Shown here in pieces: positions 1-64,000 of a stretch of DNA of 64,000 nucleotides. Location of the stretch: positions 181,028-245,027 of the forward strand of contig CAVPIV010000004.1 of NCBI GenBank assembly GCA_963705085.1. The letters are read 5' to 3'. Source of the DNA: an uncultured Thermoleophilia bacterium (GTDB lineage: Bacteria; Actinomycetota; Thermoleophilia; UBA2241). How positions within the stretch are numbered: position 1 is the stretch's first letter; every line of letters starts with the position of its first letter. Below the pieces are notes generated by a model. It was given only the letters and a program-made list of their open reading frames with translations. It ran no database searches and had not been told where the DNA came from. Made by a program: the position numbers and the translations under genes.

Positions 1-1
1 G

Positions 2-520
2 CTCAAGGGCCGGCTGGATGTGCTCGTCGACCCCGCGACGCTCGTCATCCCCGAGGTGCAGGAGCCCCTCGGCGACGACGAGCTCCGCGCCTTCGTCGCC
101 GAGCACCCCCTCAAGGTCGTGGCCGCGACCGTCGGCAACGACGAGCACTCCGTCGGCCTCTTCGAGGTCCTCGACATCAAGCACGGCGGCATCGAGACCT
201 GGGGCATCGAGCACGTCTACCTGGGCACCTCGGTCCCGGTCGAGAAGGTCCTGGACGCTGCCCTCGAGCACGCCGCCCAGGCGATCCTCATCAGCACGAT
301 CATCACCCACAACGAGATCCACCGCATCAACATGGAGAAGCTCGCCGACCTGGCCGTCGAGAAGGGCGTGCGCGACAAGCTCCTGCTCATCAGCGGCGGC
401 ACCCAGGTCACCGACGAGCTGGCCAGGGAGTGGGGCATGGACGCCGGCTTCGGCCGCGGCACCAAGGGGCGCGATGTGGCGTCGTTCATGGTGCGGGCGT
501 GGCGGGAACGAAACGGCTAG
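2..520 (+). CDS. oraE: D-ornithine 4,5-aminomutase E (beta) subunit, C-terminal cobalamin-binding domain (gene starts upstream of window)
   Basis: LKVVAATVGNDEHSVG (DxHxxG B12 motif), IKHGGIE, YLGTSVPVEK, GGTQVT and GFGRGTKG closely match clostridial OraE; frame is open from base 2. Confidence 0.9.
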   Translation, partial: LKGRLDVLVDPATLVIPEVQEPLGDDELRAFVAEHPLKVVAATVGNDEHSVGLFEVLDIKHGGIETWGIEHVYLGTSVPVEKVLDAALEHAAQAILISTIITHNEIHRINMEKLADLAVEKGVRDKLLLISGGTQVTDELAREWGMDAGFGRGTKGRDVASFMVRAWRERNG

Positions 521-623
521 AAACCACCATAACCGAGATCCGAGGACCACGAACAAGGGATGATGGCAGAGCGTGGCTGGATGGCTTTGCTCACCGCTGC
601 ACTTGCGCTTCAGTGGCTTCTGG

Positions 624-661
624 TGTTTCCCATACGCGAGGTGTTTCCCATGTGGGAAACA
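624..661. promoter_or_regulatory. Putative autoregulatory operator of the AbiEi-type antitoxin
   Basis: Perfect inverted repeat TGTTTCCCA-TG-TGGGAAACA (642-661) plus an extra half-site TGTTTCCCA (624-632) directly before the start codon. Confidence 0.6.
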
Positions 662-667
662 TAAGTC

Positions 668-1744
668 GTGGAGGAAACAGTGCAAGAGGTCGGACTTAAC
701 AGAGAGAGCCTTCAAGCGGCCCTGGAGCAGCTGTTCCCTCGCGGCGCCGTCGACGTCGGCCACTGCGGGGTGGCCGGCCGCTGGCGTTCTGACTGTGAGG
801 CGTCGGTAGGCCTCGGCGATCAGAGCCTCAGTCTCCTTGTCGAGTTCAAGCAGGTCGGCAGCGAGGCAAGGCTGAAAGAGGCTGCCGAGCTGATCCGCCG
901 GCGCCAGGACGAGTCTCCCAGCCGGCTCTTGATCCTCGCTTGCCCGTTCCTGAGCTCCTCTCGGCAGGAGCTCCTGCGTGAGAGCGGTGTGCCGTACTTC
1001 GATCTTGCCGGCAATGCCTGGATCGTCTCCGACGCCGTGCATGTCGACCGCCGCGGCTTCCCCAATCCTTTCTCAGAGCGGCGGCGAGCGCGAGATCCTT
1101 TCTCCGACAAGGCTTCGCTTGTGCTTCGCGCCCTGATTGCCCCGGGGCCAGGAAGAGGGGTGCGCAGCATCGCCGAGCAGGCAGACCTGAGCGCCGGCTA
1201 CGTCTCCAAGATCGTGCAGGAGCTCGAGGAGCGCGGCTACGTCGCCCGGCGCGAGGGAGGCCTCGCACTGCGGAACGGACAGGAGCTCCTGCGGGACTGG
1301 GTTCGCGCCTATCGCAGGCACTGGATCGAGAGAAGAGGCTACTTTCTGCCGGCGGCTCGTCCGCAGGCAGTCATGGATGCGATCCGCCAGGCCTCAATCA
1401 GCGTCGACTACGCTCTCTCCCTGCAGGCCGGGGCCAGTTTGGTCGCGCCCTACGCCGACTTCGATGTCGTCGACGTCTATGTTCATAGCATCGACGACGC
1501 GGTAGCACTTGCGGGCCAGCTCGAGGCTCGCGAGGTCGATCGAGGCGCCAACCTGCGCATCAGCGTGCCCTACTACCGCGTCTCCGCGTTCTTCGATAGA
1601 CAGGAGGCAGCTGGTCTGCCGGTCGTTTCGGACCTGCAGCTCTACCTCGACCTCTATGACTATCCCTTGCGGGGTCGCGAACAGGCTGAGCAGATCCTCG
1701 AGCGCCGCCTGATGCCAAAGCTCGAGGCAGCTGAGCACAAGTAG
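668..1744 (+). CDS. Type IV TA AbiEi-family antitoxin / HTH transcriptional regulator
   Basis: Central HTH (VRSIAEQADLSAGYVSKIVQELEERGYV); C-terminal VVSDLQLYLDLYDYPLRGREQAE typical of AbiEi_2 proteins; coupled to a downstream NTase. Confidence 0.7.
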   Translation: MEETVQEVGLNRESLQAALEQLFPRGAVDVGHCGVAGRWRSDCEASVGLGDQSLSLLVEFKQVGSEARLKEAAELIRRRQDESPSRLLILACPFLSSSRQELLRESGVPYFDLAGNAWIVSDAVHVDRRGFPNPFSERRRARDPFSDKASLVLRALIAPGPGRGVRSIAEQADLSAGYVSKIVQELEERGYVARREGGLALRNGQELLRDWVRAYRRHWIERRGYFLPAARPQAVMDAIRQASISVDYALSLQAGASLVAPYADFDVVDVYVHSIDDAVALAGQLEAREVDRGANLRISVPYYRVSAFFDRQEAAGLPVVSDLQLYLDLYDYPLRGREQAEQILERRLMPKLEAAEHK

Positions 1745-2575
1745 ATGTCTCTCGATCCAACACTGCTCGTGGGGCTGCGCGTCCTGCAGCCCTACCTCGA
1801 TGACATCGTCGTCGCCGGCGGCTGGGTGCCGTACCTCTACGCTGCGCACCAACCGCCATCGGATGAGGCGGTCGCGCTCAAGACGCGGGACCTCGACCTC
1901 GCCGTGCCTCGAGAGGTCCCCGAGCGAGAGAAGACGATCGACCAGCTGCTGGACGAGGCGGACTTCGCCTGCGAGTTCCGCTCGCGAGGGACTCCGCCGG
2001 TCACGGTCTATCTGGCGACGCATGCCGGTGACGAAGTGGAGATCGAGTTCATCACGACTGCGCAAGGTGCGGACCTGGGCGTGCACACCGTGCAAGGCGG
2101 CATGACCGCGCAGGAGCTTCGCTACGTCGACCTGTTGCTCGAGCACACCTGGCCCTTGCCGCTCGACGCCCTCAGCGCCGGGGAACTCGATGGGCGCATC
2201 TGGGTGCCGACACCGGCGGCCTTCGTCCTACAGAAAGCCCTTTCGCACACGTCGCGGACCGACGCGCTGAAGAAGGAGAAGGACCTCTACTACATCTTCT
2301 CTGTCATGGATGCGTTCCGCGGATGGCATCCCTGGGTTCGAGAGGAGCTGAAGGCGCTCGCCGCCGCCAGACGCCCTTGGTCCCGGCGCGCACTTCAGGA
2401 TCTTGAAGCTGCGTTTGAGACGCCTGGCGGTTCAGGTGCCGACGCGCTCTTGAACCAGCGGCCTGGCACGGCGTACTCGGGCCTCAACGACGAGCAGTTC
2501 CGCCAATACGCCTGGTCGGTGATGCACATGCTGCTCGAGATGATGAGGGAGGGTCAGGCCGCCGACGGCACGTAG
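1745..2575 (+). CDS. Nucleotidyltransferase-fold protein (GSU2403/AbiEii-like putative toxin)
   Basis: VVAGGW...TRDLDL (GG plus DxD, pol-beta NTase motifs), QKAL and KKEKDLYYI; starts 1 nt after the antitoxin stop. Confidence 0.7.
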   Translation: MSLDPTLLVGLRVLQPYLDDIVVAGGWVPYLYAAHQPPSDEAVALKTRDLDLAVPREVPEREKTIDQLLDEADFACEFRSRGTPPVTVYLATHAGDEVEIEFITTAQGADLGVHTVQGGMTAQELRYVDLLLEHTWPLPLDALSAGELDGRIWVPTPAAFVLQKALSHTSRTDALKKEKDLYYIFSVMDAFRGWHPWVREELKALAAARRPWSRRALQDLEAAFETPGGSGADALLNQRPGTAYSGLNDEQFRQYAWSVMHMLLEMMREGQAADGT

Positions 2576-2598
2576 CGCCGTGCCGATCTTCTTCTAGA

Positions 2599-3435
2599 CT
2601 AGATCCCGCGCCCGCGGACGTACTCGCTCACGTCCACGTTGAGCCGCAGGTCTTCGAGACGGAAGGTCGCCCACGGGCGCCCAGCGTCGATCCACGTCGC
2701 GCTGCCGACCGTGTTGGTGAGCACTCCGCCGAGCTCAGCCCATTCGTCGGCGTGGGTCAGCCACAGCGTCTTCTCGGCGCTCGCCGAGCCCTTGTAGCGC
2801 ATGGTCTCCGTCCAGGTGGGCAGGCCGCTCGCGGGATCGAAGCGCACAACGAAGCCCTGCTCCGTGTCCTTGAACGGCACCACCAGCAGGGCCGTCTCGG
2901 CGTCCAGCGGCTCCCAGCGCACACGCGGATCGGTCAGGAACAGCGCCGGGAACTGCCACGACTCGGCCCACATGCCCTGGTTCGCCGACCACTCCATCTT
3001 GGGGCCCGAGTCCGTGCCGACGATCGGGATCTCCGCCAGGCTCGCGCCGTCGATGTAGCGCTCGTTGATACGCAGGACGGGGATGCCGAACCAGCACACC
3101 TCGATGTAGTGACGGTAGTCCTGCCCGGCCACGTGCGTGAAGCGGTACCGGGCCGGCAGGTCCAGCGGCCCCGCCGGGCGAACGCGGGCGCGGCCGGTGA
3201 GGACGGCGCTGGTGACCACGGGTATCCGGTCCCCGTACACCGTGCGGTAGAAGCGCTCCACCGGGGCAGGCAGATCCGCGGGCAGGGCGATCGTCTCAAT
3301 CGAGGCGGGCTGCGCCTCCGGGTAGTCTGGGAAGGGGGAGGGCTCGATCTGGAATCCGAGCCAGCCGACGAACAGGACCAGCGCCAGCACGCCCGCCGTC
3401 CAGGCGATGATCGTCATAGCCTTCCTCGCTCTCAT
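2599..3435 (-). CDS. DUF6544-like membrane-anchored protein
   Basis: N-terminal TM helix, LPADLPAPVERFYRTVYG, ESWQFPA and VRWEPLD; divergent from TetR. Confidence 0.6.
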   Translation of the reverse strand: MRARKAMTIIAWTAGVLALVLFVGWLGFQIEPSPFPDYPEAQPASIETIALPADLPAPVERFYRTVYGDRIPVVTSAVLTGRARVRPAGPLDLPARYRFTHVAGQDYRHYIEVCWFGIPVLRINERYIDGASLAEIPIVGTDSGPKMEWSANQGMWAESWQFPALFLTDPRVRWEPLDAETALLVVPFKDTEQGFVVRFDPASGLPTWTETMRYKGSASAEKTLWLTHADEWAELGGVLTNTVGSATWIDAGRPWATFRLEDLRLNVDVSEYVRGRGI

Positions 3436-3485
3436 GAGAACCATCCCTCCATCCACCCGGGTGGGGCTTGACGCCCGACCCTTGC

Positions 3486-3513
3486 TGCATCTAGTATGCA
3501 AGCAAGTACTTGC
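3486..3513. promoter_or_regulatory. Palindromic TetR operator region in divergent promoter
   Basis: TGCAT-N5-ATGCA (3486-3500) and perfect 12-bp palindrome GCAAGTACTTGC (3502-3513). Confidence 0.5.
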
Positions 3514-3543
3514 AAACGTCAAGTCAAGGCAAGCGAGGACCGG

Positions 3544-4161
3544 ATGTCGGCAGTGGAGAGGGAGACGAGGCAGTCCATCCTGGACGCCGCGGCCGAGCTC
3601 ATGGGCGAGCGGGGCTACCGGGCGACAACCACGCGAGCGATCGCCGAGCGCGCCGGCGTGAACGAAGTCACGATCTTCAGGCAGTTCGGCAACAAGAAGG
3701 GGCTCCTGCAGGCGCTCGTGGAGGATTGGGCCACGACCATGGCGGGGTTCGCCGTCGCCGAGATCTCAGCCCCCGAAGACACACGCGGCACCCTCGAGTC
3801 GCTCGCGGCGATGGAGGTCCGGCAGGCGCGGCAGTTCGGTGCGCCGGCCATGCGGCTCGCGTTCGACGCCCGGTCGGAGCCCGACGTGATGGAGGTCATG
3901 GGCGCCGGACCTGCCGGCAACCTCGAGGGGCTCGCCGACTACCTGGCCGCGCGGCAGGAGGCCGGCGACCTGCGCACGGACCTCGACCCGCGCGTCATGG
4001 CCGAGGCGTTCTTCGCCCTCACCTCGACGTTCGTGATGTCGCGGCTGCTGCTCGGCGAGCGCCTGGCCGGCGTCGGGCCGCAGATGGACGAGGCCGCGCG
4101 CCAGATGCTCGAGGTCTACCTGACGGGCGTGGGGCTGAAGAGAGAGCGCGAAGCGACGTAG
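3544..4161 (+). CDS. TetR/AcrR family regulator
   Basis: ILDAAAELMGERGYRATTTRAIAERAGVNEVTIFRQFGNK TetR HTH. Confidence 0.9.
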   Translation: MSAVERETRQSILDAAAELMGERGYRATTTRAIAERAGVNEVTIFRQFGNKKGLLQALVEDWATTMAGFAVAEISAPEDTRGTLESLAAMEVRQARQFGAPAMRLAFDARSEPDVMEVMGAGPAGNLEGLADYLAARQEAGDLRTDLDPRVMAEAFFALTSTFVMSRLLLGERLAGVGPQMDEAARQMLEVYLTGVGLKREREAT

Positions 4162-4167
4162 GCTTCG

Positions 4168-4239
4168 ACGATGCCGTCTAACGCCTGGTCGGCCCTCAAC
4201 GACGCCGCCGAGGTCGCCGAGCAGATCACCTCGGCGGTG
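4168..4239 (+). pseudogene. 72-nt sliver of a SIMPL-domain gene
   Basis: TMPSNAWSALNDAAEVAEQITSAV aligns without gaps to 8362-8433 (TMSADAKSALDDAAKIAGQITSAV), about 80% nt identity by manual count. Confidence 0.75.
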
Positions 4240-4277
4240 CGGCCCGGATCCGTCCAGTTCGAGGCCTGACGTCACCC

Positions 4278-4306
4278 TTGCCAAGCGTCACGTGACACGT
4301 TACACT
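4278..4306 (+). promoter_or_regulatory. higBA promoter with palindromic operator
   Basis: TTGCCA-17-TACACT with palindrome GTCACGTGAC (4287-4296) in the spacer. Confidence 0.65.
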
Positions 4307-4313
4307 GCCGCCT

Positions 4314-4595
4314 GTGATCAAGACGTTCGCGGACAAGCGCACGCAGGAGCTCTACCTCACGGGTAGGGCCAAGCGCTTTCCGCCCGACGTTGCTCGCCGC
4401 GCCGCTCGCAAACTCGAGTACATCGACTTGGCGAGTCGGCTCGACGATCTCAAGGTTCCGCCGGGGAACCGGCTGCATGCGCTCGAGCGGGAGCGCGAGG
4501 GACAACACGCGATCTCGGTGAACGACCAGTGGCGCATCTGTTTCCGCTTCCAGGACGGTGACGCCTATGACGTCGAGATCACTGACTATCACTAG
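4314..4595 (+). CDS. higB: HigB (RelE/ParE family) toxin
   Basis: MIKTFADK, PPGNRLHAL, GQHAISVNDQWRICFRF and VEITDYH. Confidence 0.92.
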   Translation: MIKTFADKRTQELYLTGRAKRFPPDVARRAARKLEYIDLASRLDDLKVPPGNRLHALEREREGQHAISVNDQWRICFRFQDGDAYDVEITDYH

Positions 4596-4609
4596 AGGTG
4601 AGGTGCACC

Positions 4610-4924
4610 ATGAGCATTGCCAACAGGAGCGAGATGCGACGCCGGCCGACCCATCCAGGAGAGATGTTGCGCGAGGACTTCCTGGTCGACTACGGGCTCA
4701 CCGTCGCGACGCTGGCCGAGGCGCTCGGCGTCTCTCGCCAGACAGTGAACGAGCTGTTGCGCGAGCGGCGTGCCGTGAGTCCGGAGATGGCCCTGCGGTT
4801 GTCGCGCCTCTTCGGCAACTCGCCGGAGTTCTGGCTGAACGCGCAGCGCGCCGTGGATCTCTGGGACGCGGCGCGATCGATCAAGGCAGAGGTCGACAGG
4901 ATCAAGCCACTCAGTGCCGCCTAG
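4610..4924 (+). CDS. higA: HigA antitoxin (XRE HTH)
   Basis: PTHPGEMLREDFL, ALRLSRLFGNSPEFWLNAQ; downstream of higB. Confidence 0.92.
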   Translation: MSIANRSEMRRRPTHPGEMLREDFLVDYGLTVATLAEALGVSRQTVNELLRERRAVSPEMALRLSRLFGNSPEFWLNAQRAVDLWDAARSIKAEVDRIKPLSAA

Positions 4925-4928
4925 GAGC

Positions 4929-5393
4929 CTAGTACTCGCCCTTGATCACGAAGAACGAGCCCCGGATCGTCCCCGCCAGCTTGGACTTCTGCGTGGCGAA
5001 CTTGAACTTGCCCGCGAGCTCCGCGGGCACCTCCATCCCTTCTGAGAGCTTGAAGCCGACCGCGCGCTTCTTGGGATCGTCGATCGCGTACACGAAGTTG
5101 ACCTCGAGGCCATCCTCGTAAAACACGTGGGCGGCCCTGATGCCGTCCACTTCGAACTGTGACGTCTCCAGGGGCCTGGCGGCGAACTCGATGCCGCGCT
5201 CCTCTTTGAGGATGCGGTTCACGTAGGCGAGCGTGTCCTGGCTCTCGTCTGCCGGCACGACTGTGAACTGATGCTTGTACTTGTTCATGTAGTAGCGCGC
5301 CTCGTTGGCACGCAGACCGGCGAGCGCGGCTGCCACGGGCGAAGACTCCAGCCCCGCCGTCGACACGTTCACGAAATCGACCACCTCAGGCAT
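4929..5393 (-). CDS. Conserved hypothetical protein
   Basis: 154-aa ORF with RBS (GAAGGAGG); ALAGLRANEARYY...KRAVGFKLSEG...KSKLAGTIRGSFFVIKGEY recalled as a conserved family of unknown function. Confidence 0.65.
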   Translation of the reverse strand: MPEVVDFVNVSTAGLESSPVAAALAGLRANEARYYMNKYKHQFTVVPADESQDTLAYVNRILKEERGIEFAARPLETSQFEVDGIRAAHVFYEDGLEVNFVYAIDDPKKRAVGFKLSEGMEVPAELAGKFKFATQKSKLAGTIRGSFFVIKGEY

Positions 5394-5510
5394 CGTCGTG
5401 CCTCCTTCGTCCGGTGAGCGGAGGTGCTTGGCGTCAAGATACCCGCCTGGCCGCCTGGCGGCATCACGACGGCCGCGCCGAACAGGCGGGTGGCGCCGGA
5501 GCGCGTCCGG

Positions 5511-5729
5511 GCGGTGCTCAGCGTCACGATCCTCACTCACAACGAGATCTACCGCACCGAGATGGAGAGGCCCGCCGACCCGGGTACGGCGATGGGCGTG
5601 CGCGACGATCTCCTGCTTGACAGTGGTGGCACCCAGGTGACCAACGGGCCGGCGAGGGCGTGGGGGATAGACTCCGGCTTCGGTCGCGGCGCCGAGGGCC
5701 GCGACGGGGCGTCGTTCCTCGTGCGCGCG
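5511..5729 (+). pseudogene. Decayed copy of the oraE 3' end
   Basis: Gap-free alignment to 281-499, about 79% nt identity (46/219 mismatches, manual); several L-to-P changes; no start codon or rest of gene. Confidence 0.88.
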
Positions 5730-5975
5730 CTGCGCCTCAGGCCCGGTGCCGAAGGCACCCCGTGCCATGATGGGTGCAGCGGTGGAGAGACCCAGCAAGC
5801 GCATCAGCAGAGCGCCACAAAGGGTAGACTGACCCGGAAGCGGATGCGCGCGCTCATCCGTACGATGTTATGTTCGCAGCAAGGCTTGCAGGTTCTGCGC
5901 CGAGCGTTGGACGGCTATTGTCACAGGCTGAATGGGATTCATCATTTGATCTGGTTGTTCTTGAGAGCGTGAACC

Positions 5976-6398
5976 ATGCAGAACTTACTTAGAATGTTTG
6001 AGCGCGTTGTGATCGGTTCTCTCGTTTTTATGATGATGATTGTTGTTCTTCTTGCGACGTTGGAATTGGGATGGTTAATAGTAATTGACGTTATAACCGA
6101 TCCAATTGTACTGCTTGAAATTGATGAACTACTTGATATATTCGGATTCTTCTTGCTGGTTCTTATTGGTATTGAGTTACTTGATACAATAAGGTCATAT
6201 TTGTCTCAACATATAGTACACGTTGAGATTGTGATTGAGGTGGCAATGATTGCGGTTGCCCGTAAAGTGATTATCTTGGACGTCAAAGATTTATCTGGTG
6301 TGACGTTGGTTGGGATAGCTGCGATTATCGTTGCTCTGACGGCGGCGTATTTCACTCTTAGACGTTACCGTGGCTGGCGTTCCGACAATCAAGCGTGA
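5976..6398 (+). CDS. Phosphate-starvation-inducible PsiE-family membrane protein, AT-rich
   Basis: LLVLIGIELLDTI and VAMIAVARKVIILD; four TM segments; GC 35-43% in sampled lines. Confidence 0.8.
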   Translation: MQNLLRMFERVVIGSLVFMMMIVVLLATLELGWLIVIDVITDPIVLLEIDELLDIFGFFLLVLIGIELLDTIRSYLSQHIVHVEIVIEVAMIAVARKVIILDVKDLSGVTLVGIAAIIVALTAAYFTLRRYRGWRSDNQA

Positions 6399-6501
6399 TC
6401 ATGAGCGATGTTCGGCGATGCCGAGACCGCGAGGGTCTTCGAAAGGCGCTTCTCTACACGCCCGCCGAACGAGCGTGGGGGCCAGTTGCAGCCCGCGTGC
6501 G

Positions 6502-6645
6502 AACGACCAGTGGCGTAACTGCTTCGTATGGCTAGACTCTCTCCCGTCCACCCCGGCGAGGTGCTGCTCGAGGAGTTACTCAAGCCCCTCGGCCTGAGCC
6601 AGAACCGCCTCGCGCTGGCGATCGGCGTCCATCCTCGCCGCATCA
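6502..6645 (+). pseudogene. Remnant of a second higBA locus
   Basis: [10 protein letters not shown] (HigB C-terminus) fused to [39 protein letters not shown] (HigA N-terminus), then similarity is lost. Confidence 0.8.
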
Positions 6646-6770
6646 GAGACATAGGAGCACACCGTACGCGCCGAAAGGCCGATCCATCCTTCAAGGCTCC
6701 GCGCAGGTTATGCGCACGACGTCAGATCGCCGAAGGAACCCAGCCCAGGAGCCTGCGACTCACGGACGCG

Positions 6771-6848
6771 AAGATCTCGACCACGGGAGTGATCATCGCC
6801 ACCTACGAGCCCGCCGGGCCGCTCGAGGTCGGCACGATCGGCGCCTAG
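6771..6848 (+). pseudogene. C-terminal sliver resembling a dihydrofolate-reductase/RibD-C family gene
   Basis: [16 protein letters not shown]...stop resembles the conserved last strand of that family; no upstream part present. Confidence 0.4.
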
Positions 6849-6887
6849 AGCGGTATCTCAACGGACGGGCCCCGAGGAAGAGGCGGC

Positions 6888-8030
6888 TCACGGAGCCACG
6901 ATCCGGTACACGGCGCCTTCCAGTGACGTCATGTAGAGCTCACCGCGGCCGTCTTCTCCGAAGGACGAGATGCGCTCGATCCGACGGTCTGCTCCCTCGA
7001 GCAGTCGTGGCTCGCCATCCGGCCCTCGCATCGCCCAGACGTGACCGCTGACGAAATCCGCGTAGAGGTAGTGCCCCCGGAGGGCGGGGATGGCGGTTCC
7101 GCGGTAGACGTACCCGCCCGTGATCGATTCGCCCATATCGTGCCCGTACTCGGCAACGGGCCACACGAGCTCGTCGCGGTCGAGCCGCCGCGCTGTGGCG
7201 GCGTCGTACTCTTGGGAGCCCTCGTAGCCGCGCCAGCCGAGGTTCGCTCCCGGCGGCGTTTCGGGCGGGAGGTAGTTCACCTCTTCGCGCTCGTTCTGGC
7301 CGACGTCGGCGATCCACAGCCCCCCTTCCTTGCGGTCGAAGGAGAAGCGCCAGGGGTTCCGCACTCCTACGGCGTAGATCTCCGGATCGGCTCCGCCGGC
7401 CACATTGAGACGCAGGATCTTCCCAAGCAGACTGCCCGGGTTCTGCGCTCGCCCCTCCGGGTCGCCGGCGCCGCCACCGTCTCCCATGCCCACGTACAGG
7501 AGGCCGTCTGGGCCGAACTGCAACTGTCCGCCGTTGTGATTCTGGTACGGCTGGGGCACAGAGAGGAGATCGACGCGGCTACTCACGTCGGCACGGTCCG
7601 GGTCGTCATCGCGGACTGAGAACTCCGACACCTTCGTCGTCCCCTCCTCGTCGGTGAAGTTGACGTAGAACCTGCCCGAGCGCGGGAAGTCCGGATCGAA
7701 GACGAGCGAAAGCAGCCCCTGCTCGGAGCCACTTGACACGGAATCCGAGAGGTCGAGGAATGGCTCGGCGAGCACGTCGTCCTTCACGACGCGAATCAGG
7801 CCGCCCTTCTCGACGACGAAGAGACGGGACGTGTCGCCGGGCGGCGCCGTGACGTACAGGGGCTCTGAGAAGGCGCCCGGGATGCGCTCGAGGGCGACGA
7901 CGGGTGCAGAAGAGGAGGGGGAGGGTGGGGAGGACGACGCCTTCCCAGGCGGTTCCGCGGCGCCGCCGCAGCTTGCCGACGCGAGCACGGCAGCAACGAG
8001 TATCGCCACTATCAACCAGCGGAGCCGCAT
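6888..8030 (-). CDS. PQQ-dependent sugar (glucose/sorbosone) dehydrogenase family lipoprotein
   Basis: Signal peptide with LASASC lipobox; EQGLLSLVFDPDF, NHNGGQLQFGPDG, GVRNPWRFSFD and SITGGYVYRG. Confidence 0.88.
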   Translation of the reverse strand: MRLRWLIVAILVAAVLASASCGGAAEPPGKASSSPPSPSSSAPVVALERIPGAFSEPLYVTAPPGDTSRLFVVEKGGLIRVVKDDVLAEPFLDLSDSVSSGSEQGLLSLVFDPDFPRSGRFYVNFTDEEGTTKVSEFSVRDDDPDRADVSSRVDLLSVPQPYQNHNGGQLQFGPDGLLYVGMGDGGGAGDPEGRAQNPGSLLGKILRLNVAGGADPEIYAVGVRNPWRFSFDRKEGGLWIADVGQNEREEVNYLPPETPPGANLGWRGYEGSQEYDAATARRLDRDELVWPVAEYGHDMGESITGGYVYRGTAIPALRGHYLYADFVSGHVWAMRGPDGEPRLLEGADRRIERISSFGEDGRGELYMTSLEGAVYRIVAP

Positions 8031-8172
8031 GATGGCACGGTTCCGCATGCTGCGGCAGCGGTAAACGTCGCGCGCATCCCCGTGAACTAATGTCTTCACA
8101 CGTGCGTCCTCACAGGTACTGACACGGCGACGCAGCCGTCTCCGGCGCGCGCACTTCTCAAGGGGGATCGCG

Positions 8173-8901
8173 ATGGCTTTCGGGAACAGGTACGCAACTG
8201 CCGCACTGCTCGCGGCTCTCTCGCTGGCGCTCATTGCGCTTGCCGGCTGCTCGAGTTCCGGCGCCACCTCGGAAGGCGCCCCCGCCAACACGGTGACCGC
8301 CTCCGGCAGCGGCACCGCGCAGGCCGCGCCGGACACCGCCGAGATGTCCTTCGGCGTGACCACGATGTCGGCCGACGCCAAGTCGGCGCTCGACGACGCC
8401 GCCAAGATCGCTGGGCAGATCACCTCGGCCGTCAAGAAGCAGGGCATCGCCGACGAGGACATCCAGACGCGCGACGTCAGCGTGTACCCGCAGACGACCG
8501 ACCAGAACGGCAAGCAGGTCATCACCGGCTACCAGGCGTCGCTCAGCGTGCAGGTCAAGGTGCGCGACATCGCCAAGCTCGGCGAGGTCATCTCGGCTGC
8601 CAACGACGCCGGCGCCAACACCATCAGCGGGCCCTCGTTCACGATCGCCGATCCGGCGCCCGTCCGCGCCGAGGCCATCGACGAGGCTGTGGCGGACGCC
8701 CGCACGAGCGCCGAGGCGATGGCGCAAGGCCGCCGGCAAGAGCGTCGGCGAGGTGCTGAGCCTGAGCTCGAGCGACGTCGGTATGGTCGGCCCGATGTAC
8801 AGGTCAGCCGACATCGCCGAGGCGGCCAAGGCGCCGTGCCCATCGAGCCGGGTCAGCTCGACATCACCGCGACTGTGGTCGTGGTCTTCGAGCTCAAGTA
8901 G
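8173..8901 (+). CDS. SIMPL (DUF541) lipoprotein with two compensating frameshifts near 8725 and 8833
   Basis: LAGC lipobox, GYQASLSVQV, AGANTISGPSF and PIEPGQLDITATVVVVFELK; the expected AKAAGKSVGEVLSLS segment is in another frame. Confidence 0.8.
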   Translation: MAFGNRYATAALLAALSLALIALAGCSSSGATSEGAPANTVTASGSGTAQAAPDTAEMSFGVTTMSADAKSALDDAAKIAGQITSAVKKQGIADEDIQTRDVSVYPQTTDQNGKQVITGYQASLSVQVKVRDIAKLGEVISAANDAGANTISGPSFTIADPAPVRAEAIDEAVADARTSAEAMAQGRRQERRRGAEPELERRRYGRPDVQVSRHRRGGQGAVPIEPGQLDITATVVVVFELK

Positions 8902-9052
8902 CCCAAAGCCCGACTCCGGCTCTGGCGACGCGACTTCCGGGCATCGCTTGACACGACCCTCAAACGGTCTAGAAAGGGGTTCAAAGGGCCGCGGAGCGCC
9001 CCCACGTGCTCTTCGACCTCGCGAAAGCGGATCCTGAAGGCGGATTGACTCG

Positions 9053-9559
9053 GTGGGAACCCGGTTCTCGCTGCACACGACACTCGAAGTTCCGCGCAAG
9101 GGGTGGCTGGTCCTCTACGTACCCGACAGCCTCATCGGTGGGACACGGAGACGCGTGTGGATACGGGGGACTCTGAACGGAAAGCCCTTCGCCGCGACCG
9201 CGAACCCGTGGAAGGACTCGACTCACGCCATCACGGTGAATCGCCAGATGCGGAGGAGGCTCGGCATCTCGGGCCCGATGGAAGTTGACCTCGAGGCGGA
9301 GGTGCTGGACGAGCCGGTCCTCGACGTGGAGCTTCCAGACGATCTTGTCTCGGCGATTCACGCAGACCCGGCCGCGCGCGCGACGTTCGACGCGCTGCCG
9401 CCGTCGCATCAGAAGGAGTTCGTCTTCTACTTGGACGAGGCGAAGCGCCCGTCGACCCGAGCCGAGCGCGTTCGCAGGAGTGTCGCCGTTCTGCACGCCG
9501 GCAGGCACCTGTGGGAGGATCCGTCCAAGATGCTCGCGGATGATCTGAGAGAGCTCTGA
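9053..9559 (+). CDS. DUF1905 + YdeI/OmpD-associated domain protein
   Basis: RVWIRGTLNG N-terminal domain; LPDDL...ARATFDALPPSHQKEFVFYLDEAKRPSTRAERV. Confidence 0.75.
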   Translation: MGTRFSLHTTLEVPRKGWLVLYVPDSLIGGTRRRVWIRGTLNGKPFAATANPWKDSTHAITVNRQMRRRLGISGPMEVDLEAEVLDEPVLDVELPDDLVSAIHADPAARATFDALPPSHQKEFVFYLDEAKRPSTRAERVRRSVAVLHAGRHLWEDPSKMLADDLREL

Positions 9560-9566
9560 CCGGCAG

Positions 9567-10520
9567 ATGATCCCCGCTGACGTCCTCTCGTGGCTCCTCG
9601 ACCCGGCTGACCCGTCCCTGCGCTTCCGCGTGGGCACGGAGCTCCTGGACATGCCGCCGGACGATCCGGATCTGGCGGACTGCCGGCGGGCGATCCCTTC
9701 CTCGCCGTCCGTCAGACGCATCCTGGATCTCATGCACCCTGACGGCTACTGGCTGCAGAAGAACCCGCGAACCGGACAGGTACTTGGCGATGGCGTCGAG
9801 TACGGCAGCTTCGCCACGACGCACTTCTGCCTGTCCTATCTCGCCGAACTGGGCATGGATCGCAGTGACGAGCGGGTGCGCAAGGCGGCCGAGCGCTACC
9901 TCGATCTCCAGCAGCCGGACGGGGACTGGTACAGGCACCTCTCGTGCCTGTTCGGCTTCAATATCACCACCTTCCTCCGGCTGGGCTATCGGGACGATCC
10001 GCGGCTCAACCGGTCCGTGGACCTCCTGCTCGCGTCCATCCGTCCTGACCACGGCTACCTGTGCGACCTGCACGAGAGGCCCTCACGCCGGTCCAAGAGC
10101 TGCATCCGTGGTTCAGCGAAGGCTCTGGAGGCCTTCGCCGCGCTCGGCGGCGCCTTTCGCGAGCACGAGAGCTGCCTGCGCCTCGTGGACTACTTCCTGC
10201 AACGAGACGGGATCTACCGGAGAGATGATCCCGAGCGGTTCGTCAACACCGACGTGCACACCCTCATCTTTCCGTTTCACTGGAGAGCGGGCCTGCTCGA
10301 GATCCTCCTCAGCCTCGGCAGGCTCGGCTGCGGGGAGGACGAACGCCTTCGGCGCGCATGGGACCTTCTCGAGTCCAAGGCGGATTCGCAGGGACGCTAC
10401 CCGCTGGAATGGTCACCGACGCAGTCTCCCTGGAAGGTCGGCAAGCGCGGTGAACCGAACAGATGGGTCACCTTCTACGCGTACCTCGCCAGGAAGCATG
10501 GTAAGCGCCTGGGTGACTGA
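9567..10520 (+). CDS. Prenyltransferase/squalene-cyclase-like alpha-barrel protein of unknown function
   Basis: WLLDPADPSLRFR, QQPDGDW, LIFPFHWRAGLLEIL and VGKRGEPNRWVT. Confidence 0.55.
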   Translation: MIPADVLSWLLDPADPSLRFRVGTELLDMPPDDPDLADCRRAIPSSPSVRRILDLMHPDGYWLQKNPRTGQVLGDGVEYGSFATTHFCLSYLAELGMDRSDERVRKAAERYLDLQQPDGDWYRHLSCLFGFNITTFLRLGYRDDPRLNRSVDLLLASIRPDHGYLCDLHERPSRRSKSCIRGSAKALEAFAALGGAFREHESCLRLVDYFLQRDGIYRRDDPERFVNTDVHTLIFPFHWRAGLLEILLSLGRLGCGEDERLRRAWDLLESKADSQGRYPLEWSPTQSPWKVGKRGEPNRWVTFYAYLARKHGKRLGD

Positions 10521-10588
10521 CGGGCGAATGCCCCCCTGCAAAGCGGGAAACCCGTCGATAGCCTCGACGTGATACCAGGAGATTCCCC

Positions 10589-10798
10589 ATGGAGACTGTG
10601 ACCGTCTCGCCCAAGTATCAGGTGGTCATCCCGAAGTCGATCCGCGAGCGGCTGCGGCTGGTCCCGGGCCAGAAGGTGCAGGCCATCGTGATCGGCGACC
10701 ACATCGAGCTCCTGCCCGTGCGTCCCGCCTGCGATCTGCGTGGCATCTTCCGTGGTCTCGACATCAGCGGTGGGCGTGAGGAGCACGACCGTCTGTGA
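10589..10798 (+). CDS. vapB: AbrB/MazE/SpoVT-family antitoxin (VapB)
   Basis: VTVSPKYQVVIPKSIRERLRLVPG swapped-hairpin motif; overlaps the PIN gene start. Confidence 0.88.
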   Translation: METVTVSPKYQVVIPKSIRERLRLVPGQKVQAIVIGDHIELLPVRPACDLRGIFRGLDISGGREEHDRL

Positions 10799-11067
10799 AC
10801 GTCGTCGATTCCTCAGCCTGGCTGGAGTACTTCGGTGACGGCCCCAATGCGGGCGACTTCGCACCGGCGATCGAGGATCCCGATCGTCTCGCGGTGCCCA
10901 GCCTCACCCTGGTCGAGGTCTTCAAGCGCAGCTCCCAGCTCAAGGACGAGGCCACAGCGCTGGAGGCCGTCGGCGTCATGCTCCAAGGTCGTGTGGTGGA
11001 GCTCTCGGCAAGCCTGGCCATCGACGCCGCCAGGCTCTCGCTTGAGACCGGTCTCGCCATGGCCGAC
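10795..11067 (+). pseudogene. vapC: VapC PIN toxin, truncated after ...GLAMAD
   Basis: MNVVDSSAWLEYF, LVEVFKR and LAMAD, then the frame runs into antisense ABC sequence; the last ~35 PIN residues are missing. Confidence 0.85.
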
Positions 11068-11181
11068 TTAGAGCCAGTAGATGAACACGAAGAGCGGCGC
11101 GAAGACGAGCGTGAGAACGAGCATGAGGAGGTCGCGACGCAGCTCGCGGAGGCTCTTCCCGAAGACGTGGATCAGCCTCAT
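11068..11181 (-). pseudogene. 37-codon stub of an ABC transporter permease
   Basis: MRLIHVFGKSLRELRRDLLMLVLTLVFAPLFVFIYWL-stop; start overlaps the ATPase stop (ATGA). Confidence 0.8.
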
Positions 11182-12045
11182 GAGCGGAGCCGCCTGCCGG
11201 TGAGGCTGATGAAGACGTCCTCGACCGTCGCCCGGTCCTCCAGAAAGGCGACTGCCTCGCGAGCCAGTCCCGGCTCGGCGCCGAGCTCGATCTCGACGAC
11301 GTCGCCCTCGCCGACACTGCTCTTGAGGGCGTCCGGCGTGTCCAGCACGAGCAGTCTGCCGTGGTCGATGATGGCGACCCGGTCCGCTACCCGGTCAGCC
11401 TCGTCCATGTTGTGCGTCGTGAGGATGATCGTCTTGCTGCGGGCCAGCGAGCGGATGTAGTCGCGCAGCCATGATCCGGCTCTGCGGGTCAAGACCCGCC
11501 TCGGGCTCGTCGAGCACGACGATCTCGGGATCGTGGACCAGGGCGAGGGCGAAATTGAGCCTTCTCTTCATGCCGCCAGAGAGCGCCGTCGCCAGCGCTC
11601 CCGACTTGGTCTCGAGGCCCATGTCGATCAGGAGCCGGCGGCCGCGACGCCGCGCTTCTGCTTTCGTGAGGTCGTACATCTCACCCATGAACTCGAGCTG
11701 CTCGAGGCAGGTGAGCTTCTCCCAGAGGACGACCTCCTGGGGGCAGACGCCGACGCGGCGGCGGACAGCGGCGTTGCCACCGGTGATGGGCTTGCCGCCG
11801 ACGAGCACCGTGCCGGAGTCCGGCCGGAGCAGCCCGCACAGCATCTTGATGCTCGTCGTCTTGCCGGCGCCGTTGGGACCCAGGAAGCCGAGGACCTCGC
11901 CTTCGTGGACATCGAGGGACAGGCCGTCGACCGCGAGCACCTCACCGAAGCGCTTGGTCAGAGCTTGGGCTCTGAGGACGACGGCCGGCGCGGTCCCGGT
12001 CACGTCCGGCCGGCCAGGCGCCGCTGACGGAGCGTCAACCGGCAT
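11178..12045 (-). pseudogene. ABC transporter ATP-binding protein, frameshifted near 11470
   Basis: GPNGAGKT, LSGGMKRR and VLDEPEAGLDPQSR in one frame; DYIRSLARSKTIILTTHNMDEAD continues in another. Confidence 0.88.
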
Positions 12046-12760
12046 GATCGTCTCGGCGTGTCAGGGCGGCGGCGAGGTAGTCTATCGCCGCCGCAGTCGC
12101 CGCCTCGCCTCGTACTTCGTCCGGCACCACCTGGAAGTACGAGTTCAGACGGGGAAGGAGCTGGGCGTCGCCGACGACGATAACGAGCGCGTTCGTCAGG
12201 CGAATCGCCCACTCGAGGTCCACGTCGTCGCGCAGCTCACCGCGCGCCTGGGCGGCTGTGAGGATTGCGCCGACCGTCTCCCGCATGGCGGTCGCGACCG
12301 GCGTGACGAGATCGGCCTCGAGTCCGACGTCGCCGTGATAGGCGGCATGGGCGAAGAACCGCAGCAGCCCCGTGAACATGCGACTCCACTCGATGCCGCC
12401 CGCGAAGTAGGCGGAGAGCGCATCGCGCAGGGGCAGGGCCGCCAGCATGGGGCGATACTGATCGAATGACGCCGTCAGGAAGCGGCCCGATATCAAAGCG
12501 GCGACCCTGACCATGCCGTCCCTGTCGGGGAAGTACTGGTACAGCGAGCCGACGGCGACCCCGGCACGCCGGGCGACAGTCTTGATCTGCACCGCTGCCG
12601 GCCCGCCGTTCGCGGCCTCCTGCAGGATCGCGTCGACTACCCCGAGCTGGCGGTCAGGATCCAATCGCCTGAACGTGCGCGACACGAGCCCCTGACGTTC
12701 GAGGGCGACGATCTCCGCGTGGAGAAGAGCAGCTTCTTCCGGCTCGAGCACGTGAACCAT
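12035..12760 (-). CDS. TetR/AcrR family regulator
   Basis: IKTVARRAGVAVGSLYQYFPDRD HTH; heads the ABC operon. Confidence 0.88.
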   Translation of the reverse strand: MVHVLEPEEAALLHAEIVALERQGLVSRTFRRLDPDRQLGVVDAILQEAANGGPAAVQIKTVARRAGVAVGSLYQYFPDRDGMVRVAALISGRFLTASFDQYRPMLAALPLRDALSAYFAGGIEWSRMFTGLLRFFAHAAYHGDVGLEADLVTPVATAMRETVGAILTAAQARGELRDDVDLEWAIRLTNALVIVVGDAQLLPRLNSYFQVVPDEVRGEAATAAAIDYLAAALTRRDDHAG

Positions 12761-12795
12761 GATTCACATTATATAGCAGCATGGTTCACACGCAA
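12752..12795 (-). promoter_or_regulatory. Promoter for a probably leaderless TetR transcript, with operator inverted repeats
   Basis: Minus strand TTGCGT-16-TATAAT ends 7 nt before the ATG; 10-bp IR GTGAACCATG (12752-61) / CATGGTTCAC (12780-89). Confidence 0.6.
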
Positions 12796-12986
12796 CGCAA
12801 CTCCGCCCTGGTGCGTTGTCGCGAAGCCGGAGCGTGTCTTGCCGGCGGCTCGCGCGGAATCGTCCGGTGGGTGTTTTCTCAGGTCGATGGACGCAGCCGG
12901 GTACTACGGGCTGGTCTAGCGTCGTCTGCCTCGAGTCGGGCAGAATGCCAGGAAACGATGAAAAGGCGAGTCCCTGGAGGCGCGCC

Positions 12987-13070
12987 GTGGCTGAAACAAA
13001 CTCCGGAATCCCTGTGACTGCGGACAACTTCGACCGCGCGGAGACCCACGCCGCAGAGGGTCGAACATGA
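12987..13070 (+). pseudogene. 27-aa mini-ORF resembling the N-terminus of DUF1254-family proteins
   Basis: GGAGG RBS, MAETNSGIPVTADNFDRAETH...; stop overlaps the next ATG. Confidence 0.45.
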
Positions 13071-13909
13071 CAGTAATCTCGCTCGGCAGTCTCTTCTTGC
13101 GGTTCAGGTGGCGCATTTCGCTGACGCTCACGCTGGTAGTCGTCGAGTCATTGCTGGAGGTGCTGTATCCGCTGCTCATCGGCTTCGCCATCAACGATCT
13201 GCTGGCCGGGCGCTATGACGGGCTCATTCACCTGGGTATGCTGGGCCTCGCCTCCGTGCTGATCGGCAGCGCCCGACGCTACTACGATACACGCATCTAT
13301 TCCGGCATTTACCGGCAGGTGGCCGTGGAGCTCGTAGAACGGGAGCAGGCGGCGGGCGCCAGCGTATCGCGGACGTCAGCCCACACGAACCTCCTCACCG
13401 AGTTCGTAGATTTCCTCGAAGACACAATGCCGGAGCTGATCGGCGCGCTGGTGGCGGTCGTTGGCATCCTCGCTGTCACCGCGGGGCTCTCGCTGCCGGT
13501 GTTCCTTGGCTGTCTCGCACTGTTCCTGCTGGTATTCCTGGTGTACACGATCACGGCCGGACGCAACTACCGGCTGAACGCGGGCTACAACAATCAGTTC
13601 GAAGAGGCGGTCGACGCCATCGCCTCGAGGAGGAGGGACCGGCTGACGAACCACTTCCATCGCCTCATGCAGTGGAACGTGCGCCTCTCCGATCTCGAAA
13701 CGCTGAACTACGCCGTGTTCTGGATCGGCGCAGTGGCGCTGCTGCTGTTCACGCCGTACAGCGCGGTCAGCGCCGGCGTGCTCGAATACGGGCTCGTGTT
13801 CTCGCTGCTGCTTTACGTCTTCGAGTTCATCGACTGGCTGTCGGACCTGCCGCTACACATACAACAGGCCATCCGGCTGCGGGAGATCTCGAAGCGCCTG
13901 ACCGGCTAG
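13067..13909 (+). CDS. ABC transporter six-transmembrane-domain protein (ABC_membrane_3-like), no ATPase domain
   Basis: LYPLLIGFAINDLL, RRYYDTRIYSGIY and EFVDFLEDTMPELI. Confidence 0.75.
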   Translation: MTVISLGSLFLRFRWRISLTLTLVVVESLLEVLYPLLIGFAINDLLAGRYDGLIHLGMLGLASVLIGSARRYYDTRIYSGIYRQVAVELVEREQAAGASVSRTSAHTNLLTEFVDFLEDTMPELIGALVAVVGILAVTAGLSLPVFLGCLALFLLVFLVYTITAGRNYRLNAGYNNQFEEAVDAIASRRRDRLTNHFHRLMQWNVRLSDLETLNYAVFWIGAVALLLFTPYSAVSAGVLEYGLVFSLLLYVFEFIDWLSDLPLHIQQAIRLREISKRLTG

Positions 13910-13984
13910 CGGAGGTCCATTGCTCTGGCATTCATCATCAGGCCCATCGCAGCAGCAGTCGCAGGATGAGGCCATACACGACAT

Positions 13985-14040
13985 CGAACCAAGCGTTTCA
14001 AACGACGCTTGACAGCGCGCCTGAACCAGTCGCTAGCTGT
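13985..14040 (+). repeat. Degenerate integron attC-like hairpin
   Basis: ATCGAAC-5-GTTTCAAA-cgacgcttgacagcgcg-CCTGAAC-5-GCTAGCT; size and box spacing are attC-like but the R boxes pair only 4/7. Confidence 0.3.
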
Positions 14041-14050
14041 CGGGAGAGTC

Positions 14051-14192
14051 GGCTTCCCTGACTACGAGGACGCCGTCATCACGGAGGCCGCGCGACGGAG
14101 TTGGGGCGGCGGCGATCGTCACGCGCGACGCCAAAGGCTTTGCGCGCTCCAATGCCCCCATCTTCAGTCCACCAGAGCTCCTCGCGGCCCTG
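14051..14192 (+). pseudogene. PIN-domain toxin C-terminal remnant (frameshifted)
   Basis: [16 protein letters not shown] followed by [28 protein letters not shown] in another frame. Confidence 0.7.
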
Positions 14193-14271
14193 TGGGCAGG
14201 CTCGCAGTAGGTTCGACGTGGCCCGCGTTGGATTGCGCGCTGGGCGCGGGCTGAACACAGCGGATGCCCGC

Positions 14272-14760
14272 CTACGCTCGCCCCTTGACCAGCTCTTTCG
14301 CCGCTTTGCCGGTCATGTGCTCGACCGCGATCTCGACCACGCACGTTCGCTTCAGCTGGCCCTCGATCTCGTTGTCGGCGGCGTCGAGGTAGTCCGGCGA
14401 GTACTTCCGGGCGAGGCAGCGGAGCCCGTGCCGCTTCTCGTCGTCGTCCGTGAGGACGCGCGCCCTGCCGAAGACGACGGCGCTGCGAAAGTGCGTCGTG
14501 AAGGTGCTCTGCTGGACGTCGTCCGCGGCGACGACGCAGAACGAGACCTTCTCGTTGCGCTCGATGCCGTCGAGCTTGTGGCCGGTCTGCGCGCAGTGAA
14601 AGAAGATCCTGCCGTCGTCGTAGGCGAAGCTCAAGGGGACGGCGTAGGGGTAGCCGTCGTCGCCCTGCACCGCGAGGACCCCCGAGGTGCAGGTCTGCAG
14701 CATGGCGATCGTCTCCGCCGCGGAGAGCAGCTGCCCCTTGCGTCTCATCGCTCTGAACAT
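14272..14760 (-). CDS. Pyridoxamine 5'-phosphate oxidase-like (NimA/5-nitroimidazole reductase-like) protein
   Basis: [39 protein letters not shown] and [12 protein letters not shown]. Confidence 0.8.
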
Positions 14761-14952
14761 GTGTCATCTCTCTGTCGCGGTACAGGCAGGCGGACGCCCG
14801 GCGCCCAAGCGCACGAGCACGCCGGCGGCTCACATGATAGCTGGGTTGGCACATCCATCTCGCAGGTGGTCGCGTCACGTTGGGGTTGTCGAACTGATCC
14901 GCGTGGGAAGCATGTCGGCACAACCAACAGGAATCGACGGGAGGAGCGTCCT

Positions 14953-15402
14953 ATGAGCCCGGAGGACGACGCTGGGAGGTCCGGCGGATTCTCGGCAGAA
15001 GAACGAGCCGCGATGAAGGAGCGCGCACAGGAGCTGAAGGCGGAAGCGCGCCGCGGCACGCGCTCCAAGGCGGACGGCGAAAGCGATGTACTGGCGAAGA
15101 TCGCTGAGATGCCCGAGCCGGACCGGCCGATGGCCCTGCGGCTGCACGAGATCGTCAAGGCCAGCGCGCCCGTGCTGTCGCCGAAGACGTGGTACGGGAT
15201 GCCGGCCTACGCGCTCGACGGCAAGGTCGTCTGCTTCTTTCAGGGCGCGAGCAAGTTCAGCGCGAGGTACGCGACGTGGGGCTTCAACGACGTCGCGCAC
15301 CTGGACGAGGGCGACATGTGGCCGACCTCGTTCGCGGTGAAGGAGCTTACGCCCGCTGCGGAGGAGAGGATCGCCGCGCTCATCCGGAAGGCCGTGAGCT
15401 GA
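14953..15402 (+). CDS. DUF1801 (YdhG-like) protein
   Basis: [30 protein letters not shown] and [10 protein letters not shown]. Confidence 0.85.
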
Positions 15403-15419
15403 TCACCGAAATCGCCATC

Positions 15420-16124
15420 GTGCCCGGCCTGTCGGCCTCTGAGCTTCTGCCGGCGGCGGTGGGGATCGCCCTCAACCCGCCGGCGGTGGTCGCCGTGATC
15501 CTGATGCTCTCGTCGTCGAGGAAGAGGGCGGTGTCGTTCGTCCTCGGGTGGATGGCGGGGCTGCTCGTCGTGGGCGCCGGCGTGCTCCTCCTCGGCGACG
15601 CGGGCCAGGCGGCAGGTTCGCCGTCCACGATCGGCCTCGTCGCCAAGCTCGCTCTGGGCCTGGCCCTTCTCGCGTTCGCGATCCGGCAGTGGCGTCGGCG
15701 GCCGTCGTCGGCCGAGGCCGATGAGGAGGCCGACGAGGCCGAGGCAGACGACGAGGAGATGCCGAAGTGGATGCGCTCGCTCGCCGGCTTCTCGCCGGGC
15801 AAGTCGTTCGTGACGGCCGCGCTCTTCGCCGCGGTGAACCCCAAGACGCTGGCGCTGAACATCGCCGGCGCCATCGTGATCGTCGAGGCCTCCCTCAGCG
15901 TTCCGGCGCAGGCGGTCGCACTCGTGCTGTTCGTCGCCGTGGCCAGCCTCACGGTCATGGCGCCGCTGCTCTATCAGCTGCTGTCGCCCGAGCGAGCCGA
16001 GCTGAGGCTCGCGTCCGCGCAGCGGTGGCTCATCGCGAACAACAAGGCGATCACTGCCACCGTGTTGCTGCTCCTCGGCATCATGCTCGTCGCCTCGGGC
16101 GTCCAGGGCCTCGTGGCGTCCTGA
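15420..16124 (+). CDS. GAP (Sap, sulfolipid-addressing) family membrane protein; start uncertain
   Basis: IALNPPAVVAVILML, FVLGWMAG, AVNPKTLALNIAG and WLIANNKAI. Confidence 0.8.
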   Translation: MPGLSASELLPAAVGIALNPPAVVAVILMLSSSRKRAVSFVLGWMAGLLVVGAGVLLLGDAGQAAGSPSTIGLVAKLALGLALLAFAIRQWRRRPSSAEADEEADEAEADDEEMPKWMRSLAGFSPGKSFVTAALFAAVNPKTLALNIAGAIVIVEASLSVPAQAVALVLFVAVASLTVMAPLLYQLLSPERAELRLASAQRWLIANNKAITATVLLLLGIMLVASGVQGLVAS

Positions 16125-16204
16125 GGATTCAGGATTCGTGTGAGGACATTTCTCAGCATGCGCCGTCGGCCGACGAAATCGCGCGCCGCGCTTGGCCGCC
16201 GTGG

Positions 16205-16315
16205 CGCGACCCCCGCCTCGCGGCGCGCATCTCCCACGCGCGCCTGATAGTCGGTTTCCGCACGCGGCTTGTGCATGAGTACCCACAGATCGACGACGAG
16301 CGGTGTACTCCATAG
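16205..16315 (+). pseudogene. HEPN/HepT (DUF86-like) toxin remnant
   Basis: RDPRLAARISHARLIVGFRTRLVHEYPQIDD: Rx4H HEPN motif with N-to-T change; no N-terminus. Confidence 0.65.
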
Positions 16316-16421
16316 CGCGGCACGACGTGCGTGTTCTGCGGCTTGAGCGCGCGGCCCTTCTCGAGCAAGCGGGGCACGCGGACTGACGTGCTCTCGGCCC
16401 GTGTCCTGGCCGTCATGGCCG

Positions 16422-17090
16422 CTACGTTGTCTCGCGCGCCCGCTCCAGCCCGTCGAGGATCAGCCCCAGACCGAACTCGAAGTCGGCGTTCTCGTCCCAG
16501 CCGACCGTCAGCATGTGGTCGGTGATGACCTCGGTGAGGTACGGGAACTCATCGGCGGGGATCGCGGCGAGGAAGGCCTCGGCCATCTCCCGGGCATCGC
16601 CTCCGCCGCCGGCCATGTTGAGCTGCTGGCGGCCGAAGCCGTAGACGTAGCTGTCGAGCGCCGAGAACGCGCGCAGGGCAAGTTCGACGGAGAAGCCCGC
16701 CCGGCGCAGCGTGCCGATCACCCATTCGAAGTAGAGGAGCCTGGCGGGTCCGCTGCTCTCGCGCGAGTCGATCAGGGCGCTCGCCCAGGGATGACGGGCG
16801 AAGACCTGGCGGGCCGAGACCGCCCTTCTGCGCATCGCCTCTCGCCAGTCGACCTCGCCAAAGGGCAGGTCGATCTCGGCGACGACGAGATCAAGCATGC
16901 CGTCGAGCACGTCGTCCTTGTTGCTCACGTGGTTGTAGAGCGACATCGCCTCGACGCCGAGCCGGCGGCCGAGCTCGCGCATCGAGAGCGCGTCGATGCC
17001 GTGCTCGTCGGCGAGCTCCAGCGCGGCGGTCAGCACCCGCTCTCGAGTGAGTGGAGCGCGTCCGGGCTTCGCTGCTGATCCTCCGTCCAC
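16422..17090 (-). CDS. TetR regulator with TetR_C-type C-terminal domain
   Basis: LTRERVLTAALELADEHGIDALSMRELGRRLGVEAMSLYNHV and FEFGLGLILDGL. Confidence 0.92.
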   Translation of the reverse strand: MDGGSAAKPGRAPLTRERVLTAALELADEHGIDALSMRELGRRLGVEAMSLYNHVSNKDDVLDGMLDLVVAEIDLPFGEVDWREAMRRRAVSARQVFARHPWASALIDSRESSGPARLLYFEWVIGTLRRAGFSVELALRAFSALDSYVYGFGRQQLNMAGGGGDAREMAEAFLAAIPADEFPYLTEVITDHMLTVGWDENADFEFGLGLILDGLERARETT

Positions 17091-17147
17091 TGGCCTCCTC
17101 CGTTGACGCGGGTTCCGCGGGTGGCGGCCGCGAGCACGATCTGGGGC

Positions 17148-17189
17148 TTGACATACTTACGCCGTAAGTAGATACTTACACCGTAAGTG
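17148..17189. promoter_or_regulatory. Promoter with tandem TetR operators CTTAC-N3-GTAAG
   Basis: TTGACA (17148-53), TACTTACGCCGTAAGTA (17154-70) and TACTTACACCGTAAGTG (17173-89). Confidence 0.8.
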
Positions 17190-17252
17190 GAGTGTATCGG
17201 GTTTGCGGCGCGCCGGCAAGGGCCACGCGTCGCCGGGCGGATTGGAGGAGCG

Positions 17253-17993
17253 ATGAAGACGATCGATCATGTCACTCTGCGTCTGCGGAAGATGGGGGGC
17301 TGGGCGGCGCTGTACCTGGCCTGCGCGTACCTGCTGGCGATGCCGTTCTTCCTGGTGGTCGTCAACTACCCCAGCGTGACGGACCCCGCCGAGAAGGTCG
17401 CGCTGCTCGCGGCCAACCAGGGCAGCATCCACGCCATGTACCTCGTCACCTATGTGGTCTTCGGCGTTGCCCTCGCCGTCCTCGCGCTTGCGCTCTACGA
17501 GCGGCTGAAGCCCGCGGCGCCGGTCATGATGCAGGTGGCAACTGCCGTGGGTCTGATGTGGGCGTTCGTCCTGATCGCGAGCGGCATGGTCTTCAACGCC
17601 GGCATGGCCGCCGCGGTCGCCCTCTACCCGGCGAGCCCAGACCAGGCGGTAGCGACCTGGCAGGCGATCGAGCCGGTAGCGCAAGGACTCGGCGGCTCCG
17701 GCGGCGAGCTCCTCGGCGGTCTTTGGGTCCTGCTCGTCAGCATCGCCGGCCTCCGCGCGGCCCAGCTTTCCAGGCCGCTCAGCTGGCTGGGCGTGGCGAT
17801 CGGTCTCGTGGGCATCCTCTCGGTGATTCCGCCGCTGAAGGACGCGGCCTACGCCTTCGGGCTGCTGCAGATCGCGTGGTTCGCTGGGCTTGGGATCACC
17901 ATGCTCCGCGCCACGGAGCGGCGCGAGCCGCTGCCCGCACCCAGCCTCGAATCCGCGCAGGCTCAGCGCACGGTGGTCCAGCAAGCGCAGTAG
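17253..17993 (+). CDS. DUF4386-family membrane protein
   Basis: About six TM helices; GELLGGLWVLLVS and QIAWFAGLG; divergent from TetR. Confidence 0.7.
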   Translation: MKTIDHVTLRLRKMGGWAALYLACAYLLAMPFFLVVVNYPSVTDPAEKVALLAANQGSIHAMYLVTYVVFGVALAVLALALYERLKPAAPVMMQVATAVGLMWAFVLIASGMVFNAGMAAAVALYPASPDQAVATWQAIEPVAQGLGGSGGELLGGLWVLLVSIAGLRAAQLSRPLSWLGVAIGLVGILSVIPPLKDAAYAFGLLQIAWFAGLGITMLRATERREPLPAPSLESAQAQRTVVQQAQ

Positions 17994-18187
17994 TCGGCGC
18001 CACCCGAAAGGCGAGCTGCCAGCCGTCCTGCAGCGTCGTCGGGGTCCCGGGGATCGCCGGCGTGACCTGAGTTGAGCCTGGCCGAAAGGCCACAGCCCAG
18101 CCAAGTCCGCCGGCGGTCCCCGCCGCATCGGGCGCAGCCGAGCAAGGGGCCGGATTCCGCGGACCATGTGTGGACTACAATCGATCC

Positions 18188-20894
18188 ATGTCCACGCCGA
18201 TTCTCGCCACCAAGCTCGCGATCCCGCCGTCTCGGCCGAGCGTGGTGGTTCGCCCGAGGCTGATCGACCGGCTGGATGAGGGCGTGCGGGGCCGGCTGAC
18301 TCTTGTCTCTGCCCCGGCCGGCTTCGGGAAGACCACGATTATCAGCGAGTGGGCCGCCGGTCTAAGACGTGTTCAACCGGAGGTCCGTCCTGCCTGGCTT
18401 TCCCTCGACGAAGGGGACAGCGATCCGGCGCGTTTCCTGGCCTCCCTCGTCGCCGCTCTGCGGACGGTGGCGGCGGATGTTGGGGAAGGGGTGGTGGACA
18501 TGCTCCAGTCTCCCCAGCCGCCACCGATCGAAGCGCTGCTGACGGCTCTGCTCAACGAGATCGCGACGCTCTCGCACGATGTCGTCCTCGTCCTCGACGA
18601 CTACCATGTCGTCGACTCAGAGCCGGTGGACCAGGCTCTGGCGTTTCTGCTGGAGCATCTGCCGCCACAGATGCACCTGGTCATCGCCACGCGGGAGGAT
18701 CCACATCTGCCTCTGGCCAGGTGGCGCGCTCGGGGCCAGCTGACCGAGTTGCGTGCGGCCGACCTGCGGTTCACCCCCGCCGAGGCCGCCGAGTTCCTCA
18801 GCCGGGTGATGAGCCTCGACCTCTCGGCGAACGACATCATCGCCCTCGAGGCCCGCACCGAAGGGTGGATCGCCGGACTGCAAGTGGCGGCGCTCTCCCT
18901 TCGGGGGCGATCAGACGCGGCCAGCTTCATTCAAGGCTTCACCGGCAGCCACCGTTTCGTGCTGGACTACCTGGTCGAGGAGGTGCTCGAGCGACAGCCG
19001 GCACGCACGCGGAGCTTCCTGCTGCAGACCGCCATGCTCGACAAGTTGTGCGGCTCTCTGTGCGATGCCGTCACCGGGCAAGAGCACAGCAAAGGGATGC
19101 TCGAGCGCTTGGAGCGCGACAACCTGTTCGTTGTTCCGCTCGATGATGGGCGTCAGTGGTATCGCTATCACCACCTCTTCGCCGATGTTCTGCAAGCGTA
19201 CTTACTCGAGGAGCAGCCTGATCAGCTGCCCGCTCTGCACCGGAGGGCGAGCGAGTGGTACGAGGAGAACGGTTCGCGACCGGACGCGATCCGTCACGCT
19301 TTGTGCGCCATGGACTTCGGGTGGGCGGCAGACCTGATCGAGTTGGCGTGGCCTCTGGTGGAGGAGAGCGGCTCCCAGACCGCCACGTGGCTCAACTGGG
19401 CGGGGGCGCTGCCGGACGAGCTGATCCGCGCCCGGCCTGTGCTCAGCGTTTCGTATGCCTACGCATTGTTGGGTAGAGGTGAGATCGAGGCTGCCGAGGC
19501 CCGGCTGACGGACGCCGAGCGCTGGCTTAAGACGCCCGACGAGGCGGACGGACAGTCAGCGTCCCAGGCGGTCGTCGTGGACGAAGAACAGCTTCGGTCC
19601 CTGCTGGCGACCATAGCTGTGGCCCGTGCCTACTATGCCCATTCTCTCGGTGATGTGCCCGGTACCGTGATGCACGCTCAGCGGGTACTCGAGCTCTTGC
19701 CCGAAGGAGAGCGTCTCAGGCGCGGACAGGCGACCGCGCTCATGGGGATGACGTACTGGGCAAGCGGCGACCTGGAAGCCGCCGACCGGGTTTTCGTCGA
19801 CTACAGCATGAGACTGCTCGCCGCCGGCAACATCCCCGACGCGATCAGCGCCGCATCTGTTCTGCCTGAGGTCAGGCCGGCGCTGGGTCGTCTTCGTGAT
19901 GCTTCGGACGCACTCATGCGGCTGCTGCAGGTCGTGGTGGACCAGGGCGAGCCTCTGCCTCCGGACACGGCCGATCTATATCGAGGGCTGGGTGAACTGG
20001 ACCTTGAACGGGGCGACCTGGCTGCTGCGACGGAACACCTGCTGAGAAGCAAGGAGATTGGCGAGCAAGGGGAGTTGCCGGTATGGAGGTGGCGCTGGTG
20101 TGTCGCCCAGGCTCGGCTCAACGAGGCGGAGGGCGACCTGGAGGGCGCTCTCAGCCTGCTGGACGAGGCTCAGCGCCTGTTCATCAGGACGCCCTTGCCG
20201 GACGTGCGCCCCATTCTAGCTCGGAAGGCGCGGATTCGGGCTGCCCAGGGCAGGGTGGCCGAAGCACTGCAGTGGGCGCACGCACGGGGCCTGTCCGTCG
20301 ACGACGATCTCAGCTACCTGCACGAGTTCGAACACCTCACGCTTGCGAGGGTGCTCATCGCCCGGTATGAGAGCGAGCGGGCGGCCGGCGCGGTTCACGA
20401 CGCCGTGCGACTGCTCGAGCGTCTCCTGCACGCGGCGGAAGCAGGCGGCAGGGGAGGAAGCGTGATCCAGATCCTGGCGTTGCTGGCGCGCGCTCACCAG
20501 GCGCAAGGCAACACAGCCGCGGCCCTTGCGCCGCTGGAGCGCGCCCTTCCCCTGGCCGAGGCGGAGGGCTACGTCCGGGTCTTTGTAGATGAGGGTCCGC
20601 CGATGGCCCGCCTTCTGCAGCTCGCCGCCTCCCGCGCCACGGCGCCGGACAGCGCGAGGCGGTTGTTGGCGGCCTTCCCGTCGGCCAGCGTCGAGCTCAT
20701 GAGCTGAACGCGAGCTCGGAGTGCTCCGGCTCGTCGCTGAGGGGCTCACAAACCAGGAGATCGCCGCCCGGCTGTATCTCTCGCCGTTCACGGTCAAGGC
20801 CCACACCCGCAGCATCTACACCAAGCTTGATGCCCACAGCCGGACGCAGGCTGTTGCCAAGGCGAGGGAACTGGGAGTCCTACCCCAGCACTGA
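18188..20894 (+). CDS. MalT-like STAND ATPase / TPR / LuxR regulator, +1 frameshift at ~20705 before the HTH
   Basis: LATKLAIP, SAPAGFGKTT, VLVLDDYH, TEGWIAGLQ and WYRYHHLF; LuxR HTH (ERELGVLRLVAEGLTNQEIAARLYLSPFTVKAH) follows an extra T that creates TGA. Confidence 0.88.
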
Positions 20895-20946
20895 TCTCGC
20901 GTCCCTTCGAGCTTCCGCACCCAGCCGCGGCCCGCGGCGAGTCTGC

Positions 20947-21030
20947 GATTAGTCCGCCGCGCGCGGGGCCCTGACGTGCCGCGCGGCGCTCAATAGGCCT
21001 ACGCCGATTAGTCCCACCGAATAGTCCGTT
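20947..21030 (+). promoter_or_regulatory. Repeated boxes (G/C)AWTAGKCC upstream of the small gene
   Basis: GATTAGTCC 20947, CAATAGGCC 20991, GATTAGTCC 21006 and GAATAGTCC 21019. Confidence 0.5.
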
Positions 21031-21113
21031 CGGACGATGACGGCGCCTCCGTTCGCCCCCATGCTTGTCGAGTAGGCGCCGCAGGCGTCTCAGGCGGACG
21101 GTGGAAGGGCAAC

Positions 21114-21350
21114 GTGGGCAGCTACCAGATCAGGATCGAGGGCCATCTTGGACCAGGGTGGGCCAACTGGTTTGAGGGGATGCGGATCACCCTGGAGGAC
21201 AACGGCGACACGCTCCTGACCGGCGCGGTAGTCGACCAGGCCGCGCTCCACGGGCTCCTGAAAAAGGTGCGCGATCTCGGCGTGCCGCTCGTCTCCGTCA
21301 CTCGCCTTGACCCCGGCCCGGCGCACCAACCGACGAACAAAGGAGATTGA
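21114..21350 (+). CDS. Conserved 78-aa protein associated with MalT-like regulators
   Basis: YQIRIEGHLG.W.WFEG...GDTLLTG.VVDQAALHGLL..VRDLGVPLVSV; paralog at 35133-35388. Confidence 0.8.
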   Translation: MGSYQIRIEGHLGPGWANWFEGMRITLEDNGDTLLTGAVVDQAALHGLLKKVRDLGVPLVSVTRLDPGPAHQPTNKGD

Positions 21351-21351
21351 G

Positions 21352-22077
21352 ATGTTCTCGTACAGAAGAACCGCGATCATCGTGGGTGTGCTGTTCATCA
21401 TCGGAGACATCGCAGGCGTGCTGAGCTACGTCGTGACAGGAGGTCTGCTGGATGGCCCGGATGCCCTTACCAAGATCGCCGCAAGCCAGAACCAACTCGT
21501 GCTGGGAGCGCTCCTCGTGCTGGTCATGGGCCTCGCGCTGGCGATGGTCCCGGTCGTGATGTTCCCGGTCTTCAAGAAGTACAACGAAGTCCTGGCGCTT
21601 GGATGTGTCGTCTTCAGGGGCGCGCTCGAGACCGTCGGCTACATGGCGTCTGCAGGCACGTGGCTGCTGCTCGTCGAGCTCAGCCGGGAGCATGCGGAGG
21701 CGGCGTCTGCCGGCGCTCCGCACTTCCAGACCCTCAGCGCGCTCCTCGCGGGTCCGACTGCCGCGTACCTCATCTCCATCGCCTTCAGCCTCGGCTCCCT
21801 GATGTTCTACTACCTCTTCTACCAGTCGAGACTCATCCCCCGATGGCTGTCGGTCTGGGGTCTTGCCGGCGCCGTCCTGTACCTGGCTGCACCGTTGCTG
21901 CAGATGTTCGGCCACGGTTTCGGGATCCTGATGGCGCCCCTGGCGGTGGCGGAGATCGTCCTGGCGGTATGGCTGATCGCCAAAGGGTTCAATCGGTCGG
22001 CACTGGCTGCCGGCGCCGGGAGCCAGGCGTCCGCCCGGCGCTGGCCGGAAGTCGCCTCAGCGGGTATCACGAGGTAG
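21352..22077 (+). CDS. DUF4386-family membrane protein
   Basis: RRTAIIVGVLF, YQSRLIPRWLSVWG and EIVLAVWLIAKGFN. Confidence 0.85.
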   Translation: MFSYRRTAIIVGVLFIIGDIAGVLSYVVTGGLLDGPDALTKIAASQNQLVLGALLVLVMGLALAMVPVVMFPVFKKYNEVLALGCVVFRGALETVGYMASAGTWLLLVELSREHAEAASAGAPHFQTLSALLAGPTAAYLISIAFSLGSLMFYYLFYQSRLIPRWLSVWGLAGAVLYLAAPLLQMFGHGFGILMAPLAVAEIVLAVWLIAKGFNRSALAAGAGSQASARRWPEVASAGITR

Positions 22078-22171
22078 TTGCTTCACGATCGACCAAGCGG
22101 TGTTCGCGCGAGTGCGCGAAGGCAAGATCTGTGTGCCTGCCGGCTGACATCCGCCGAGACCGCGGCGCATG

Positions 22172-22870
22172 TCAGCCCCCGAGTCCGTCCCTCGCGACGA
22201 TCGAGGACGGACTCAGCAGGCGCTGAAGGCCGTCGAGGATCAGGCCGAGGCCGAAGCCGAACGCGGCGGCGTCGTCCCAGGGCGCCGCCGCATACGCCGT
22301 CGCCACGCGCGCCAGGGCCGGGTAGGCCCCCTCAGGGATGGCGTCGAGGACGTCTTGCGCCTCTGCGGAGTTGTCCGCATCGTCACCCAACGTGAGGATG
22401 GACCGCTGGCGCTCGAAGCCGTAGATGTAGCTGTCGAGCACGAAGAACGCGTGTGCGGCGACTCCCGGGGAGAAGCCCGCCCGGAGCAGGGTGCCGAGGA
22501 CTCGATCCGCGTAGGACAGGCCGCTGGGACCGCTCCGCTCTCGGGAGTCGATGAGCCCGGCGGCCCATGGATGCCGCGCGAAGACCTCCCGTGCAGAAAC
22601 CGCCCGGAGCCGCATCGCTTCCTTCCAGTCGACGCCCTCGGAGGGGAGGTCGATCTCGGCTACGACGAGATCGGCCATGCCGACCAGCACGTCGTCCTTG
22701 CCGGCCACATGGTTGTAGAGTGACGCGGCCTCGACGCCGAGCCTTCGCGCGAGCTCGCGCATGGTGAGCGACTCGATGCCGCTCTCATCCGCGAGATCCA
22801 TGGCCGCACGCACCACGCGTGGCCGATTGAGTGTGTCGCGCGCGCCGCTTCTGCCTGCCGGAGCGTTCGT
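22172..22870 (-). CDS. TetR regulator (paralog of 16422-17090); apparent start codon is ACG
   Basis: LTMRELARRLGVEAASLYNHV and FGFGLGLILDGL; RBS AAGGAGG is followed by in-frame ACG at 22870. Confidence 0.8.
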   Translation of the reverse strand, partial: TNAPAGRSGARDTLNRPRVVRAAMDLADESGIESLTMRELARRLGVEAASLYNHVAGKDDVLVGMADLVVAEIDLPSEGVDWKEAMRLRAVSAREVFARHPWAAGLIDSRERSGPSGLSYADRVLGTLLRAGFSPGVAAHAFFVLDSYIYGFERQRSILTLGDDADNSAEAQDVLDAIPEGAYPALARVATAYAAAPWDDAAAFGFGLGLILDGLQRLLSPSSIVARDGLGG

Positions 22871-22918
22871 GGCGCCTCCTTGCCGCTGCCCTCGCTGTGG
22901 ACTGAACTACGATGCTCC

Positions 22919-22975
22919 TTGACATACTAACAGTGTTAGCCTACGCTGGGCAAGTCGTAAACTAACAGCGTTAGT
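22919..22975. promoter_or_regulatory. Promoter with two TetR operators CTAAC-N3-GTTAG
   Basis: TTGACA (22919-24), CTAACAGTGTTAG (22927-39) and ACTAACAGCGTTAGT (22961-75). Confidence 0.8.
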
Positions 22976-22997
22976 AACGGAGAGGAAGGGAGTACGC

Positions 22998-23423
22998 ATG
23001 GCTGCCATGGGCACCGAGACGAGGGCGCGCCTGTCGTGGATGTGGGTCTTCGTGATGCTGAACATGATCTACGCGGACATCCTCAGCTTCATGTACCCGG
23101 GGTACTTGCAGCAGATCCTGGAAGGACACGCCGAGCAGATCACGATCACTCCGGAGTTCTTGCTCGCCGCCGCGATCGCGACTGAGATCCCGATCGCGAT
23201 GGTGGTGCTCACCCAGGTGCTGCCGCAGCGTGTGGCTCGCTGGGCGAACGTGGCCGCCGGCGCGCTGACGATTGTCTACGTCATCGTCGGAAGGTCCGAG
23301 GCTCCCCACTACATCTTCATCATGGCTCTGGAGACGCTCGCCTGCATCGCCATTGTCTGGTCGGCATGGACATGGCGCGGAGCCGACGCGCGAGTACCGG
23401 CCCGCGATCTGGTAGCGGAGTAG
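22998..23423 (+). CDS. DUF6326-family membrane protein
   Basis: LSWMWVFVMLNMIYADILSFM and EIPIAMVVL. Confidence 0.75.
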   Translation: MAAMGTETRARLSWMWVFVMLNMIYADILSFMYPGYLQQILEGHAEQITITPEFLLAAAIATEIPIAMVVLTQVLPQRVARWANVAAGALTIVYVIVGRSEAPHYIFIMALETLACIAIVWSAWTWRGADARVPARDLVAE

Positions 23424-23654
23424 GCGCCGCGGCGCACCCGGCGGCTTCTGCGGCAACCCACGGGCATCGGCGGTCGTCCTGCACCGGCCGTGACTGTCTG
23501 TGCCGCGTGCGCGCCCGCGACGTCGCGGGCGCGCACGCGTAGGCAACCCTTGGGAGTCCGCCCACACACCTCGTGCCGGCGCTCGGTGGGGCTTTGCGGG
23601 GCGCGAGGCGCAGAGGACCCCGATTGACTCCCTCCGCTCGCCGTCTCGTCGCTA

Positions 23655-23718
23655 AGTAAAAGGTTCTTGACATCGTGTCGGCTTTGCTTTACTCTTGGCA
23701 TGTCAAACATACCTGACA
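23655..23718. promoter_or_regulatory. Putative XRE-regulator boxes and promoter
   Basis: GTAAA-N7-TGACA, TGTCG-N8-TTACT and TGTCA-N8-TGACA in an AT-richer patch containing TTGACA. Confidence 0.4.
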
Positions 23719-23734
23719 CCAAGGGGTGGTCGCC

Positions 23735-24184
23735 ATGCCGTTCGAAGAGAAGCTCACGTGGGTCAATCTGGTGGTCACGGCGCTGGTCGCGGGCGTGTAC
23801 TTCGTGCTCATGCTCGGCCAGGTGGTGGACGTGCCCGCGGCGGAGGTCGCCTACCAGAAGCCGATGCTCATCGCCGTCGGCGTCTCGGTACTGCTGACGA
23901 TTGTCGGCTCGATCCTGATGGGGATCGGGACGGGCATCTCGATGGAGCTGTCGGGCCGCTCCGCCGACGACATGGACCGCAAGGACGAGCGCGACAAGGA
24001 CATCAGCCGGCGCGGCGACGTCGCCGGGTTCTACATCGTCTCAGCGGGCGCGCTCGCGGTGATGGCGCTCACGATGCTCGAGTACGACTACTTCTGGATC
24101 GCCAACGCGCTGTACCTGTCCTTCGTCGTCGCCACCCTCGTCTCGGGGGCCGTGAAGCTCGTCGCCTATCGCAGGGGCTTCTAG
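23735..24184 (+). CDS. Membrane protein co-transcribed with XRE regulator
   Basis: Four TM segments; DRKDERDKDISRRG motif. Confidence 0.65.
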   Translation: MPFEEKLTWVNLVVTALVAGVYFVLMLGQVVDVPAAEVAYQKPMLIAVGVSVLLTIVGSILMGIGTGISMELSGRSADDMDRKDERDKDISRRGDVAGFYIVSAGALAVMALTMLEYDYFWIANALYLSFVVATLVSGAVKLVAYRRGF

Positions 24185-24186
24185 CC

Positions 24187-24414
24187 ATGGTCAAGCCGAC
24201 GAACGTGGCAAACAGCATCCGCGCGCTCAGGTTCGCGGCCGGCGAGATGACGCAGGCCGAACTCGCGGATCGGGTCGGCGTCACCCGGCAGACCATCATC
24301 GCCATTGAGCAGGGCCGCTACTCGCCGACGCTCGAGATGGCCTTCAAGATCGCGCGCGTATTCGGCGTGGGACTCGACGAGGTGTTCCAGTACCCGGAGG
24401 AGGAGCAATCATGA
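24187..24414 (+). CDS. XRE-family helix-turn-helix regulator
   Basis: MTQAELADRVGVTRQTIIAIEQGRYSPTLEMAFKIARVF. Confidence 0.92.
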   Translation: MVKPTNVANSIRALRFAAGEMTQAELADRVGVTRQTIIAIEQGRYSPTLEMAFKIARVFGVGLDEVFQYPEEEQS

Positions 24415-25235
24415 AGACGACAACCGCTCGAGCTGATCGCGGCCCGGCCGCGCAACCAACAGTCCTGATCCTCGGCGGCACTGGGCGCACCGGACGGCTC
24501 GTCGTAGAGCAGCTTCTGGGTCGCGGCGCCACCGTGCGCGCGATCGTGCGGTCGGCAGACCGGCTTCCGTCCGGGTGTGCCGACGACGCGAACCTGCAGG
24601 TCATCGAGGCCGACATCCTGTCGCTGAGCGACGACGAGCTCCGGCGCCACCTGCGCGGCTGTGACGCGGTCGTCTCGTGCCTCGGTCACCCGAACAACCT
24701 GAAGGGCGTTTTCGGGCCGCCGTACGACCTGGTGACGCCGGTAGCGCGGCGGCTGCACGCGGCGGCGCAGGCGCTCCACCCGGAGAGGCCGGTGAAGTTC
24801 GTGCTGATGAGCAGCGTCTCTGTCAATCACCCCGGCGGACTCGACCCTCGCCGTGGTCCGCTCGAGGGCGCCACGCTGGGGTTCCTGCGCGCGCTCGTGC
24901 CGCCGGCCCAGGACAACCAGCGCGCCGCGGACTTCCTCTGCCGCGAGGTCGGCGCCGCCTGCGGCGAGATGGAGTGGGTCGCCGTCCGGCCGGACTCATT
25001 GCTCGACGGCGACGTAGCCCAGATCACGCCGGGGTACGCCCTCCATAGGACCCTCGTCACCAGCCTGTTCAGACCAAACAGCACGAGCAGGGCCAATGTG
25101 GCGCGCTTCATGTGCGACCTGGCCTGCGACGCGCAGGCGTGGCAGCAGTGGAAGGGCGAGCTGCCCGTCATTGTCAACGACCGGGCGGCGTGCAGTCTCG
25201 GGAGCGGCGCGGCGGCCCGTCGTCGCGCCGCATAG
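24411..25235 (+). CDS. NAD(P)H-binding atypical SDR (NAD_binding_10-like)
   Basis: LILGGTGRTG Rossmann motif, DAVVSCLGH and WVAVRPDSL. Confidence 0.85.
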   Translation: MKTTTARADRGPAAQPTVLILGGTGRTGRLVVEQLLGRGATVRAIVRSADRLPSGCADDANLQVIEADILSLSDDELRRHLRGCDAVVSCLGHPNNLKGVFGPPYDLVTPVARRLHAAAQALHPERPVKFVLMSSVSVNHPGGLDPRRGPLEGATLGFLRALVPPAQDNQRAADFLCREVGAACGEMEWVAVRPDSLLDGDVAQITPGYALHRTLVTSLFRPNSTSRANVARFMCDLACDAQAWQQWKGELPVIVNDRAACSLGSGAAARRRAA

Positions 25236-25396
25236 CCTGTTCCCGCCGCACGGATCATCTGCAGCCACGGCGGGCCTGGCGTGAGATCCGCACGCCAGGC
25301 CCGCCGCCGAATTGCGTTTCGTCCGCCAGAACGACCGTGTTGACCGTCTAGCGCACGTTCCTGCTCTGAGTGGTCGCGCCGATCTTGCTCCCGGTC

Positions 25397-28300
25397 CTAG
25401 TTGCCTTTGATGATCCGGCAGGTGAAGTCGTAGGTTGCCGGGACGGAGTAGCTGGTCAGGTGCTCCATTCTGACCAAATACGTAGCCTGGGCTGTACCGA
25501 GCGGAACGGTGTAGTCGATGAGCCGATTCCGGTCTGGCCAGTCGGTCTCGTCGATCCAGGCGCCGTCTGCCTGGCGCAGCTCGAGCTGGGCGTAGTACAT
25601 GTTCGCGCCCCCGCTAAGCGCCATGATGATCCTGTCGCCTGGATCCAGCACGATGGTGAAGAGATCGGCAAGGTCCCCCGAGGCCAGAGTACCGGCGATG
25701 CGTGAGGACGGGAGGGTTTTGCCGGGCATGTCGGCCGGAACGTCGGTCGTCTCCGTCCACGACCCCTGAGTGGTGACGCGCTCCCATTCACTGGCCGCTC
25801 CGACGAAGGTGGAGCTCGCATCCGGGATGTACTCGGCGCGGAACTGGTACGAGCCTGGGCCGAGCACTCCGCCGTACCACGCCTCTCCTCTTCCCAGCCC
25901 CTGATCAGTCGTCACAAAGCTGAACGGCGAGGTCGCGGTCGCCGTGACGGCTCGCTCGGCGACCACCCAGCTGTGACCGTCCGGCATGAAGCCGGTCACC
26001 CGAATCGTGCCGGTGGGCACTACGCCGGCCGGCGCGTTCCACGTCATCGTGATCGTTGCGTGTACCCACGGGCCTGGCACGGTCGCGTCGACACCGCTGG
26101 AAAGCGTCGTGGTGATCACGAGTGGGAGAGAGGCGCTGGGCACCCACCCCGCATAGAGCGTGAGGGGCTGCGTCGCCATGGTGCCGAAGGTGTAGGGACT
26201 GGTAAGACCCTCATCGCTGTACCAGCCGGTGAAGACGTGGTCTGCCCACCTGACACGCGCGCCCTCGATGGCTGTCCCATGGGGAACCATGCTGACGATG
26301 TCCGCGTCTCCGTTCTGCGGTTTGAAGGTGAGCTTGTAGCTGTTGCGGGCGTAGTGGTACTCGACGACGGTGCTGCCGTCCTCCGCGATTGTCACGGTCT
26401 GCGGTTCGGGGCTTGCGAAGCCGGCGTAGGTGTTCACGGCCGGCGTGACGCTGGCTCCGGGCGCGGCGCGCAGCGTTTGCGTGGCGATCAGGTCGTAGGC
26501 TGAGCCATCCACCGTTTGCCGGTAGTGTCTGACACGGTAGAGGGGGTTCACGGTCCACTTGGCATAGAGCTGCAGGTCCGCGGCGGGCATCGTCGTCCCC
26601 GCGTAGGGCTGCCCGCTGAACGACTCACTGTCGTACCAGCCGGCGAAGGTGTGGTTGGTCCACGTGACGGCTGGAGCGTCGATGGCCGCCCCGTACGCGA
26701 CGGTGCTGACGACGTCCTCGTCTCCGTTCTGCGGCTTGAAGGTCAGCTTGTAGCTGTTGCGGGCGTAGTAGTACTCGACGAGGGTGCTGCCGTCGCCCGC
26801 GATCGTCACGGTCTGCGGCGCCGGACTCGTGAAGCCGGCGTAGCTGTTCACGGCCGGTGTTACGCTGGCTCCGGGCGTGCCGGCGAACGTCTGGATGGCG
26901 CCAAGGTCGTAGGCGGAGCCGTCTACGGTCTGCCGGTAGTGCTTGACCCGGTACTCAGGCGTCGCCGTCCACTTGGCATAGAGATGTACGTTCGCGGCCG
27001 GCATGGTGGTCGCGGCGTTGGGGTCGCCAGCGCACGCCTCGTTGTCGTACCAGCCGCCGAAGACCCAGCCCGTGTTCACGACCGCGGGGGCCGCCATGTC
27101 GCCTTCGTACAGAACGGTCTTGACGATAGCCGGATCTCCGTTCTGCGGCGAGAAGGTGAGCTGGTAACTGGTGCGTGCGTAGTAGTAGTCCACGACGGTG
27201 CTGCCGTCGCCCTTGATCGACATCGTGCGCGTCTGCGGCGCCGTGAAGCCCGTGTAGCTCTTCACCTCCGGCGTGACCTGCATGTCGGTCGTGCCGCTGC
27301 CCGGCTGGGTTTCCAGCAAGAGCGGATCATCGCCGTACGAGCCGGTCAGCGACTGCCTGTAGTGCCTGACGGTGTAGGCGGTGTTCGTGGTGGCCGTCCA
27401 CTTCGCGTACAGCTGGACGTTCCTCGCCGGCATGCTCGTCGCCGTGTAGGCGGCGCCGGTGTACTCGGCGTTCTCGTACCAGCCGCCGAAGCTGTAGCCG
27501 GCACGGGTCGGCGCGGGCAGCGTAACGCTGCTCGCGTACGCGCCGACGATGGGACTGACCAGACTCCCGTTCACGCTGTTGAAGCTGATCATGTAGCTGT
27601 CCGCCAGGTTGTCCCAGACGACATGATAGGTGCGGGAGGGGGCGACGGAGGTGAACGCGAGATTCCCGCCAAGCCACTTGACCGTCATGGTCCCTTCGGT
27701 GATCTCCTGGCCCACCGGCTTCTGGACGGTGATGACGCCGTTCGACTGCGTGAAGTTGCTGTTGCTGAACGTGATGTCGAACCTGCCGCTGCCGTACGTG
27801 TACGGCACGACGCTGATGTCGCCCTTCGTCAAGTCCATCTGCTTCATGCTGAAGACCGTGGAGGGCAACGTGTAGGTCGTCGTGTTTCCCTTCAAGTGAA
27901 TGTCGTCCGTGGCATCGGTGAGGACATAGGAGAAGTTGAAGATGTTCATTCTGTTCCCGGTATCCCACAGCGGGAACTCGTGGTTGTACAGCGTCGGGTT
28001 GAATTCGTACTTTCCCTTGGATGCTTGTGCGTAGAATCGCAAGTGCAGGTAGATGCCGATCTCCGTGTAGAGAGAGCCAGATGTTGTCGAGGTCGTCTGT
28101 GCGTTCTCGTGGAGCAAGTGGTAGTAGAAGTAGCCCCACAATCGAACGTATGGGCCGGTCTCGATGTCGATGCCGACACTGGCCATGTCGACGGTGAACA
28201 GGCCGAACTCAATGCGGAAGATGAGACCCGCTCGCACGCCCAAGGTTCCCATGACCCAGAACTCGACCTCGTACCTCTCGTCGACGAGCTCGATCTGGTC

Positions 28301-31006
28301 GGTGGTCGCCGTCATCCCTTTGAGCTTGAGAGCAAACACGTAGCGTGTCGCCTTCTGGTACTCGAAGGTGGCGCCGAGGGAGAGATTGAGGTCGACGTTG
28401 ACCACGAAATCGATGCTGAAGCGGAACGCGATGACGCGCATCGGGTCGACGGCGCCCTTCTCGCTGTGGAGGCGCTTCTGGAAGAGCGTCACGTAGTCAT
28501 GCGTGTTGTCCAGCATCTGGTCATAGCGCTCGTAGAAGCTCTGCGCCTTCGCCTCGGCCTCGTCGGTCTGGAAGCTCTTCTTCTCGATCATCGTCTTGAT
28601 CTCTTTGGCGATGTCGATCGGATCGGGGCTGCTGGGGGTGGTGAGGTTGGCGGTGATGTAGATGCCAGTGAAGTTGTAGAGGTCGAAGTTGCCGGTGATC
28701 TGATAGTCGGAGATGTAAGGGATGAACCACTTCCACTTCCAGATCGCCCGGCCGGAAGCGGAGAGCGAGCTGCGGATCTCCTCCTTGAACGTGCCGCTCA
28801 GATCGATCTTCATGAGGCTCTTGCCGACGGTGACGCTGAACGTCACCGTGATCTCGCAGCCGAGACCGTTCTTCCCCGCGAAGTGCTCGAGGTCGGTGTA
28901 GATGCGCGCTTCGACCTTCGGATTGGGTTCGACGGCGATGTCGTCGAGCGACACGTCCTCAGGCAGGCCCGCCGCGCGCAGCTGGCTGCGGAACCCGTCG
29001 GTCTTGAGCGCCAGCGTTGTCAGGTAGTCCGCGGCCGAGTCGGCGAAGCCACTGTCGATGGTCTGCTGCTCGATGTCCGCCTCCATCGCGGCGACTTCCT
29101 CGGCGTCCAGAGCCGACTGGTAGTCAGTCTCGTACGAGGAGTAGAGCTCCATGGCCTGCGCCAGCTGGTCCTCGGTGACGGCGTCATAAGCGATGATGTA
29201 GTCGGCGCCGCTCGTCGCCACCGAGGTGATGACGGCGAAGGTGATCTGGGATGCGTCGGAGCCGAGCGTGCCGGTGTAGAAGGCAAGGTAGTCGCCGGCC
29301 TCGACCTTGGTCTCCGCGTCGAGGCCCATCTCGGCGAACTCCGTCCCCGTAAACGTCAGCAGGCTGATGGGGACGGTGATGGACGTGTTCGCGTCATTGC
29401 CGTCGAGGTCCGCGGTCCGCTCAACCGGCAGGACGTCCGGCATGAACAGCACGTCCTCGGCCTCGGCGGTCTGGTAGGTGACGGTGGCGCCGTCGATGCC
29501 GGTCACCTCCACGTAGGCGACGTCTTCGTCCGAGTAGTCCTCCGTCGGGACGCGCTCGTCCGGCGGCGTGCCGCTGTAGATGGCCAGCACGTCGCCGACC
29601 GCCAGCGGGTCCGCCTCTTCATACGTGAACGTGCCCGTCTCCGTGGCCTCGGGGATCTCGCCTTCGCCCTGCGTGTCGCCGGCCGTCATCAGCGGAATCG
29701 ACGGGCTGCTCGTCTTGACGCCGTTGACGGTCATGTCGCTGACCTTGTCCGACTTGAGGATCACTACATCGGGGTCGAGGACGAGATCCATGACCTCGTC
29801 CTTGTGGATCGTGAAGCAGTAGGTGCGGACGCTGTCCGACTCGCCGGCGAACGTGAGCGCGTCGTCCAGCAGCGTCAGCTTGTAGGAAGCCCCCCGCGCG
29901 TAGCCTCCTACGGCGGCGACCGTGAAGGCGCCGTCGCCGCCCGTGACCGAAAGGCCGTCGAAGGGCGTGTCGTCGAGCACCTCAAGCCGCAACGCGTCTT
30001 TGACGGCTTCGGCGGTCATGCTGTCAGATGATCGGACCTGGATTTCGAAGCCCGGCGCACGGTCCGCGGCGCTGGCGAAGACGTCCTCGTCTGTGCTCGG
30101 CGCCGCGGCGAGCGCCGCCCAGCGGGCGTGCAGGGTCAGGTTCGACGTGACGATCGTGTCCTCGGCGACGGCGTGTTCGAAGGTGTCGTCGTCGGTGTAC
30201 CAGCCGAGGAAGGCCGAATCGGCTTTGTTGGGCGCCGCCAGCTCGCCCAGCGCCTCGCCGCTGTTCCGTGTGATCGGGTCGAGGGGCTCGCCTCCATTGC
30301 TGTCGAAGCTCACGGTGACCGGTGGGGCGAGCGTGAAGTTGACCGTGTACGTCCGTCGCACGGTCGTGTCCTTCGTTGCCTTCGCCGTCACGACGACAGT
30401 CGCCGACCCGGGCAGGCTCCCCGCATTGGTCACCACGGCCGTCGCCGTCGGGTCGTTCGTGGTGGCCGTGACCGTGGGCGTTTGGACCGTGCCGAGCGGG
30501 AATGCGACGTCATAGGTGAGTGTGTAGGGAGAAAACCCCGTCACCGTCCGTGTGTTCACGCGCAGGTCGCTCAGCGTGGCGTCGGCCGGCGTGGCGAACA
30601 CCGTCCCAGAGTAAGGCGACCACTTCAGGTTCGTGTACTGCACTCTGAGATGGAAGGCATAACGGTGGTAGTTGGTCAGACCGCCGACCGTCCAGGTCGT
30701 CACGGACCGATCACGAATCTCTATCCTCTTCCAGCTGTCCTCGACGTCCGTCTGTACCTCTTTGTACTCGAGGACGTACATCAGGACGCTGTCAGCCGGG
30801 GCGGCGCTTCTCCAGGTGACGATCACGGAGTGGTTCTCGCCGACAGCCTTCAGGCTGTCCTTGGGCGCCGGGGAGAACTGGCCCGTGGTGGGAGCGCCAA
30901 GGGCGCTGACACAGAAGACGCTGAGAAGGCAGGCTGCAACTGCCAGAGCGAGAAGGAGTCTGAGAGCACGTGCTCCAATTGGGGGAGAAGACGTGTTCAC
31001 GCACAC
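25397..31006 (-). CDS. 1869-aa secreted surface protein: FN3, cadherin-like beta-sandwich, large central domain, InlB-B (Listeria-Bacteroides) repeats alternating with MucBP-like units
   Basis: Signal peptide; WTVGGLTNY (FN3); LSDLRVN...VTGFSP..LTY; repeated F.GWY...L.AKW and YRVxHYRQ...DGSTxVxYYYARNSY units. Confidence 0.8.
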   Translation of the reverse strand: MCVNTSSPPIGARALRLLLALAVAACLLSVFCVSALGAPTTGQFSPAPKDSLKAVGENHSVIVTWRSAAPADSVLMYVLEYKEVQTDVEDSWKRIEIRDRSVTTWTVGGLTNYHRYAFHLRVQYTNLKWSPYSGTVFATPADATLSDLRVNTRTVTGFSPYTLTYDVAFPLGTVQTPTVTATTNDPTATAVVTNAGSLPGSATVVVTAKATKDTTVRRTYTVNFTLAPPVTVSFDSNGGEPLDPITRNSGEALGELAAPNKADSAFLGWYTDDDTFEHAVAEDTIVTSNLTLHARWAALAAAPSTDEDVFASAADRAPGFEIQVRSSDSMTAEAVKDALRLEVLDDTPFDGLSVTGGDGAFTVAAVGGYARGASYKLTLLDDALTFAGESDSVRTYCFTIHKDEVMDLVLDPDVVILKSDKVSDMTVNGVKTSSPSIPLMTAGDTQGEGEIPEATETGTFTYEEADPLAVGDVLAIYSGTPPDERVPTEDYSDEDVAYVEVTGIDGATVTYQTAEAEDVLFMPDVLPVERTADLDGNDANTSITVPISLLTFTGTEFAEMGLDAETKVEAGDYLAFYTGTLGSDASQITFAVITSVATSGADYIIAYDAVTEDQLAQAMELYSSYETDYQSALDAEEVAAMEADIEQQTIDSGFADSAADYLTTLALKTDGFRSQLRAAGLPEDVSLDDIAVEPNPKVEARIYTDLEHFAGKNGLGCEITVTFSVTVGKSLMKIDLSGTFKEEIRSSLSASGRAIWKWKWFIPYISDYQITGNFDLYNFTGIYITANLTTPSSPDPIDIAKEIKTMIEKKSFQTDEAEAKAQSFYERYDQMLDNTHDYVTLFQKRLHSEKGAVDPMRVIAFRFSIDFVVNVDLNLSLGATFEYQKATRYVFALKLKGMTATTDQIELVDERYEVEFWVMGTLGVRAGLIFRIEFGLFTVDMASVGIDIETGPYVRLWGYFYYHLLHENAQTTSTTSGSLYTEIGIYLHLRFYAQASKGKYEFNPTLYNHEFPLWDTGNRMNIFNFSYVLTDATDDIHLKGNTTTYTLPSTVFSMKQMDLTKGDISVVPYTYGSGRFDITFSNSNFTQSNGVITVQKPVGQEITEGTMTVKWLGGNLAFTSVAPSRTYHVVWDNLADSYMISFNSVNGSLVSPIVGAYASSVTLPAPTRAGYSFGGWYENAEYTGAAYTATSMPARNVQLYAKWTATTNTAYTVRHYRQSLTGSYGDDPLLLETQPGSGTTDMQVTPEVKSYTGFTAPQTRTMSIKGDGSTVVDYYYARTSYQLTFSPQNGDPAIVKTVLYEGDMAAPAVVNTGWVFGGWYDNEACAGDPNAATTMPAANVHLYAKWTATPEYRVKHYRQTVDGSAYDLGAIQTFAGTPGASVTPAVNSYAGFTSPAPQTVTIAGDGSTLVEYYYARNSYKLTFKPQNGDEDVVSTVAYGAAIDAPAVTWTNHTFAGWYDSESFSGQPYAGTTMPAADLQLYAKWTVNPLYRVRHYRQTVDGSAYDLIATQTLRAAPGASVTPAVNTYAGFASPEPQTVTIAEDGSTVVEYHYARNSYKLTFKPQNGDADIVSMVPHGTAIEGARVRWADHVFTGWYSDEGLTSPYTFGTMATQPLTLYAGWVPSASLPLVITTTLSSGVDATVPGPWVHATITMTWNAPAGVVPTGTIRVTGFMPDGHSWVVAERAVTATATSPFSFVTTDQGLGRGEAWYGGVLGPGSYQFRAEYIPDASSTFVGAASEWERVTTQGSWTETTDVPADMPGKTLPSSRIAGTLASGDLADLFTIVLDPGDRIIMALSGGANMYYAQLELRQADGAWIDETDWPDRNRLIDYTVPLGTAQATYLVRMEHLTSYSVPATYDFTCRIIKGN
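26330..27400 (-). repeat. Three ~414-bp intragenic repeats
   Basis: Blocks starting near 26330, 26744 and 27160 share GTAGxxGTACTCGACGAxGGTGCTGCCGTC-type sequence. Confidence 0.8.
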
Positions 31007-31637
31007 ACCTCCGAGTCAAGAAACATGATTGACGATCACGATCAACAGCAGAATGTGGCGCTTCCTTGCACCGTCTCCAGACCCCCTCTTCCGCGCGTTC
31101 GCTGCACGCCAACGCGGCTCGCCATGTCGTGGGGAAGAAAGGAAGAAGGAGCGATCAGAGCACCGTTGGCGGTTGACTCTGCCGCTCCGCCTGCAGCTGG
31201 CTTTGTCGTTACCTAGACGACGGCGTCTGGATCCACCAGGTGACTCTCGCTCCAGCTGCTAATGCAGGCCTCCCGACCCATGGCGAAAACCGCGTCCCCA
31301 TCATGTATCGGCATTGCATCAGCCGACGTTGAGTACTCAGAGCGTCGGCGGCGCGCCGCCGGCGTGCGGCTCAGCGCGGTGATGGACGGCGGGCGCACTA
31401 CCATGTTGCGCGCGGGCGAGCGGCGGTGCAGCCGCTGCCCGTGCCGCGTGGTCAAGCCCGCGTAAGGTCCTTCGGCCTGCGGCTCACTGCGCGAGCCCGG
31501 GGGGTGTTGCTCGCTTGTGACGGCCGCCAGCCGTGGAGCTGTCCAGCATGTCCTGGCAGCCTGACGGCGAGACCGGCCAGCGGCCGGGTCTCGCCGATTG
31601 GTTTCTTCGCACTCAGGCGAATCGCCTGTGGACGGCT

Positions 31638-31769
31638 GCGTCGGCTGTTGGAGAAGGAGTGCTGGGCATGCTCCAGTCTCCCCGGCCGCCGTCGATCGAA
31701 TCGATGCTGACGGCCCTGCTCAACGAGATCGCAGCTCTCCCGCACGGTGTCGTCCTCGTGCTCGACGAC
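31638..31769 (+). pseudogene. Sliver of a third MalT-like regulator gene
   Basis: AVGEGVLGMLQSPRPPSIESMLTALLNEIAALPHGVVLVLDD aligns gap-free to 18470-18601, about 86% nt identity (manual). Confidence 0.88.
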
Positions 31770-31895
31770 AAGGGGCCGACCTGCCGCGAGGACGCAGGTC
31801 GCCCCTCCGGCGTCGCCGCGGTGCGGGATCGCCGACCGGTCGGACACACCGCCGGACGGCGACCTCGCTGCGGGCGAAAGGCTCAGACGTCGGCT

Positions 31896-32849
31896 TCAGG
31901 CGTCGGCCGCGTTCACCGTCACCGCCACGTTGCCGCGCTTGTGGCCGAGCTCGACGTAGCGGTGAGCGTCGATGATCTGCTCGAGGGGGTAGCACCTGTC
32001 GGTGATCGGCGTGATCGCTCGCGCCTCGACGAGTTCTCTCACCCTGTCGAGGCGCGCGGAGCTCAGGACGAGGGCGCCGTCGTCGATCGACACGTACGCG
32101 CCGCCGGCGGTCAGCGCTCGCTTGCACGCCTCCTTGAGCGCGGATGTCCTGCGCTTGCCGACCGCGTCCAGCACGACGTCGTACCGTCCCAGCTCGAGCA
32201 GCGAACGCTCGTCGGTGTAGTCCAGGGTCCTGTCTGCTCCCAGCGCGGTCACGAACTGAACGTTTCTCGCGCCGCACACGCCGGTCACTTCCGCCCCGAG
32301 GTGCTTCGCGTACTGCACGGCGAACGTCCCTGAGGTACTGGACGCTCCATAGACGAGCACCTTGTGGTTCGGTCTGACGCCGACCCTGTCGAGGTACTGC
32401 AGCGCCAGCAGGCCGCCGTACGCGGCCGCGGTCGCTGCCTCATGGCTCACGTTGCCCGGTTTGAGCGCGAGGCAGCCGCGCTTTGAGTCGTCTTCCTTCA
32501 TGCACGTGAAGTCCGCGTAGGCGCCGAGCGAGACGCCGGTGAGACCGAAGACCCGGTCGCCGACCTTGAAGCGCCGGATCCCGGCGCCCGCCTGGACGAC
32601 TTCTCCCGAGAGCACCTCGCCGATGATCTCGTTCCGCGGGCGCGTGATGCCGATCAGCAGGCGCATCGGGATGAGGAACCGCAGCGGGATGTCGGAGCCT
32701 CGGATGAAGATGTCGCTGTTCGTCACGGAAGTGGCGCAGACCCTGATCAGGACTTCGTCATCGGCCGGCACGGGCCGTGGGCGCTCCACGATCTTCAGCA
32801 CGTCGGCCGGGCCGTATCTGGTACACACGATGGCCTTCATCGACTCCAT
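31896..32849 (-). CDS. NAD(P)-dependent MDR-family oxidoreductase (Zn-independent, quinone reductase-like)
   Basis: MKAIVCTRYGPADVL, VLVYGASSTSGTFAVQYAK and RYVELGHKRGNVAV. Confidence 0.88.
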   Translation of the reverse strand: MESMKAIVCTRYGPADVLKIVERPRPVPADDEVLIRVCATSVTNSDIFIRGSDIPLRFLIPMRLLIGITRPRNEIIGEVLSGEVVQAGAGIRRFKVGDRVFGLTGVSLGAYADFTCMKEDDSKRGCLALKPGNVSHEAATAAAYGGLLALQYLDRVGVRPNHKVLVYGASSTSGTFAVQYAKHLGAEVTGVCGARNVQFVTALGADRTLDYTDERSLLELGRYDVVLDAVGKRRTSALKEACKRALTAGGAYVSIDDGALVLSSARLDRVRELVEARAITPITDRCYPLEQIIDAHRYVELGHKRGNVAVTVNAADA

Positions 32850-32876
32850 GGATACTCCTTCGTCGTGGGATGCCGG

Positions 32877-33641
32877 CTAGTTCGCGAGGCTCGGGTCCGT
32901 CAGGCGGGGTGGTGCCGAGGCGGGGACCCTCACGCCCCTGATGAGGAGCCACAGTGCCAGCCCCACTTCGGCCATAAGGCTCACGGCGATCCCGGGAGTG
33001 GTGATCTCCGGGTGGGCCGGGAGCAGCAGCGCTTGTGAGAACCAGACGAGGACGGCGACGCCGTCGGCGATGAGGAGGACGCCCAGGGTGCGGGGAAGGA
33101 TTCCCGACCTGTAGACCAGGTAACCGAGCGGGAACAGCCACGTGCCGAAGAACAGCTGCGCCGTGACGAAGCCCACCTTGTACACGCCGGCGGACAGGAG
33201 CCCCAGTCCCTCAAGTTGGGCCGCTGAGAAGGCCTGCATGTGGCTGCCCGCGTCGGCCATCAGCAGCGCGGCGAGCAGCGGCAGCATGCTCGCGCACTGA
33301 ATGGCGACGCCGACGGTGTTGAGCAGCAGGAAGAGCAACGCTAGCTCTTTGCCGACCGGTCGCAGAAGGATGTAGAGACCCCAGGCGGTCACAAGAAAGA
33401 GGAACGCCGAGATCAGCCCGACGACCAAGGCCAGACGGAAGGACGCGGGGTCTGTGACGACCGACTGGTAGACCTGCTGCGCTTCACCGAGCCCAACGTG
33501 CCCCAGCCTGTCCGCAAACACGGACGCCAGGATGAAGCCGAGGTAGCAGCCTCCCGTGATCCTGGCCACCTTGCTCTGCGCCGCTGTCGGCGCCTTCATG
33601 CCCGGATTGCCGGTCGTGGTGGTGGTTCCCTCCGCGTTCAT
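32877..33641 (-). CDS. DUF4386-family membrane protein
   Basis: ARITGGCYL, AQLFFGTWLFPLGYLVYRSGILPR and AEVGLALWLLIRGV. Confidence 0.85.
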   Translation of the reverse strand: MNAEGTTTTTGNPGMKAPTAAQSKVARITGGCYLGFILASVFADRLGHVGLGEAQQVYQSVVTDPASFRLALVVGLISAFLFLVTAWGLYILLRPVGKELALLFLLLNTVGVAIQCASMLPLLAALLMADAGSHMQAFSAAQLEGLGLLSAGVYKVGFVTAQLFFGTWLFPLGYLVYRSGILPRTLGVLLIADGVAVLVWFSQALLLPAHPEITTPGIAVSLMAEVGLALWLLIRGVRVPASAPPRLTDPSLAN

Positions 33642-33691
33642 GACGTGCTCCCTCTTCCGTGATGTTTGAGACGTGCAGACAAATCCCGGCG

Positions 33692-34231
33692 TCACGCCTG
33701 GAGCACGTCGGATCCGTACAGCCTCTTGTGGAGATAGCCGATGGCTATGCCAAGAGCGAGGAACCGTGGGACGTTCAGAGCCGTGCCGATGAAGAAGGCA
33801 CGCGCGGAATCACGCTCTATGCCAATCGCTGCGAGCCGAACCATGACGATGGCGGCGCCAAAAGCGACGCAGCTCAGCATCATCGACTTCAGGACCGGAT
33901 CACTCATTGGCAGCTTGGTGAAGAAGCGAAGCAGGACACCGCTGATGATGAATGAGAGGGCGATGCCGCCCACCAACGGTCCGACGAGAACGCCTTCGCC
34001 GTAAGAGATCGAGAACAGACTCCTGAATTCCGCGGCGATGGGCAGCAGGGAAAACGCGATGGTGGTTGCCCAGAATGCCAATCCTCCGCCTGCGGTCAGC
34101 ACGCAGATCTTCTTGACAGTGCCATGTGACGTCATTGTGGTCTGGTGTTTGTCTGCAGCCTGGCATTCCGGCGCCGTCGACCTGCTCTGGCCGATGGGAT
34201 TCGGGATCGTGGTGCTGTTGGTCGTGTCCAT
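33692..34231 (-). CDS. Hypothetical membrane protein
   Basis: Four hydrophobic segments, lower GC, RBS present. Confidence 0.5.
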   Translation of the reverse strand: MDTTNSTTIPNPIGQSRSTAPECQAADKHQTTMTSHGTVKKICVLTAGGGLAFWATTIAFSLLPIAAEFRSLFSISYGEGVLVGPLVGGIALSFIISGVLLRFFTKLPMSDPVLKSMMLSCVAFGAAIVMVRLAAIGIERDSARAFFIGTALNVPRFLALGIAIGYLHKRLYGSDVLQA

Positions 34232-34336
34232 GCGTCACTCCTGGTTCGGATCGGGTGGGCCGGTCGCATGGAGGGGGATCCGATCGATCGGGCGAAACGA
34301 CGGTGCCAGATTGCGGATCCGCCTCGGCAGACCGTG

Positions 34337-35110
34337 CTAGGCGGCCTGGCCGGTCACTGATGCGGCGAGCAACTTCATGCCGTCTCCCTCCGACGTGATG
34401 GTTTGGCCGGACGCCCGCGTGGCCGGATTGAACCCCTTGGCGATCAGCCACACCCCCAGGGCGATCTCCTGCACGAAGATGAGGGAGTTCGCGACGAGGT
34501 TGACCGGCGTGAGGCCGAGGTGCTGGGTGAAGCCGGAGTAGACCGTCGCGCCGAGACACAGCGCGGCTCCAACGAGACCCCAGCCCGACAGCCAGCGAGG
34601 AACGAGTCTTGCCTTGTACAGGAGGCAGTAGTACATGAACGCGCCGGCAAGCCACGCCAACGACATGACGTAGCCGTGGGTCCAATCCCGGGCCGCCAGC
34701 AGACTCGAACCCACGGCTTCGAACGACGACGCGTCGCCAGGTGCCCCGGCGACGGATTGCCGGCTCACGCTGAGGAGCGTCAGCAGGCCGATCATGCCGA
34801 CAAGGACCAGTGCGCCCTCGACGGTTCTGGCCGCCACGGATCCGAGGGCCACGCCCCGATTGTGCTTCCGCAAGACCGGATACAGCCCAATGGCGATGCC
34901 CGCGGCGGTGATGGCCCACACGAACTCGACGAGCGCTCCCGCGACCACCCGGTCGTCATGCGCGGCCAGAATGGTGAGGTAGTTCGGGGCGTCGAGCAGC
35001 CGCGCCGTGACGACCGCGCTCAGGATGCTCGTGGCCGTGCAGAGGATGAAGAGCAGGCCCACGACCACGGCGGTCCTTCTGTGGGGGGAATATGTAGGGT
35101 TTGCGAGCAT
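34337..35110 (-). CDS. DUF4386-family membrane protein
   Basis: RRTAVVVGLLF, YKARLVPRWLSGWG and EIALGVWLIAKGFN; closest to 21352-22077. Confidence 0.85.
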   Translation of the reverse strand: MLANPTYSPHRRTAVVVGLLFILCTATSILSAVVTARLLDAPNYLTILAAHDDRVVAGALVEFVWAITAAGIAIGLYPVLRKHNRGVALGSVAARTVEGALVLVGMIGLLTLLSVSRQSVAGAPGDASSFEAVGSSLLAARDWTHGYVMSLAWLAGAFMYYCLLYKARLVPRWLSGWGLVGAALCLGATVYSGFTQHLGLTPVNLVANSLIFVQEIALGVWLIAKGFNPATRASGQTITSEGDGMKLLAASVTGQAA

Positions 35111-35132
35111 CCCGTCCTCCGCTTCCTTCTGG

Positions 35133-35388
35133 TCAGGGTGTCGTGCCGGGCCCGACCGGATTGACTGAGATCAGGGGAACGCCGAGGTCGCGCACCCTCC
35201 TCAGGAGTCCGTGCAGCGCGGCCTGGTCGACGACCGGTCCGGTCAGGAGGGTGTCGCCGTTCTCTTCCGGCGTGACGGTCGAGTCCGGGGAACCAATCTG
35301 CCCAGGTGCGATCGAGCTGGCCCTTGATCCTGATCTCGTAGATCAGCGGTAGCTCTTGATCAGCTGCGGGATCAGGTCTGTTCGGCAT
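35133..35388 (-). pseudogene. Paralog of the 78-aa protein, +1 frameshift near 35280
   Basis: IYEIRIKGQLDRTWADWFPGL, then in the next frame TVTPEENGDTLLTGPVVDQAALHGLLRRVRDLGVPLISV. Confidence 0.85.
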
Positions 35389-35480
35389 CGGCCTGTGTCC
35401 GTTCTCGCGGGTGATGACGGTGCATGCCATCTGCTCGGTGTACGGACAGTCTGGGCGCGCCGACGCGTCGCCGGTAGACA

Positions 35481-35517
35481 CTTCGGTGTGAGCCGGAGTG
35501 TTGTTCTGAGTGTTGTT
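35481..35517 (-). promoter_or_regulatory. Tandem boxes upstream of the second small gene
   Basis: Minus strand AACAACACTC twice, 12 bp apart, then CACACCGAAGTGTC. Confidence 0.45.
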
Positions 35518-35569
35518 TCTGGGTGGTGAGGGGAGGGCCGGGAGGCCGGCGGGGCGTGGGAGCCGGCGT

Positions 35570-38242
35570 CTACAGCAAGCCCAGTTCCCTGGCACGGGCG
35601 ACGGCCTCGGTGCGCCGCTGCACGTTCAGCTTCTCGAAGATGCGGCGGTTGTGGCCCTTGACGGTGTCCAGGGCCAGGAAGAGCTGTCTGCCGATCTCCT
35701 GATTCGAAAGGCCCTGGGCGATCAGCCGCAGGACTTCGAGCTCGCGCGGGCTGAGCGGTTCGGCCGGCGAGGAGGGACGGGGAGCGGGGGATGCCGGAGC
35801 GGAGGATCCCGGTCTTTCGCCGCGCGCATCCAGCTCAAGGCGGCCATGAGCCTGCCTACGTAGTCCGGTCTGATGCCCTGCGCGGCCGCCGCGGACAGGA
35901 GGTCCGCCATCGGCGCTCCCTCGTCTACGAAGAGACGGACGAAGCCGCCCGGCTCGGCCAGCGCCAGCGCTTCGCCCAACGAGCGTGCCGCTGCGTCCTC
36001 TTCAGCCCCGCCCTCTTCCCCGAGCGCGTGCTGGGCGACGGCCTGCAGGATCAGCGTCCTCAGCCGCTCGTCCGCCCAGCCCTGGGCCTCCAGGCGCTGG
36101 CCCAAGGGTCCCAGCACCGCCAGCGCCGCGCCCGGGTCGCCCTGGGCGATAAGCACGCGAGCCTGGCTGAGCGGGAGGTCGTACTGCCCGGCCAGTCGGG
36201 CGGCAGCGGTCACCTGGCCCTGCCGTAGCAGCGTCAGAACCTGGGCGGCGGCGATCTCCGGCAGGCGCAGCACAAAGGCGTTGTCGTGCGCGGATCGTTG
36301 CGCCTCCGCCAGCATCGCCGCCGCGCTCTCCACATCGCCTCGGGCCAGCGTCACCCGTGCCAGGAAGATGTCGCTGGCGATGGACCGGTCGATCCCGCGA
36401 TCGTAGAGGCCCGCCAGGCGCCGGCTCTGCTGCGCGTGCTGTTCGGCGCCGTCGAGGTCGTCCCACTCGTAGCAGATCCGCGCCAGGCTGAGGTGCACTT
36501 CCTCGACGTTCGGCAGCGGGTGCTCGCCGGCGAGCTCCAGCACTCGTCGGTAGCTCTCGGCCGCCTGGTGGAGCTGGTTGTCCAACTCCTGCAGGTTGCC
36601 CTGGACCTCACGCCGCCAGCATCCTCGAGAACACGTGCCCGGATCTCTCGGCGAGCTCGACGCATTCCCGGCAGATGAGAGCGGCGGCGGCACGATCGCC
36701 CCTGAGAACGTGCGCCATGGTCGCCGCCCAAGCGGCGGTGAAACGGAACGGCAGATTCTCGGGGCGCAGGTACTCCTGCGCACGACGTGCCTGCGCGGCC
36801 ATCGTCTCGACGTCGTAGCGGGTGAGCGCCAGCGTGGCCCGGGCGCAGGCTATCTGTCCGATCAGGTCGCGGGTCGCCTCGTCGAGCTCGACGCCCTGCA
36901 GCGCGCGCTCGGCCCCTTGCAGCTTCTCTTCGACGCCCGTCGTTTGCGCGGCCATCAGGGTCAGTGTGGCGGAGCGCACCAGCAGCCGGGGCCGTGCCTC
37001 GAGCACCGTTCGTGGAAGGGAGGCCAGCCAGTCGCGGATGGGCGTCAACACCCTGCGGAGATGCAGGTCCATGCCGTCGCTGTCGATGAGACGCTCGGCG
37101 CGCTCGACGTCGTTGGCGAGCGTCGCGTGCCGAAAAGCCTCGAGGAGCTGGCCATCGGTTTCGTACCATTCACTGGCCCGGAGGTGCAGGTCGGCGATCT
37201 CCTCTGCCGAGCGACTCTGCCCCAGCCGTTGTCGCAGCAGGTCGTCGAACAGATGGTGGTAGCGGTACCAGCGCCGTTCGTCGTCGAGGGGGACGATGAA
37301 CAGGTTGGCGCGCTCGATGGCCTGCAGGGTTCCATCGCCGGAGCCGGCAGGGGCGCGCAGGAGCGCGTCACACAGCGGGCCGCACAGGCGGTCGAGGATG
37401 GACGTGTGCAGCAAGAACGCCTGGACCTCGTCGGGCTGTCGCTGCAGGACCTCCTCGAGCAGGTAGTCCAGCACGAAGCGGTGGCTCCCGGTGAAGGAGC
37501 GGATGAAGTCGGCGGCATCCGGGAGTCCCTGGAGAGAGATGGCCGCCATCTGCAGACCGGCGATCCAGCCTTCGGTGCGGGCTTCCAGCGCCTCGATGGC
37601 GTCTGCCGAGAGGTCGAGGCCCGTCGCCCGTTTGAGGAACTCGGTGGCCTCGGCGGGTGTGAATCGCAGGTCGACGGCGCGCAGCTCGGTCAATTGACCT
37701 CGGGCGCGCAGCCGGGCCAGGGGCAGACGTGGATCCTCCCGGGTGGCGATGACCAGGTGCGTCCGCGGCGGCAGGTGATCGAGCAGAAACGTGAGGGCCT
37801 CGTCATCCGGCCTGGAGTCGAGCACGTGGTAGTCGTCCAGGACGAGAACGACCTCGTCGGAGACGGCGCTGAGCTCATTGACGATGGTCGTCAGGATCGA
37901 CTCGAGTGGCGGAGGCTGTGGTGATTGGAGGGCAACCAGCACCCCGCTGCCGATACCCGGCGCGACCGTCCGCAGCGCGGCGACGAGGTAGGCCAGGAAG
38001 CTCGAGGGGTCGTCGTCCCTCTCGTCCAGCGACAGCCAGGCGACCGGTCGCCCACATCCGGCGGCCCATTCGGCGACCAGCGTGGTCTTGCCGAAGCCCG
38101 CGGGGGCGGAGACGAGGGTCAGCGGACCGCGTGTGCCCTCGGTGAGCCGCGCCATCAGGCGGGGTCGGGCGACGATGTCGGGCCGGGACGGAGGGACGTA
38201 CAGCTTCGTCAAGAGAAGTGGGGCAGGCGCTCTGCTGGTCAC
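35570..38242 (-). pseudogene. Second MalT-like STAND/LuxR regulator, frameshifts near 36612 and 35790-35830
   Basis: LLTKLYVP, SAPAGFGKTT, LVLDDYH and WYRYHHLF; the TPR part and LuxR HTH (PLSPRELEVLRLIAQGLSNQEI) lie in different frames. Confidence 0.85.
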
Positions 38243-38458
38243 AGCCGCTCCGGGAGCCGCGTCACGGCACACACTCGCGACCAGTCTATCCCTTCTCGCC
38301 GTGATGCAGGGCCGCCGGGCAGCTCCGGGCGTCCGGCACCCTCGGCCACGTGTCAGCATCGGCAACGCCTGTACCTTCGGATGGCCGCAGCCACGGCCGA
38401 TACAGCCATCGCGGGTGGCGATCGTTCCGCCGCGCGGTGATCCGAGACTGGAGGGGCC

Positions 38459-40654
38459 ATGAGGAGCTGTGCCGGCACACATCCATCTGTTCGTCTTTTC
38501 CTATGGTCTGCCGGCCTCCTGCTCGCACTCCTGCTCGCTTCCGCGCTCGCCGCGCCGACGGCGCGGGCGGCGAGCATGCAGCCAGTCGCAGCGCCGCTGA
38601 GCGCCGAGTTCGTCGAGTACCAGAAGCAGCGGGGACTCGAGCGCGTCATGGGTCTCGAGCGCGCGCCTTGGGCCCGTCCCGGCGTCACGCCGGCGCCGAT
38701 GGACCCGCCATCCTCGACCGGCGGGATATCCGCCAGAGTTCGCGTGGCCTTCCCGAGCTCTTTCGACCTGCGCACCGGCGGCAGGGTGTCGCCCGTCAAG
38801 AACCAGAACCCGTACGGGACCTGCTGGACCTTTGCGACCTTCGCGTCCGCGGAGTCCTGTCTTCTGCCGGGAGAGCTGCGCGACTTCTCCGAGGACAACC
38901 TGGCCCTCAACGCCGGCTTCGACACGGGCGGCGATCCCTATGATCACGGCGGTAACTACTCCATGTCGACGGCGTACCTCATCCGTTGGGGCGGACCGGT
39001 CGACGAGACGCAGGACGCCTACGGCGACTCGTCTACGCCTTCCGGCTTGTCCGCCGGCAAGCACGCGCAGGAGGTGCTCTACGTGCCCGGCGGCGGCGCC
39101 TCCGATACCGCCGCCATCAAGGACGCCCTGATGACGTACGGCGCCGTCGCCACCTCGATCCGCTGGGAGAGCTCCTCGTACAAGAGCTCGACGGCGGGCT
39201 TCTACTACAGTGGCAGTGGTTCCACCAATCACGCCGTGACCATAGTGGGCTGGGACGACGCCTATCCCGCGGCGAGCTTCGCGACGTCTCCGGCCGGCGA
39301 CGGCGCCTGGCTGGTCAAGAACAGCTGGGGTCCGGGCTGGGGACAGGGTGGCTACTTCTGGGTCTCCTACCACGACCGCCACTGCGCCACGGACAACGTG
39401 TTCAACGCTGTCTACTGCGGTCTGGCTCCTGCATCCAACTACGGCACCGTCTACTACCATGATCCGCTGGGCGAGGTGGGCACGGTAGGCTACAACAGCA
39501 CCACCGCCTGGGCCGCCAACGTCTTCACCGCCGTCGATGCCGAGCCGATCACCGCGGTGGGCTTCTTCACGCCCGTCGCGGGCACGACCTACACTGTCTA
39601 TGCCGGCGGCTCACTCGCCGCCCTTCAGGCAAAGGGCTCGGGGTCCTTCTCGACTCCGGGCTACCACACCGTTCAGCTTTCGTCGCCGCTCGCCGTGAGC
39701 GCCGCGTCGTCGTTCGTCGCCGCCGTACGCCTCACCACCCCTGGCCTCAACTACCCTGTGGCCTACGAAGCGGTGGTGGGGGGCTACAGCTCGTCGGCCA
39801 CATCGGCGCCGGGGCAGAGCTTCATCAGCCGGGACGGCTCCTCCTGGTCGGACATCACTGGGTGGAACGCCACGGCCAACGTCTGCCTCAAGGCCTACAG
39901 TGCGGTTGCGGGCACCGTCCCGACACCGACGCCCACGCCCACACCGACCCCCACCCCGACGCCGACGCCCACCCCGACGCCGACGCCCACCCCGACGCCC
40001 ACCCCGACGCCGACGCCCACCCCGACGCCGACGCCGACGCCCACGCCCACCCCGACGCCCACGCCGACCCCGACGCCGACGCCGGGTGACGACCTGGAGG
40101 CGCCCGAGACCGAGGCGCACGGTTGGGACGACGGCTGGCACCGGCAGCCGGTTCGGGTGACGTTCGTGGCGGTCGACCAAGGGGAGCCGGCCAGCGGCGT
40201 CGCCTACACCGAGTACGCCGTCGGCGACGGCGACTGGGTGCGGGGCGCCGAGGTCGTGATCTCCCGCAGTGGCGAGTCCACGGTGTGGTATCGGTCTGTT
40301 GACAGGGCCGGCAACGTCGAGGGAGCGCGGAGCTGCGAGGTCAAGGTCGACGCGGTCGGGCCGAAGTGCACGGCGAAGTCGGTGACGGTGAGCCGCGGCG
40401 GCGTCGCCAGGGTCAGGTTCTCGGTCGCCGACAGCGTCAGTCCGTCGGTGCGCTTCACGGCCAAGATCAAGACGGGCTCGGGTGCGGTCAAGAAGAGCAT
40501 CTCCTCCGACGGCTGGCAGGACGCGGGCTTCTGGTGGCAGTGGACGTTCCGTTGCACGCTGCCGAAGGGCAAGTACCAGATCCGTATCTACGCCACCGAT
40601 CTGGCGGGCAACGCCCAGAGCGCGCTCGGGACTGGGACGCTGACGGTGAAGTAG
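38459..40654 (+). CDS. Secreted papain-family (C1A) cysteine protease with lectin-like domain, PT linker and two Ig-like C-terminal domains
   Basis: Signal peptide; KNQNPYGTCWTF (catalytic C), NHAVTIVGWDD (H) and VKNSWG (N). Confidence 0.92.
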   Translation: MRSCAGTHPSVRLFLWSAGLLLALLLASALAAPTARAASMQPVAAPLSAEFVEYQKQRGLERVMGLERAPWARPGVTPAPMDPPSSTGGISARVRVAFPSSFDLRTGGRVSPVKNQNPYGTCWTFATFASAESCLLPGELRDFSEDNLALNAGFDTGGDPYDHGGNYSMSTAYLIRWGGPVDETQDAYGDSSTPSGLSAGKHAQEVLYVPGGGASDTAAIKDALMTYGAVATSIRWESSSYKSSTAGFYYSGSGSTNHAVTIVGWDDAYPAASFATSPAGDGAWLVKNSWGPGWGQGGYFWVSYHDRHCATDNVFNAVYCGLAPASNYGTVYYHDPLGEVGTVGYNSTTAWAANVFTAVDAEPITAVGFFTPVAGTTYTVYAGGSLAALQAKGSGSFSTPGYHTVQLSSPLAVSAASSFVAAVRLTTPGLNYPVAYEAVVGGYSSSATSAPGQSFISRDGSSWSDITGWNATANVCLKAYSAVAGTVPTPTPTPTPTPTPTPTPTPTPTPTPTPTPTPTPTPTPTPTPTPTPTPTPTPTPTPGDDLEAPETEAHGWDDGWHRQPVRVTFVAVDQGEPASGVAYTEYAVGDGDWVRGAEVVISRSGESTVWYRSVDRAGNVEGARSCEVKVDAVGPKCTAKSVTVSRGGVARVRFSVADSVSPSVRFTAKIKTGSGAVKKSISSDGWQDAGFWWQWTFRCTLPKGKYQIRIYATDLAGNAQSALGTGTLTVK
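39920..40084 (+). repeat. (Pro-Thr)27 linker microsatellite
   Basis: 55 codons of CCG/CCC-ACG/ACC/ACA. Confidence 0.95.
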
Positions 40655-40660
40655 AAGGCT

Positions 40661-40712
40661 CGGGGGCCGGTGTGAGCGGGCGACGAACGTCGCAGGCTCA
40701 CACCGGCCCCCG
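40661..40712 (+). terminator. Long hairpin after protease gene
   Basis: 17-bp arms CGGGGGCCGGTGTGAGC / GCTCACACCGGCCCCCG with nested GCGACG-AA-CGTCGC. Confidence 0.65.
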
Positions 40713-40789
40713 CTTGTCTCCCGGATCGGCGCCTGGCCTGCGGCGCGGTGGGGAGTGGGGTAAGCTCCCGCCGAGTGAAGGGAGCCGCC

Positions 40790-42142
40790 GTGCCGTCAGT
40801 GAGCCGCAGCGTCGACGCCCTCGTCGCCGAGATCGGATCGACGATCACCGTCGTTTCGGCGTTCGAGGGGCTGGCCGAGTATCCCGCGGCGCCGCCGCGG
40901 CTGCTCGGCCAGGGCGTCGCCGTGACGTCGGTCGCCGACGGCGACGTGACGATCGGGCTGGCGGCCGCCCGGGCGCAGCTCGAGGCGGCCGTCGGACGTC
41001 TCGTTCCCGCGCTCACGCTGGCGACCAGCTCGGCCGCCGGCGGGTTGCGCATGACCGTCCATGGCCTCACCCAGCGAATGACGGCGATGGCGGCGCGGGA
41101 GGCGGCGCTCGGCGCCGGCGCGGTCGTGAAGTACGTGACCGCCGGCAAGTTGCGCGGCGCCGACCTGCAACGGATAGACGAGGTGCGGCCGAGCCTCATC
41201 CTGCTCGCCGGCGGTGTCGAGGGCGGCGACTCCGACACGGTCTTGTACAACGCCGGCCGTCTGGCGGAGCTGGCGACCCGGCCGATCGTCGTCTACGGCG
41301 GCAACTCCCTGGTCGCGGCCGAGGCGCGCGCGCGTCTCGAGGCGGCCGGCTTTCGGGTACGGGTCACGAGCAATGTGTACCCCGGTGTCGACGAGCTCGA
41401 CGTCGTCCCGGCGCGGGCCGTCATCCACGACGCCTTCGAGGAGCACATCACGCACGCTCCCGGCATGGAGCGGATTCGCGAGTCCGTGGGCGGGAGCATC
41501 CTGCCGACGCCCGGGGCCGTGCTGCTTGCCGCCGAGCGTCTCGCCCAAGACTTGGGCGATCTCGTCGTCGTCGACGTCGGCGGCGCCACGACCGACGTCC
41601 ACTCGGTGACCGACGGCAGCCCGGATTACGCCGCCCTGCAGATCGAGCCGCAGCCACACGCCAGACGCAGCGTCGAGGGCGACCTCGGTACCTATGTGAG
41701 CGCCGAGCATGTCGCCGCCATGCTGGACGCCGGCCGCCGGCCGAAGGTGTTGCCGCCGGCTCTGCCGGTGACCGACGAGGAGATCGCGGCGGCGCTCGCG
41801 CTGGCACGTCACGCCGCCGTCACTGCCATGCAGCGTCACGCCGGCCGGCTCGTCTCGTTCTATACACCCACCGGCCGGACGACGGTCGTCCGGGGCCGCG
41901 ACCTCACCGCCTGCCGGCTGGTGATCGGCACCGGGGGCGCGCTCACGCGACTCCCCGGCGGCGAGGGGATCCTCGCCGCCATGCTCGGAGGAGGCGGCGG
42001 CGAGCTGCTCCTGCCGCCGAAGGACGCGCGCTGCCTGCTCGATCGCGACTACGTCTTCGCCTGCTGCGGCGCGCTGCTCGGGCACGTCCCGGACGGCGCG
42101 GTGGTCGCGCTCTTGCGCGCCAGTCTGGGTCTCTGCTACTGA
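40790..42142 (+). CDS. GlmL/MutL-like reactivating factor of B12 ornithine aminomutase (OraF-like)
   Basis: LVAEIGSTITVV, TSSAAGGLRMTVHGL, LLAGGVEGG, ILPTPGAV, VVVDVGGATTDVHSV and RSVEGDLG (ASKHA fold, GlmL signature). Confidence 0.85.
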   Translation: MPSVSRSVDALVAEIGSTITVVSAFEGLAEYPAAPPRLLGQGVAVTSVADGDVTIGLAAARAQLEAAVGRLVPALTLATSSAAGGLRMTVHGLTQRMTAMAAREAALGAGAVVKYVTAGKLRGADLQRIDEVRPSLILLAGGVEGGDSDTVLYNAGRLAELATRPIVVYGGNSLVAAEARARLEAAGFRVRVTSNVYPGVDELDVVPARAVIHDAFEEHITHAPGMERIRESVGGSILPTPGAVLLAAERLAQDLGDLVVVDVGGATTDVHSVTDGSPDYAALQIEPQPHARRSVEGDLGTYVSAEHVAAMLDAGRRPKVLPPALPVTDEEIAAALALARHAAVTAMQRHAGRLVSFYTPTGRTTVVRGRDLTACRLVIGTGGALTRLPGGEGILAAMLGGGGGELLLPPKDARCLLDRDYVFACCGALLGHVPDGAVVALLRASLGLCY

Positions 42143-42175
42143 ACGTCCACCTTCGGCCCCCGTCAGTTCTCGACT

Positions 42176-44254
42176 ATGCTTGATCCAGTGGGCTCCTGCG
42201 GGGACAAGCGTGCCGTCACGCGCGGTGTCGCGCGAGGGCTCGTTGTCGCCCTCGCGACGGCCGCGCTCTGCGTGATCCCGAGCGTGGCCGCTGCCGTTCC
42301 GCCCAGCCCGGCCCTGCTCGAGCGCGCGGCGCGCGATGAGGCCCTCGCCGCGCGCGTCGCGGCCTATGAAGAGCACGCGCGGTCGCGTGGCATCGACGCG
42401 CCGGCGCGGCCGGCCACCGTGGCCGCGCGCGACGCCCGCGGGGTGCTGCGTCTTCGCACCAAGAAGGTGGCGCCGGCCGCCGGCGAGCTCAAGACGCTGG
42501 CGCTGCTCGTCGACTTCTCCGATCGCGCACACATCGTCTCGGCACCATGGTTCGACGGCCTCCTGTTCGCCGACGTTCTCGGCCCGTCGAGTTTGCGCGG
42601 CTACTTTCGGGAGGTGTCGTACGGCAGTGCGACGGGCCCCGGCCTGCTGGACGTGGTGACCGACGATCCACCGTCGTCGGTCGGCGGCTGGCTACGCCTG
42701 CCGGGCACGCTGGCCTCGTATGTCGCGGGCGGCGACAACGGCACAGGCTCGTACCCCGGCAACGCCCAGAAGATGGTTGAGGACGCCGTGGCGGCGGCCG
42801 ATCCGTGGGTCGACTTCAGCGCCTACGACAACAACGGCGACGGCTTCGTCGAGAACCTCATCGTCGTCCACGCCGGCCGCGGCGCGGAGTACACGGGCAG
42901 TGCCGCCGACCTGTGGTCGCATCAGTGGGAGACGTCGCAACCCGTTGCTGTCGACGGCGTGTTCGTCTCGGACTACTCCACGGAGCCCGAGTACTGGCGG
43001 ACCGCGGGCGACATGACGATCGGGGTATTCGCGCACGAGATCGGTCACGTCCTCGGGCTGCCCGATCTGTACGATCGCGACTTCTCCAGTGCCGGGGTCG
43101 GCGCGTGGAGCCTGATGGGCGCCGGCAGCTGGAACGGCGATAACGGCGACTCGCCGGCGCGCCTGGACGCCTGGTGCTCGTCGCGGCTCGGCTGGCTGCA
43201 ACCGCAGACGGTCAGCGGGACGCCGACCGCACGCGGTCTGGCGCCGGTTGGCGACTCGCGCACGGCGAGCGCGATCAAGCTCTACCCCTCCGGTGCGACC
43301 GGCGGCCTGGAGTACTTCCTCGTGGAGAATCGGCAGAAGACCGGGACGGACGCCGGCCTGCCCGGTGGCGGCCTGCTTGTCTGGCACGTCGATGAAACGC
43401 GGATCGGCGTCGACCACCGCAACGATGACGAGACGCACAAGCTGGTCGACCTGGAGGAGGCGGGCGGGGCACAGGATCTCGACTTCCCGTTCAGCGTGGG
43501 TTCGGCCGACGATCCCTTCCCGGGATCGACCGGGGCGCGGGCGTTCCTGGACACGACGCGCCCGGACGCTCGCACGTACGCCGGACGGGCGTCGGGCGTC
43601 GTGGTCGACGAGATCGGCGCCGACGGCGCCGTCATGACGGCGCGCTTTGGCGCCGTGGAGCCGGCCGACGGCACCGCGCCGACCGTGCGGGTCGTCGGAG
43701 CGAGGAGCGGCGGGCACTACCGCCGCGACACGACCCTCACGGTCGTGGCCGTGGACCAGCCGGGAGGATCCGGCGTCGGCCTGGTGACCTACGGCCTCGA
43801 CGGCGGCCCGCTCCAGGCCGTCGAGGGGGGCAGGGCCGACATCGTGATTCCGGCGGTGCCGAACGCGTTTCACGTACTGGTCTTCTCGGCCGTCGATCGC
43901 GTGGGGAACAGTGCGCCCGTGCGGCGCTTCACGCTCACGACCGACACGAAGGGGCCGGTCGGGGCCGGCCGCTCCGTGAGCGGCAGGCGGGGCCGGCCGA
44001 TTGCCATTCCGTACAGGCTGAGCGACACGCTGAGCGCCAGGGTCTGGGACGTGCGCGTCGTCGTCACGCGGCCGTCGGGGGCGATCGCGCGGACGTTCAA
44101 GCTGGGTCCCACCGCGTCCCGCCGGAGTGGCACGTTCTACTCCTTCACCTGGCGTCCAACCGCCAGCGGCGCCTACGTCTACCGGGTTTACGGACGGGAC
44201 ACGGCCGGCAATCCGCAGAGCGTCAAGGGCCGTGGCCTCGTCACCGTACGCTGA
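42176..44254 (+). CDS. Secreted M6 (immune inhibitor A-like) metalloprotease with Ig-like C-terminal domains
   Basis: LLVDFSD, IVVHAGRGAE, GVFAHEIGHVLGLPDLYD (HExxH), WSLMGAGSW and YFLVENR. Confidence 0.9.
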   Translation: MLDPVGSCGDKRAVTRGVARGLVVALATAALCVIPSVAAAVPPSPALLERAARDEALAARVAAYEEHARSRGIDAPARPATVAARDARGVLRLRTKKVAPAAGELKTLALLVDFSDRAHIVSAPWFDGLLFADVLGPSSLRGYFREVSYGSATGPGLLDVVTDDPPSSVGGWLRLPGTLASYVAGGDNGTGSYPGNAQKMVEDAVAAADPWVDFSAYDNNGDGFVENLIVVHAGRGAEYTGSAADLWSHQWETSQPVAVDGVFVSDYSTEPEYWRTAGDMTIGVFAHEIGHVLGLPDLYDRDFSSAGVGAWSLMGAGSWNGDNGDSPARLDAWCSSRLGWLQPQTVSGTPTARGLAPVGDSRTASAIKLYPSGATGGLEYFLVENRQKTGTDAGLPGGGLLVWHVDETRIGVDHRNDDETHKLVDLEEAGGAQDLDFPFSVGSADDPFPGSTGARAFLDTTRPDARTYAGRASGVVVDEIGADGAVMTARFGAVEPADGTAPTVRVVGARSGGHYRRDTTLTVVAVDQPGGSGVGLVTYGLDGGPLQAVEGGRADIVIPAVPNAFHVLVFSAVDRVGNSAPVRRFTLTTDTKGPVGAGRSVSGRRGRPIAIPYRLSDTLSARVWDVRVVVTRPSGAIARTFKLGPTASRRSGTFYSFTWRPTASGAYVYRVYGRDTAGNPQSVKGRGLVTVR

Positions 44255-44277
44255 GCGCCGCCGGCGGGCGGGCGATC

Positions 44278-47200
44278 GTGAGCACGGTGTCTGACGAGCG
44301 CGGCAGGGTGGAGCCGCATCCGGCGCTGGCGCCGTTCGCGCCGCGGGTCCGGGACTGGTTCACGGCGGCGTTCCGGGCCCCGACGCCCGCGCAGGTTCAG
44401 GCGTGGCCGGCGATCGCCGCGGGCGGGCACGCCCTCATCTCGGCGCCGACCGGCTCGGGCAAGACGCTCGCCGCGTTCCTGTGGGCGCTCGATCGCCTGG
44501 TGGCCGAGCCCCCCGCCGGCGACCGCGAGCGGGGCCGGCTCCGGCTCGTGTACGTGTCGCCCCTCAAGGCGCTCGGCTACGACGTTCAGAGAAACCTGAG
44601 GGCGCCGCTGCGCGGCATTGGAGCCGATCTGCGGGTGGCGACCCGCACCGGCGACACGCCCGCCCGTGAGCGCCGGGCGATGCTGCGCACGCCGCCCGAC
44701 ATCCTCATCACGACCCCGGAGTCCCTCTACCTCATGCTCACCTCCCAGGCTCGCGAGCTGTTCGCCGGCGCGGAGTGGGTGATCGTCGACGAGATCCACG
44801 CCGTCGCCCAGACGAAGCGCGGCGCGCATCTCGCCGTGAGCCTGGAGCGACTCGCCGAGCAGGCGGGTCGCGACGTGCAACGCATCGGTCTCTCCGCGAC
44901 CCAGCGGCCGCTGGACGAGGTCGCGCGCTTCCTCGTCGGGCCTCACCGCGACTGCGCCATCGTCGACGCCGGCGTGCGCAAGCCGCTCGACCTGCGCATC
45001 CAGGTGCCCGTTGAGTCGATGGCGGAGCCCGAGGTCCCGGTCGAGCTCGCCAGCTTGCCGGGCGGGGAGGCGACGCGGCGCTCGATCTGGCCGGCGGTCT
45101 ACCCGGAACTGCTGCGCCTCGTGCGCGAGCATCGCTCGACGCTCGTCTTCGTGAACAACCGCCGCGCCGCCGAGCGCATCGCCCTGCGGCTCAACGACCT
45201 CGCCGGGCGCGATGACGCCGGGCACCGGGTCTCCTCGCCCGCGGGCGAGATCGCCCGGGCGCATCACGGCTCGCTGGCCCGCGAGGAGCGCCAGGCGATC
45301 GAGGAGCAGCTCAAGGAGGGCCGGCTGCCGTGTCTCGTGGCGACGTCGTCGCTCGAGCTCGGCATCGACATGGGCGCCATTGACCTGGTCGTGCAGATCG
45401 AGTCTCCCAAGTCGGTGGCGCGCGGGCTGCAGCGCATCGGCCGCGCCGGGCACGGCGTCGGCGAGGTCTCGCGCGGGAGGATCTTCCCCAAGTTCCGGGC
45501 CGACCTGCTCGAGTGCGCCGTCGTCGCGAGGCGCATGCGCGAGGGACAGATCGAGACGACCGTGGTGCCGCGCAACCCGCTCGACGTGCTCGCGCAACAG
45601 GTCGTGGCCATGGCCGCAACGGCCGGCGACAAAGGACTCCCGGCCGCCGACGTCTTCGCTCTGTTGCGGCGCACGTGGACGTTCGCCGAGCTGCAGCGCC
45701 GCCAGTTCGACAACGTGCTCGACATGCTCGACGGGCGCTACCCGTCGCACGAGTTCGCGGAGCTGCGGGCGCGGATCGTGTGGGACAGGGTCGCCGACAC
45801 GATCCGCGCCCGGCCCGGCGCCCTCGCCTTGGCCGTGGCCAACGCGGGCACCATACCCGACCGCGGCCTCTTCTCGGTCAACCTGCCGGACGGGCGTCGG
45901 GTGGGGGAGCTCGACGAGGAGATGGTCTACGAGGCCCGGGTCGGCCAGGCCTTCCTGCTCGGCGCCACGTCGTGGCGGATCGAGGAGATCACGCGTGACC
46001 GGGTTGTCGTCTCGCCTGCCCCGGGCGCGTCCGCCGCGGTTCCGTTCTGGCACGGCGAGTCCGTCGGGCGGCCGATGGAGCTCGGCGAGGCGATCGGCGC
46101 CTTCGCCCGCTGGGCCGTCGGTCAGGACGAAGACGTGCTCCGGCGCGAGTACGACCTCGACGAGCGCGCCGCCCGCAACCTGCTCGCCTACCTGCGCGAG
46201 CAGCAGGCGGCGACGCGCGTCGTGCCTTCGGATCGCGCCGTCGTCGTCGAGCGCTTTCGCGACGAGGTCGGCGACTGGCGGCTCTGCCTGCTGACGCCCT
46301 TCGGCGGCCAGGTGCATGCCGCATGGGCCCTGGCGCTGAGCGCCCGGGTGCGCGCCCGCCTGGGGCAGGAGGCCGAGGCGATCTGGTCGGACGACGGCAT
46401 CATCCTGCACCTGCCCGACGCCGACGATCCCCCGGCCGGGGACCTGGTTCTTCTGGAACCGGACGAGGCCGAGGACCTGCTCGTCGGCGAGCTCGGCGGC
46501 AGCGCTCTCTTCGGCGCGCGCTTCCGCGAGAACGCGGCCCGCGCCCTGCTCATCCCGAGGGCCCGTCCTGGCCGTCGCACGCCGCTCTGGCAGCAACGGC
46601 TCAAGGCCCAGGCGCTGCTCGCCGTGGCGCGGCGGTATCCGGAGTTCCCGATCGTGCTCGAAACCTACCGGGAGTGCTTGTGCGACGTGCTCGATCTGCC
46701 GGGGCTGCGGGAGGTCCTGCGTCGACTGAGCACGCGCGAGATCGGGGTTGTCGAGGTCGAGACGGCGGCGGCCTCGCCGTTCGCCTCCTCGCTGCTCTTC
46801 GACTACGTGGCCACGTACATGTACGAGGGCGACGCGCCGAGGGCCGAACGCCGGGCCCTCGCCCTCGCCCTGGACCGCGACCTGCTGCGCGAGCTTCTCG
46901 GTCAGGAGGAGCTGCGCGACCTCATCGCTCCGGCCGCGCTGGCCGCGGTCGAGGACGAGCTGCAGTGCCGTGCGGACCACCGCAGGGCACGTGATGCCGA
47001 CGGCCTCCACGACGTCCTCCGCCGGCTCGGCGACCTGACCGAGGAGGAGGCCCTCGAGCGCGTGAGCGAGCCGGCCGCGGCGCGGGGGTGGCTTGCCGAG
47101 CTGGAGGGCGAGCGTCGAGCCGCGCCGGTCAGAATCGCCGGCGTGGAGCGCTGGATCGCCGCTGAGGACGCCGGCCTCTACCGCGACGCGCTGGGCGCGA

Positions 47201-48786
47201 TCCCGCCGGCCGAACTGCCGCAGACCTTCCTGGCCGGCGTCCCGAACGCGCTGCTGACGGTGTTGAGGCGCTACGCGCGCACGCACGGTCCGTTCGAGGG
47301 CGACGACGTGCGGCGCCGGTGGGGCGTGGACGCGAGCGCCGCCCTCACGCTGCTGGAGCAGGCCGGGGAGCTTGTCCGCGGCGAGCTGCGCCCGCTCGGC
47401 ACCGAGCGCGAGTGGTGCGACCCGGAGGTGCTGCGCCGCCTGCGACGCGCCTCGCTGGCGGCCTTGCGCCGGGAGATCGAGCCGGTCTCCTCCGAGGCAC
47501 TGGCGCGCTTCGCGCCGGCGTGGCAGGGAGTCGGCGGACCGGCGGTGAGAGGGTCGGCAATGGCCGGCTCTGCTCAGGCTGGTCCCGGTGTCGACCGGCT
47601 TCGCGACGTCCTGGTGCCGCTCCAGGGTCTGCCCCTGCCGGTCGGAGTCTGGGAGCGCGACGTGCTGCCGTCGCGTGTCGGGGCGTACTCGCCGGCCTGG
47701 CTCGACGAGCTCTGCGCGAGCGGAGAGGTGGTTTGGGCCGGCGTGGGCGCATCGGGAGACCGGGCTGGCCGGGTGGCGCTGTACTTCCGGGAGGACGCGG
47801 CGCTCCTCGGTCTCCCGCCCGCGACCGGTGAGGCTCCCCGGGGCGAGGTGCACGGGCTCCTGCGGGAGCGCCTGGGGCGCGGGGCCTGCTTCTTCGCTGA
47901 TCTGCTCGTGGAGTACCCGGAGGCGCCGCCCGACGAGCTGCGGGACGCTCTCTGGGACCTGGTCTGGGCCTCCGAGGCGACCAACGACGCCTTCGCCCCG
48001 CTGCGCGCCGCGGCACCCGGCCGTAGCTCCGCGGCGCCGAGGGGACATCGTGGATCCGTTGCGCGATCGCCCGGGGGAACGGGCGCCGGACGCTTCCAGC
48101 GCCGGGGGAGGGGGGCGCCGCCGCTGCAGGGGCGCTGGTCTCTCACGGCGGCCGTGTTCGGCGCCGCGGCGCCCGAGGCCGAGGGCCGGCGTCGCGCCTG
48201 GGCCGAGCTGCTGCTCGAGCGGCACGGCATCGTCACGCGCGAGCTCGTGCGGGCGGAGCGCGCCGCGGGCGGCTTCGCCGCCCTCTATCCGGCGCTCTCC
48301 GCCCTCGAGACGATCGGCAAGGCGCGCCGCGGCTACTTCGTGGAGGGCCTTGGCGGCGCCCAGTTCGCGCTGCCGGGCGCGGTCGAGCGGCTGCGCGCCG
48401 AGGCTGACACTCCGGGCCTTGCGCTGGTCCTCGCGGCCGCCGATCCCGCACAGCTCTACGGCGCGGCGCTGCGCTGGCCGGACGCGGGCGGTCGCGCCCC
48501 GGCGCGTCGCGCCGGGGCCTACGTGGTGCTCGTCGGCGGCCGTCCTGTGCTCGGCCTCGAGTCCGGCGGGCACAGCATGGCGGTCTTCCCGGGGGAGTCC
48601 GCCGAGACGCTGGACGCCGCGTTCGCGGCGCTCGCGGGGGCGGTCGCGGAGGGCCGTGTGCCGCGCCTCGCGCTCGAGCGCATCGACGGTGCGGCGGCCA
48701 CGGAGTCGCCCTACGCCGGGCGCCTCCAGGAGCTCGGCTTCCGGGCTGGCCTGCGGCGCCTCAGTTTCGCGCGGCGCTACGCCTGA
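44278..48786 (+). CDS. lhr: Lhr-family DEAD/DEAH helicase (full length)
   Basis: APTGSGKT, YVSPLKAL, VIVDEIHAV, GLSAT, HHGSL, ATSSLELGID and QRIGRAGH; C-terminal winged-helix/HTH_42 region. Confidence 0.95.
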   Translation: MSTVSDERGRVEPHPALAPFAPRVRDWFTAAFRAPTPAQVQAWPAIAAGGHALISAPTGSGKTLAAFLWALDRLVAEPPAGDRERGRLRLVYVSPLKALGYDVQRNLRAPLRGIGADLRVATRTGDTPARERRAMLRTPPDILITTPESLYLMLTSQARELFAGAEWVIVDEIHAVAQTKRGAHLAVSLERLAEQAGRDVQRIGLSATQRPLDEVARFLVGPHRDCAIVDAGVRKPLDLRIQVPVESMAEPEVPVELASLPGGEATRRSIWPAVYPELLRLVREHRSTLVFVNNRRAAERIALRLNDLAGRDDAGHRVSSPAGEIARAHHGSLAREERQAIEEQLKEGRLPCLVATSSLELGIDMGAIDLVVQIESPKSVARGLQRIGRAGHGVGEVSRGRIFPKFRADLLECAVVARRMREGQIETTVVPRNPLDVLAQQVVAMAATAGDKGLPAADVFALLRRTWTFAELQRRQFDNVLDMLDGRYPSHEFAELRARIVWDRVADTIRARPGALALAVANAGTIPDRGLFSVNLPDGRRVGELDEEMVYEARVGQAFLLGATSWRIEEITRDRVVVSPAPGASAAVPFWHGESVGRPMELGEAIGAFARWAVGQDEDVLRREYDLDERAARNLLAYLREQQAATRVVPSDRAVVVERFRDEVGDWRLCLLTPFGGQVHAAWALALSARVRARLGQEAEAIWSDDGIILHLPDADDPPAGDLVLLEPDEAEDLLVGELGGSALFGARFRENAARALLIPRARPGRRTPLWQQRLKAQALLAVARRYPEFPIVLETYRECLCDVLDLPGLREVLRRLSTREIGVVEVETAAASPFASSLLFDYVATYMYEGDAPRAERRALALALDRDLLRELLGQEELRDLIAPAALAAVEDELQCRADHRRARDADGLHDVLRRLGDLTEEEALERVSEPAAARGWLAELEGERRAAPVRIAGVERWIAAEDAGLYRDALGAIPPAELPQTFLAGVPNALLTVLRRYARTHGPFEGDDVRRRWGVDASAALTLLEQAGELVRGELRPLGTEREWCDPEVLRRLRRASLAALRREIEPVSSEALARFAPAWQGVGGPAVRGSAMAGSAQAGPGVDRLRDVLVPLQGLPLPVGVWERDVLPSRVGAYSPAWLDELCASGEVVWAGVGASGDRAGRVALYFREDAALLGLPPATGEAPRGEVHGLLRERLGRGACFFADLLVEYPEAPPDELRDALWDLVWASEATNDAFAPLRAAAPGRSSAAPRGHRGSVARSPGGTGAGRFQRRGRGAPPLQGRWSLTAAVFGAAAPEAEGRRRAWAELLLERHGIVTRELVRAERAAGGFAALYPALSALETIGKARRGYFVEGLGGAQFALPGAVERLRAEADTPGLALVLAAADPAQLYGAALRWPDAGGRAPARRAGAYVVLVGGRPVLGLESGGHSMAVFPGESAETLDAAFAALAGAVAEGRVPRLALERIDGAAATESPYAGRLQELGFRAGLRRLSFARRYA

Positions 48787-48822
48787 CGTCGCCCCGGACG
48801 CCGCGTGCGCGCCGCCGCGTCG

Positions 48823-49797
48823 TCAGCCGTTGAGCGTGATCGCCTCAGGAGCGCAGGTGCGCAGGCAGTGCCCGCAGAGGCGGCAGGCGTCGGGGTTCTG
48901 GACGACGGCCTTGCCGCCGTTCAACGTGAACACTCCGTAGGGGCAGACCTGGACGCAGTTGCCGCACCCCGTGCAGGCGTCCGCGTCGACGACGACAGGA
49001 GCGGCAGCCGACGACCCGTCGCCCGACGACTGGCCACCGGCGTCGCCGCTCGAGGAGCCGTCGTCGGCGGACCCGTTGGAGGTGGTGCTGCCGCCATCGC
49101 CGCTGCTCAGCAGGCCGCAGCCGGCGAAGAAGGCGGCGGCCCCGACGACGCCGGCCGCCGCCAGGAAGCCCTTGCGCGAGAAGCGGGGAGGGCCGGCCTC
49201 GGAGGGAGGGCCGAACTCGGACGCGTCTCCGACGCGCCGGCAGGCGTCCGGCTCGGCCGCCCGTCCGCAGGCCGCCACGGACTGCGCGCCGCTCTCGGCC
49301 TGCGGCGGCTTGAGAGCGGCTCGCCGCGACTCGGCCTGCCCCCCAAGGTTGCGCGCGCTCGCCTCGACGCCGCGCGCCTCGCGACGCGCCCGTCGCCCAT
49401 CGCCCATCGCCGCGAGGCGAGCCAGGGAGTCCGAGGCGCTCGCGGGTGCCGCGGCCGTGACGGCGGCCGGAACCGGGCTCACGGCTGGCACGCGTGCCCG
49501 GGCTGGGCGGCTCTGGCCGTGGCGGCGCTTGCCGCGGACCACTTTGCCGGTCATCGAGACGAGCCACCGCAGGTGCAGCGCCGTGTGAAGGCCCACGCCC
49601 GCGGCCATGACAGCGCCGCTCCAGTCGTGGACCGTCTGCCAGACGGCAGTGCTGATGCCGAGGATGACGGGCTGGCCGGCGGCGGACACGCTCACAGTGG
49701 TTTCTGGGAAGAGGCGGAAGAGCCCGGTCACGGCGCAGAACAGAAAGGCGATGCCGGTGATCATGTCGACCCAGTAGTTGACCATCGCCTTCTTCAT
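48823..49797 (-). CDS. DUF4405 membrane domain fused to a 2[4Fe-4S] ferredoxin
   Basis: VNYWVD...WQTVHDWSG...GLHTALHLRW; CTGCGNCVQVCP and CRLCGHCLRTCAP. Confidence 0.75.
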   Translation of the reverse strand: MKKAMVNYWVDMITGIAFLFCAVTGLFRLFPETTVSVSAAGQPVILGISTAVWQTVHDWSGAVMAAGVGLHTALHLRWLVSMTGKVVRGKRRHGQSRPARARVPAVSPVPAAVTAAAPASASDSLARLAAMGDGRRARREARGVEASARNLGGQAESRRAALKPPQAESGAQSVAACGRAAEPDACRRVGDASEFGPPSEAGPPRFSRKGFLAAAGVVGAAAFFAGCGLLSSGDGGSTTSNGSADDGSSSGDAGGQSSGDGSSAAAPVVVDADACTGCGNCVQVCPYGVFTLNGGKAVVQNPDACRLCGHCLRTCAPEAITLNG

Positions 49798-50095
49798 CGC
49801 ATACCTCGTGTCCGTCGTGGGTTGTCGGCGGCGGGACGATCGGCAGTCTCGACCTGCGCAGGCGGGCCTCTTCCGGCTCCAGGCCAGCATGATAGGCGGG
49901 CTCCCTGTGACCTCGCTGAGAGGACGCTGAGGTTTTGTGCCGGATGAGGAGGGCGCATGGCGCCCATTTGCTCGTGCACAGTCCAAGCCGCGCGTAATGC
50001 AAGAGGATCGACCGGCCGACGATAGAATGGATTCAGGACGGCAACCTCGGCGCGCCGTCGGCACGGCGACTCTCACCCTGAGGCAGGGAGGACGG

Positions 50096-51868
50096 ATGAA
50101 AAGGTATTCCCGGAGGAGCGCCGTCGTGCTGGCGCTGGCGACGGCGCTGCTCGCGTGTCTGGTCGCCGCGCCCCTGGCGGTGGCGAGCGCGGCGGCAGAT
50201 CCGCCGATCCAGGCGGCGCCGCTGAGCGAGGCGTTCCGGCAGTACCAGGCGCAACAGCGTCTGCAGCGGGCGCTGGGCCTGAACGGCGTCGTTCAGCCCA
50301 ACCTGGGCATGATCCCTGAGCCGATGGATCCCTCGATCCTCAAGGGCACGGCCGGCACGGCACGGGTACGCTCGGTCGTCCCGCCCGTCGCCTACGACCT
50401 GCGGTCTCTGGGCAAGCTGACGCCCGTCAGGGACCAGAACCCGTTCGGCACCTGCTGGACGTTCGCCTCGCTCGCCTCGCTCGAGTCGTGCCTCCTGCCC
50501 GCCGAGGCGCGCGACTTCTCCGAGGATCACATGACGCTGACGTCGGGCTTCGACGACGGCGGCGACCCCTACAACGAGGGCGGCAACTACTACATGGCGA
50601 CCGCCTACTTGGCGCGCTGGGGCGGCCCCGTCGACGAGACGGACGACGCCTACGGCGACGGCTTCACGCCGCCGGGACTCAGTCCCGACAAGCACGTGCA
50701 GGAGGTCCTCTACATCCCCGGCGGCGACATCGCCGCCGACACGAAGGCCATCAAGACCGCGATCATGACCTACGGTGCGGTGGCGACGTCGCTGTACTGG
50801 ACGAACAGCGCCTACGACGAGAGCGAGAACAGCTATTACTACTTCGGCCTGGCGAGCATCGATCACGCCGTGACCATCGTCGGTTGGGACGACACCTTCT
50901 CCGCCACGCGCTTCGGTCTCATGCCTCCCGGCAACGGCGCCTGGCTCGTGCGCAACAGCTGGGGGACCGAGTGGGGCGACGGCGGCTACTTCTGGGTGTC
51001 CTACTGGGACGCCCATTGTGGCCGCGACAACGTCTTCAACGCCGTCTACCCCAACGCCGAACCGACGACCAACCACGACACGATCTACTACCACGACCCG
51101 CTGGGCCAGGTCGACACGCTGGGCTACGGCGATGAGACGGCCTGGGGGGCGAACGTCTACACGGCGACCGCCAGCCAGGCGGTCACGGCGGTCGGCTTCT
51201 TCACGCACGTGCCGGGCACCACCTACTCCGTGTACACGGGCGGTGTGACGGGCGGCGGCGCACCGGGGACCTTGACGAAGAAGGCGTCGGGCACGATCAA
51301 CACCGCCGGCTACCACACCGTCAGGCTCTCCTCGCCGCGAGGCGTCGTCCGCGGCGGCAAGTTCGCGGTGGCCGTCAAGCTCAGGACCCCCGGCCTCGAC
51401 TACCCGATCGCCTACGAGGGGTATGTTGCGGACTTCAGCTCGGGGGCGACGGCCTCGCCGCGGCAGAGCTACATGCGGCACACCGACGCAAGCCTGTGGC
51501 TGGACCTGACCCGCTACGATCCCACGGGCAACGTGTGTCTCAAGGCGTACGCGGACGACGATACCCAGGCGCCGACGAGTACGGTCGCGGCGCCGGCCTC
51601 AGTAGGGCGGTACGCCAGGGTCACGCTCAGGTTCCGGGTGAACGACCCGCAGCCGAGCTGCGGCTCCGCCGCGGTCAGGATCCAGATCCTGAAGGGGGCT
51701 TCGGTCGTCAGGACGATCACCGTCGGGACGAAGGGGACGAATACGACCGCCGGCTACATCTGGACGGCGACCCTCGGCAAGGGCGTCTACACGTGGCGGG
51801 TGTCGGCCATCGATCTGGCGGGCTATCCGGCAGCCGCGATGGTGCCTGCGGCGCTGGTCATCAGGTAG
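50096..51868 (+). CDS. Second secreted C1A cysteine protease with lectin-like domain
   Basis: RDQNPFGTCWTF, DHAVTIVGWDD and VRNSWG; paralog of 38459-40654. Confidence 0.92.
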   Translation: MKRYSRRSAVVLALATALLACLVAAPLAVASAAADPPIQAAPLSEAFRQYQAQQRLQRALGLNGVVQPNLGMIPEPMDPSILKGTAGTARVRSVVPPVAYDLRSLGKLTPVRDQNPFGTCWTFASLASLESCLLPAEARDFSEDHMTLTSGFDDGGDPYNEGGNYYMATAYLARWGGPVDETDDAYGDGFTPPGLSPDKHVQEVLYIPGGDIAADTKAIKTAIMTYGAVATSLYWTNSAYDESENSYYYFGLASIDHAVTIVGWDDTFSATRFGLMPPGNGAWLVRNSWGTEWGDGGYFWVSYWDAHCGRDNVFNAVYPNAEPTTNHDTIYYHDPLGQVDTLGYGDETAWGANVYTATASQAVTAVGFFTHVPGTTYSVYTGGVTGGGAPGTLTKKASGTINTAGYHTVRLSSPRGVVRGGKFAVAVKLRTPGLDYPIAYEGYVADFSSGATASPRQSYMRHTDASLWLDLTRYDPTGNVCLKAYADDDTQAPTSTVAAPASVGRYARVTLRFRVNDPQPSCGSAAVRIQILKGASVVRTITVGTKGTNTTAGYIWTATLGKGVYTWRVSAIDLAGYPAAAMVPAALVIR

Positions 51869-51887
51869 AACGAAGCGGCGGGAACGG

Positions 51888-51925
51888 GCCGAGGAGGCTC
51901 GCCGGATCCGGCGAGCCTCCTCGGC
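51888..51925. terminator. Perfect 38-bp palindrome (terminator or cruciform)
   Basis: GCCGAGGAGGCTCGCCGGATCCGGCGAGCCTCCTCGGC equals its own reverse complement. Confidence 0.6.
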
Positions 51926-51935
51926 TATACCCTGT

Positions 51936-51978
51936 TGCATAGGTCCTATGCTATCCTGCGCTGCATAAGACCTATGCA
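51936..51978. promoter_or_regulatory. Twin palindromic operator TGCATA-N5-TATGC(A/T) flanking an extended -10 upstream of orr-arcE-arcB
   Basis: TGCATAGGTCCTATGCT (51936-52) and TGCATAAGACCTATGCA (51962-78); TG-C-TATCCT between them. Confidence 0.65.
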
Positions 51979-51987
51979 GGGAGGCTC

Positions 51988-53088
51988 ATGCTCGCGAACC
52001 CGACAGTCACTGTTGATCTCGGCAAGATCGAGGCCAACACCCGCACGGTCGTCGAGCAGCTTCCCGGAATCGAAGTCGTCGGCGTCGTCAAGGCCACCTC
52101 GGGCAGCCCGGAGGTGGGCAACGCGATGCTGGCGGGCGGGGCGGTGGCCCTTGGCGAGTCGCGGCTCGAGAACATCAAACGGCTTCGCGACGGGGGCCTG
52201 ACGGCGCCGATCTGGCTGTTGCGGGCGCCGGTGCCGGCGCTCGCCGACGAGGCCGTGCGCTATACCGATGTTTCGCTGGAGAGCGAGCTCACGATCGTGC
52301 GCGCCCTCGAGGAGGCGGGAGCCCGGCAGCGGCGCCGTCATGGCATCGTGGCCATGGTCGACCTGGGCGATCTGCGCGAGGGGATGATGCCGGCCGAGCT
52401 GCCGGCGTTCGTCGACGAGGTCGAGCGCCTGACGCACGTGGAGCTCATGGGCATCGGCGTCAACCTGACGTGCTATGGCGAGATCATCCCGGACGATCGC
52501 AACCTCGGGCAGCTCGCCGCCCTGGCGGCCCAGACCGAGCGTCAGATCGGCCGCCGGCTGCGGTACGTCTCGGGCGGCAACTCGAGCTCGATCGCGATGG
52601 TCCTCGAGGGGCGCATGCCGCCCGCCATCAACTCGCTGCGCGTCGGCGAGACCATCCTGCTGGGCGTCGAGACGATCCACCGGCAGCCGGCGATGGGCCT
52701 CTTCCTGGACGCCATCACGCTCGCGGCCCCCGTGATCGAGTGCAAGCGCAAGCCCTCGCTGCCGATCGGCACCCAGGGTCAGGACGCCTTCGGCAACACC
52801 TCGGTCTTCGAGGATCGCGGGCAGCGACGCCGCGCGATCCTCGCTCTCGGCCGCCAGGACGTCTCGCCGGAGGGCCTGCGCCCCGTCGACCCGCGCATCG
52901 AGGTCCTCGGCGGCTCCAGCGACCACATGATCCTCGACGTCGAGGACCTCAACGCGTGCCTCACCCTGGGCGATACGGTGACCTTCATCCCGAACTACGC
53001 CGCCACCCTGCAGCTCTTCACCTCGTCGTACGTGGACAAGGTGTACGCGACGCCGCAGGCGGCGCCCATCTCAGCCCGTCCGGAATGA
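51988..53088 (+). CDS. orr: Ornithine racemase (PLP, alanine-racemase fold)
   Basis: GVVK (PLP lysine), MVDLGDLREG, GVNLTCYG, SGGNSSS, KPSLPIG..G.DAFG and GGSSDH match clostridial Orr. Confidence 0.85.
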   Translation: MLANPTVTVDLGKIEANTRTVVEQLPGIEVVGVVKATSGSPEVGNAMLAGGAVALGESRLENIKRLRDGGLTAPIWLLRAPVPALADEAVRYTDVSLESELTIVRALEEAGARQRRRHGIVAMVDLGDLREGMMPAELPAFVDEVERLTHVELMGIGVNLTCYGEIIPDDRNLGQLAALAAQTERQIGRRLRYVSGGNSSSIAMVLEGRMPPAINSLRVGETILLGVETIHRQPAMGLFLDAITLAAPVIECKRKPSLPIGTQGQDAFGNTSVFEDRGQRRRAILALGRQDVSPEGLRPVDPRIEVLGGSSDHMILDVEDLNACLTLGDTVTFIPNYAATLQLFTSSYVDKVYATPQAAPISARPE

Positions 53089-53123
53089 CTCCGGCCGGAG
53101 GACTGCCAACCAGAGGAGCGGTC

Positions 53124-54446
53124 ATGGCCAGCAAGACCAAGGTGCTCATCATGGGAGCTGCCGGGCGCGACTTCCACAACTTCAACATGTGCTTTCGCGA
53201 CAACGAGGCCTATGAGGTCGTCGCCTTCACCGCGACGCAGATCCCGTACATCAACGACCGCAAGTACCCTGCGGAGCTGGCCGGCCGTCTCTACCCGAAC
53301 GGCATTCCGATCCACGACGAGACCGAGCTGGCCGATCTCGTGACGCGGCACGGCGTCGACGAGGTCGTCTTCGCCTACAGCGACGTTCCCTACAGCTACG
53401 TCATGCATCGCTCCGCCCACGTGAACGCGCTCGGCCCCGACTTTCGTCTGCTCGGTCCTGCGCAGACGATGATCAAGAGCAGCAAACCGGTGATCGCCGT
53501 CTGCGCCGTGCGCACCGGCGCCGGCAAGAGCCAGACCACGCGCAAGATCCAGACCATGCTGCGCGGGGCCGGCAAGAAGGTCGTCAGCATCCGCCACCCC
53601 ATGCCGTACGGGGATCTGGTCGCGCAGCGCGTGCAGCGCTACGCGACGATCGCGGACCTGGCGAGGTACAACTGCACGATCGAGGAGATGGAGGAGTACG
53701 AGCCGCACGTCGCCGCCGGCAACGTGATCTACGCGGGCGTCGACTACGAGGCGATCGTCCGCCAGGCCGAGCAGGAGGCCGACGTCATCCTCTGGGACGG
53801 CGGCAACAACGACTTCAGCTTCGTCAAGCCCGACCTGTACGTGACCGTCGCCGATCCGCACCGCCCGGGCGACGGTCTGCGCTACTACCCCGGCGAGGTC
53901 AACCTGCGGCTCGCCGACGTCGTCGTGCTCAACAAGATCGACACCGCCGACCGCGCCGGCATCGAGGCCGAGATCGACAACGTGCGCTCGGTCAACCCGA
54001 ACGCCAGGATCGTCATGGGCGCCTCGCCGGTCACCGTCGATGACCCGGCGGCGATCCGCGGGCGCCGCGTCCTCGTCGTCGAGGACGGCCCCACGCTGAC
54101 GCACGGCAACATGAAGTACGGCGCCGGCACCGTGGCCGCACGCCAACTCGGCGCCGCCGAGCTCATCGATCCACGGCCCTTCGCCGTCGGCGAGATCGCG
54201 GCGACCTTCGCGAAGTACCCCAACATCGGCGTGCTGCTGCCGGCCATGGGCTACTCCGAGCAGCAGCTCACCGACCTCGCCCAGACGATCAACGCCTCGG
54301 GCGCCGACCTGGTCGTCATCGGCACGCCGATCGATCTGCGGCGCATCGTGGACATCAAGATCCCCGCCGTCCAGGTCGGGTACGACCTCCAGGAGATCGG
54401 CTCTCCGACGCTGACGGACATCCTCAGCGAACGCGGGTTCATCTGA
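53124..54446 (+). CDS. arcE: Arginine synthetase ArcE-like protein (cDPG-synthetase/P-loop family)
   Basis: MGAAGRDFHNFN, VVAFTATQIP, AVRTGAGKSQT, IRHPMPYGDL, WDGGNNDF and VEDGPTLTHG; directly upstream of OTC. Confidence 0.75.
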   Translation: MASKTKVLIMGAAGRDFHNFNMCFRDNEAYEVVAFTATQIPYINDRKYPAELAGRLYPNGIPIHDETELADLVTRHGVDEVVFAYSDVPYSYVMHRSAHVNALGPDFRLLGPAQTMIKSSKPVIAVCAVRTGAGKSQTTRKIQTMLRGAGKKVVSIRHPMPYGDLVAQRVQRYATIADLARYNCTIEEMEEYEPHVAAGNVIYAGVDYEAIVRQAEQEADVILWDGGNNDFSFVKPDLYVTVADPHRPGDGLRYYPGEVNLRLADVVVLNKIDTADRAGIEAEIDNVRSVNPNARIVMGASPVTVDDPAAIRGRRVLVVEDGPTLTHGNMKYGAGTVAARQLGAAELIDPRPFAVGEIAATFAKYPNIGVLLPAMGYSEQQLTDLAQTINASGADLVVIGTPIDLRRIVDIKIPAVQVGYDLQEIGSPTLTDILSERGFI

Positions 54447-54489
54447 TAGCATCGTTGTCCTTGCCCGTCAGCCCAGCAAGGGGGGCCGC

Positions 54490-55452
54490 ATGCCTGAGCG
54501 CTTCTATACTCGCATCACGGAGCTGGACCTCACCGGCCGCAGCTTCCTCACGATCCACGATTTCTCGTCGGCCGAGATCATGGCCCTCCTGGGTCTTGCC
54601 CGCGACCTCAAGGCTGCCCAGAAGAACCGCGAATCAGTGCACATGCTGCCTGGCCGCGCCGTGGCCCTCGTCTTCATGAAGACCTCGACGCGCACCCGCA
54701 TGAGCTTCGAGGTCGGCGTCCAGCAGCTCGGCGCGCAGCCCATCTTCCTCAACGCCAACGACATCCAGCTGCGCGTCGGCGAGACGATCAAGGACACCGC
54801 CAACGTGATGAGCCGCTACGTCGACTGCATCATGATCCGCACCTTCGCCCAGCAGGACGTCGAGGACCTGGCCGCCTACGGCCAGATCCCGGTCATCAAC
54901 GGCCTCACCGACGACCATCACCCCTGCCAGGGCATGGCCGACGCCCTCACCGTGCGCGAGCACTGCGGGGACCTGCAGGGCCGCACCCTCGTCTACACGG
55001 GCGACGGCAACAACGTGCTCACCTCGCTCATGGAGGTCGGCGCCAAGACGGGCATGAACGTCATCGCCTGCACGCCGCCGGACTACAAGCCCGCCGAGTG
55101 GGCGATCACCCGCGCCCGGGAGGACGCCCGGGAGAGCGGCGCCAGCATCGAGTGGACGAGCAACCTGCGCGCCGCCGTCAAGGGCGCCGACGTGATCTAC
55201 ACCGACACCTTCACGAGCATGGGCAAGGAGGCCGAACACGACCAGCGCCTGCAGGCCCTGCGCGACTACCAGGTCAACATGGACCTCGTCCGGCACGCCG
55301 GGCCGCAGGTCAAGGTCATGCACTGCCTGCCGGCCCACTGGGGCGAGGAGATCACCGAAGAGGTGCTCTACTCGCCCAACTCGATCGTCTTCGACCAGGC
55401 CGAGAACCGGCTGCACGCCCAGAAGGCGATCATGGCGGCGATCATCGACTGA
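54490..55452 (+). CDS. arcB: Ornithine carbamoyltransferase
   Basis: FMKTSTRTR, HPCQ, GDGNNV, DTFTSMG, MHCLP and AENRLH. Confidence 0.92.
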   Translation: MPERFYTRITELDLTGRSFLTIHDFSSAEIMALLGLARDLKAAQKNRESVHMLPGRAVALVFMKTSTRTRMSFEVGVQQLGAQPIFLNANDIQLRVGETIKDTANVMSRYVDCIMIRTFAQQDVEDLAAYGQIPVINGLTDDHHPCQGMADALTVREHCGDLQGRTLVYTGDGNNVLTSLMEVGAKTGMNVIACTPPDYKPAEWAITRAREDARESGASIEWTSNLRAAVKGADVIYTDTFTSMGKEAEHDQRLQALRDYQVNMDLVRHAGPQVKVMHCLPAHWGEEITEEVLYSPNSIVFDQAENRLHAQKAIMAAIID

Positions 55453-55492
55453 GGCGACGGCGAGACGCTGATGCCGCCGCGCCCCCTTGTCG

Positions 55493-57205
55493 TCAGATCC
55501 AGCTCGGGAACCAGTAGATCCGGGAGAACTCCTCCGGCGTCATCGGGATCGCCAGGACGACCGGCAGGAAGGCGACGACGATCCCCACGATGAGTCCGGC
55601 GGCGGCCGTCGCCACGAGCGGTCTGTGCCGCCGCAGGCGCGGCGACGCGAGCACCATCACCGCTCCCACGCCCAGCAGGCATGCAACAGCGACGCCGACC
55701 CAGCCGAGGGCCGGGCTCAGCTCACGGGGGAGGGTCCAGAAGAGCCACTGGCCGAGGCGGCCGACGGGGCTCCACAGCAGCGCCGTGGCAAGCGCGGCGC
55801 CGGTCAGCAGCAACCAGCGGCGCCGCGTCGGGTCGGCGAGTCCCGCGAACTGAGCCAGACCGGCCGCCACGAGCACGGCCAGGAACGGGGCCACCGGCGT
55901 CATGTAGAAGAGGAACGACGTGCGCGCCGTTGCGAACCAGGGCAGGTAGAGGACGGCGACGATGGCCGCCGGCACGAGCATCAGCGTCCCTCGGCGCAGG
56001 AGCGCCACGATGGGCGCCGCCACAAGGGCGAGAGTCGCCCCCCACCAGAGGAACGGATTGCCGATCGCCACCACGCCGCGGTGTTCGGTCGTCCCGCGGA
56101 AGTAGTACCAGACGGGGCGGTAGTCGATGATCCACGAGGGCGCGATCGACGCGTAGCTGTGCTCGGCGTCGAGGTCGATGCTGTACATCCACATCTGGCG
56201 CTGCAACTCCCACCAGTCGGCGAAGGTGTGACCGCTGATGAAGTACTGCGCATAGCTGGCCATGTAGACGATCGCCGGCACGAGGACGAGGGCGCCGAGG
56301 GCGGGGAGGGCATCGACGAGGGCACGCGGGATGCGCCGGTCCGGCGACGGCGGGGCGGCGGCCGTCGCGTCCCCGGACGGCGCGGATCTGTCGCCGGTCG
56401 TGGCGACCGGCTCGTGGCCGCCTCCCGGCGCCACGCCGGAGGGCGCCTCCGCCTCCGCGAGGGAGACGGTTCCCGGGACCTGCTCGAGCTCAGGGGCGGC
56501 GGACCGGCGCACGAGCCAGCCGCCGGCCACGATGAGCCCGGCCGCCAGCAGGGCGAGGACGCCCGACCACTTCGTGGCCAGGGCAAGTCCCCCGGCAAGG
56601 CCGCACAGGACCAGCCACAGCAGCTTGTGCCCGTCCTGAACGTAGCGCAGGGCGAGGTAGATGCAGAGCACCGTCCAGGCGGCGACGAAGATGTCGAGCA
56701 TCGCGACCCGCGACTGGGTGATGCCCAGGGGGTCGGCGGCGGCGAAGAGGAGGGCGACGAGCGCCCACGCCCGCGACAGGCCGAGCCGTCTGGCCACGGG
56801 ATAGACGCAGACGAGGACGACCATGCCGGCGACGACCGCCGGCAGGCGCCAGCCGATGGCACGGTCGCCGAACAGGATGATGCCGGCGGCGATCGCGAAC
56901 TTGCCCATGTCCGGGTGTGGCCAGGAGGTCGAGTCGCCGGGGATCCAGCGGTACAGCGGATTTGTTGGGCCTACGCGCCCGTCGACGATCATCCTGCCGT
57001 CCTTGACGTAGTAGACCTCGTCGAAGACGTACTCGGCCGGGAAGTCGAGGCGCCAGAGGCGCAGACCGGCCGAGACGGCGAGGATCAGGATGACGGCGGC
57101 GATCCAGAGCCGCCGGCCTGTCGGCGACCAGCGGCGGGGGGCCGCGACGCCGGTCCCGGGGCTGGCGATGGGTGTCGTCGTCGCGTTCGCCGAGTGCTCC
57201 TTCAC
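55493..57205 (-). CDS. Protein O-mannosyltransferase (PMT family)
   Basis: YVFDEVYYV, HPDMGKF, GWRLP, LATKWSG, HSYAS and IGNPFLWW. Confidence 0.88.
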   Translation of the reverse strand: MKEHSANATTTPIASPGTGVAAPRRWSPTGRRLWIAAVILILAVSAGLRLWRLDFPAEYVFDEVYYVKDGRMIVDGRVGPTNPLYRWIPGDSTSWPHPDMGKFAIAAGIILFGDRAIGWRLPAVVAGMVVLVCVYPVARRLGLSRAWALVALLFAAADPLGITQSRVAMLDIFVAAWTVLCIYLALRYVQDGHKLLWLVLCGLAGGLALATKWSGVLALLAAGLIVAGGWLVRRSAAPELEQVPGTVSLAEAEAPSGVAPGGGHEPVATTGDRSAPSGDATAAAPPSPDRRIPRALVDALPALGALVLVPAIVYMASYAQYFISGHTFADWWELQRQMWMYSIDLDAEHSYASIAPSWIIDYRPVWYYFRGTTEHRGVVAIGNPFLWWGATLALVAAPIVALLRRGTLMLVPAAIVAVLYLPWFATARTSFLFYMTPVAPFLAVLVAAGLAQFAGLADPTRRRWLLLTGAALATALLWSPVGRLGQWLFWTLPRELSPALGWVGVAVACLLGVGAVMVLASPRLRRHRPLVATAAAGLIVGIVVAFLPVVLAIPMTPEEFSRIYWFPSWI

Positions 57206-57276
57206 GCGGGGGCGTGTCTGCGACAGTATAGTGTGCGCTGCGTGCGCGCCGCTCTCCGCCCGCCGGAACGAAGGAG

Positions 57277-58815
57277 ATGCTCTTGGATCGTGTGCTCATC
57301 GGAGACGCTCCCCTGACGATCGACGACGTCATCGCGGTGGCCCGCGGGCGGGCCGAGATCGGCCTCGCCGACGCTGCGCGCCGGCGCATCGCACGCGCCC
57401 GGGCGGTGATCGTCGACGTTGTCGCCCGCGGGGAGGTCGTCTACGGCGTGACGACGGGCTTCGGCCAGCTCGCCACGACCCACATCCCGGTCGAGAAGGT
57501 GTGCGAGCTGCAGGAGAACCTCGTGCGCAGCCACGCCGTCGGCGTGGGGGCGCCGCTCTCCCGCGAGGTGGTGCGCGCCGCCATGACCGTTCGCCTCAAC
57601 ACCATGGCCCGGGGCTACTCGGGAGTGCGGCTGGAGGTCGCCGAGCAGCTGACCGCCATGCTGAACGCCGACCTGGTGCCCTGGGTGCCCTCGCGAGGGT
57701 CGCTCGGCGCCTCCGGCGATCTGGCCCCCTCGGCCCATCTCGTCCTGGCGATGATGGGTGAGGGCGAGCTGCTCGGGGTGGATGGAGGGCGCGAGCCGTC
57801 CGGGCCCGCCCTGCGGGCCGCCGGGCTCGCGCCCGTCATTCTCGAGGCCAAGGAGGGCCTCTCGCTGCTCAACGGCACCCAGTTCATGGCGGCCGTGGGC
57901 TGTCTCGCCGTCGTCGACGGCGAGTCCCTGCTCGACTCGGCCGACCTCATCGGGGCCATGAGCCTCGAGGGCCTGCGCGGCTCGGTCGGGCCGTTCCAGG
58001 ATCGGATCCAGCGACTTCGCCCGATCCCCGGGCAGCTCCACACGGCGCGCAACGTGCGCCGCGCCATCGAGGGCAGCGCGATCATGCTCAGCCACCTGAA
58101 CTGCGACAAGGTGCAGGACGCCTACTCGATCCGCTGTATCCCCCAGGTGCACGGCGCCTGCCGCGACGCCTCGCGCTGGCTGCGTGAGGTCATCTCCGTC
58201 GAAGTCGACTCCGTCACCGACAACCCGCTCGTCTTCCCGGACACCGGCGAGATCATCTCGGCCGGCAACTTCCACGGCGAGCCGCTCGCCCTGGCGCTCG
58301 ATCTGGCGGCCATGAGCCTGGCGGAGATCGCCTCCATCAGTGAGCGCCGCATCTTCCGCATGCTCACCAGCACCCTGTCGGAGCTGCCGCCTTTCCTTAC
58401 CAGGGACAGCGGCCTCAACAGCGGCTACATGCTCGGCCAGTACGTCGCGGCGGCCCTGGTCGCCGAAAACAAGGTGCTCTGCCACCCGGCCAGCGTCGAC
58501 TCGATCCCGACCTCGGCCGACCAGGAGGACCACGTGAGCCTGGGCATGACGGCGGCTCTGAAGCTGCAGGACGTCCTGCGCAACGCCCAGACCGTGCTCG
58601 GCATCGAGGCTCTCTGCGCCGCTCAGGCGATCGACTTGCTGGCCCCTCTCCAGCCGGGTCCCGGCACCGCCGCGGGGCGCGCCGCGGTGCGGCGGTTCGC
58701 CCCGGCGCTGGAACGGGATCGCTACCTCGCGCCCGAGATCGAAGCGGCGGCGCGGGCCGTCGCCGCCGGCGAGTTCGCCGCGATCGTCCGGGCGCAGCAT
58801 GCAGAGACGACGTGA
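57277..58815 (+). CDS. hutH: Histidine ammonia-lyase
   Basis: VYGVTTGFG, GSLGASGDLAP (MIO motif), KEGLSLLNGT, QDAYSIRC, GNFHG and QEDHVS. Confidence 0.95.
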   Translation: MLLDRVLIGDAPLTIDDVIAVARGRAEIGLADAARRRIARARAVIVDVVARGEVVYGVTTGFGQLATTHIPVEKVCELQENLVRSHAVGVGAPLSREVVRAAMTVRLNTMARGYSGVRLEVAEQLTAMLNADLVPWVPSRGSLGASGDLAPSAHLVLAMMGEGELLGVDGGREPSGPALRAAGLAPVILEAKEGLSLLNGTQFMAAVGCLAVVDGESLLDSADLIGAMSLEGLRGSVGPFQDRIQRLRPIPGQLHTARNVRRAIEGSAIMLSHLNCDKVQDAYSIRCIPQVHGACRDASRWLREVISVEVDSVTDNPLVFPDTGEIISAGNFHGEPLALALDLAAMSLAEIASISERRIFRMLTSTLSELPPFLTRDSGLNSGYMLGQYVAAALVAENKVLCHPASVDSIPTSADQEDHVSLGMTAALKLQDVLRNAQTVLGIEALCAAQAIDLLAPLQPGPGTAAGRAAVRRFAPALERDRYLAPEIEAAARAVAAGEFAAIVRAQHAETT

Positions 58816-60134
58816 AAGGCGGTCCGATGGGCGTGCGGCCTGACGACGATCGAGGCGCGAGCACCGACCGGGCGGCGAGCGGCAAGGTCGCCGCCGACCT
58901 CGTCTTGCGTGGTGCGAGCGAGCTGGTGACGATGACGGAGAGTCCGGCGTCAGGACTCGGCGTCATCGCCCGCGGCGCTCTGGCGGCCAGGGACGGCGCG
59001 ATCGTCTGGGTCGGCCCCGAGGCCGGGCTGGCGCAGGCCGTCGACCTGGCGCCCGACGGTCTCGAGCTCGACGCCGAGGGCTGCAGCGTCCTGCCCGGCT
59101 TCGTCGACGCGCACACGCACGTCCCCTTCGCCGGCTCGCGGGCCGACGAGTACGCCGAGCGGCTCGGCGGCGTCAGCTACGCCGACATCCTCGCCCGCGG
59201 CGGCGGTATCAACCGCACGGTGACGGCCACGCGCGAGGCGACGGAGGAGGAGCTCGCGCGTCTCTCCGCGGCCCGCTACGACAGCATGCTGCGTCACGGC
59301 ACGACGACGGCCGAGGTCAAGAGCGGCTACGGCCTGACGACGGCCGACGAGGCGAAGCAGCTGCGGGCGGCCGCGGTCGACCATCCCCTGCGCCGCGAGT
59401 ACACCTTTCTCGGCGCGCACCTGACGCCGCCGGAGTTCAAGGACCGCGACGACGCCTTCATCGACCTGGTCTGCGACGAGATGATTCCCGCCTGCGCGTC
59501 CCTGGCGACGTGGTGTGACGTGTTCTGCGACGAGGGCGCCTTCACCGTCGCCCAGTCCCGTCGCGTCCTGCTCGCCGGCCGCGCCGCCGGTCTCGGCCTG
59601 CGCATCCACGCCGACGAGCTGGCTCGCAGCGGCGGCTCCCGGCTGGCGGCTGAGCTCGGCTGCGCCTCGGCCGAGCACCTCATCCACGCCACCTGGGAGG
59701 ACATCGCCGCCATGAAGGCTGCCGGGGTCACTCCTGTGGTCCTGCCGGGGACCAGCTACACGCTGGGCGTCCAGTATGCCCCGGCGCGCGCCTTCCTCGA
59801 GGCCGGGCTCACCATAGCTCTGGCGACGGACTTCAATCCCGGAAGCTGCTACAGCGAGAACCTGCAACTCATGATCTCGCTCGCCTGCCAGCAGATGAAG
59901 CTGACGCCGGACGAAGCCCTGTTCGCCGCCACGGCCGGCGGCGCCGTGGCTCTGCGCCGCGACGACGTCGGGGCTCTGGCGGTGGGGAAGAGGTGCGACT
60001 TCAGCGTGCTGGTCGCCGTCAATCACCGTGAGCTGCCGTACCACTTCGGCGTCAGCCTCGTCGACAGCGTCGTCGTCGCGGGCCGCGTCGTCGTGCAGAA
60101 CGGCGTGCGCGTGGACGGCGCCGCCAAGCTCTGA
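58812..60134 (+). CDS. hutI: Imidazolonepropionase
   Basis: PGFVDAHTH, GGGINRTV, EVKSGYGL, HADEL and ALATDFNPGS. Confidence 0.95.
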   Translation: MKGGPMGVRPDDDRGASTDRAASGKVAADLVLRGASELVTMTESPASGLGVIARGALAARDGAIVWVGPEAGLAQAVDLAPDGLELDAEGCSVLPGFVDAHTHVPFAGSRADEYAERLGGVSYADILARGGGINRTVTATREATEEELARLSAARYDSMLRHGTTTAEVKSGYGLTTADEAKQLRAAAVDHPLRREYTFLGAHLTPPEFKDRDDAFIDLVCDEMIPACASLATWCDVFCDEGAFTVAQSRRVLLAGRAAGLGLRIHADELARSGGSRLAAELGCASAEHLIHATWEDIAAMKAAGVTPVVLPGTSYTLGVQYAPARAFLEAGLTIALATDFNPGSCYSENLQLMISLACQQMKLTPDEALFAATAGGAVALRRDDVGALAVGKRCDFSVLVAVNHRELPYHFGVSLVDSVVVAGRVVVQNGVRVDGAAKL

Positions 60135-60144
60135 GCTCGGGGCG

Positions 60145-60184
60145 GGCGGCGGCGCGCCTGATGGCGCGCCACCGCCTCTGTTCT
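60145..60184 (+). terminator. Rho-independent terminator after hutI
   Basis: GGCGGCGGCGCGCC-TGAT-GGCGCGCCACCGCC followed by TCTGTTCT. Confidence 0.65.
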
Positions 60185-60251
60185 CGCGTGGGCGTGATCT
60201 CCCGCAGATGAGTGCGTGCTTTTCCGTCCGCGGCCGCTCCTATCATCTCCC

Positions 60252-60300
60252 TTGACACGAACGTGTGTTCACCCTAAGCTCCATACGAACACACGTTCGA
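60252..60300 (+). promoter_or_regulatory. lexA promoter with two SOS boxes
   Basis: TTGACA-17-TAAGCT; CGAAC-GTGT-GTTCA (60258-71) and CGAAC-ACAC-GTTCG (60286-99). Confidence 0.9.
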
Positions 60301-60316
60301 CGAAACAGGAGGAACG

Positions 60317-60916
60317 GTGGAAGGTCTCACCCAGCGGCAAGAGCAGGTTCTGGAGTACATCCGCGAGAGCGTGCGCAGGGACGGCTACCCACCGACGGTC
60401 CGCGAGATCTGCACAGCCCTCGGGCTGTCGTCGCCCTCCACGGTGCACGCGCACCTCGCCAACCTCGAGCGGCGAGGTCTCATCAAACGCGACCCCACCA
60501 AGCCGCGCGCCCTCGACCTGGCCGAGGGGCACAAGCCCGTTCGGCCATTGCCGCTGGTCGGTCGTGTCGCCGCCGGCGCCCCCATCCTGGCCGAGGAGAA
60601 CATCGAGGATATGGTCGACGTCCCGGCGTTCCTGCGCCGCGACGACGGCGACTTCCTCCTGCGCGTCCACGGCGACTCCATGGTCGAGGCCGGCATCTTC
60701 GACGAGGACTACATCGTCGTGCACCCGGCCGAGCAGGCCGCCAACGGCGAGATCGTGGTGGCGATGGTCGGCGACGAGGCGACCACCAAGCGTTTCTTCA
60801 GTGAAGGGCCCAAGGTCCGCCTGCAGCCCGAGAACAGCCTGTACGAGCCGATCGTCGTCGACGCCGACGCGGTCCGCCTGGTCGGCAAAGTCGTGGGGGT
60901 GCTCCGCAAGCTATGA
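60317..60916 (+). CDS. lexA: SOS repressor LexA
   Basis: LTQRQ..VL, GYPPTVREIC, GRVAAGAP cleavage site, GDSM (catalytic S) and EATTKRF (K). Confidence 0.97.
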   Translation: MEGLTQRQEQVLEYIRESVRRDGYPPTVREICTALGLSSPSTVHAHLANLERRGLIKRDPTKPRALDLAEGHKPVRPLPLVGRVAAGAPILAEENIEDMVDVPAFLRRDDGDFLLRVHGDSMVEAGIFDEDYIVVHPAEQAANGEIVVAMVGDEATTKRFFSEGPKVRLQPENSLYEPIVVDADAVRLVGKVVGVLRKL

Positions 60917-61146
60917 ACGTCCTGCCGCTGACCGCGCTGCCTCTGCAATCGCTCGCCGACGTCGTCGACGAGACGCTCGCCGGCGCCCTTGCCGGGCACG
61001 GCCAGTCGTGCCTGTGGTGTGGCGGCGGCCCCGTCCGTGTCACGTCCTTCGACTTCTGGACAGGCGAGGTCAAGGTGCTCTGCCCGGAGTGCGGCAGCGA
61101 GCTCAGCGGCGCCGTGGTTCGCCATCGTCTCGAGGTGCCGGCGTGA
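60913..61146 (+). CDS. 77-aa zinc-ribbon protein
   Basis: CLWC...CPEC; overlaps lexA stop and the next start. Confidence 0.65.
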   Translation: MNVLPLTALPLQSLADVVDETLAGALAGHGQSCLWCGGGPVRVTSFDFWTGEVKVLCPECGSELSGAVVRHRLEVPA

Positions 61147-61568
61147 GCGGCTTGGCGCACGGCCGCCGCGTCTCCGCGACCGGCGCTCGTCCTGCCGCGC
61201 AGACCCGGTCCATGCGCGCGCCGGAAGCCCGCGGTGGAGGGTGGCGAGCCGGCGGCCGGGCTGGGCGGCGCGAGCTGCGCCGGCGCCGCCTCGCCGGCCT
61301 GCTTCGGTTTGCCGTGTTCCTGCTGTTCGTCTTCGTCGCCGTCTGGGCCGGGGTGCGTGTCGCGCACGCCACCAGCGACGCGGCCGTCTACCAGGGCGAG
61401 CGCTATGTTGTCCAGGTTGGCGACACCCTGTGGGACATCGCCCTTCGCCACGACAGCGACGTCGACCCGCGACGCGTCGTGTACGGCATCCGCGTCGCCA
61501 ACGGGCTGCCCAGCGGGCACGTCCTGCAGCCTGGCGACACGCTGATGCTGCCGTACCGCGGGGAGTAG
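61143..61568 (+). CDS. Membrane-anchored LysM protein (YneA/ChiZ-like SOS division inhibitor)
   Basis: Basic N-terminus, single TM helix, YVVQVGDTLWDIA...ANGL...LQPGDTLMLP. Confidence 0.85.
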   Translation: MSGLAHGRRVSATGARPAAQTRSMRAPEARGGGWRAGGRAGRRELRRRRLAGLLRFAVFLLFVFVAVWAGVRVAHATSDAAVYQGERYVVQVGDTLWDIALRHDSDVDPRRVVYGIRVANGLPSGHVLQPGDTLMLPYRGE

Positions 61569-61597
61569 TAGCTGCGTAGGGTATACTTGGCGGGCGC

Positions 61598-61674
61598 CGG
61601 GACGTGGCGCAGCCTGGCAGCGCACCTGCTTTGGGAGCAGGGGGTCGGCGGTTCGAATCCGCCCGTCCCGACCA
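61598..61674 (+). tRNA. tRNA-Pro (UGG)
   Basis: Cloverleaf, anticodon arm CCTGC-TTTGGGA-GCAGG, GGTTCGAATCC, CCA end. Confidence 0.97.
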
Positions 61675-61685
61675 GCACTACTCGA

Positions 61686-61762
61686 GCGGGAGTAGCTCAG
61701 TTGGCTAGAGCATCAGCCTTCCAAGCTGAGGGTCGCGGGTTCGAAGCCCGTCTCCCGCTCCA
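61686..61762 (+). tRNA. tRNA-Gly (UCC)
   Basis: TCAGC-CTTCCAA-GCTGA anticodon arm, GGTTCGAAG, CCA end. Confidence 0.97.
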
Positions 61763-61823
61763 CTTTCCTTCGCTGGCCGGCGCACAACCGTCCGCCACAG
61801 CCGTCGCACCGTAGGCCTCGCGT

Positions 61824-61900
61824 GCGCCCGTAGCTCAGCCGGATAGAGCAGGAGACTTCTAATCTTCAGGTCGCAGGTTCGAATCCTGCCGGGCGCGCCA
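61824..61900 (+). tRNA. tRNA-Arg (UCU)
   Basis: GGAGA-CTTCTAA-TCTTC anticodon arm, GGTTCGAATCC, CCA end. Confidence 0.97.
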
Positions 61901-62184
61901 GAACCCCTCCGGATGGCAGAGGACCGTCGTCCCGTGGTACTATCGCTACGGCGCCGCCAGGCGCCCGCTTTGACATCCATCCTCCCACACGCAACGGCTT
62001 CCGGCCGTGCATGAGGCGGCCTGCGCCCCCGTACCCAGGGGCGCGACAGACAGCGGCCGCCGAGGCCCGTCGGCGTCCTCGCGATTCAATCGAGACGAGA
62101 GCGCCGGCGGCGCCGTCCACCGCCGCCCGGGGCCCTGGCGTCGAAGGTGCGACACCCTCCCTTGACTCCTCCGCGCTGCAGGCC

Positions 62185-62283
62185 CTAGCGCCGCGAGCGG
62201 TTCCGCCACAGCCACCTGGCGACGAGCACGGCGGCGCTGATGCCGATGACGACCATGCCGACCGACCAGAGTTCAACCAGCAC
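62185..62283 (-). CDS. 32-aa single-TM small protein (below the ORF-track cutoff)
   Basis: GGGAGG RBS 7 nt before GTG; MLVELWSVGMVVIGISAAVLVARWLWRNRSRR. Confidence 0.55.
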   Translation of the reverse strand: MLVELWSVGMVVIGISAAVLVARWLWRNRSRR

Positions 62284-62304
62284 TTAAGCGCCTCCCGCGT
62301 CTCT

Positions 62305-62592
62305 TCACTCGACCCGGACGAGGTAGTCCGGGCAGCCGTACGCTGGACCCCGAATGATGCCGAGCCAGTGTGTGTACAGGGTGAGCTCCCCGGCGGCCCG
62401 CAGTCGCAAGGCGGTCTCGCTCAGGACCGTGTCGGGGACGTCCTCGAGCGGGACGAGTGTGTACATCTCGCCGGCTTCGCGGTTGAGGACGAACGCCTCC
62501 AGCTCGGCTTCGACCGCCGTCAGCAGAGGCTTGGGCTCGAGCCGGTCGTCTCCGTCGCCGGCCACGAGCGGCTGGGCGTGCGTGACTCTCAC
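62305..62592 (-). CDS. Hypothetical protein
   Basis: 95-aa ORF with normal composition and GC3 bias. Confidence 0.45.
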   Translation of the reverse strand: MRVTHAQPLVAGDGDDRLEPKPLLTAVEAELEAFVLNREAGEMYTLVPLEDVPDTVLSETALRLRAAGELTLYTHWLGIIRGPAYGCPDYLVRVE

Positions 62593-62676
62593 GAGGACCC
62601 CCGATCGACACGCGTCCGTTGCGAGGATAGCCGCCCGCGGGGGCTGCCGCCACGGGCGGCCGCCGGCGGACGAGCG

Positions 62677-62868
62677 TCAGGCCGCCGAGGATGGGTGAAC
62701 GCGGGAGGCGAACTCAACCGTGACGACAACGCCGTTGCTGTAGAGCAGCTGGATCATGGTGCCGTCGGGGTTCTCGTAGGTGTACACCTCGTCCGGGTCG
62801 TCTCGGCCGGACTCCTCGGCCATCTCGAACTTCGCCCTGTAGAGTCTCTTCGCCTGTTCGGGGGTCAT
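62677..62868 (-). CDS. Hypothetical 63-aa protein
   Basis: GGAGAGGAG RBS, MTPEQAKRLYRAKFEMAEES... Confidence 0.5.
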   Translation of the reverse strand: MTPEQAKRLYRAKFEMAEESGRDDPDEVYTYENPDGTMIQLLYSNGVVVTVEFASRVHPSSAA

Positions 62869-63317
62869 GGCGTCTCGCTCCTCTCCGCACGTCGCTCTCG
62901 ACGCCGATGCGGCGGCGATGCCGTCTACACCGGCGCGCGTGGTCGCGTCGTCACCATCGGCAGGGAGTGGCTGTCTTGAGAGGGAGAACATTTGTCCATG
63001 CCGCGCGGCCGGGTGGATCGCGGACGCGCCCCTCGCTCGTGGATCACTCGCGCCGGTGCGGCGCTGCCGTCAGGAGGGTCGGCCAATGCGAGGGAGCTCA
63101 AGGCGAAGCACCGGGGGTGTGGGCGAGGCGAGGGGTATCGCGAGGACGAGAAACCACAGGCCCGGTGCCAGCGGACCTTGAGCGATAAGCGGCGTGTGCG
63201 CGATCAAGCGGCGTGTGCGGCGACGGCGGCCATGAGGCGCAGGCGGCCGCCGCGTAAGGCGGGCCTTTGGCTTCGGCCTGCGGCAGAAAGGCCGGCGAGC
63301 GGCCGCTGCGGGCCCCG

Positions 63318-63566
63318 TCAGGCCTGCGTGCCGCCGGCGTGGCGGCTCTGCACGGTCTGCTGCTGCCGCTCCATCCTGCGTCCCATGGGCCGCCAGATGG
63401 CCATCCAGAAGACCGCCCAGGTGACGATCACGGCGACGGCGCGCTCAAGGAGCTCCGGCCAGGAAAGGTCGAAAGTCGCGAGCAGGTAGCGCTGGGCGAT
63501 CGAGACGACCAGCAGAATGACCACGAACGCCACGGCGTAGCCGGCTATCCTCAGGATCTTCACCAT
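63318..63566 (-). CDS. Small two-TM membrane protein
   Basis: TGGAGG RBS; two hydrophobic helices. Confidence 0.6.
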   Translation of the reverse strand: MVKILRIAGYAVAFVVILLVVSIAQRYLLATFDLSWPELLERAVAVIVTWAVFWMAIWRPMGRRMERQQQTVQSRHAGGTQA

Positions 63567-63982
63567 GCCTCCACTCGCTCGGCCGTTCTCGGGGCGCCAA
63601 CCTTCTCACAGCCGGCGCGTCTGCTCAAAAGATCTGCGGTGTGCGGCAACGTGCGGCGGTGAGCGGCGGTGGGCGGCGGCCGGGCGGCACGCGACGGCCG
63701 CCAGACGATGCGCGTCGGCGGGTCGGGTTTCAGGCGCCGCGGCCTGGACCTCGGGCGGCGGTCAGCCGGCGCTGCGCCGCACACGGCGGCGCGCTTGGCT
63801 CACCGCCGGATTGGCGCGTCTTTCGGAAGGGCGCCGACGTCCACGCGGCGGCCCGTCGCCGCCGTCCTTTGACAGGCGGCGCGCGAGCCGAGGAGACTAG
63901 GCGGCCGACAGGCTGACGACCCGGACGCTCGCGCGGGACCGGTCTGCCGGAGCCAGCGCGACGATGGATGAGGGGGAGGACA

Positions 63983-64000
63983 ATGGCGGAGGAGTTGCCC
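63983..64000 (+). CDS. Start of a gene running off the window
   Basis: GGGGGAGGA RBS then ATG GCG GAG GAG TTG CCC. Confidence 0.4.

Follow-up and report, generated by a model that had tools for sequence, protein, structure and literature searches.

Oxidative degradation of L-ornithine is a described pathway (PMC8803604). In Clostridium sticklandii and Clostridioides difficile, as Fonknechten et al. (2009) are cited in PMC13397332, its genes form a cluster of ord, ortA, ortB, oraS, oraE, the GlmL-like gene 'Or-4' and orr. The arginine synthetase pathway comprises ArcE, ornithine carbamoyltransferase (OTC) and carbamate kinase, and arcE homologues are unannotated P-loop proteins that adjoin OTC and faintly resemble cyclic 2,3-diphosphoglycerate synthetase (PMC11032458). 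Here, we describe a 64,000-nt stretch of DNA (the window) from an uncultured, high-GC actinobacterium of sediment or freshwater. The window encodes OraE, a GlmL-related protein and Orr, the same enzyme families in the same gene order as in the clostridia, and the Ord, OrtA and OrtB proteins of its nearest relatives exceed their NCBIfam cutoffs. Unlike the clostridial cluster, that of the window is divided into three by gaps of 40.3 and 9.8 kb; its orr is linked with OTC and an ArcE-like gene, not with the genes of the mutase; and oraS and oraE are fused in its nearest relatives. We propose that the cluster was probably broken up in layers at two junctions, rather than by two events.

Results

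The window begins within oraE (Table 1). The stop-free 172-aa translation of its 3' end matches Pfam B12-binding and, over model positions 560-729 of 730, the NCBIfam OraE equivalog NF040743 (262 bits, E 8.5e-78). It coincides residue for residue with the C-terminus of P0363, a 677-aa OraE encoded on the 1,368,786-bp source contig that scores 1236.6 bits for OraE (cutoff 800). The second gene has alternative GTG starts at 40775 and 40748, giving a product of 450-455 aa that matches Pfam MutL (441 bits) and scores 502.7 bits with NF040744, 'GlmL-related ornithine degradation protein', under the curated 600; the model for true GlmL, NF040745, is well behind at 331 bits. This protein, which is 79% identical to the copy that adjoins oraE in the related locus L003, is presumed to be an accessory or reactivating factor of the aminomutase. 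Orr scores under the curated 480 of its model, also matches Ala_racemase_N, and is 84% identical to the L003 protein; it retains Lys35, Arg130, Asn159 and Cys162-Tyr163 at the positions of the catalytic Lys36, Arg129, Asn161 and Cys164 of Salmonella ornithine racemase (PMC13397332). These profile matches and their coordinates bear out the preliminary description of this DNA, which had placed oraE, a GlmL-like gene and orr on the plus strand, in clostridial order, about 40 kb and 10 kb apart; the gaps are 40,269 nt (521-40789) and 9,845 nt (42143-51987).

Table 1. Features of the window, with positions counted from its first nucleotide.
Feature	Position	Strand	Description or evidence
oraE 3' end	2-520	+	B12-binding subunit of D-ornithine 4,5-aminomutase; 172 codons plus TAG; gene extends upstream of window
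Accessory mosaic, oraE to C1a-GlmL unit	521-38575		Pfam scans, composition
AbiEi-like regulator (668-1744), nucleotidyltransferase (1745-2575)	668-2575	+	PF09952 AbiEi_2, PF12281 NTP_transf_8
DUF6544 (2599-3456, -), divergent TetR (3544-4161, +)	2599-4161		Pfam
HigB-like toxin (4314-4595), HTH antitoxin (4664-4924)	4314-4924	+	PF05015, PF01381
oraE relic	5504-5734	+	Direct, decayed copy of the final ~77 oraE codons; 231 nt, ungapped 78% nt identity
PsiE-family membrane protein gene	5976-6398	+	PF06146, 100.9 bits
GSDH-like (6888-8525, -), SIMPL/DUF541 (8173-8901, +)	6888-8901		Pfam
PNPOx-like (14272-14760, -), SfLAP (15318-16124, +)	14272-16124		Pfam
Window-specific mosaic core	18170-38212		Inverted repeats I1-I3 (77-80%), Pfam
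C1a, secreted papain-family protease	38576-40654	+	PF00112, PF18560; lectin-like domain, Pro-Thr linker
GlmL-related ornithine-degradation gene	40790-42142	+	MutL/GlmL family; NF040744, PF13941
M6-family metalloprotease	42188-44254	+	PF05547, TIGR03296
Lhr large helicase	44278-48786	+	Full Lhr domain set
DUF4405 membrane domain plus 4Fe-4S dicluster protein (FeS)	48823-49797	-	Divergent from orr side
C1b, second papain-family/lectin protease	50096-51868	+	Directly upstream of orr
orr, ornithine racemase	51988-53088	+	NF040742 Orr, 384.6 bits; 366 aa
g47, conserved 440-aa P-loop protein	53124-54446	+	Probable ArcE-type arginine synthetase; 82-88% identity across relatives
OTC, ornithine carbamoyltransferase	54490-55452	+	TIGR00658, 413 bits (cutoff 281)

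All three ornithine genes are still under purifying selection: dN/dS is 0.17-0.25 across GlmL, orr, oraE and g47 (0.21-0.25 for GlmL, 0.17 for orr). We infer that the pathway remains functional and that GlmL and orr are served by promoters of their own or by neighbouring ones; the metatranscriptome contigs that we found come from relatives and mostly cover g47 and OTC. The genome's own ord, ortA, ortB and oraS, predicted in the preliminary description to lie just upstream, probably do so, on the indirect evidence of the 677-aa OraE call and the contiguous ord-ortA-ortB-oraSE of L004, L084 and L085, whose products score above the NCBIfam cutoffs.

The consensus order in 80 related loci is ord-ortA-ortB-oraS-oraE-GlmL-[variable]-orr-g47-OTC. 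Since oraE, GlmL and orr recur in the order and strand of the window in 51 related loci, its arrangement is not due to chance. The oraE-GlmL split is derived, because these genes touch (<300 nt) in 45 of 72 informative loci; they are 0.5-9 kb apart in 18, and nine have no GlmL within 3-10 kb. All members of a large 'Thermoleophilia'-labelled clade in a neighbour-joining (NJ) ordering have the two genes <300 nt apart. Insertions at this junction also occur in other lineages; L040 and L062 have an amino-acid-kinase gene there, and L077 and L065 have nucleotidyltransferase/HTH genes. GlmL and orr are adjacent in 16 loci and apart in 35. The sister loci L003 and L005 are intact, with oraE, 24 nt, GlmL, Lhr, FeS (minus strand), orr, g47 and OTC, and L083, from Firmicutes, is among the loci in which oraE-GlmL-orr is contiguous. 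Ancestral contiguity, which the preliminary description had postulated and proposed to check by synteny, is upheld by these arrangements. That the three genes never formed an operon in this lineage, having been recruited separately or parted by a large inversion or translocation, is scarcely credible: we found no specific support for it, order and strand are kept where an inversion would have flipped the strand, and oraE and GlmL abut or are translationally coupled in relatives, including L003/L005 and the 45 loci above.

The gap between GlmL and orr had been attributed to one insertion, a protease/Lhr block, but this did not hold up. At least 15 relatives also have Lhr in this gap, its amino acid sequence being 74-80% identical across them (GlmL, 73-79%), and the DUF4405/4Fe-4S gene keeps its position in more relatives than Lhr does, with or without Lhr. 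Because Lhr has diverged as far as GlmL across relatives, it appears to be an old resident inherited along with the cluster, as does the DUF4405/4Fe-4S gene. The recent, lineage-specific additions to this gap would then be only the M6 and papain-like (C1) protease genes. M6 follows GlmL only in the L002/L086/L087/L088 group (67% identity); C1b has the same position in these four loci; and C1a is directly 5' of GlmL in L086, L087 and L088, as in the window, with a remnant in L002. C1a and C1b share 57% amino acid identity.

On its other side, orr is now part of a conserved orr-g47(ArcE-like)-OTC module; g47 always lies between orr and OTC in relatives. Pfam and NCBIfam scans gave no match for g47, and its weak PDB match is to cyclic 2,3-diphosphoglycerate synthetase (9sxb, E 5.6e-7). 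This faint similarity, the P-loop and the position beside OTC agree with the description of ArcE (PMC11032458), and by likeness to that description g47 is probably ArcE. The locus differs from the arginine synthetase pathway in that the window has no carbamate kinase, an amino-acid-kinase gene being found inside the L040 and L062 clusters, and in that the coupling to orr seems limited to the clade of the window.

The oraE-GlmL split is not private to the window; its nearest relatives (L004/L086, L084, L087 and L088) have a 13-14 kb version. L004 and L086 overlap on a single 80,760-bp contig, in which oraSE is followed by the 13-14 kb mosaic and then by C1a-GlmL-M6-GGDEF-PAS kinase-FeS-C1b. L087 and L088 have the same arrangement, and L084 has a variant mosaic after oraSE. 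The mosaic of the window was rightly described as accessory. It holds TA-like pairs, TetR/DUF4386 pairs, STAND/MalT-like regulators and ABC transporter parts, together with GSDH, SIMPL, PNPOx, SfLAP, ADH and a giant surface protein, and its composition is distinct (GC 66.2% versus 71.3%, and GC3 0.85 versus 0.915, outside; Mann-Whitney p about 1e-4). The TA-like AbiEi/nucleotidyltransferase pair directly 3' of oraE was not found in any related locus and had no PADLOC match at 1e-5, and the PsiE-family gene (GC 0.412, GC3 0.41) is probably a recent foreign acquisition.

Only some mosaic modules recur in L004, L084 and L087, where their order differs; those common to the window and its nearest relatives have 85-93% nucleotide identity. 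The DUF6544/TetR module is 93.4% identical to L084 17964-19508 (dS 0.11-0.21), the GSDH-like and SIMPL/DUF541 modules are 87-90% identical to those of L004, L084 and L087, and PNPOx-like and SfLAP (90-92% to L084, L087 and L004; dS 0.04-0.24) are the last low-divergence modules held in common. The window-specific core had no homologues in any related locus. Its edges are an old inverted segmental duplication with a STAND/MalT-like and a DUF4386 gene at either end, and it encloses the gene for a 1869-aa Flg_new surface protein (25397-31006, minus strand). The STAND gene on the right is in two parts (35722-36585 and 36608-38212); this split and a 5' duplicate of GlmL in L004 could be sequencing errors, as frameshifts are visible in the long-read metagenome-assembled genomes (MAGs) from which the window and most relatives come. 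Such breaks, here and in related assemblies, could also suggest that a chimeric long-read contig has placed unrelated DNA between oraE and GlmL. This is very improbable: independent assemblies from other samples have oraSE followed by a mosaic (L004, L084) or a mosaic followed by C1a-GlmL-M6 (L086, L087, L088), both sides are joined on the L004/L086 contig, and short-read contigs from unrelated runs match pieces of the mosaic exactly, including the region of the oraE relic.

This relic sits 5,230 nt downstream of its live counterpart (274-504). Its dN/dS of 0.74, estimated from only 77 codons, compares with the 0.17-0.25 of the live genes. Its best matches are the oraE genes of the window, L004 and L005 (78.8-79.5%), with all others at or below 75%. 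As with islands that integrate at the 3' ends of genes, a partial direct duplicate of oraE bounds a TA-rich 5.2-kb module, and L077 and L065, too, have TA-like modules between oraE and GlmL. A site-specific integrative island that duplicated its target could thus account for the first 5.2 kb, if not the whole, of the mosaic, 274-504 and 5504-5734 being attL and attR. We consider this unlikely. The ORFs scanned with Pfam include no integrase, recombinase, transposase or conjugation gene, and there is no tRNA; the repeats share only 78% identity and lack a long exact core; module contents vary among the window, L004 and L084; and the relic, with the oraE genes of the resident lineage as its closest kin, resembles a resident copy that has decayed.

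The 3' end of oraE has 95.5% nucleotide identity to that of L004. Relative to the L004 group, oraE and the genes of the mosaic have dS values of 0.04-0.43, whereas those of C1a, GlmL, M6, FeS and C1b are 0.5-0.9. This jump in synonymous divergence points to recombinant ancestry. It could partly reflect gene-specific rates, but the accessory genes are less diverged than GlmL. Since left and right ancestries appear to differ, the split cannot simply date the mosaic, as had been suggested. Indeed, two discrete insertions into a contiguous operon, one of the mosaic and one of the protease/Lhr block, are an unlikely history. Contiguity was real, the mosaic differs in composition, and the proteases are lineage-specific; nonetheless, Lhr and the FeS gene reside in their gap across the clade, the nearest relatives are already split by a smaller, differently ordered mosaic, and the mosaic of the window, with its duplications, relics and 41% GC gene, implies many events rather than one that can be dated.

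Discussion

We favour a layered break-up of a cluster for oxidative fermentation of D-ornithine (ord-ortA-ortB-oraS/oraE-GlmL-like-orr), whose distal half, carried by the window, would have come apart into three units at the two junctions that are weakest. An NJ ordering of three proteins, rather than a species tree, underlies the proposed sequence of layers. In the first layer, old and clade-wide, the minus-strand DUF4405/4Fe-4S gene, and later Lhr, would have come to lie between GlmL and orr. Since then, orr may have travelled with g47 and OTC as a feeder module leading from arginine via citrulline and L-ornithine to D-ornithine. In the second, the common ancestor of a group comprising the window, L004, L087 and L002 would have gained the secreted proteases C1a, M6 and C1b, and oraE would have parted from GlmL. 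The third layer is presumably ongoing: the gap between oraE and GlmL would be a plasticity zone, where gain, loss, duplication and shuffling affect TA-like pairs, membrane proteins under TetR control, STAND regulators and surface proteins; it now spans 13-14 kb in L004 and 40.3 kb in the window, and one such event may have left the decaying oraE copy. Homologous exchange among related lineages would have given the left side (oraE and the shared modules) a common ancestry with the L004 group that is much more recent than that of the right side (C1a-GlmL-M6...C1b).

Integration hot spots, or plasticity zones, between core genes are sites of accessory gene turnover and of exchange via flanking homology, as at O-antigen and capsule loci. 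The oraE-GlmL gap resembles them in its variable content between conserved anchors, with close relatives holding other cargo at the same site, and in its TA modules, gene relics, shift in composition and discontinuous ancestry. It differs in that both of its anchors belong to the same catabolic operon and are translationally coupled in relatives; therefore, this hot spot breaks a functional unit. We regard the splitting of the ornithine operon, a single tight operon in most relatives, as a well-documented yet ordinary case of genome plasticity.

Identity of the ornithine genes

In the clostridial oxidative ornithine route, Orr racemises L-ornithine, OraS/OraE (dependent on B12 and PLP) form 2,4-diaminopentanoate, Ord oxidises this compound, and OrtAB split the oxidation product into acetyl-CoA and alanine (PMC8803604). 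We predicted 57 genes in the window (GC content 62-75%) with a codon-usage model, and annotated nearly all ORFs longer than about 140 aa, together with several smaller ones, using Pfam, NCBIfam and PADLOC. The three genes named in the preliminary description, oraE, a GlmL-related gene and orr, proved to be real: each matches its profile, and all lie on the plus strand (see table). The OraE fragment in the window aligns to positions 560-729 of NF040743. The source genome's own OraE (P0363), a 677-aa protein on a contig of 1,368,786 bp, exceeds the cutoff of 800 with 1236.6 bits, covers model positions 53-729, and has the Lys-AminoMut_A, OAM_dimer and B12-binding domains of a full-length member; since its C-terminus is identical to the 172 residues encoded in the window, oraE is a full gene reaching about 1.5 kb upstream of base 1.

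The GlmL-related protein and Orr score below the curated cutoffs of their families (600 bits for the NF040744 equivalog and 480 bits for NF040742, respectively), and for this reason we treat both as divergent actinobacterial members backed by synteny. NF040744 is the best family for the GlmL-like protein, 170 bits ahead of NF040745, and we take the protein to be a divergent member of NF040744 rather than of another family. Ornithine racemases combine the PLP lysine with a specific catalytic cysteine in an N-x-x-C-Y motif that replaces the tyrosine of alanine racemases (PMC13397332). Read by eye against that description, Orr has Lys35, Arg130, Asn159 and Cys162-Tyr163, the counterparts of the PLP ligands and of the Lys/Cys acid-base pair by which ornithine racemases are defined.

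Coordinates of features in the window and in related loci (a locus number precedes positions outside the window)
Feature	Position	Strand	Details
oraE, 3' part	2-520	+	open frame to TAG; last 170 positions of NF040743, 262 bits
oraE relic	5504-5734		in-frame duplicate, without gaps, of the oraE codons at 274-504; 78% identity; 5,230 nt downstream
PsiE-family gene	5976-6398	+	41% GC
Truncated HigA-like HTH ORF	6528-6848	+	
Inverted duplication, pair 1	18392-18999/37434-38041		
Inverted duplication, pair 2	21187-21331/35131-35275		
Inverted duplication, pair 3	21946-22014/34406-34474		
STAND/MalT-like relic	31626-31769		144 nt
Right-hand STAND gene	35722-38212		two frames
C1a protease gene	38576-40654		directly upstream of GlmL-related gene
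Pro-Thr repeat of C1a	39884-40111		
GlmL-related gene	40790-42142	+	NF040744 502.7 bits; true GlmL (NF040745) 331 bits; Pfam MutL 441 bits
DUF4405/4Fe-4S gene	48823-49797	-	divergent from orr
C1b protease gene	50096-51868		directly upstream of orr
orr	51988-53088	+	NF040742 384.6 bits; full-length alignment, 1-351/351
g47	53124-54446	+	440-aa P-loop protein; 82-88% identity in relatives; always between orr and OTC
hutH and hutI	57277-60134		histidine degradation
lexA	60317-60916		
tRNA-Pro/Gly/Arg cluster	61598-61900		
oraS-oraE fused ORF	L084 10001-12664; L004 7856-10519		
Amino-acid-kinase (carbamate-kinase-like) gene	L040 10516-11472; L062 10572-11510		between oraE and GlmL
Nucleotidyltransferase/HTH TA-like gene	L077 10895-11479; L065 7578-8075		at oraE-GlmL junction
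Partial GlmL duplicate	L086 9385-9780		about 425 nt of GlmL 5' end

Gene order across related genomes

Scanning species-representative genomes with the OraE C-terminus yielded 80 loci, almost all of them metagenome-assembled genomes labelled Thermoleophilia, Coriobacteriia or Actinomycetota from sediment, soil and freshwater. A protein panel placed on these loci by tblastn gave the consensus order ord-ortA-ortB-oraS-oraE-GlmL-[variable]-orr-g47-OTC, followed by PMT on the minus strand (g47 encodes a conserved P-loop protein; OTC is ornithine carbamoyltransferase). The contiguity that the preliminary description had presumed for an ancestral cluster is present in relatives: oraE and GlmL are adjacent (<300 nt) in 45 loci, in several of which the oraE stop and GlmL start codons abut, and oraE, GlmL and orr are contiguous in the Firmicutes locus L083, with spacers of 17 and 13 nt. 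Clostridial gene order here rests on L083 and secondary citations. The oraE-GlmL junction is separated by 0.5-9 kb in 18 loci, has no partner within 3-10 kb in nine, and is uninformative in eight. GlmL and orr are adjacent (<300 nt) in 16 loci, separated in 35, and without a partner in 12 (mostly contig ends). GlmL does not directly follow oraE in the window, where the gaps are 40,269 nt (oraE-GlmL) and 9,845 nt (GlmL-orr); the orthologues that adjoin oraE in the 45 loci are 73-79% identical to the window protein. A sister genome (L003/L005) has the order oraE-24 nt-GlmL-Lhr-FeS(-)-orr-g47-OTC-PMT, where FeS is the DUF4405/4Fe-4S gene.

The prediction that ord, ortA, ortB and oraS lie just upstream of base 1 is well supported by indirect evidence: P0363 is 677 aa long, and in the nearest relatives (L004, L084 and L085) ord, ortA and ortB lie contiguously and directly upstream, together with an oraS-oraE fusion; L004 is 96% identical over the OraE C-terminus. 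The relatives' upstream proteins score above their curated cutoffs (Ord 441.9/400, OrtA 104.4/70 and OrtB 766.8/550 bits). In the nearest relatives (P0241, P0361, P0365 and P0242), oraS and oraE form one ORF of 879-887 aa with an Ala/Pro-rich linker, and this single ORF is present in ENA, JGI and NCBI assemblies. P0363 aligns from model position 53 onward; immediately upstream of it there may therefore be a fusion or a frameshift.

Old residents and recent proteases between GlmL and orr

The preliminary description had attributed the separation of GlmL and orr to a single inserted protease/Lhr block, which the relatives do not bear out. Where GlmL and orr are apart (35 loci), the gap in many cases measures 1.1-1.7 kb and holds a DUF4405/4Fe-4S gene on the minus strand. 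In at least 15 loci it is 5.4-8.2 kb long and has Lhr as well, and in a few it contains C1 or M6 protease genes. In a neighbour-joining ordering built on the OraE C-terminus, GlmL and Orr, the Lhr- and FeS-bearing loci all fall within one large clade, every member of which has oraE and GlmL adjacent. Since the divergence of Lhr matches that of GlmL across the clade (74-80% and 73-79% identity to the window, respectively), Lhr was inherited with the cluster. Lhr and the FeS gene are thus old residents, and only the M6 and C1 proteases are recent.

The FeS gene encodes a 4Fe-4S dicluster protein with a DUF4405 membrane domain. Given that it is kept at the same spot in many relatives, with or without Lhr, a functional tie of its product to the B12 mutase is possible. 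C1a and C1b are secreted papain-family paralogues with lectin-like domains, C1a with a long Pro-Thr repeat. In five other loci (L031, L043, L044, L047 and L053), the GlmL-orr gap holds proteases of this kind and an M6 peptidase. We considered a single tandem duplication as the origin of the C1a-GlmL and C1b-orr arrangements, but this is unsupported, with the proteases 57% identical and the intergenic regions unrelated.

GlmL lies 135 nt after C1a, and M6 and Lhr follow it tightly (45 and 23 nt). Scans for sigma-70 promoters and terminators found none upstream of GlmL or orr, a search of the window against Rfam returned three tRNAs only and no cobalamin riboswitch, and the RNA-run contigs matching the locus derive from relatives. 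GlmL is probably expressed with M6 and Lhr or from its own promoter.

Turnover between oraE and GlmL

The gap between oraE and GlmL is a plasticity zone, and the split is common to the nearest relatives. An assembly artefact as its cause is excluded by independent assemblies. Loci L004 and L086 overlap on one 80,760-bp contig that also bears GlmL, and when merged read oraSE, Fic, MMPL(-), TetR(-), GSDH(-), SIMPL, g08-like(-), PNPOx(-), C1a, GlmL, M6, GGDEF(-), PAS kinase(-), FeS(-) and C1b, with an oraE-GlmL gap of 13-14 kb. The right-hand architecture is the same in L087 and L088, from other samples. A third variant, L084, has Mrr, TspO, g14-like, DUF6544, TetR, SIMPL, g08-like, PNPOx and SfLAP after oraSE. 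The window shares modules with these relatives (DUF6544/TetR, g14, GSDH, SIMPL, g08, PNPOx and SfLAP) at 85-93% nucleotide identity and in a different order. Parts specific to the window are an AbiE-like pair, a HigBA pair, a MazE-like gene, ABC transporter parts, and a block at 18-38 kb with four TetR/DUF4386-type pairs, an old inverted segmental duplication and a 1869-aa surface protein. The accessory mosaic as a whole differs from the rest of the window in GC content (66.2% versus 71.3%) and GC3 (0.85 versus 0.915; p about 1e-4).

An integrative island, ICE or prophage would be expected to carry an integrase, and to be flanked by direct repeats sharing an exact core, commonly beside a tRNA gene. 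Pfam found no integrase, recombinase, transposase or conjugation genes among the roughly 45 mosaic ORFs scanned, the oraE relic, at 78% identity and without a long exact core, is the sole repeat at the flanks, and the mosaic contains no tRNAs, the sole tRNAs of the window being at 61.6-61.9 kb. PADLOC at 1e-5 matched none of the AbiE-like pair, the STAND proteins and the unknowns; its only hits were of Lhr to generic Lhr-like helicase models. DNA-run contigs on positions 1-9000 are short, low-depth pieces, and none gives a credible island-free joint.

Several smaller features of the gap are listed in the table. The surface-protein block is flanked on both sides by the inverted duplication (77-80% identity) of a STAND/MalT-like gene plus a DUF4386 gene. 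The right-hand STAND gene of the duplication is broken into two frames (a pseudogene or a long-read error), and a separate relic of this gene also exists. A PsiE-family gene of low GC content within a 66-71% GC genome was missed by the codon-based gene caller, and is followed by a truncated HigA-like ORF. Coriobacteriia-type loci L040 and L062 have an amino-acid-kinase gene at this junction, and L077 and L065 a TA-like gene. In the L004 genome, the 5' end of GlmL is duplicated just upstream of the full gene; this duplicate may be real or an assembly error.

A decayed copy of oraE and a break in divergence

The oraE relic lies under independent short-read contigs. It matches oraE of the window, L004 and L005 most closely (78.8-79.5%), all other loci being at or below 75%; a foreign oraE as its source is rejected, the genes of the resident lineage matching best. 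Because its dN/dS against live oraE is high (0.74) and its closest kin are resident oraE genes, we interpret the relic as a decaying resident copy at an old breakpoint. Its dS of 0.33, a loose value drawn from 77 codons, falls between those for window-L004 (0.17) and window-L003 (0.39), as would be expected had the event followed the divergence from the intact L003 lineage. GlmL, orr, oraE and g47 have dN/dS values of 0.17-0.25: every operon piece remains under purifying selection.

Per-gene dS (Nei-Gojobori) between the window and the L004 group is 0.04-0.43 on the left side (oraE, DUF6544, TetR, g08, GSDH, SIMPL, g14, PNPOx and SfLAP) and 0.5-0.9 on the right (C1a, GlmL, M6, FeS and C1b), about as distant as L003. 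The break falls between 16.1 and 38.6 kb, within the window-specific block. Rate variation could in principle produce such a jump; on its own it is an unlikely cause, because accessory genes here diverge less than a constrained enzyme gene. The pattern indicates instead a recombinant region, with recombination between lineages across the locus. As the C1a-GlmL-M6...FeS-C1b architecture is common to genomes that are deeply diverged there, the oraE-GlmL split is at least as old as that divergence, and the left side was homogenised between lineages later.

The preliminary description had taken the split to date the mosaic. With the two sides differing in dS and the left homogenised later, no simple date follows. 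Its observation of genes, order and strand holds. Its interpretation is supported in part: the cluster was once contiguous, but two insertions do not account for its break-up, Lhr and FeS being old residents and the oraE-GlmL split being shared, with a smaller mosaic, by the nearest relatives.

Discussion

In the window's clade, orr adjoins g47 and OTC. The g47 product matches no Pfam or NCBIfam family, and has weak similarity to cyclic 2,3-diphosphoglycerate synthetase in the PDB. Homologues of the ArcE arginine synthetase (TK2200), which converts arginine, ADP and Pi to citrulline and ATP, have such faint similarity and sit beside arcB (PMC11032458). Matched by description, g47 resembles them in being family-less, in this similarity and in having OTC as a neighbour, and so fits an ArcE-type arginine synthetase. 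We propose that g47, OTC and orr could form a unit feeding arginine via citrulline and ornithine to D-ornithine; such a unit would account for the tolerance of orr to being apart from the mutase genes. Beyond the ornithine/arginine block lie hutH and hutI, lexA and a tRNA cluster; in relatives, lexA comes more directly after OTC-PMT, and hutHI may therefore have been inserted here locally as well.

Overall, a known operon has here been eroded in layers at two junctions, in a lineage of uncultured actinobacteria, and the locus reveals no new mechanism. A more ambitious joint reading, which we consider improbable, would have the ornithine genes serve as homology anchors for swapping whole accessory blocks between related species, with the oraE-GlmL junction an integrase-free, recombination-driven hot spot of island exchange and the oraE relic the scar of a one-sided homologous or illegitimate event; the DUF4405/4Fe-4S gene, with or without Lhr, would owe its retention to serving the B12 aminomutase, for instance by donating electrons to reactivate the cofactor together with the GlmL-like protein.

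Uncultured high-GC Actinomycetota of sediments and freshwater widely carry the clostridial pathway for oxidative ornithine degradation, coupled there to an ArcE-like/OTC module that leads from arginine to ornithine. This bears on annotation, because pathway callers that demand gene adjacency would miss a split cluster. The operon tolerates breakage at two specific junctions with all its pieces under purifying selection, providing a natural example of layered operon erosion combined with hot-spot turnover. If g47 is ArcE, the ArcE pathway would be linked to D-ornithine fermentation.

Follow-up and report, generated by a model that had tools for sequence, protein, structure and literature searches.

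In the window, the 64-kb stretch of DNA analyzed here, a decayed second copy of the end of oraE lies 5.2 kb downstream of the working gene. Most likely, this copy was left behind as related bacteria swapped and stacked blocks of accessory genes beside the ornithine-fermentation operon. On this reading, the copy points to a hot spot of recombination and not to a place where a 5-kb mobile element docked. With respect to mechanism, we consider it probable, though well short of certain, that the copy is the scar of a homology-anchored, one-sided illegitimate recombination (“C-terminal displacement”) rather than of site-specific integration. It is an ordinary kind of feature and modest in significance.

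The two copies of the oraE end

The window opens within oraE, at about codon 716. A repeat search of the window returned one repeat family with two direct copies of 231 nt in the same orientation, copy A at 274-504 and copy B at 5504-5734, which align without gaps at 78% identity with a spacing of 5230 nt (Table 1). The first-pass annotation had described a gap-free, same-orientation repeat of ~79% whose second copy has no 5' part and carries non-conservative changes, including three from leucine to proline, and the alignment and translations bear this out. Copy B is also without the last 4-5 codons and has neither a start nor a stop. When all 64 kb were searched by tblastn with full-length OraE, matches were obtained at A and B alone. 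Against the NCBIfam OraE equivalog NF040743, the translation of B aligns to profile positions 653-727 of 730 (E=3e-17) and scores 61.8 bits, the family cut-off being 800, while the region of A matches positions 568-729 of 730 (E=9e-76) and also PF02310. Copy A forms the working oraE end; copy B, a gene fragment and not a gene, is non-functional and has no present role.

The probability that the repeat reflects chance similarity or an assembly chimera is negligible. The source does resemble a long-read metagenome assembly with indel errors, and the SIMPL gene of the window has a compensated frameshift. Against chance, however, B matches its closest orthologue, that of relative L001, at E=3.6e-51 (blastn). 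A chimera is refuted by independently assembled Illumina metagenome contigs from several samples that cross both borders of B with 0-3 differences; B is therefore no assembly artefact.

Table 1. Features of the window that bear on the oraE repeat and the island behind it.
Feature	Position	Strand	Basis or remark
3' end of working oraE (D-ornithine 4,5-aminomutase beta subunit, B12-binding domain)	2..520	+	stop 518-520
Repeat copy A, part of working oraE	274..504	+	repeat search, alignment, dN/dS
Palindrome (inverted repeat)	624-679		before AbiEi_2-like gene
AbiEi_2-like wHTH protein	668-1744	+	Pfam PF09952, PF12802
NTP_transf_8 nucleotidyltransferase	1745-2575	+	Pfam PF12281
DUF6544	2599-3444	-	Pfam
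TetR	3496-4161	+	Pfam; divergent from DUF6544
SIMPL relic, 71-nt internal gene fragment	4168..4238	+	nucleotide alignments
HigB	4314-4595	+	PF05015; intact pair with HigA
HigA	4598-4924	+	TIGR02607; intact pair with HigB
hyp154, very conserved 154-aa protein	4929-5393	-	homologue search
Junction zone between hyp154 and copy B	5394..5503	.	alignments with L087, L082, L081
Contig X2	5459-5658		Illumina metagenome short contig, spans B border
Contig X1	5482-5770		Illumina metagenome short contig, spans B borders
Repeat copy B, dead fragment of oraE spanning codons about 808-884, truncated on either side	5504..5735	+	NF040743
Contig X3	5720-5926		Illumina metagenome short contig, spans B border
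Degenerate attC-like site (tentative)	5792..5877	-	14-mer end motif
psiE	5976..6398	+	PF06146 E=7e-29
Decayed second higB/higA pair, frameshifted	6402..6848	+	translations, alignment
GSDH	6888-8096	-	Pfam
SIMPL	8173-8901	+	Pfam
Papain-type peptidase with lectin domain, right-hand island end	38459..40654	+	Pfam
MutL-family gene, far side of 40-kb island	40748..42142	+	PF13941 E=7e-132

The A-B differences fall on the three codon positions as 14/18/19 for B, and the corresponding figures for working orthologues are 9/7/26. For B, dN/dS is 0.74; for A against clade orthologues it is 0.10-0.29. The even spread over codon positions, the high dN/dS and the absence of a stop show that B is decayed.

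The first-pass annotation had named clustering of the fragment with distant oraE genes as grounds against its reading. Instead, B is nearest the resident clade (A, L001, L089, L002, L088 and L090; 77-79% nucleotide identity) and at most 73% identical to about 155 other orthologues. Bootstrap trees placed it within this clade in 197 of 200 replicates and as sister to A alone in 11 of 200; inside the clade, the 231 decayed bases group it with L002/L088 at 55-64% and with A/L001 at 28-34%. A and L001 differ at nine sites, and B is ancestral in state at each of them. It has derived states in common with both subclades and none of A's own substitutions, and dS(A,B) is 0.33, about equal to dS(A,L002) at 0.285 and thus as large as between subclades. 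By these comparisons, B originated inside the clade, though not as a copy of A. It is about equidistant from both subclades, as expected for a resident allele. Downstream of B, no homology to any oraE-downstream sequence was found.

A mosaic island between oraE and mutL

Of 144 informative relatives, 101 have a MutL-family gene directly after oraE (start within 250 nt of the stop); the other loci comprise 25 with inserts of 0.5-8.9 kb and 18 without mutL in the 1.6-10 kb available. The first-pass annotation had suggested comparing related genomes for an empty oraE site. That site is oraE-mutL, and since mutL starts at 40748 in the window, the DNA missing from it is the whole ~40 kb and not 5 kb. 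The gap between the two genes is a hot spot of accessory-gene gain, loss and swap in this group of uncultured Actinomycetota, with a cargo of toxin-antitoxin pairs, restriction and other defence genes, transporters, regulators and integron cassettes. Insert content varies among relatives, with an abundance of defence and toxin-antitoxin genes. As the first-pass annotation had observed, no integrase remains: a Pfam search of the called genes and every ORF of at least 110 codons in the island (500-40760) found no integrase, transposase or recombinase, with no Phage_integrase, Resolvase, rve or DDE match in that ORF set. Nor does any such gene recur in the inserts of 23 relatives, and among 43 relatives with DNA inserted after oraE the tail repeat was found in L089 alone.

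In a Pfam and NCBIfam annotation, the genes between the copies are those that the first-pass annotation had listed (AbiEi/NTase, TetR/DUF6544, HigBA and a hypothetical gene). The AbiEi_2-like and NTP_transf_8 genes (668..2575), likely a type IV toxin-antitoxin-like pair, have no close relative among 170 fetched loci. The DUF6544/TetR module is common to relatives (90% nucleotide identity to L087 over 1570 nt; DUF6544 94% to L083). The SIMPL relic behind it is 82% identical to the window's own SIMPL (8362-8432), 87% to that of L083 and 84.5% to that of L001, and it is colinear with a relic of the TetR 3' end (4079-4142) retained upstream of SIMPL in both L083 and L001. For hyp154 there are at least 8000 homologues, the best 120 of which are 81-92% identical with one exception at 67%, and no match in Pfam, PHROG or PDB; in relative L082 it is an integron cassette gene with attC sites on both flanks. 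DUF6544-TetR, the SIMPL relic and hyp154 are syntenic with island genes of L083, L001 and L087, and the 5-kb block preserves relics of an older gene order. With mutL 40 kb away, the block is only the opening portion of a mosaic island of 40 kb and not a self-contained integrative element.

Beyond B, psiE, with a G+C content of 41% in a 66% G+C genome, is a recent foreign insert. The decayed higB/higA pair does not duplicate the pair at 4314-4924, only 25 nt being alike. The GSDH/SIMPL module is of the L083/L001 type (87-91% nucleotide identity to both). At the right-hand end, the papain-type peptidase precedes mutL likewise in L083, L001 and L090.

The left end of the island comprises two island versions stacked head to tail, with B at the seam. 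Unit 1 (A, the AbiE-like pair, DUF6544-TetR, the SIMPL relic, HigBA and hyp154) is colinear with L087 and, in its SIMPL fragment and TetR end, keeps the order DUF6544-TetR-SIMPL-hyp154. Unit 2 consists of B, the degenerate attC, psiE, the higBA relic, GSDH and SIMPL, and its GSDH-SIMPL arrangement is that of L083 and L001. The island has been rearranged several further times, as in the absence of hyp154 after the intact SIMPL, and a model with a single event does not account for all of its details.

The oraE end of the window is 95.5% identical to L001 and 96.1% to L083 and L169. Between the window and L083, island genes are 88-94% identical and mutL 80.9% (81%), the lowest mutL value (mean, 92.1%) among the 50 genome pairs whose oraE ends are 96-98% identical. 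The oraE end and the right flank therefore differ in history, which is the expectation if A was imported.

Scars independent of B are present in relatives. In L089, an intact oraE is followed by one RelA_SpoT gene and then by an oraE fragment (codons 722-767) that is 88.8% identical to the window's allele and 83.2% to L089's own; its breakpoint is codon 722, that of B is codon 808, and the gene preceding each differs. Comparison of L089 with L001 placed a recombination breakpoint some 700 nt upstream of the oraE stop (9.5% versus 4.6% divergence; permutation p=0.0035; six control pairs non-significant). At the opposite border of the island, L001 carries the 5' end of mutL a second time (395 nt, 95%), and a plain 606-nt tandem duplication is seen at its mutL border.

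Junctions and the origin of copy B

Native hyp154 upstream sequence extends to about 5467. An attC-type cassette boundary, CCGAACAGGCGG, is present as a half-site at 5478-5489, 84 nt upstream of hyp154, and matches L082 and L081; about 15 unmatched nt separate it from the start of oraE homology. As a whole, 5468-5503 matches neither the hyp154 upstream sequence of L087 nor oraE, which leaves ~15-35 nt without homology to either partner. The left joint of B lies 7-20 nt inside the attC-type boundary and is an illegitimate join within it. The longest runs identical between A and B (11-13 nt) are scattered, with no block at the left homology edge, although decay could have erased a core. On the other side of B, the 14-mer GATGCGCTTGCTGG at 5792-5805 has one mismatch to the attC end motif and is its sole match in 64 kb (0.01 expected), and 5792..5877 is probably, if tentatively, a degenerate attC-like site. 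attC sites are structured, 60-140 nt long and end in RYYYAAC and GTTRRRY; a covariance model built from 17 sites of L082 found nothing significant in the window, the best score near B being 11.5 bits (full-length alignment). Neither tblastn with the IntI of L130 nor the Pfam search of ORFs found an integron integrase in the window. Distant relatives have a complete integron beside the operon. Right after oraE-mutL, relatives L130 and L160 have an integron integrase and an attC array (IntI, TIGR02249, at 459 bits in L130 with a cut-off of 265; frameshifted in L160), and in L083 an attC site scoring 80.8 bits lies about 810 nt past the oraE stop.

We propose, as the most likely course, that an L001/L083-like relative donated DNA bearing the 3' part of oraE plus unit 1. 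This DNA would have entered by homologous recombination anchored in oraE, with a predicted crossover upstream of codon 808, and its other end, lying within the hyp154 cassette's attC, would have undergone an illegitimate join with the resident oraE near codon 808. The outcome would be a new gene end, A, and a resident end, B, pushed 5.2 kb downstream, where it would since have decayed neutrally. We infer both the direction (A imported, B resident) and a single step of homology-facilitated illegitimate recombination. In the alternative direction, B and unit 2 could have been imported, joined illegitimately on the left and by homology on the right. One mismatch with the proposal is that the arrangement of unit 1 is L087-like while the oraE end is L001/L083-like, and neither the donor nor a unit-2-only ancestor was found among the relatives.

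Genomic islands, ICEs and prophages insert into tRNA or protein genes at the 3' end, for which they bring a replacement. The first-pass annotation had read oraE as such a target, with A as the replacement and B as the end displaced by a 5-kb element whose own integrase was later lost. The geometry of that model holds: an intact gene end is followed by a toxin-antitoxin-rich block and then by a 5'-truncated end, so that same-orientation direct repeats flank inserted DNA, and site-specific recombination does act near the operon in this group (attC in L083; integrons in L130 and L160). What lacks support is the integrase/att mechanism, and we regard such an element as quite unlikely. Neither an integrase nor a remnant was found in ORFs of at least 110 codons in 500-40760, and A and B share no identical core. 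Nor is the insert discrete: the block as a unit is found nowhere else, no relative has oraE plus B minus the block, and no locus is missing only 505-5503. The junction does not recur, given the different breakpoint in L089, and in the other relatives with inserts the oraE end is not duplicated, the variable DNA of most starting after the stop codon. Moreover, A is 95-96% identical to L001/L083 up to the last codons, yet wholly different DNA follows it in those two. An intragenomic tandem duplication of the segment between oraE codon 808 and a point immediately upstream of hyp154, with later loss of GSDH and most of SIMPL from unit 1 and of hyp154 from unit 2, would make exactly the joint seen between hyp154-upstream and oraE-interior sequence. 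It would also account for SIMPL sequence in each unit, one intact and one a relic at 82%, and the L001 mutL border provides a plain example. We nevertheless find it unlikely, because B is not sister to A and stands at between-subclade distance from it, the units differ in arrangement type, each with closer relatives in genomes other than this one, the two HigBA pairs are unrelated paralogues, and the oraE-end/mutL discordance demands import anyway.

An integron integrase acting at a secondary site might also have moved the oraE fragment as a cassette or trapped it in one. B does sit between the truncated attC of the hyp154 cassette, whose upstream boundary matches L082 and L081, and the degenerate attC, whose end motif follows B by 57 nt in the orientation and near-adjacent spacing that a gene and its attC show in L160's true integron. 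Such a capture is still very unlikely: the attC-like site reaches 11.5 bits only, the left join is off the G/TT crossover point, the matching oraE position has no secondary-site-like GTT, and the window has no integron integrase. Clusters of attC sites without an integrase are known as CALINs (PMC4889954, PMC9024848). The locus resembles integrons and CALINs in that relatives have true attC arrays and IntI by the ora operon, hyp154 is a cassette gene, and the toxin-antitoxin content typical of sedentary arrays is present here too. It differs in having at most one degenerate attC and a half-site, no IntI, and island genes that are mostly large, on both strands and not cassettes. We give very little credence to the idea that the oraE-proximal island is what is left of a sedentary chromosomal integron in an Actinomycetota lineage and B a chromosomal gene piece becoming, or moved as, a cassette. 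If true, B would be a natural snapshot of cassette genesis, a process that to our knowledge is still unexplained.

Displacement and hot spots in other systems

At rhs, CDI and T6SS effector-immunity loci, C-terminal displacement leaves orphan 3' ends, for which homology-facilitated illegitimate recombination (HFIR, defined in PMC3240628) is the explanation given (PMC5361080, citing Jackson et al. 2009). The proposed one-sided recombination at oraE resembles displacement at those loci in several ways: (i) behind an intact gene come new cargo and then, on the same strand, a 5'-truncated orphan of the former 3' end, (ii) a conserved upstream part of the gene serves as the anchor (here a predicted one) while the other end is illegitimate, (iii) breakpoints vary by event and the cargo is typically conflict or defence genes, and (iv) orphan and working end come from different alleles (B versus A; the L089 fragment versus L089's own gene). 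Unlike in those loci, the anchor is the housekeeping catabolic gene oraE and not a polymorphic toxin with an exchanged variable tip, and there is a single orphan and no string of orphans. The new and old oraE ends encode the same function, so nothing like an immunity partner accompanies the displaced end, which just decays.

Accessory-gene hot spots between conserved core genes are exchanged through flanking homologous recombination. Like these, the locus has an empty site in many relatives, variable content, and island genes that are more similar than core genes between lineages. Unlike the usual hot spots, it lies inside a catabolic operon, between an aminomutase and its MutL-family partner, and it leaves partial duplicates of both flanking genes.

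Two copies of the oraE 3' end

A repeat search and alignment of the window recovered two same-direction copies of the 3' end of oraE, the gene for the D-ornithine 4,5-aminomutase beta subunit (pathway naming after PMC8803604). They are 231 nt long and 78% identical without gaps, as the first-pass annotation had reported. Copy A belongs to the working gene, which runs in from before the window start and whose end contains the B12-binding domain. Copy B lies 5.2 kb downstream and matches its closest orthologue with a blastn E of 3.6e-51. Searches of the 64 kb recovered no third oraE piece and no other stray piece of either oraE or mutL. Searching with the OraE protein end returned short partial proteins only; the closest relative was still locus L001, with no other close one. 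Independently assembled short-read contigs from freshwater and sediment metagenomes run across the left and right borders of B, showing 0-3 differences, and thus we exclude an assembly artefact. A joint produced by A-by-B deletion was not found in Logan contigs; the joints listed there, whose sides measure just 20-32 nt, are apparently spurious.

Copy B is a dead gene fragment. It has no start, reads through at the expected stop position and carries the three L-to-P changes noticed earlier. A-B differences are spread evenly over the codon positions (14/18/19), whereas working orthologues at like distance give 9/7/26 or 11/8/25, and Nei-Gojobori dN/dS is 0.74 for A-B versus 0.10-0.29 for working pairs inside the clade. 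Copy B is truncated at its 3' side too. After 5735 there is no oraE-downstream-like sequence by comparison with the relatives' oraE downstream regions, and the DNA 3' of B showed no homology above shuffle background to the regions downstream of A, L001, L002, L083 and L088 or upstream of mutL.

Among 162 oraE ends, copy B is closest to a clade formed by A, L001, L089, L002, L088 and L090 (77-79% identity) and at most 73% identical to all others. B therefore falls within the resident clade, which speaks against the distant origin that the first-pass annotation had named as refuting its own reading. With the members then fetched (A, L001, L002 and L088), B was inside the clade in 197 of 200 bootstrap replicates and sister to A alone in only 11. 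Copy B is not a recent copy of A: at each of the nine sites that distinguish A from L001 it is ancestral, it has about five derived states in common with each subclade, and dS(A,B), at 0.33, is on par with the between-subclade dS(A,L002) of 0.285.

Coordinates of features in the window (first rows) and in loci of relatives (L-numbers)
Feature	Position	Remarks
Copy A	274-504	within working oraE, stop 518-520; NCBIfam OraE equivalog positions 568-729/730, E=9e-76
Copy B	5504-5734	NCBIfam OraE equivalog profile positions 653-727, E=3e-17
Unit 1	274-5467	L087 type; HigBA in place of SIMPL
Unit 2	from 5504	B, psiE, decayed higBA, GSDH-SIMPL of L083/L001 type
Accessory DNA	505-40747	~40 kb
mutL	40748-42142
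Palindrome	624-679	GTGTTTCCCATGTGGGAAACA; near-perfect
TetR 3' end	4079-4142
SIMPL internal fragment	4168-4238	71 nt
Cassette-boundary match	5478-5489	CCGAACAGGCGG
psiE gene region	5860-6400	41% G+C (genome 66%)
higB/higA relic	6402-6848	frameshifted; abutted by psiE
Frameshifted stretch of window SIMPL	8722-8851	compensated double frameshift vs L001 and L083
MazE-type antitoxin and PIN-domain protein	10589-11460	further toxin-antitoxin pair in island
Paralogous modules	16441-22757 and 31626-38217	74-80% identity
TetR pair	16441-16977 / 22221-22757	direct
MalT-like regulators	18201-18999 / 37434-38217	inverted
Small-ORF + DUF4386 pair	21122-22014 / 34406-35341	inverted
MalT fragment	31626-31769	144 nt
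Second MalT gene	35722-36783 and 36608-38482	broken into two ORFs
Post-oraE non-coding stretch	L001:10520-10760; L083:68-290; L089:1710-1800	~250 nt; first part only in L089
RelA_SpoT-domain gene, stray oraE fragment and remnants	L089:1912-3645
Tandem duplication	L170 (L001 contig), reverse strand 13626-14624	606 nt
attC array	L082:1359-20111	contig CAVOGK010000018.1, shared with L023
Complete integrons	L130:12085-13038; L160:12085-19528

The oraE-mutL interval and its stacked versions

The ornithine-fermentation operon is interrupted between oraE and mutL by a hot spot of accessory genes; mutL is a PF13941 gene that may be, by analogy with glutamate-mutase MutL, the mutase's reactivase-like partner. 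We fetched 161 relatives of the oraE end, of which 144 were informative, the remaining 17 loci being too short to judge. In 101 of the 144, no more than 250 nt separate the oraE stop from the start of mutL; an insert of 0.5-8.9 kb precedes mutL in 25, and the gene is absent from the available 1.6-10 kb in 18. Since mutL of the window starts at 40748, the "5-kb cargo" of the first-pass annotation is only the first part of the inserted DNA, and its scale was not borne out, although Pfam/NCBIfam annotation agreed with the genes listed between the copies. The island encodes three toxin-antitoxin pairs and a decayed fourth, TetR regulators, DUF4386 proteins, two MalT-like regulators, transporters, a giant surface protein and a peptidase. 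As the first reading had it, no integrase is present, nor any transposase or recombinase, in ORFs of at least 110 codons of the 40-kb island. Inserts in relatives range in size from 0.5 kb up to over 10 kb and differ in content, which is often defence-like; those of 23 relatives include HepT/MNT pairs, a type I methylase, and radical-SAM and transport genes, among others, and the 25 commonest of their 92 families include no recurrent integrase. The split operon concerns uncultured sediment and soil Actinomycetota.

Several smaller features were noted within the island. The palindrome lies directly upstream of the AbiEi-like gene and is likely an operator for autoregulation. Paralogous modules recur in direct or inverted orientation, and Rfam gave no family in window positions 1-42500. 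Behind the oraE stop, L001 and L083 share a conserved non-coding stretch, with different genes next; it is absent behind both A and B.

At its left end the island consists of two stacked versions. In locus L083 the whole island is 14 kb (oraE, Mrr, TspO, DUF6544, MMPL, TetR, GSDH, SIMPL, hyp154, PNPOx, peptidase, mutL) and holds no second oraE piece; its core gene order is also found in L001. Locus L087 is colinear with the window (DUF6544-TetR ... hyp154 ... DUF1801-SfLAP-TetR-DUF4386-MalT). The 5-kb block, parts of which occur in all three relatives, is not a discrete element. An internal SIMPL fragment between TetR and HigB, together with a remnant of the TetR 3' end that L083 and L001 retain upstream of SIMPL, indicates an older order DUF6544-TetR-SIMPL-hyp154. 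From these gene orders and relics, the window carries two island versions in tandem, and B is the seam between unit 1 and unit 2. Island genes are 88-94% identical between the window and L083 and mutL only 81%, indicating that modules moved between lineages.

HigBA was considered as support for a duplication and rejected: the intact pair and the relic are alike over 25 nt only and are different paralogues. psiE is clearly a recent foreign insert. In contigs from other samples, one nucleotide is deleted at 8724/8725 and one inserted at 8832, changes that would put SIMPL back in frame; the frameshifts are probably indel errors of the long-read assembly, or else a real variant.

Integron context of the seam

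Ahead of B, the native sequence upstream of hyp154 (a gene for a 154-aa protein), common to L087, extends to about 5467, and oraE homology begins at 5504, or possibly at 5490 if a one-codon gap is allowed. A short stretch in between aligns with a cassette boundary of L082 and L081, situated 88 nt upstream of their hyp154. The L082 array, in a MAG labelled Thermoleophilia, has 25 or more attC sites, each 84-90 nt long, separated by small genes, including many toxin-antitoxin pairs, with hyp154 as one cassette. A covariance model built on these sites found nothing significant in the whole window, and two short-motif scans of the window gave matches at about chance level. The attC end motif with one mismatch occurs once in the window (0.01 expected), 57 nt right of B and oriented as in true integrons, a probable degenerate attC. 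B thus has a truncated attC on its left and, on its right, a probable degenerate one. Its left join is not at a G/TT crossover and the window has no IntI; we treat the integron as context, not as maker of the repeat.

hyp154 has at least 8000 homologues, the best 120 being 81-92% identical with one exception at 67%. Their sources include, by name, Coriobacteriia, Clostridia and Niallia, and some records read 'phage tail protein'. The window protein matched nothing in Pfam, NCBIfam, PHROG or PDB sequences, and an exact look-up gave no record.

In relatives the model found a strong attC in L083 (80.8 bits, about 810 nt past the oraE stop), five in L160 and one in L130. The last two are metagenome contigs of ~66% G+C, with OraE 71-72% identical to that of the window; in each a complete integron directly follows oraE-mutL, its integrase co-oriented with attC-ended cassettes. 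The L130 integrase scores 459 bits with TIGR02249 (cut-off 265), and that of L160 is frameshifted. For Actinobacteria, surveys of RefSeq list only a few CALINs and not one complete integron (PMC9024848), so integron arrays and a complete integron beside the ornithine operon may outrank the repeat in interest.

Proposed recombination at the island borders

The oraE end and mutL are discordant. The window and L083 are 96.1% identical in the former (a blastn value, used because a 1-nt indel blocks codon-register reading of the L083 tail) and 80.9% in the latter. For mutL this is the lowest value of 50 genome pairs whose oraE ends are 96-98% identical; their mean mutL identity is 92.1%. Copy B resembles the orphan 3' ends of rhs, CDI and T6SS loci, for which homology-facilitated illegitimate recombination (defined in PMC3240628) has been proposed (PMC5361080), and scars left by recombination at hot spots of accessory genes are a known sort of feature. 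The same process is the simplest account of B that fits. DNA from an L001/L083-like donor, bearing an oraE 3' part and unit 1, would have entered by a homologous crossover within oraE, while its far end became joined at about codon 808 of the resident oraE by an illegitimate event. Copy A would then be the gene's new end, and B the displaced resident end, since decayed. The anatomy, the decay of B, the stacked units, the oraE-mutL discordance and the parallel scars in relatives are all observed; the single step and its direction are what we infer.

The reverse direction, in which B and unit 2 were imported with a homologous anchor at the right, fits the anatomy equally well but is a poorer account of the oraE-mutL discordance. 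That discordance also weighs on a plain tandem duplication, which accounts for the joint and for both SIMPL sequences but leaves B's allele and the different unit types unexplained, and which we consider unlikely. An integrase-borne element, as first suggested, has the geometry in its favor; with ~40 kb instead of 5 kb its scale is wrong and its agent probably so, because the island yielded no integrase, the repeats lack a core, the block has no unit-like distribution and the junction does not recur. We regard it as very unlikely. Capture of B by an integron, for which the one weak attC is the support, is highly improbable.

Parallel scars occur among the relatives. Lineages appear to swap the island by recombination that uses the flanking genes as anchors, occasionally leaving partial duplicates of oraE (the window, L089) or mutL (L001). 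The worth of B, itself dead, lies in its role as a marker, and it cautions genome annotators that a gene-tail repeat around toxin-antitoxin genes is not proof of an integrase-borne element. In L089, which shares 94% identity with the window over the oraE end, intact oraE is followed by a RelA_SpoT-domain gene, a 141-nt oraE fragment (codons 722-767), and then DUF559 and IS3 remnants, the IS3-type one an integrase core. The stray fragment is 88.8% identical to the window oraE versus 83.2% to L089's own. L089 and L001 diverge by 9.5% up to a point about 700 nt ahead of the oraE stop and by 4.6% beyond it (maximum chi-square, permutation p=0.0035); this method gave no breakpoint in six further pairs. 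In L001, the island's right border bears a mirror-image scar: a tandem duplication (95% identity) directly ahead of the intact mutL, comprising the 3' end of the peptidase gene and 395 nt from the 5' end of mutL.

Follow-up and report, generated by a model that had tools for sequence, protein, structure and literature searches.

A widespread gene cassette with a LAL regulator, a repeat-box promoter, a conserved small protein and variable cargo, found twice in a Thermoleophilia genome segment

The stretch of DNA analysed here (the window; 64,000 nucleotides from an uncultured Thermoleophilia bacterium) carries two gene groups in which a MalT-like STAND regulator of the LAL type is followed by a very small gene and then by genes for membrane proteins, and raises the question of whether these groups are dedicated functional units and what the small protein does in them. 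Pfam searches confirmed the two inverted copies that an earlier sequence-only reading had described. Cassette A (18188-22077, + strand) consists of a LAL regulator, a small gene and a DUF4386 gene, and cassette B (38242-31896, - strand) of a LAL regulator, a small gene, a DUF4386 gene, the gene m179, a second DUF4386 gene and an MDR gene; the two are in convergent orientation. The oxidoreductase that had been assigned to both copies is present in cassette B only, while cassette A ends at a convergent TetR gene and has no copy of its own. Likewise, the module does occur twice as described, but not by recent duplication. Identity between the two LAL proteins is only 54% over the N-terminal part and 31% over the C-terminal part, and DUF4386 proteins A and B1 are 41% identical; by these low sequence identities, the cassettes are ancient paralogs. 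A sliver of a third regulator was also recovered at 31602-31769 (+), where the translated ORF matches LAL residues 78-135, approximately, with 53% identity in tblastn and includes the Walker B motif VLVLDD. In the related loci L001 and L002, deletions of 9.5 kb and 1.4 kb were observed in the cassette region.

To examine recurrence, 82 loci encoding the closest relatives of the window's small protein were used, comprising 79 genome loci (64-81% identity) and contig loci (up to 92%), mostly from Chloroflexota and Actinomycetota, other phyla contributing a few. Gene neighbourhood had been set beforehand as a refuting test of a dedicated module. A same-strand LAL gene ended at most 1.5 kb upstream of 88 of the 96 small genes, and the first gene 3′ of the small gene encoded a DUF4386, MDR or DUF6326 protein in 89/97 cases (53, 20 and 16, respectively). 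The test thus did not refute the module: the gene order recurred in nearly all of these independent loci, and four of them (L021, L045, L050 and L055) carried two or three cassettes in tandem. The cargo behind the small gene was variable and included DUF4386, DUF6326, DUF2938, CPBP-like and m179 proteins as well as MDR oxidoreductases. The combination of LAL regulator, repeat-box promoter, small protein and cargo is a widespread and previously undescribed gene cassette.

Three of the four DUF4386 genes counted in the sequence-only reading exceeded the Pfam gathering score of 27.6 bits for this family (PF14329): A (21352-22077, +; 4e-38, 131.9 bits), B1 (34337-35110, -; 2e-41, 142.5 bits) and the divergent B2 (32877-33695, -; 3e-33, 116.1 bits), which shares about 28% identity with A and B1. 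The fourth, a DUF4386-like gene at 17187-17993 (+), was borderline with 27.5 bits. It is divergent from a TetR gene (16422-17090, -), and a second TetR gene (22172-22816, -) is divergent from a DUF6326 gene (22998-23423, +), a family linked elsewhere to LAL and small genes; neither of these pairs (16422-17993 and 22172-23423) contains a small gene. The AF2 model of DUF4386 A (pLDDT 83) showed approximately six long helices, and the structure search proposed for this family returned no relative in the PDB. The m179 gene (33692-34231, -) encodes a polytopic membrane protein of 179 amino acids without Pfam or NCBIfam match and without relation to DUF4386 by hhalign; it occupied the same position in 12 loci and is hence a recurrent cassette member. 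The last gene of cassette B (31896-32849, -) encodes a quinone-reductase-like NAD(P)H oxidoreductase of the MDR superfamily (Pfam ADH_N, ADH_zinc_N and ADH_zinc_N_2), with PIG3 quinone oxidoreductase as the best NCBIfam subfamily, below cutoff. Read by eye, its GHE zinc motif is apparently replaced by IGEVLSGEV. No mention of DUF4386, DUF6326 or PF14329 was found in the literature searched.

MalT of Escherichia coli, the activator of the maltose regulon, is the founder of the LAL/STAND-LuxR regulators. Regulator A (18188-20894, +) matched Pfam AAA_16, TPR_MalT (1e-62) and GerE (3e-19), and regulator B (35570-38242, -; tblastn frame map) matched TPR_MalT (6.6e-55) and GerE (1e-20). In both, the P-loop NOD was recognised by AAA_16 and NACHT matches, with readable Walker A (GFGKTT) and Walker B (VLVLDDYH) motifs, and was accompanied by a MalT-like TPR sensor superhelix. 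A C-terminal GerE/LuxR HTH is encoded in both regulators, out of frame in this assembly, and was in frame in 42/42 short-read relatives. The best NCBIfam match of regulator A was the MalT model NF003420; identity as a MalT ortholog was rejected, as the score of 359.6 bits was below the equivalog cutoff of 537.

The intergenic regions between regulator and small gene contained arrays of short boxes, which within the 64 kb were confined to these two regions. Candidate operator A (20947-21027, +) consists of GAWTAGTCC boxes at 20947, 21006 and 21019, the latter two with a period of 13 nt, followed by the palindrome GTCCGttCGGAC. This motif had three matches in the window against 0.28 expected, and the same boxes precede the small gene in L001, L002, L005, L006, L012 and L020. 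Candidate operator B (35476-35517, -) contains AACAACACT twice with a 12-nt period and the inverted element AAGTGTCT; its box had two matches in the window against 0.07 expected, and its grammar was shared with at least 36 other loci. The general layout was a pair of direct-repeat boxes with a spacing of 12-13 nt, joined by an inverted copy and, just 5′ of a -10-like element, by one more copy. An exact 7-mer direct repeat with 9-16 nt spacing was present in 45 of 108 upstream regions, compared with 9.4 in shuffles, and the period was 12-13 nt in 40 of these 45. The box sequence differed between paralogous cassettes and co-varied with the recognition helix residues of the regulator HTH: AACAAYAC occurred with TVKGHNRRIF, TAGTCC with TVKAHARSIY, TCACCAC with RTHTKNIF, TCATCAC with RTHTQNIY, TCAACAC with RTHTNNIY and TCCCCAC with VRTHTKSIY. 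Because of this covariation, the promoter 5′ of the small gene is very probably controlled by the LAL regulator of its cassette, in line with the control that the sequence-only reading had proposed. The same tracking indicates that each regulator would read its own boxes, so that orthogonal cassettes may coexist in one genome. A sigma-70 consensus promoter was not detected, as expected if the promoter is activator-dependent, though this is not positive evidence. The 5′ leader of cassette B (35396-35448, -) has hairpin potential (TGTCCGT...ACGGACA) and is conserved in sequence across class-1 loci; covariation was no higher than in shuffles, the folding z-score was -0.9 and no Rfam match was obtained.

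Small protein A (21114-21350, +; 78 amino acids) has a GTG start after GGAAGG, and small protein B (35133-35388, -) was reconstructed by three-frame translation. As had been noted, both share the core GDTLLTGxVVDQAALHGLLxxVRDLGVPL; overall they are 68% identical, more than the regulators or the DUF4386 proteins of the two cassettes. Homologs formed at least 8000 clusters at 90% identity and 12,088 at 50% identity. Identity at codon positions 1/2/3 was 0.79/0.92/0.58, from which it follows at the sequence level that the small ORF encodes a genuine protein subject to purifying selection. The protein had no match in Pfam, NCBIfam, PDB or PADLOC, no sequence relative in the PDB, and, for 17 family members, no Pfam match at E≤1, ACT and PII models included. 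The AF2 model of protein A (pLDDT 78) predicted a ferredoxin-like β-β-β-α-β fold, in which four strands accompany a single long helix; of the first helix of the β-α-β-β-α-β arrangement, a three-residue vestige is left. Foldseek gave weak matches to acylphosphatase, ACT and HMA folds (best E about 0.01, TM 0.45-0.6), among them the AHAS regulatory subunits IlvH/IlvN. The ACT/ferredoxin-like fold suggested earlier is thus weakly compatible with the model (TM about 0.5), whereas the sequence gave no match to ACT models. Natural fusions joined the small domain to the N-terminus of DUF4386 (four clusters), DUF6326 (three) or rhodanese (one), several of them from independent sources.

We favour, with a probability of roughly 0.55, the reading that a dedicated LAL activator switches on each cassette as an inducible operon, with the small protein as signalling partner of the regulator and the cargo dealing with a small molecule. 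If the regulators work as MalT does, the promoter would be activated once a ligand binds the divergent TPR sensor and ATP drives oligomerisation. The first gene transcribed is always that of the highly constrained small domain of about 65 residues; the variable cargo behind it, made up of small polytopic membrane proteins and NAD(P)H-dependent MDR oxidoreductases, would handle a small molecule that is membrane-active or redox-active. MalK, MalY and Aes are partner proteins that set the activity of MalT, and the role proposed for the small protein is modelled on them: from this analogy we infer that the ferredoxin-like protein may be an invariant signalling partner that reports cargo or ligand status to the STAND regulator, and its place may be at the N-terminal, cytoplasmic end of the membrane cargo. 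The sequence-only reading had proposed tuning of the STAND protein by the small protein, and export or detoxification of a small molecule by DUF4386 and the MDR enzyme; all fusions found were to cargo, however, and the DUF4386 model has no structural relative in the PDB. A tie to the regulator is indicated by the TetR-controlled cargo genes in the window, which have no small gene.

The fusions, in turn, tie the small protein to the cargo, and it is possible, if less likely, that it serves on the cargo side as a regulatory or adaptor subunit of the ACT/PII kind, which would gate or stabilise the cargo without contacting the LAL protein, the latter merely switching the operon on. Such a subunit would fit the recurrence of these fusions, the start of DUF4386 A 1 nt after the stop of small gene A, and the IlvH/IlvN type of the weak fold matches. 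It would also agree with the fusion partners, all of which were cargo, no LAL::small fusion being seen among the top 150 representatives. However, unrelated first cargo, including the soluble MDR enzymes, stands behind the same small protein, and this protein is far more conserved than any cargo, neither of which would be expected if it docked specifically; the DUF4386-like and DUF6326 genes under TetR control, moreover, manage without it.

The sequence-only reading had called for a repaired regulator. In LAL A, the HTH is shifted out of frame by a T inserted at 20705 (+), a base that L001, L002, L006 and L012 lack. LAL B has a +1 insertion at 36610 (-), mapped by alignment to L001 and L002, and a second frame change in the linker before the GerE HTH (about 35808-35835, -). 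Small gene B is interrupted by an inserted G at 35281 (-), which L001 and L002 lack. These changes might mean that the cassettes are decaying relics. Both regulators and small gene B would then be true pseudogenes, and nothing but small gene A, DUF4386 A and the cargo of cassette B would still code. In favour of decay, all four frame changes fall in a span of about 6 kb of cassette DNA, whereas long ORFs elsewhere in the window, those of 1869 and 1785 aa among them, are uninterrupted, and both the regulator remnant and the deletions of 9.5 kb and 1.4 kb in L001 and L002 point to past loss in the region. We nevertheless consider decay improbable. Fragmented LAL regulators were found in 31/50 long-read cassettes as against 0/42 others, and fragmented MDR genes were biased alike (30/64 as against 7/61). 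The three mapped frameshifts (20705, 36610 and 35281) are private +1 insertions, whereas bacterial pseudogenes are expected to be deletion-biased, and L001 and L002 in turn carry at least 17 private +1 insertions. Like their neighbours, the LAL genes also retained a third-position bias of substitutions, a pattern that still looks selected. The frameshifts, as far as sequence comparison can tell, are thus probably long-read consensus errors, so that the organism probably has two working cassettes and the regulators probably need no repair.

A RiPP-like biosynthetic or anti-phage defence locus with the small ORF as precursor peptide or effector, as might be suggested by a small ORF lying together with membrane proteins and a STAND ATPase and by the frequency of LAL regulators in biosynthetic clusters (PMC3282765), is highly improbable, since none of seven proteins compared with PADLOC, covering all components, had a match, the cassettes contain no modifying enzymes, the small protein is predicted to be folded and is 65-90% identical across phyla without a Cys-rich or hypervariable core, and the STAND protein has a DNA-binding HTH with a cognate candidate operator.

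Among known systems, the cassettes resemble that of MalT in the Walker A/B NOD, the TPR_MalT sensor region and, though encoded out of frame in this assembly, the C-terminal GerE/LuxR HTH of both regulators, and in the arrays of short direct and inverted repeats upstream of a promoter without recognisable -35. They differ in that their boxes are unrelated to the MalT box, their cargo consists of DUF membrane proteins and an MDR reductase instead of maltodextrin genes, and the mal regulon has no invariant small first-gene product. In Streptomyces coelicolor, the STAND activator AfsR binds direct repeats at the promoter of the adjacent small gene afsS, whose product, known as 'sigma-like', has a regulatory role in turn (PMC10936776, PMC2267785). 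There too an activator with NOD and TPR switches on an adjacent small gene through direct repeats, although AfsR binds DNA by an N-terminal SARP domain instead of a C-terminal LuxR HTH and is under phosphorylation control, and no cargo operon follows afsS. To our knowledge, AfsS has no sequence relation to the cassette small protein.

Actinobacterial LALs (such as SCO0877/SCO7173 and those of PKS clusters), which regulate secondary metabolism either within one pathway or pleiotropically, belong to the same protein family and come from a phylum related to that of the window's host (PMC3282765); none is known to be accompanied by this small protein or by DUF4386 cargo. The ACT/PII proteins IlvH/IlvN, GlnK and SbtB share a small β-α-β-type fold with that predicted here. 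As in glnK-amtB, the small gene shares a transcript with a membrane protein gene, to which it is in some cases fused. GlnK-AmtB and SbtB-SbtA are the comparison for a cargo-side subunit docking on the cytoplasmic face of co-encoded membrane proteins or enzymes, although the cassette protein has a vestigial first helix and no Pfam ACT or PII match. A parallel in cargo lies in the window itself: the TetR-controlled pairs have a divergent repressor in place of the LAL activator and no small gene, but their DUF4386-like and DUF6326 proteins belong to the same families as the cassette cargo and presumably do the same physiological job.

The reading frames of the window (G+C content 62-75%) were picked by third-position G+C and then verified with Pfam. 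Cassette A begins with a LAL regulator, i.e. a MalT-like STAND ATPase regulator with a C-terminal GerE (LuxR) helix-turn-helix (HTH), at 18188-20894 (+), which matches AAA_16, a NACHT-like P-loop and TPR_MalT (1e-62); its GerE HTH (Pfam, 3e-19) lies in a different frame from the rest. A small ORF of 78 aa without a Pfam match (21114-21350, +) and a DUF4386 gene assigned by Pfam (21352-22077, +) follow. In cassette B, on the minus strand, the regulator (38242-35570) is spread over three frames and the small ORF (35388-35133), read by frame translation, is frameshifted. Its cargo, as we call the genes after the small gene, consists of two DUF4386 genes (35110-34337 and 33695-32877), a gene for a 179-aa membrane protein, m179 (34231-33692), and an MDR oxidoreductase gene (32849-31896), all assigned by Pfam except m179, which had no match. 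The duplicated module proposed by the sequence-only reading was confirmed by Pfam and ORFs as two cassettes, but cassette A lacks an oxidoreductase of its own. The sliver of a third regulator was located at 31602-31769, and the fourth DUF4386 gene proves to be 17187-17993, a DUF4386-like gene divergent from a TetR gene with a borderline Pfam score (27.5 versus 27.6 bits). The 179-aa protein and DUF6326 were rejected for that place, as hhalign detected no remote relationship of either to DUF4386 (probabilities below 3%). For the regulators, identity between the cassettes is 54% over the N-terminal part and 31% over the sensor part; it is 41% for DUF4386 and 68% for the small protein, the most conserved component. 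Judged by sequence, cassettes A and B are old paralogs.

The DNA separating the two cassettes contains TetR/DUF6326 genes, a gene for a 152-aa membrane protein directly followed by that of a 75-aa XRE-type HTH protein (23726-24414), an NAD_binding_10 protein gene (24411-25235) and an ORF of 1869 aa whose product is hydrophobic at the N-terminus and repetitive internally. In L006, a homologous locus from another genome, the genes for the 152-aa and NAD_binding_10 proteins also adjoin the cassette, together with a TetR gene. Two close relatives, L001 and L002, are without the 9.5-kb segment at 22405-31878, which includes the 1869-aa ORF, and without 33738-35107; of the TetR gene, 180 nt remain in them (window 22225-22405), indicating deletions in the relatives and the fuller state in the window. 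The gene divergent from regulator B (38459-40654) encodes a secreted cysteine protease of the papain family that has a lectin-like domain and a long linker of Pro-Thr repeats, and three tRNA genes stand in tandem at 61598-61897.

Interrupted reading frames were found in both regulators and in small gene B, at 20705, 36610, 35808-35835 and 35281. The remaining long genes of the window are intact, so that the frame errors cluster, perhaps because fast-evolving paralogous genes confuse consensus building. Among cassettes from long-read 'contig_N' assemblies, 31 of 50 had a fragmented regulator, versus none of 42 from other assemblies, and the MDR genes showed the same bias (partial in 30/64 versus 7/61). 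At 20705, 36610 and 35281 the window has one inserted base each, present in none of the aligned relatives. Private +1 insertions are also numerous in L001 and L002, and the L001 regulator A aligns over its full length with that of the window at 87% identity despite them. Substitutions in the LAL genes are biased to the third position, as in neighbouring genes. The frameshifts of the window are thus probably artefacts, and true decay of the regulators and of small gene B is quite unlikely. Private single-base insertions abound in long-read metagenome assemblies (L001, L002 and many MFD 'contig_N' loci), mostly in LAL genes: regulator A of L001 has at least 17 and regulator B of L002 about 20, against few or none in the adjoining genes for MDR, DUF4386 and the small protein. 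At 11178-12060 (-), a 221-aa ABC ATPase ORF overlaps a 129-aa ORF in a different frame by about 170 nt, which may be a further frameshift of the same kind. Such apparent pseudogenisation, probably artefactual, would mislead automated annotation.

The family of the small protein is genuine and very large. Searching with one sequence returned at least 8000 clusters at 90% identity, all of those listed being unnamed or hypothetical and without a Pfam domain, and a profile search of 50%-identity representatives found 12,088 proteins with E<=1e-3, of which 5,290 reached 1e-10. No match was obtained for 17 members in Pfam even at E<=1, nor for the small protein in NCBIfam, PADLOC or, by sequence, the PDB. 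In pairwise comparisons of 105 genomic copies, the mean identity was 0.79 at the first, 0.92 at the second and 0.58 at the third codon position, indicating selection on the protein and not on a nucleic-acid element. The AlphaFold2 model (pLDDT 78) is compact and has four strands and a single long helix; Foldseek found weak ferredoxin-like similarity to acylphosphatase, ACT and HMA domains (E about 0.01, TM 0.45-0.6), matches too generic to assign a function.

Scanning one genome for each species gave at least 560 confirmed small-gene loci. The best 79 of these, which were analysed, are mostly from Chloroflexota and Actinomycetota MAGs and include the cultured Papillibacter cinnamivorans DSM 12816, whose cassette is locus L046, and one MAG each of Bacillales, Bryobacteraceae and Ectothiorhodospiraceae. 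Neighbours were called by phmmer with window proteins as seeds against all stop-to-stop ORFs. Among the query's closest relatives, to which both counts refer, a same-strand LAL gene ended within 1.5 kb upstream of 88 of the 96 small genes with sufficient upstream sequence, and the first gene downstream was DUF4386 (53), MDR (20) or DUF6326 (16) in 89 of 97. The linkage of the small gene to MalT-like and DUF4386 genes, on which the sequence-only reading depended, is therefore consistent in these loci. The same components were labelled by precomputed Pfam on three contigs with close homologues; on one of these the regulator is intact (890 aa), and after it come an NmrA-like gene, the small gene, DUF6326 and MDR. 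About ten loci repeat the order of cassette B (small gene, DUF4386, DUF4386, m179, MDR), and tandem arrays of two or three cassettes were frequent, with up to three within one 20-kb locus. Single-linkage clustering of downstream ORFs merged into a giant component because stop-to-stop ORFs overlap; smaller clusters revealed CPBP/Rce1-like, DUF2938 and DUF333 proteins as further recurring cargo, besides a divergent DUF4386. The model of DUF4386 A (pLDDT 83) has about six long helices and no relative among PDB structures (best E 0.38, TM at most 0.3), and so gave no function from its fold. The MDR enzyme is nearest to NAD(P)H quinone oxidoreductases, under the NCBIfam family cutoffs. Export or detoxification by the putative cargo is plausible.

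The spacer between regulator and small gene has a conserved grammar: a pair of direct-repeat boxes, then an inverted and a further copy, and a -10-like element. Exact 7-mer direct repeats spaced 9-16 nt apart were present in 45 of 108 spacers, compared with 9.4 in shuffles, and 40 of the 45 had a 12-13 nt period. When HTH sequences were paired with boxes by phmmer, six box classes emerged, and the recognition helix of the upstream regulator had a sequence particular to each class: AACAAYAC with TVKGHNRRIF, TAGTCC with TVKAHARSIY, TCACCAC with RTHTKNIF, TCCCCAC with VRTHTKSIY, TCATCAC with RTHTQNIY and TCAACAC with RTHTNNIY. Both window cassettes fit the grammar (20947-21027, +; 35517-35476, -). 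Cassette A carries GAWTAGTCC at 20947, 21006 and 21019 (three found, 0.28 expected); cassette B carries AACAACACT twice at 35517-35497 (two found, 0.07 expected) and also AAGTGTCT. The pairing of box class and helix is the strongest pre-experimental evidence that the regulator would bind the spacer and drive the small-gene operon. No sigma-70 consensus promoter was detected at the window cassettes, which is compatible with an activator-dependent promoter, though not evidence for one. An apparent recognition code is visible across the spacers of the window and of loci L007-L082: helices RTHT-K/Q/N-N adjoin boxes TCA-C/T/A-CAC, TVKGHNR adjoins AACAAYAC, and TVKAHARS adjoins TAGTCC. As a specificity rule, this co-variation could yield orthogonal activator-promoter pairs.

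A conserved leader of about 55 nt lies between the -10-like box and the start codon in cassette B (35448-35396, -) and in the class-1 loci that share it, e.g. upstream of L070:9860. It has nested stems TGTAC..GTACA and GTGGC..GCCAC. Considered as a candidate RNA element, it matched no Rfam family in either; when 31 leaders were aligned, 82% of the cells proved paired, yet covariation was no higher than in shuffles, and folding energy was not above controls (z-scores -0.9 and -1.7).

The lines of evidence on the small protein diverge. There is one small gene per regulator regardless of cargo, it is better conserved than any cargo, and the TetR-repressor-controlled DUF4386-like and DUF6326 genes of the window have none. 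These point to the regulator. By analogy with MalT, which is controlled by MalK, MalY and Aes, we prefer to regard the small protein as an invariant partner of the LAL regulator that may be held at the cargo, with a probability of roughly 40% within the overall model. The same three observations count against a purely cargo-side, ACT/PII-like subunit, which is favoured by fusions that carry the small domain N-terminally, attached to DUF4386 in four 50%-identity clusters, to DUF6326 in three and to a double rhodanese in one, and by the lack of any fusion to the regulator among the top 150 representatives; three fusion clusters each recur in two or three independent sources. We consider the cargo-side subunit somewhat doubtful. 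The double rhodanese (sulfurtransferase) fusion, a cargo type absent from the window, occurs in proteins P0266 (401 aa), P0394 and P0395 and in three independent sources. A broader proposal is unlikely: the small protein (about 65 residues) would be the universal second subunit of a hitherto unrecognised, massively expanded LAL cassette class in Chloroflexota and Actinomycetota, a feedback or co-sensing partner, possibly membrane-tethered, coupling membrane/redox cargo state to STAND activation, while HT-K/Q/N reading TCA-C/T/A-CAC would keep cassettes orthogonal. It would amount to a new two-part STAND signalling mechanism with ready-made orthogonal activator/operator pairs. A RiPP precursor was rejected on the grounds of conservation, fold and the lack of modifying enzymes, and a defence system after PADLOC gave no matches for seven proteins.

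Soil bacteria have LAL/MalT-type STAND regulators in large numbers, and to our knowledge a signal or partner has been established for hardly any of them. The regulators described here have the domains of this group, the GerE HTH being out of frame in this assembly, and are not MalT orthologs. The papers found on LAL regulators dealt only with Streptomyces secondary metabolism, and in the literature searched no paper named DUF4386, DUF6326, PF14329 or PF19851. The cassette is a probable LAL-controlled operon with an undescribed, invariant putative small partner and orphan membrane cargo, and the small protein, with some 12,000 clusters (50% identity) and no Pfam, NCBIfam, PDB or literature entry, is fixed beside such regulators in the loci analysed. 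If the small protein modulates the STAND protein, a general regulatory principle comparable to the control of MalT would follow; if it regulates membrane cargo, it would provide an entry point to DUF4386, DUF6326, DUF2938 and similar orphan families of membrane proteins. A similar known arrangement is AfsR-afsS, in which a STAND activator turns on an adjacent small gene via direct repeats (PMC10936776, PMC2267785). AfsS is not known to be related to the small protein. The cassette shares with AfsR-afsS the STAND activator, the adjacent small gene and the direct repeats, but differs in its DNA-binding domain and in the added cargo operon.
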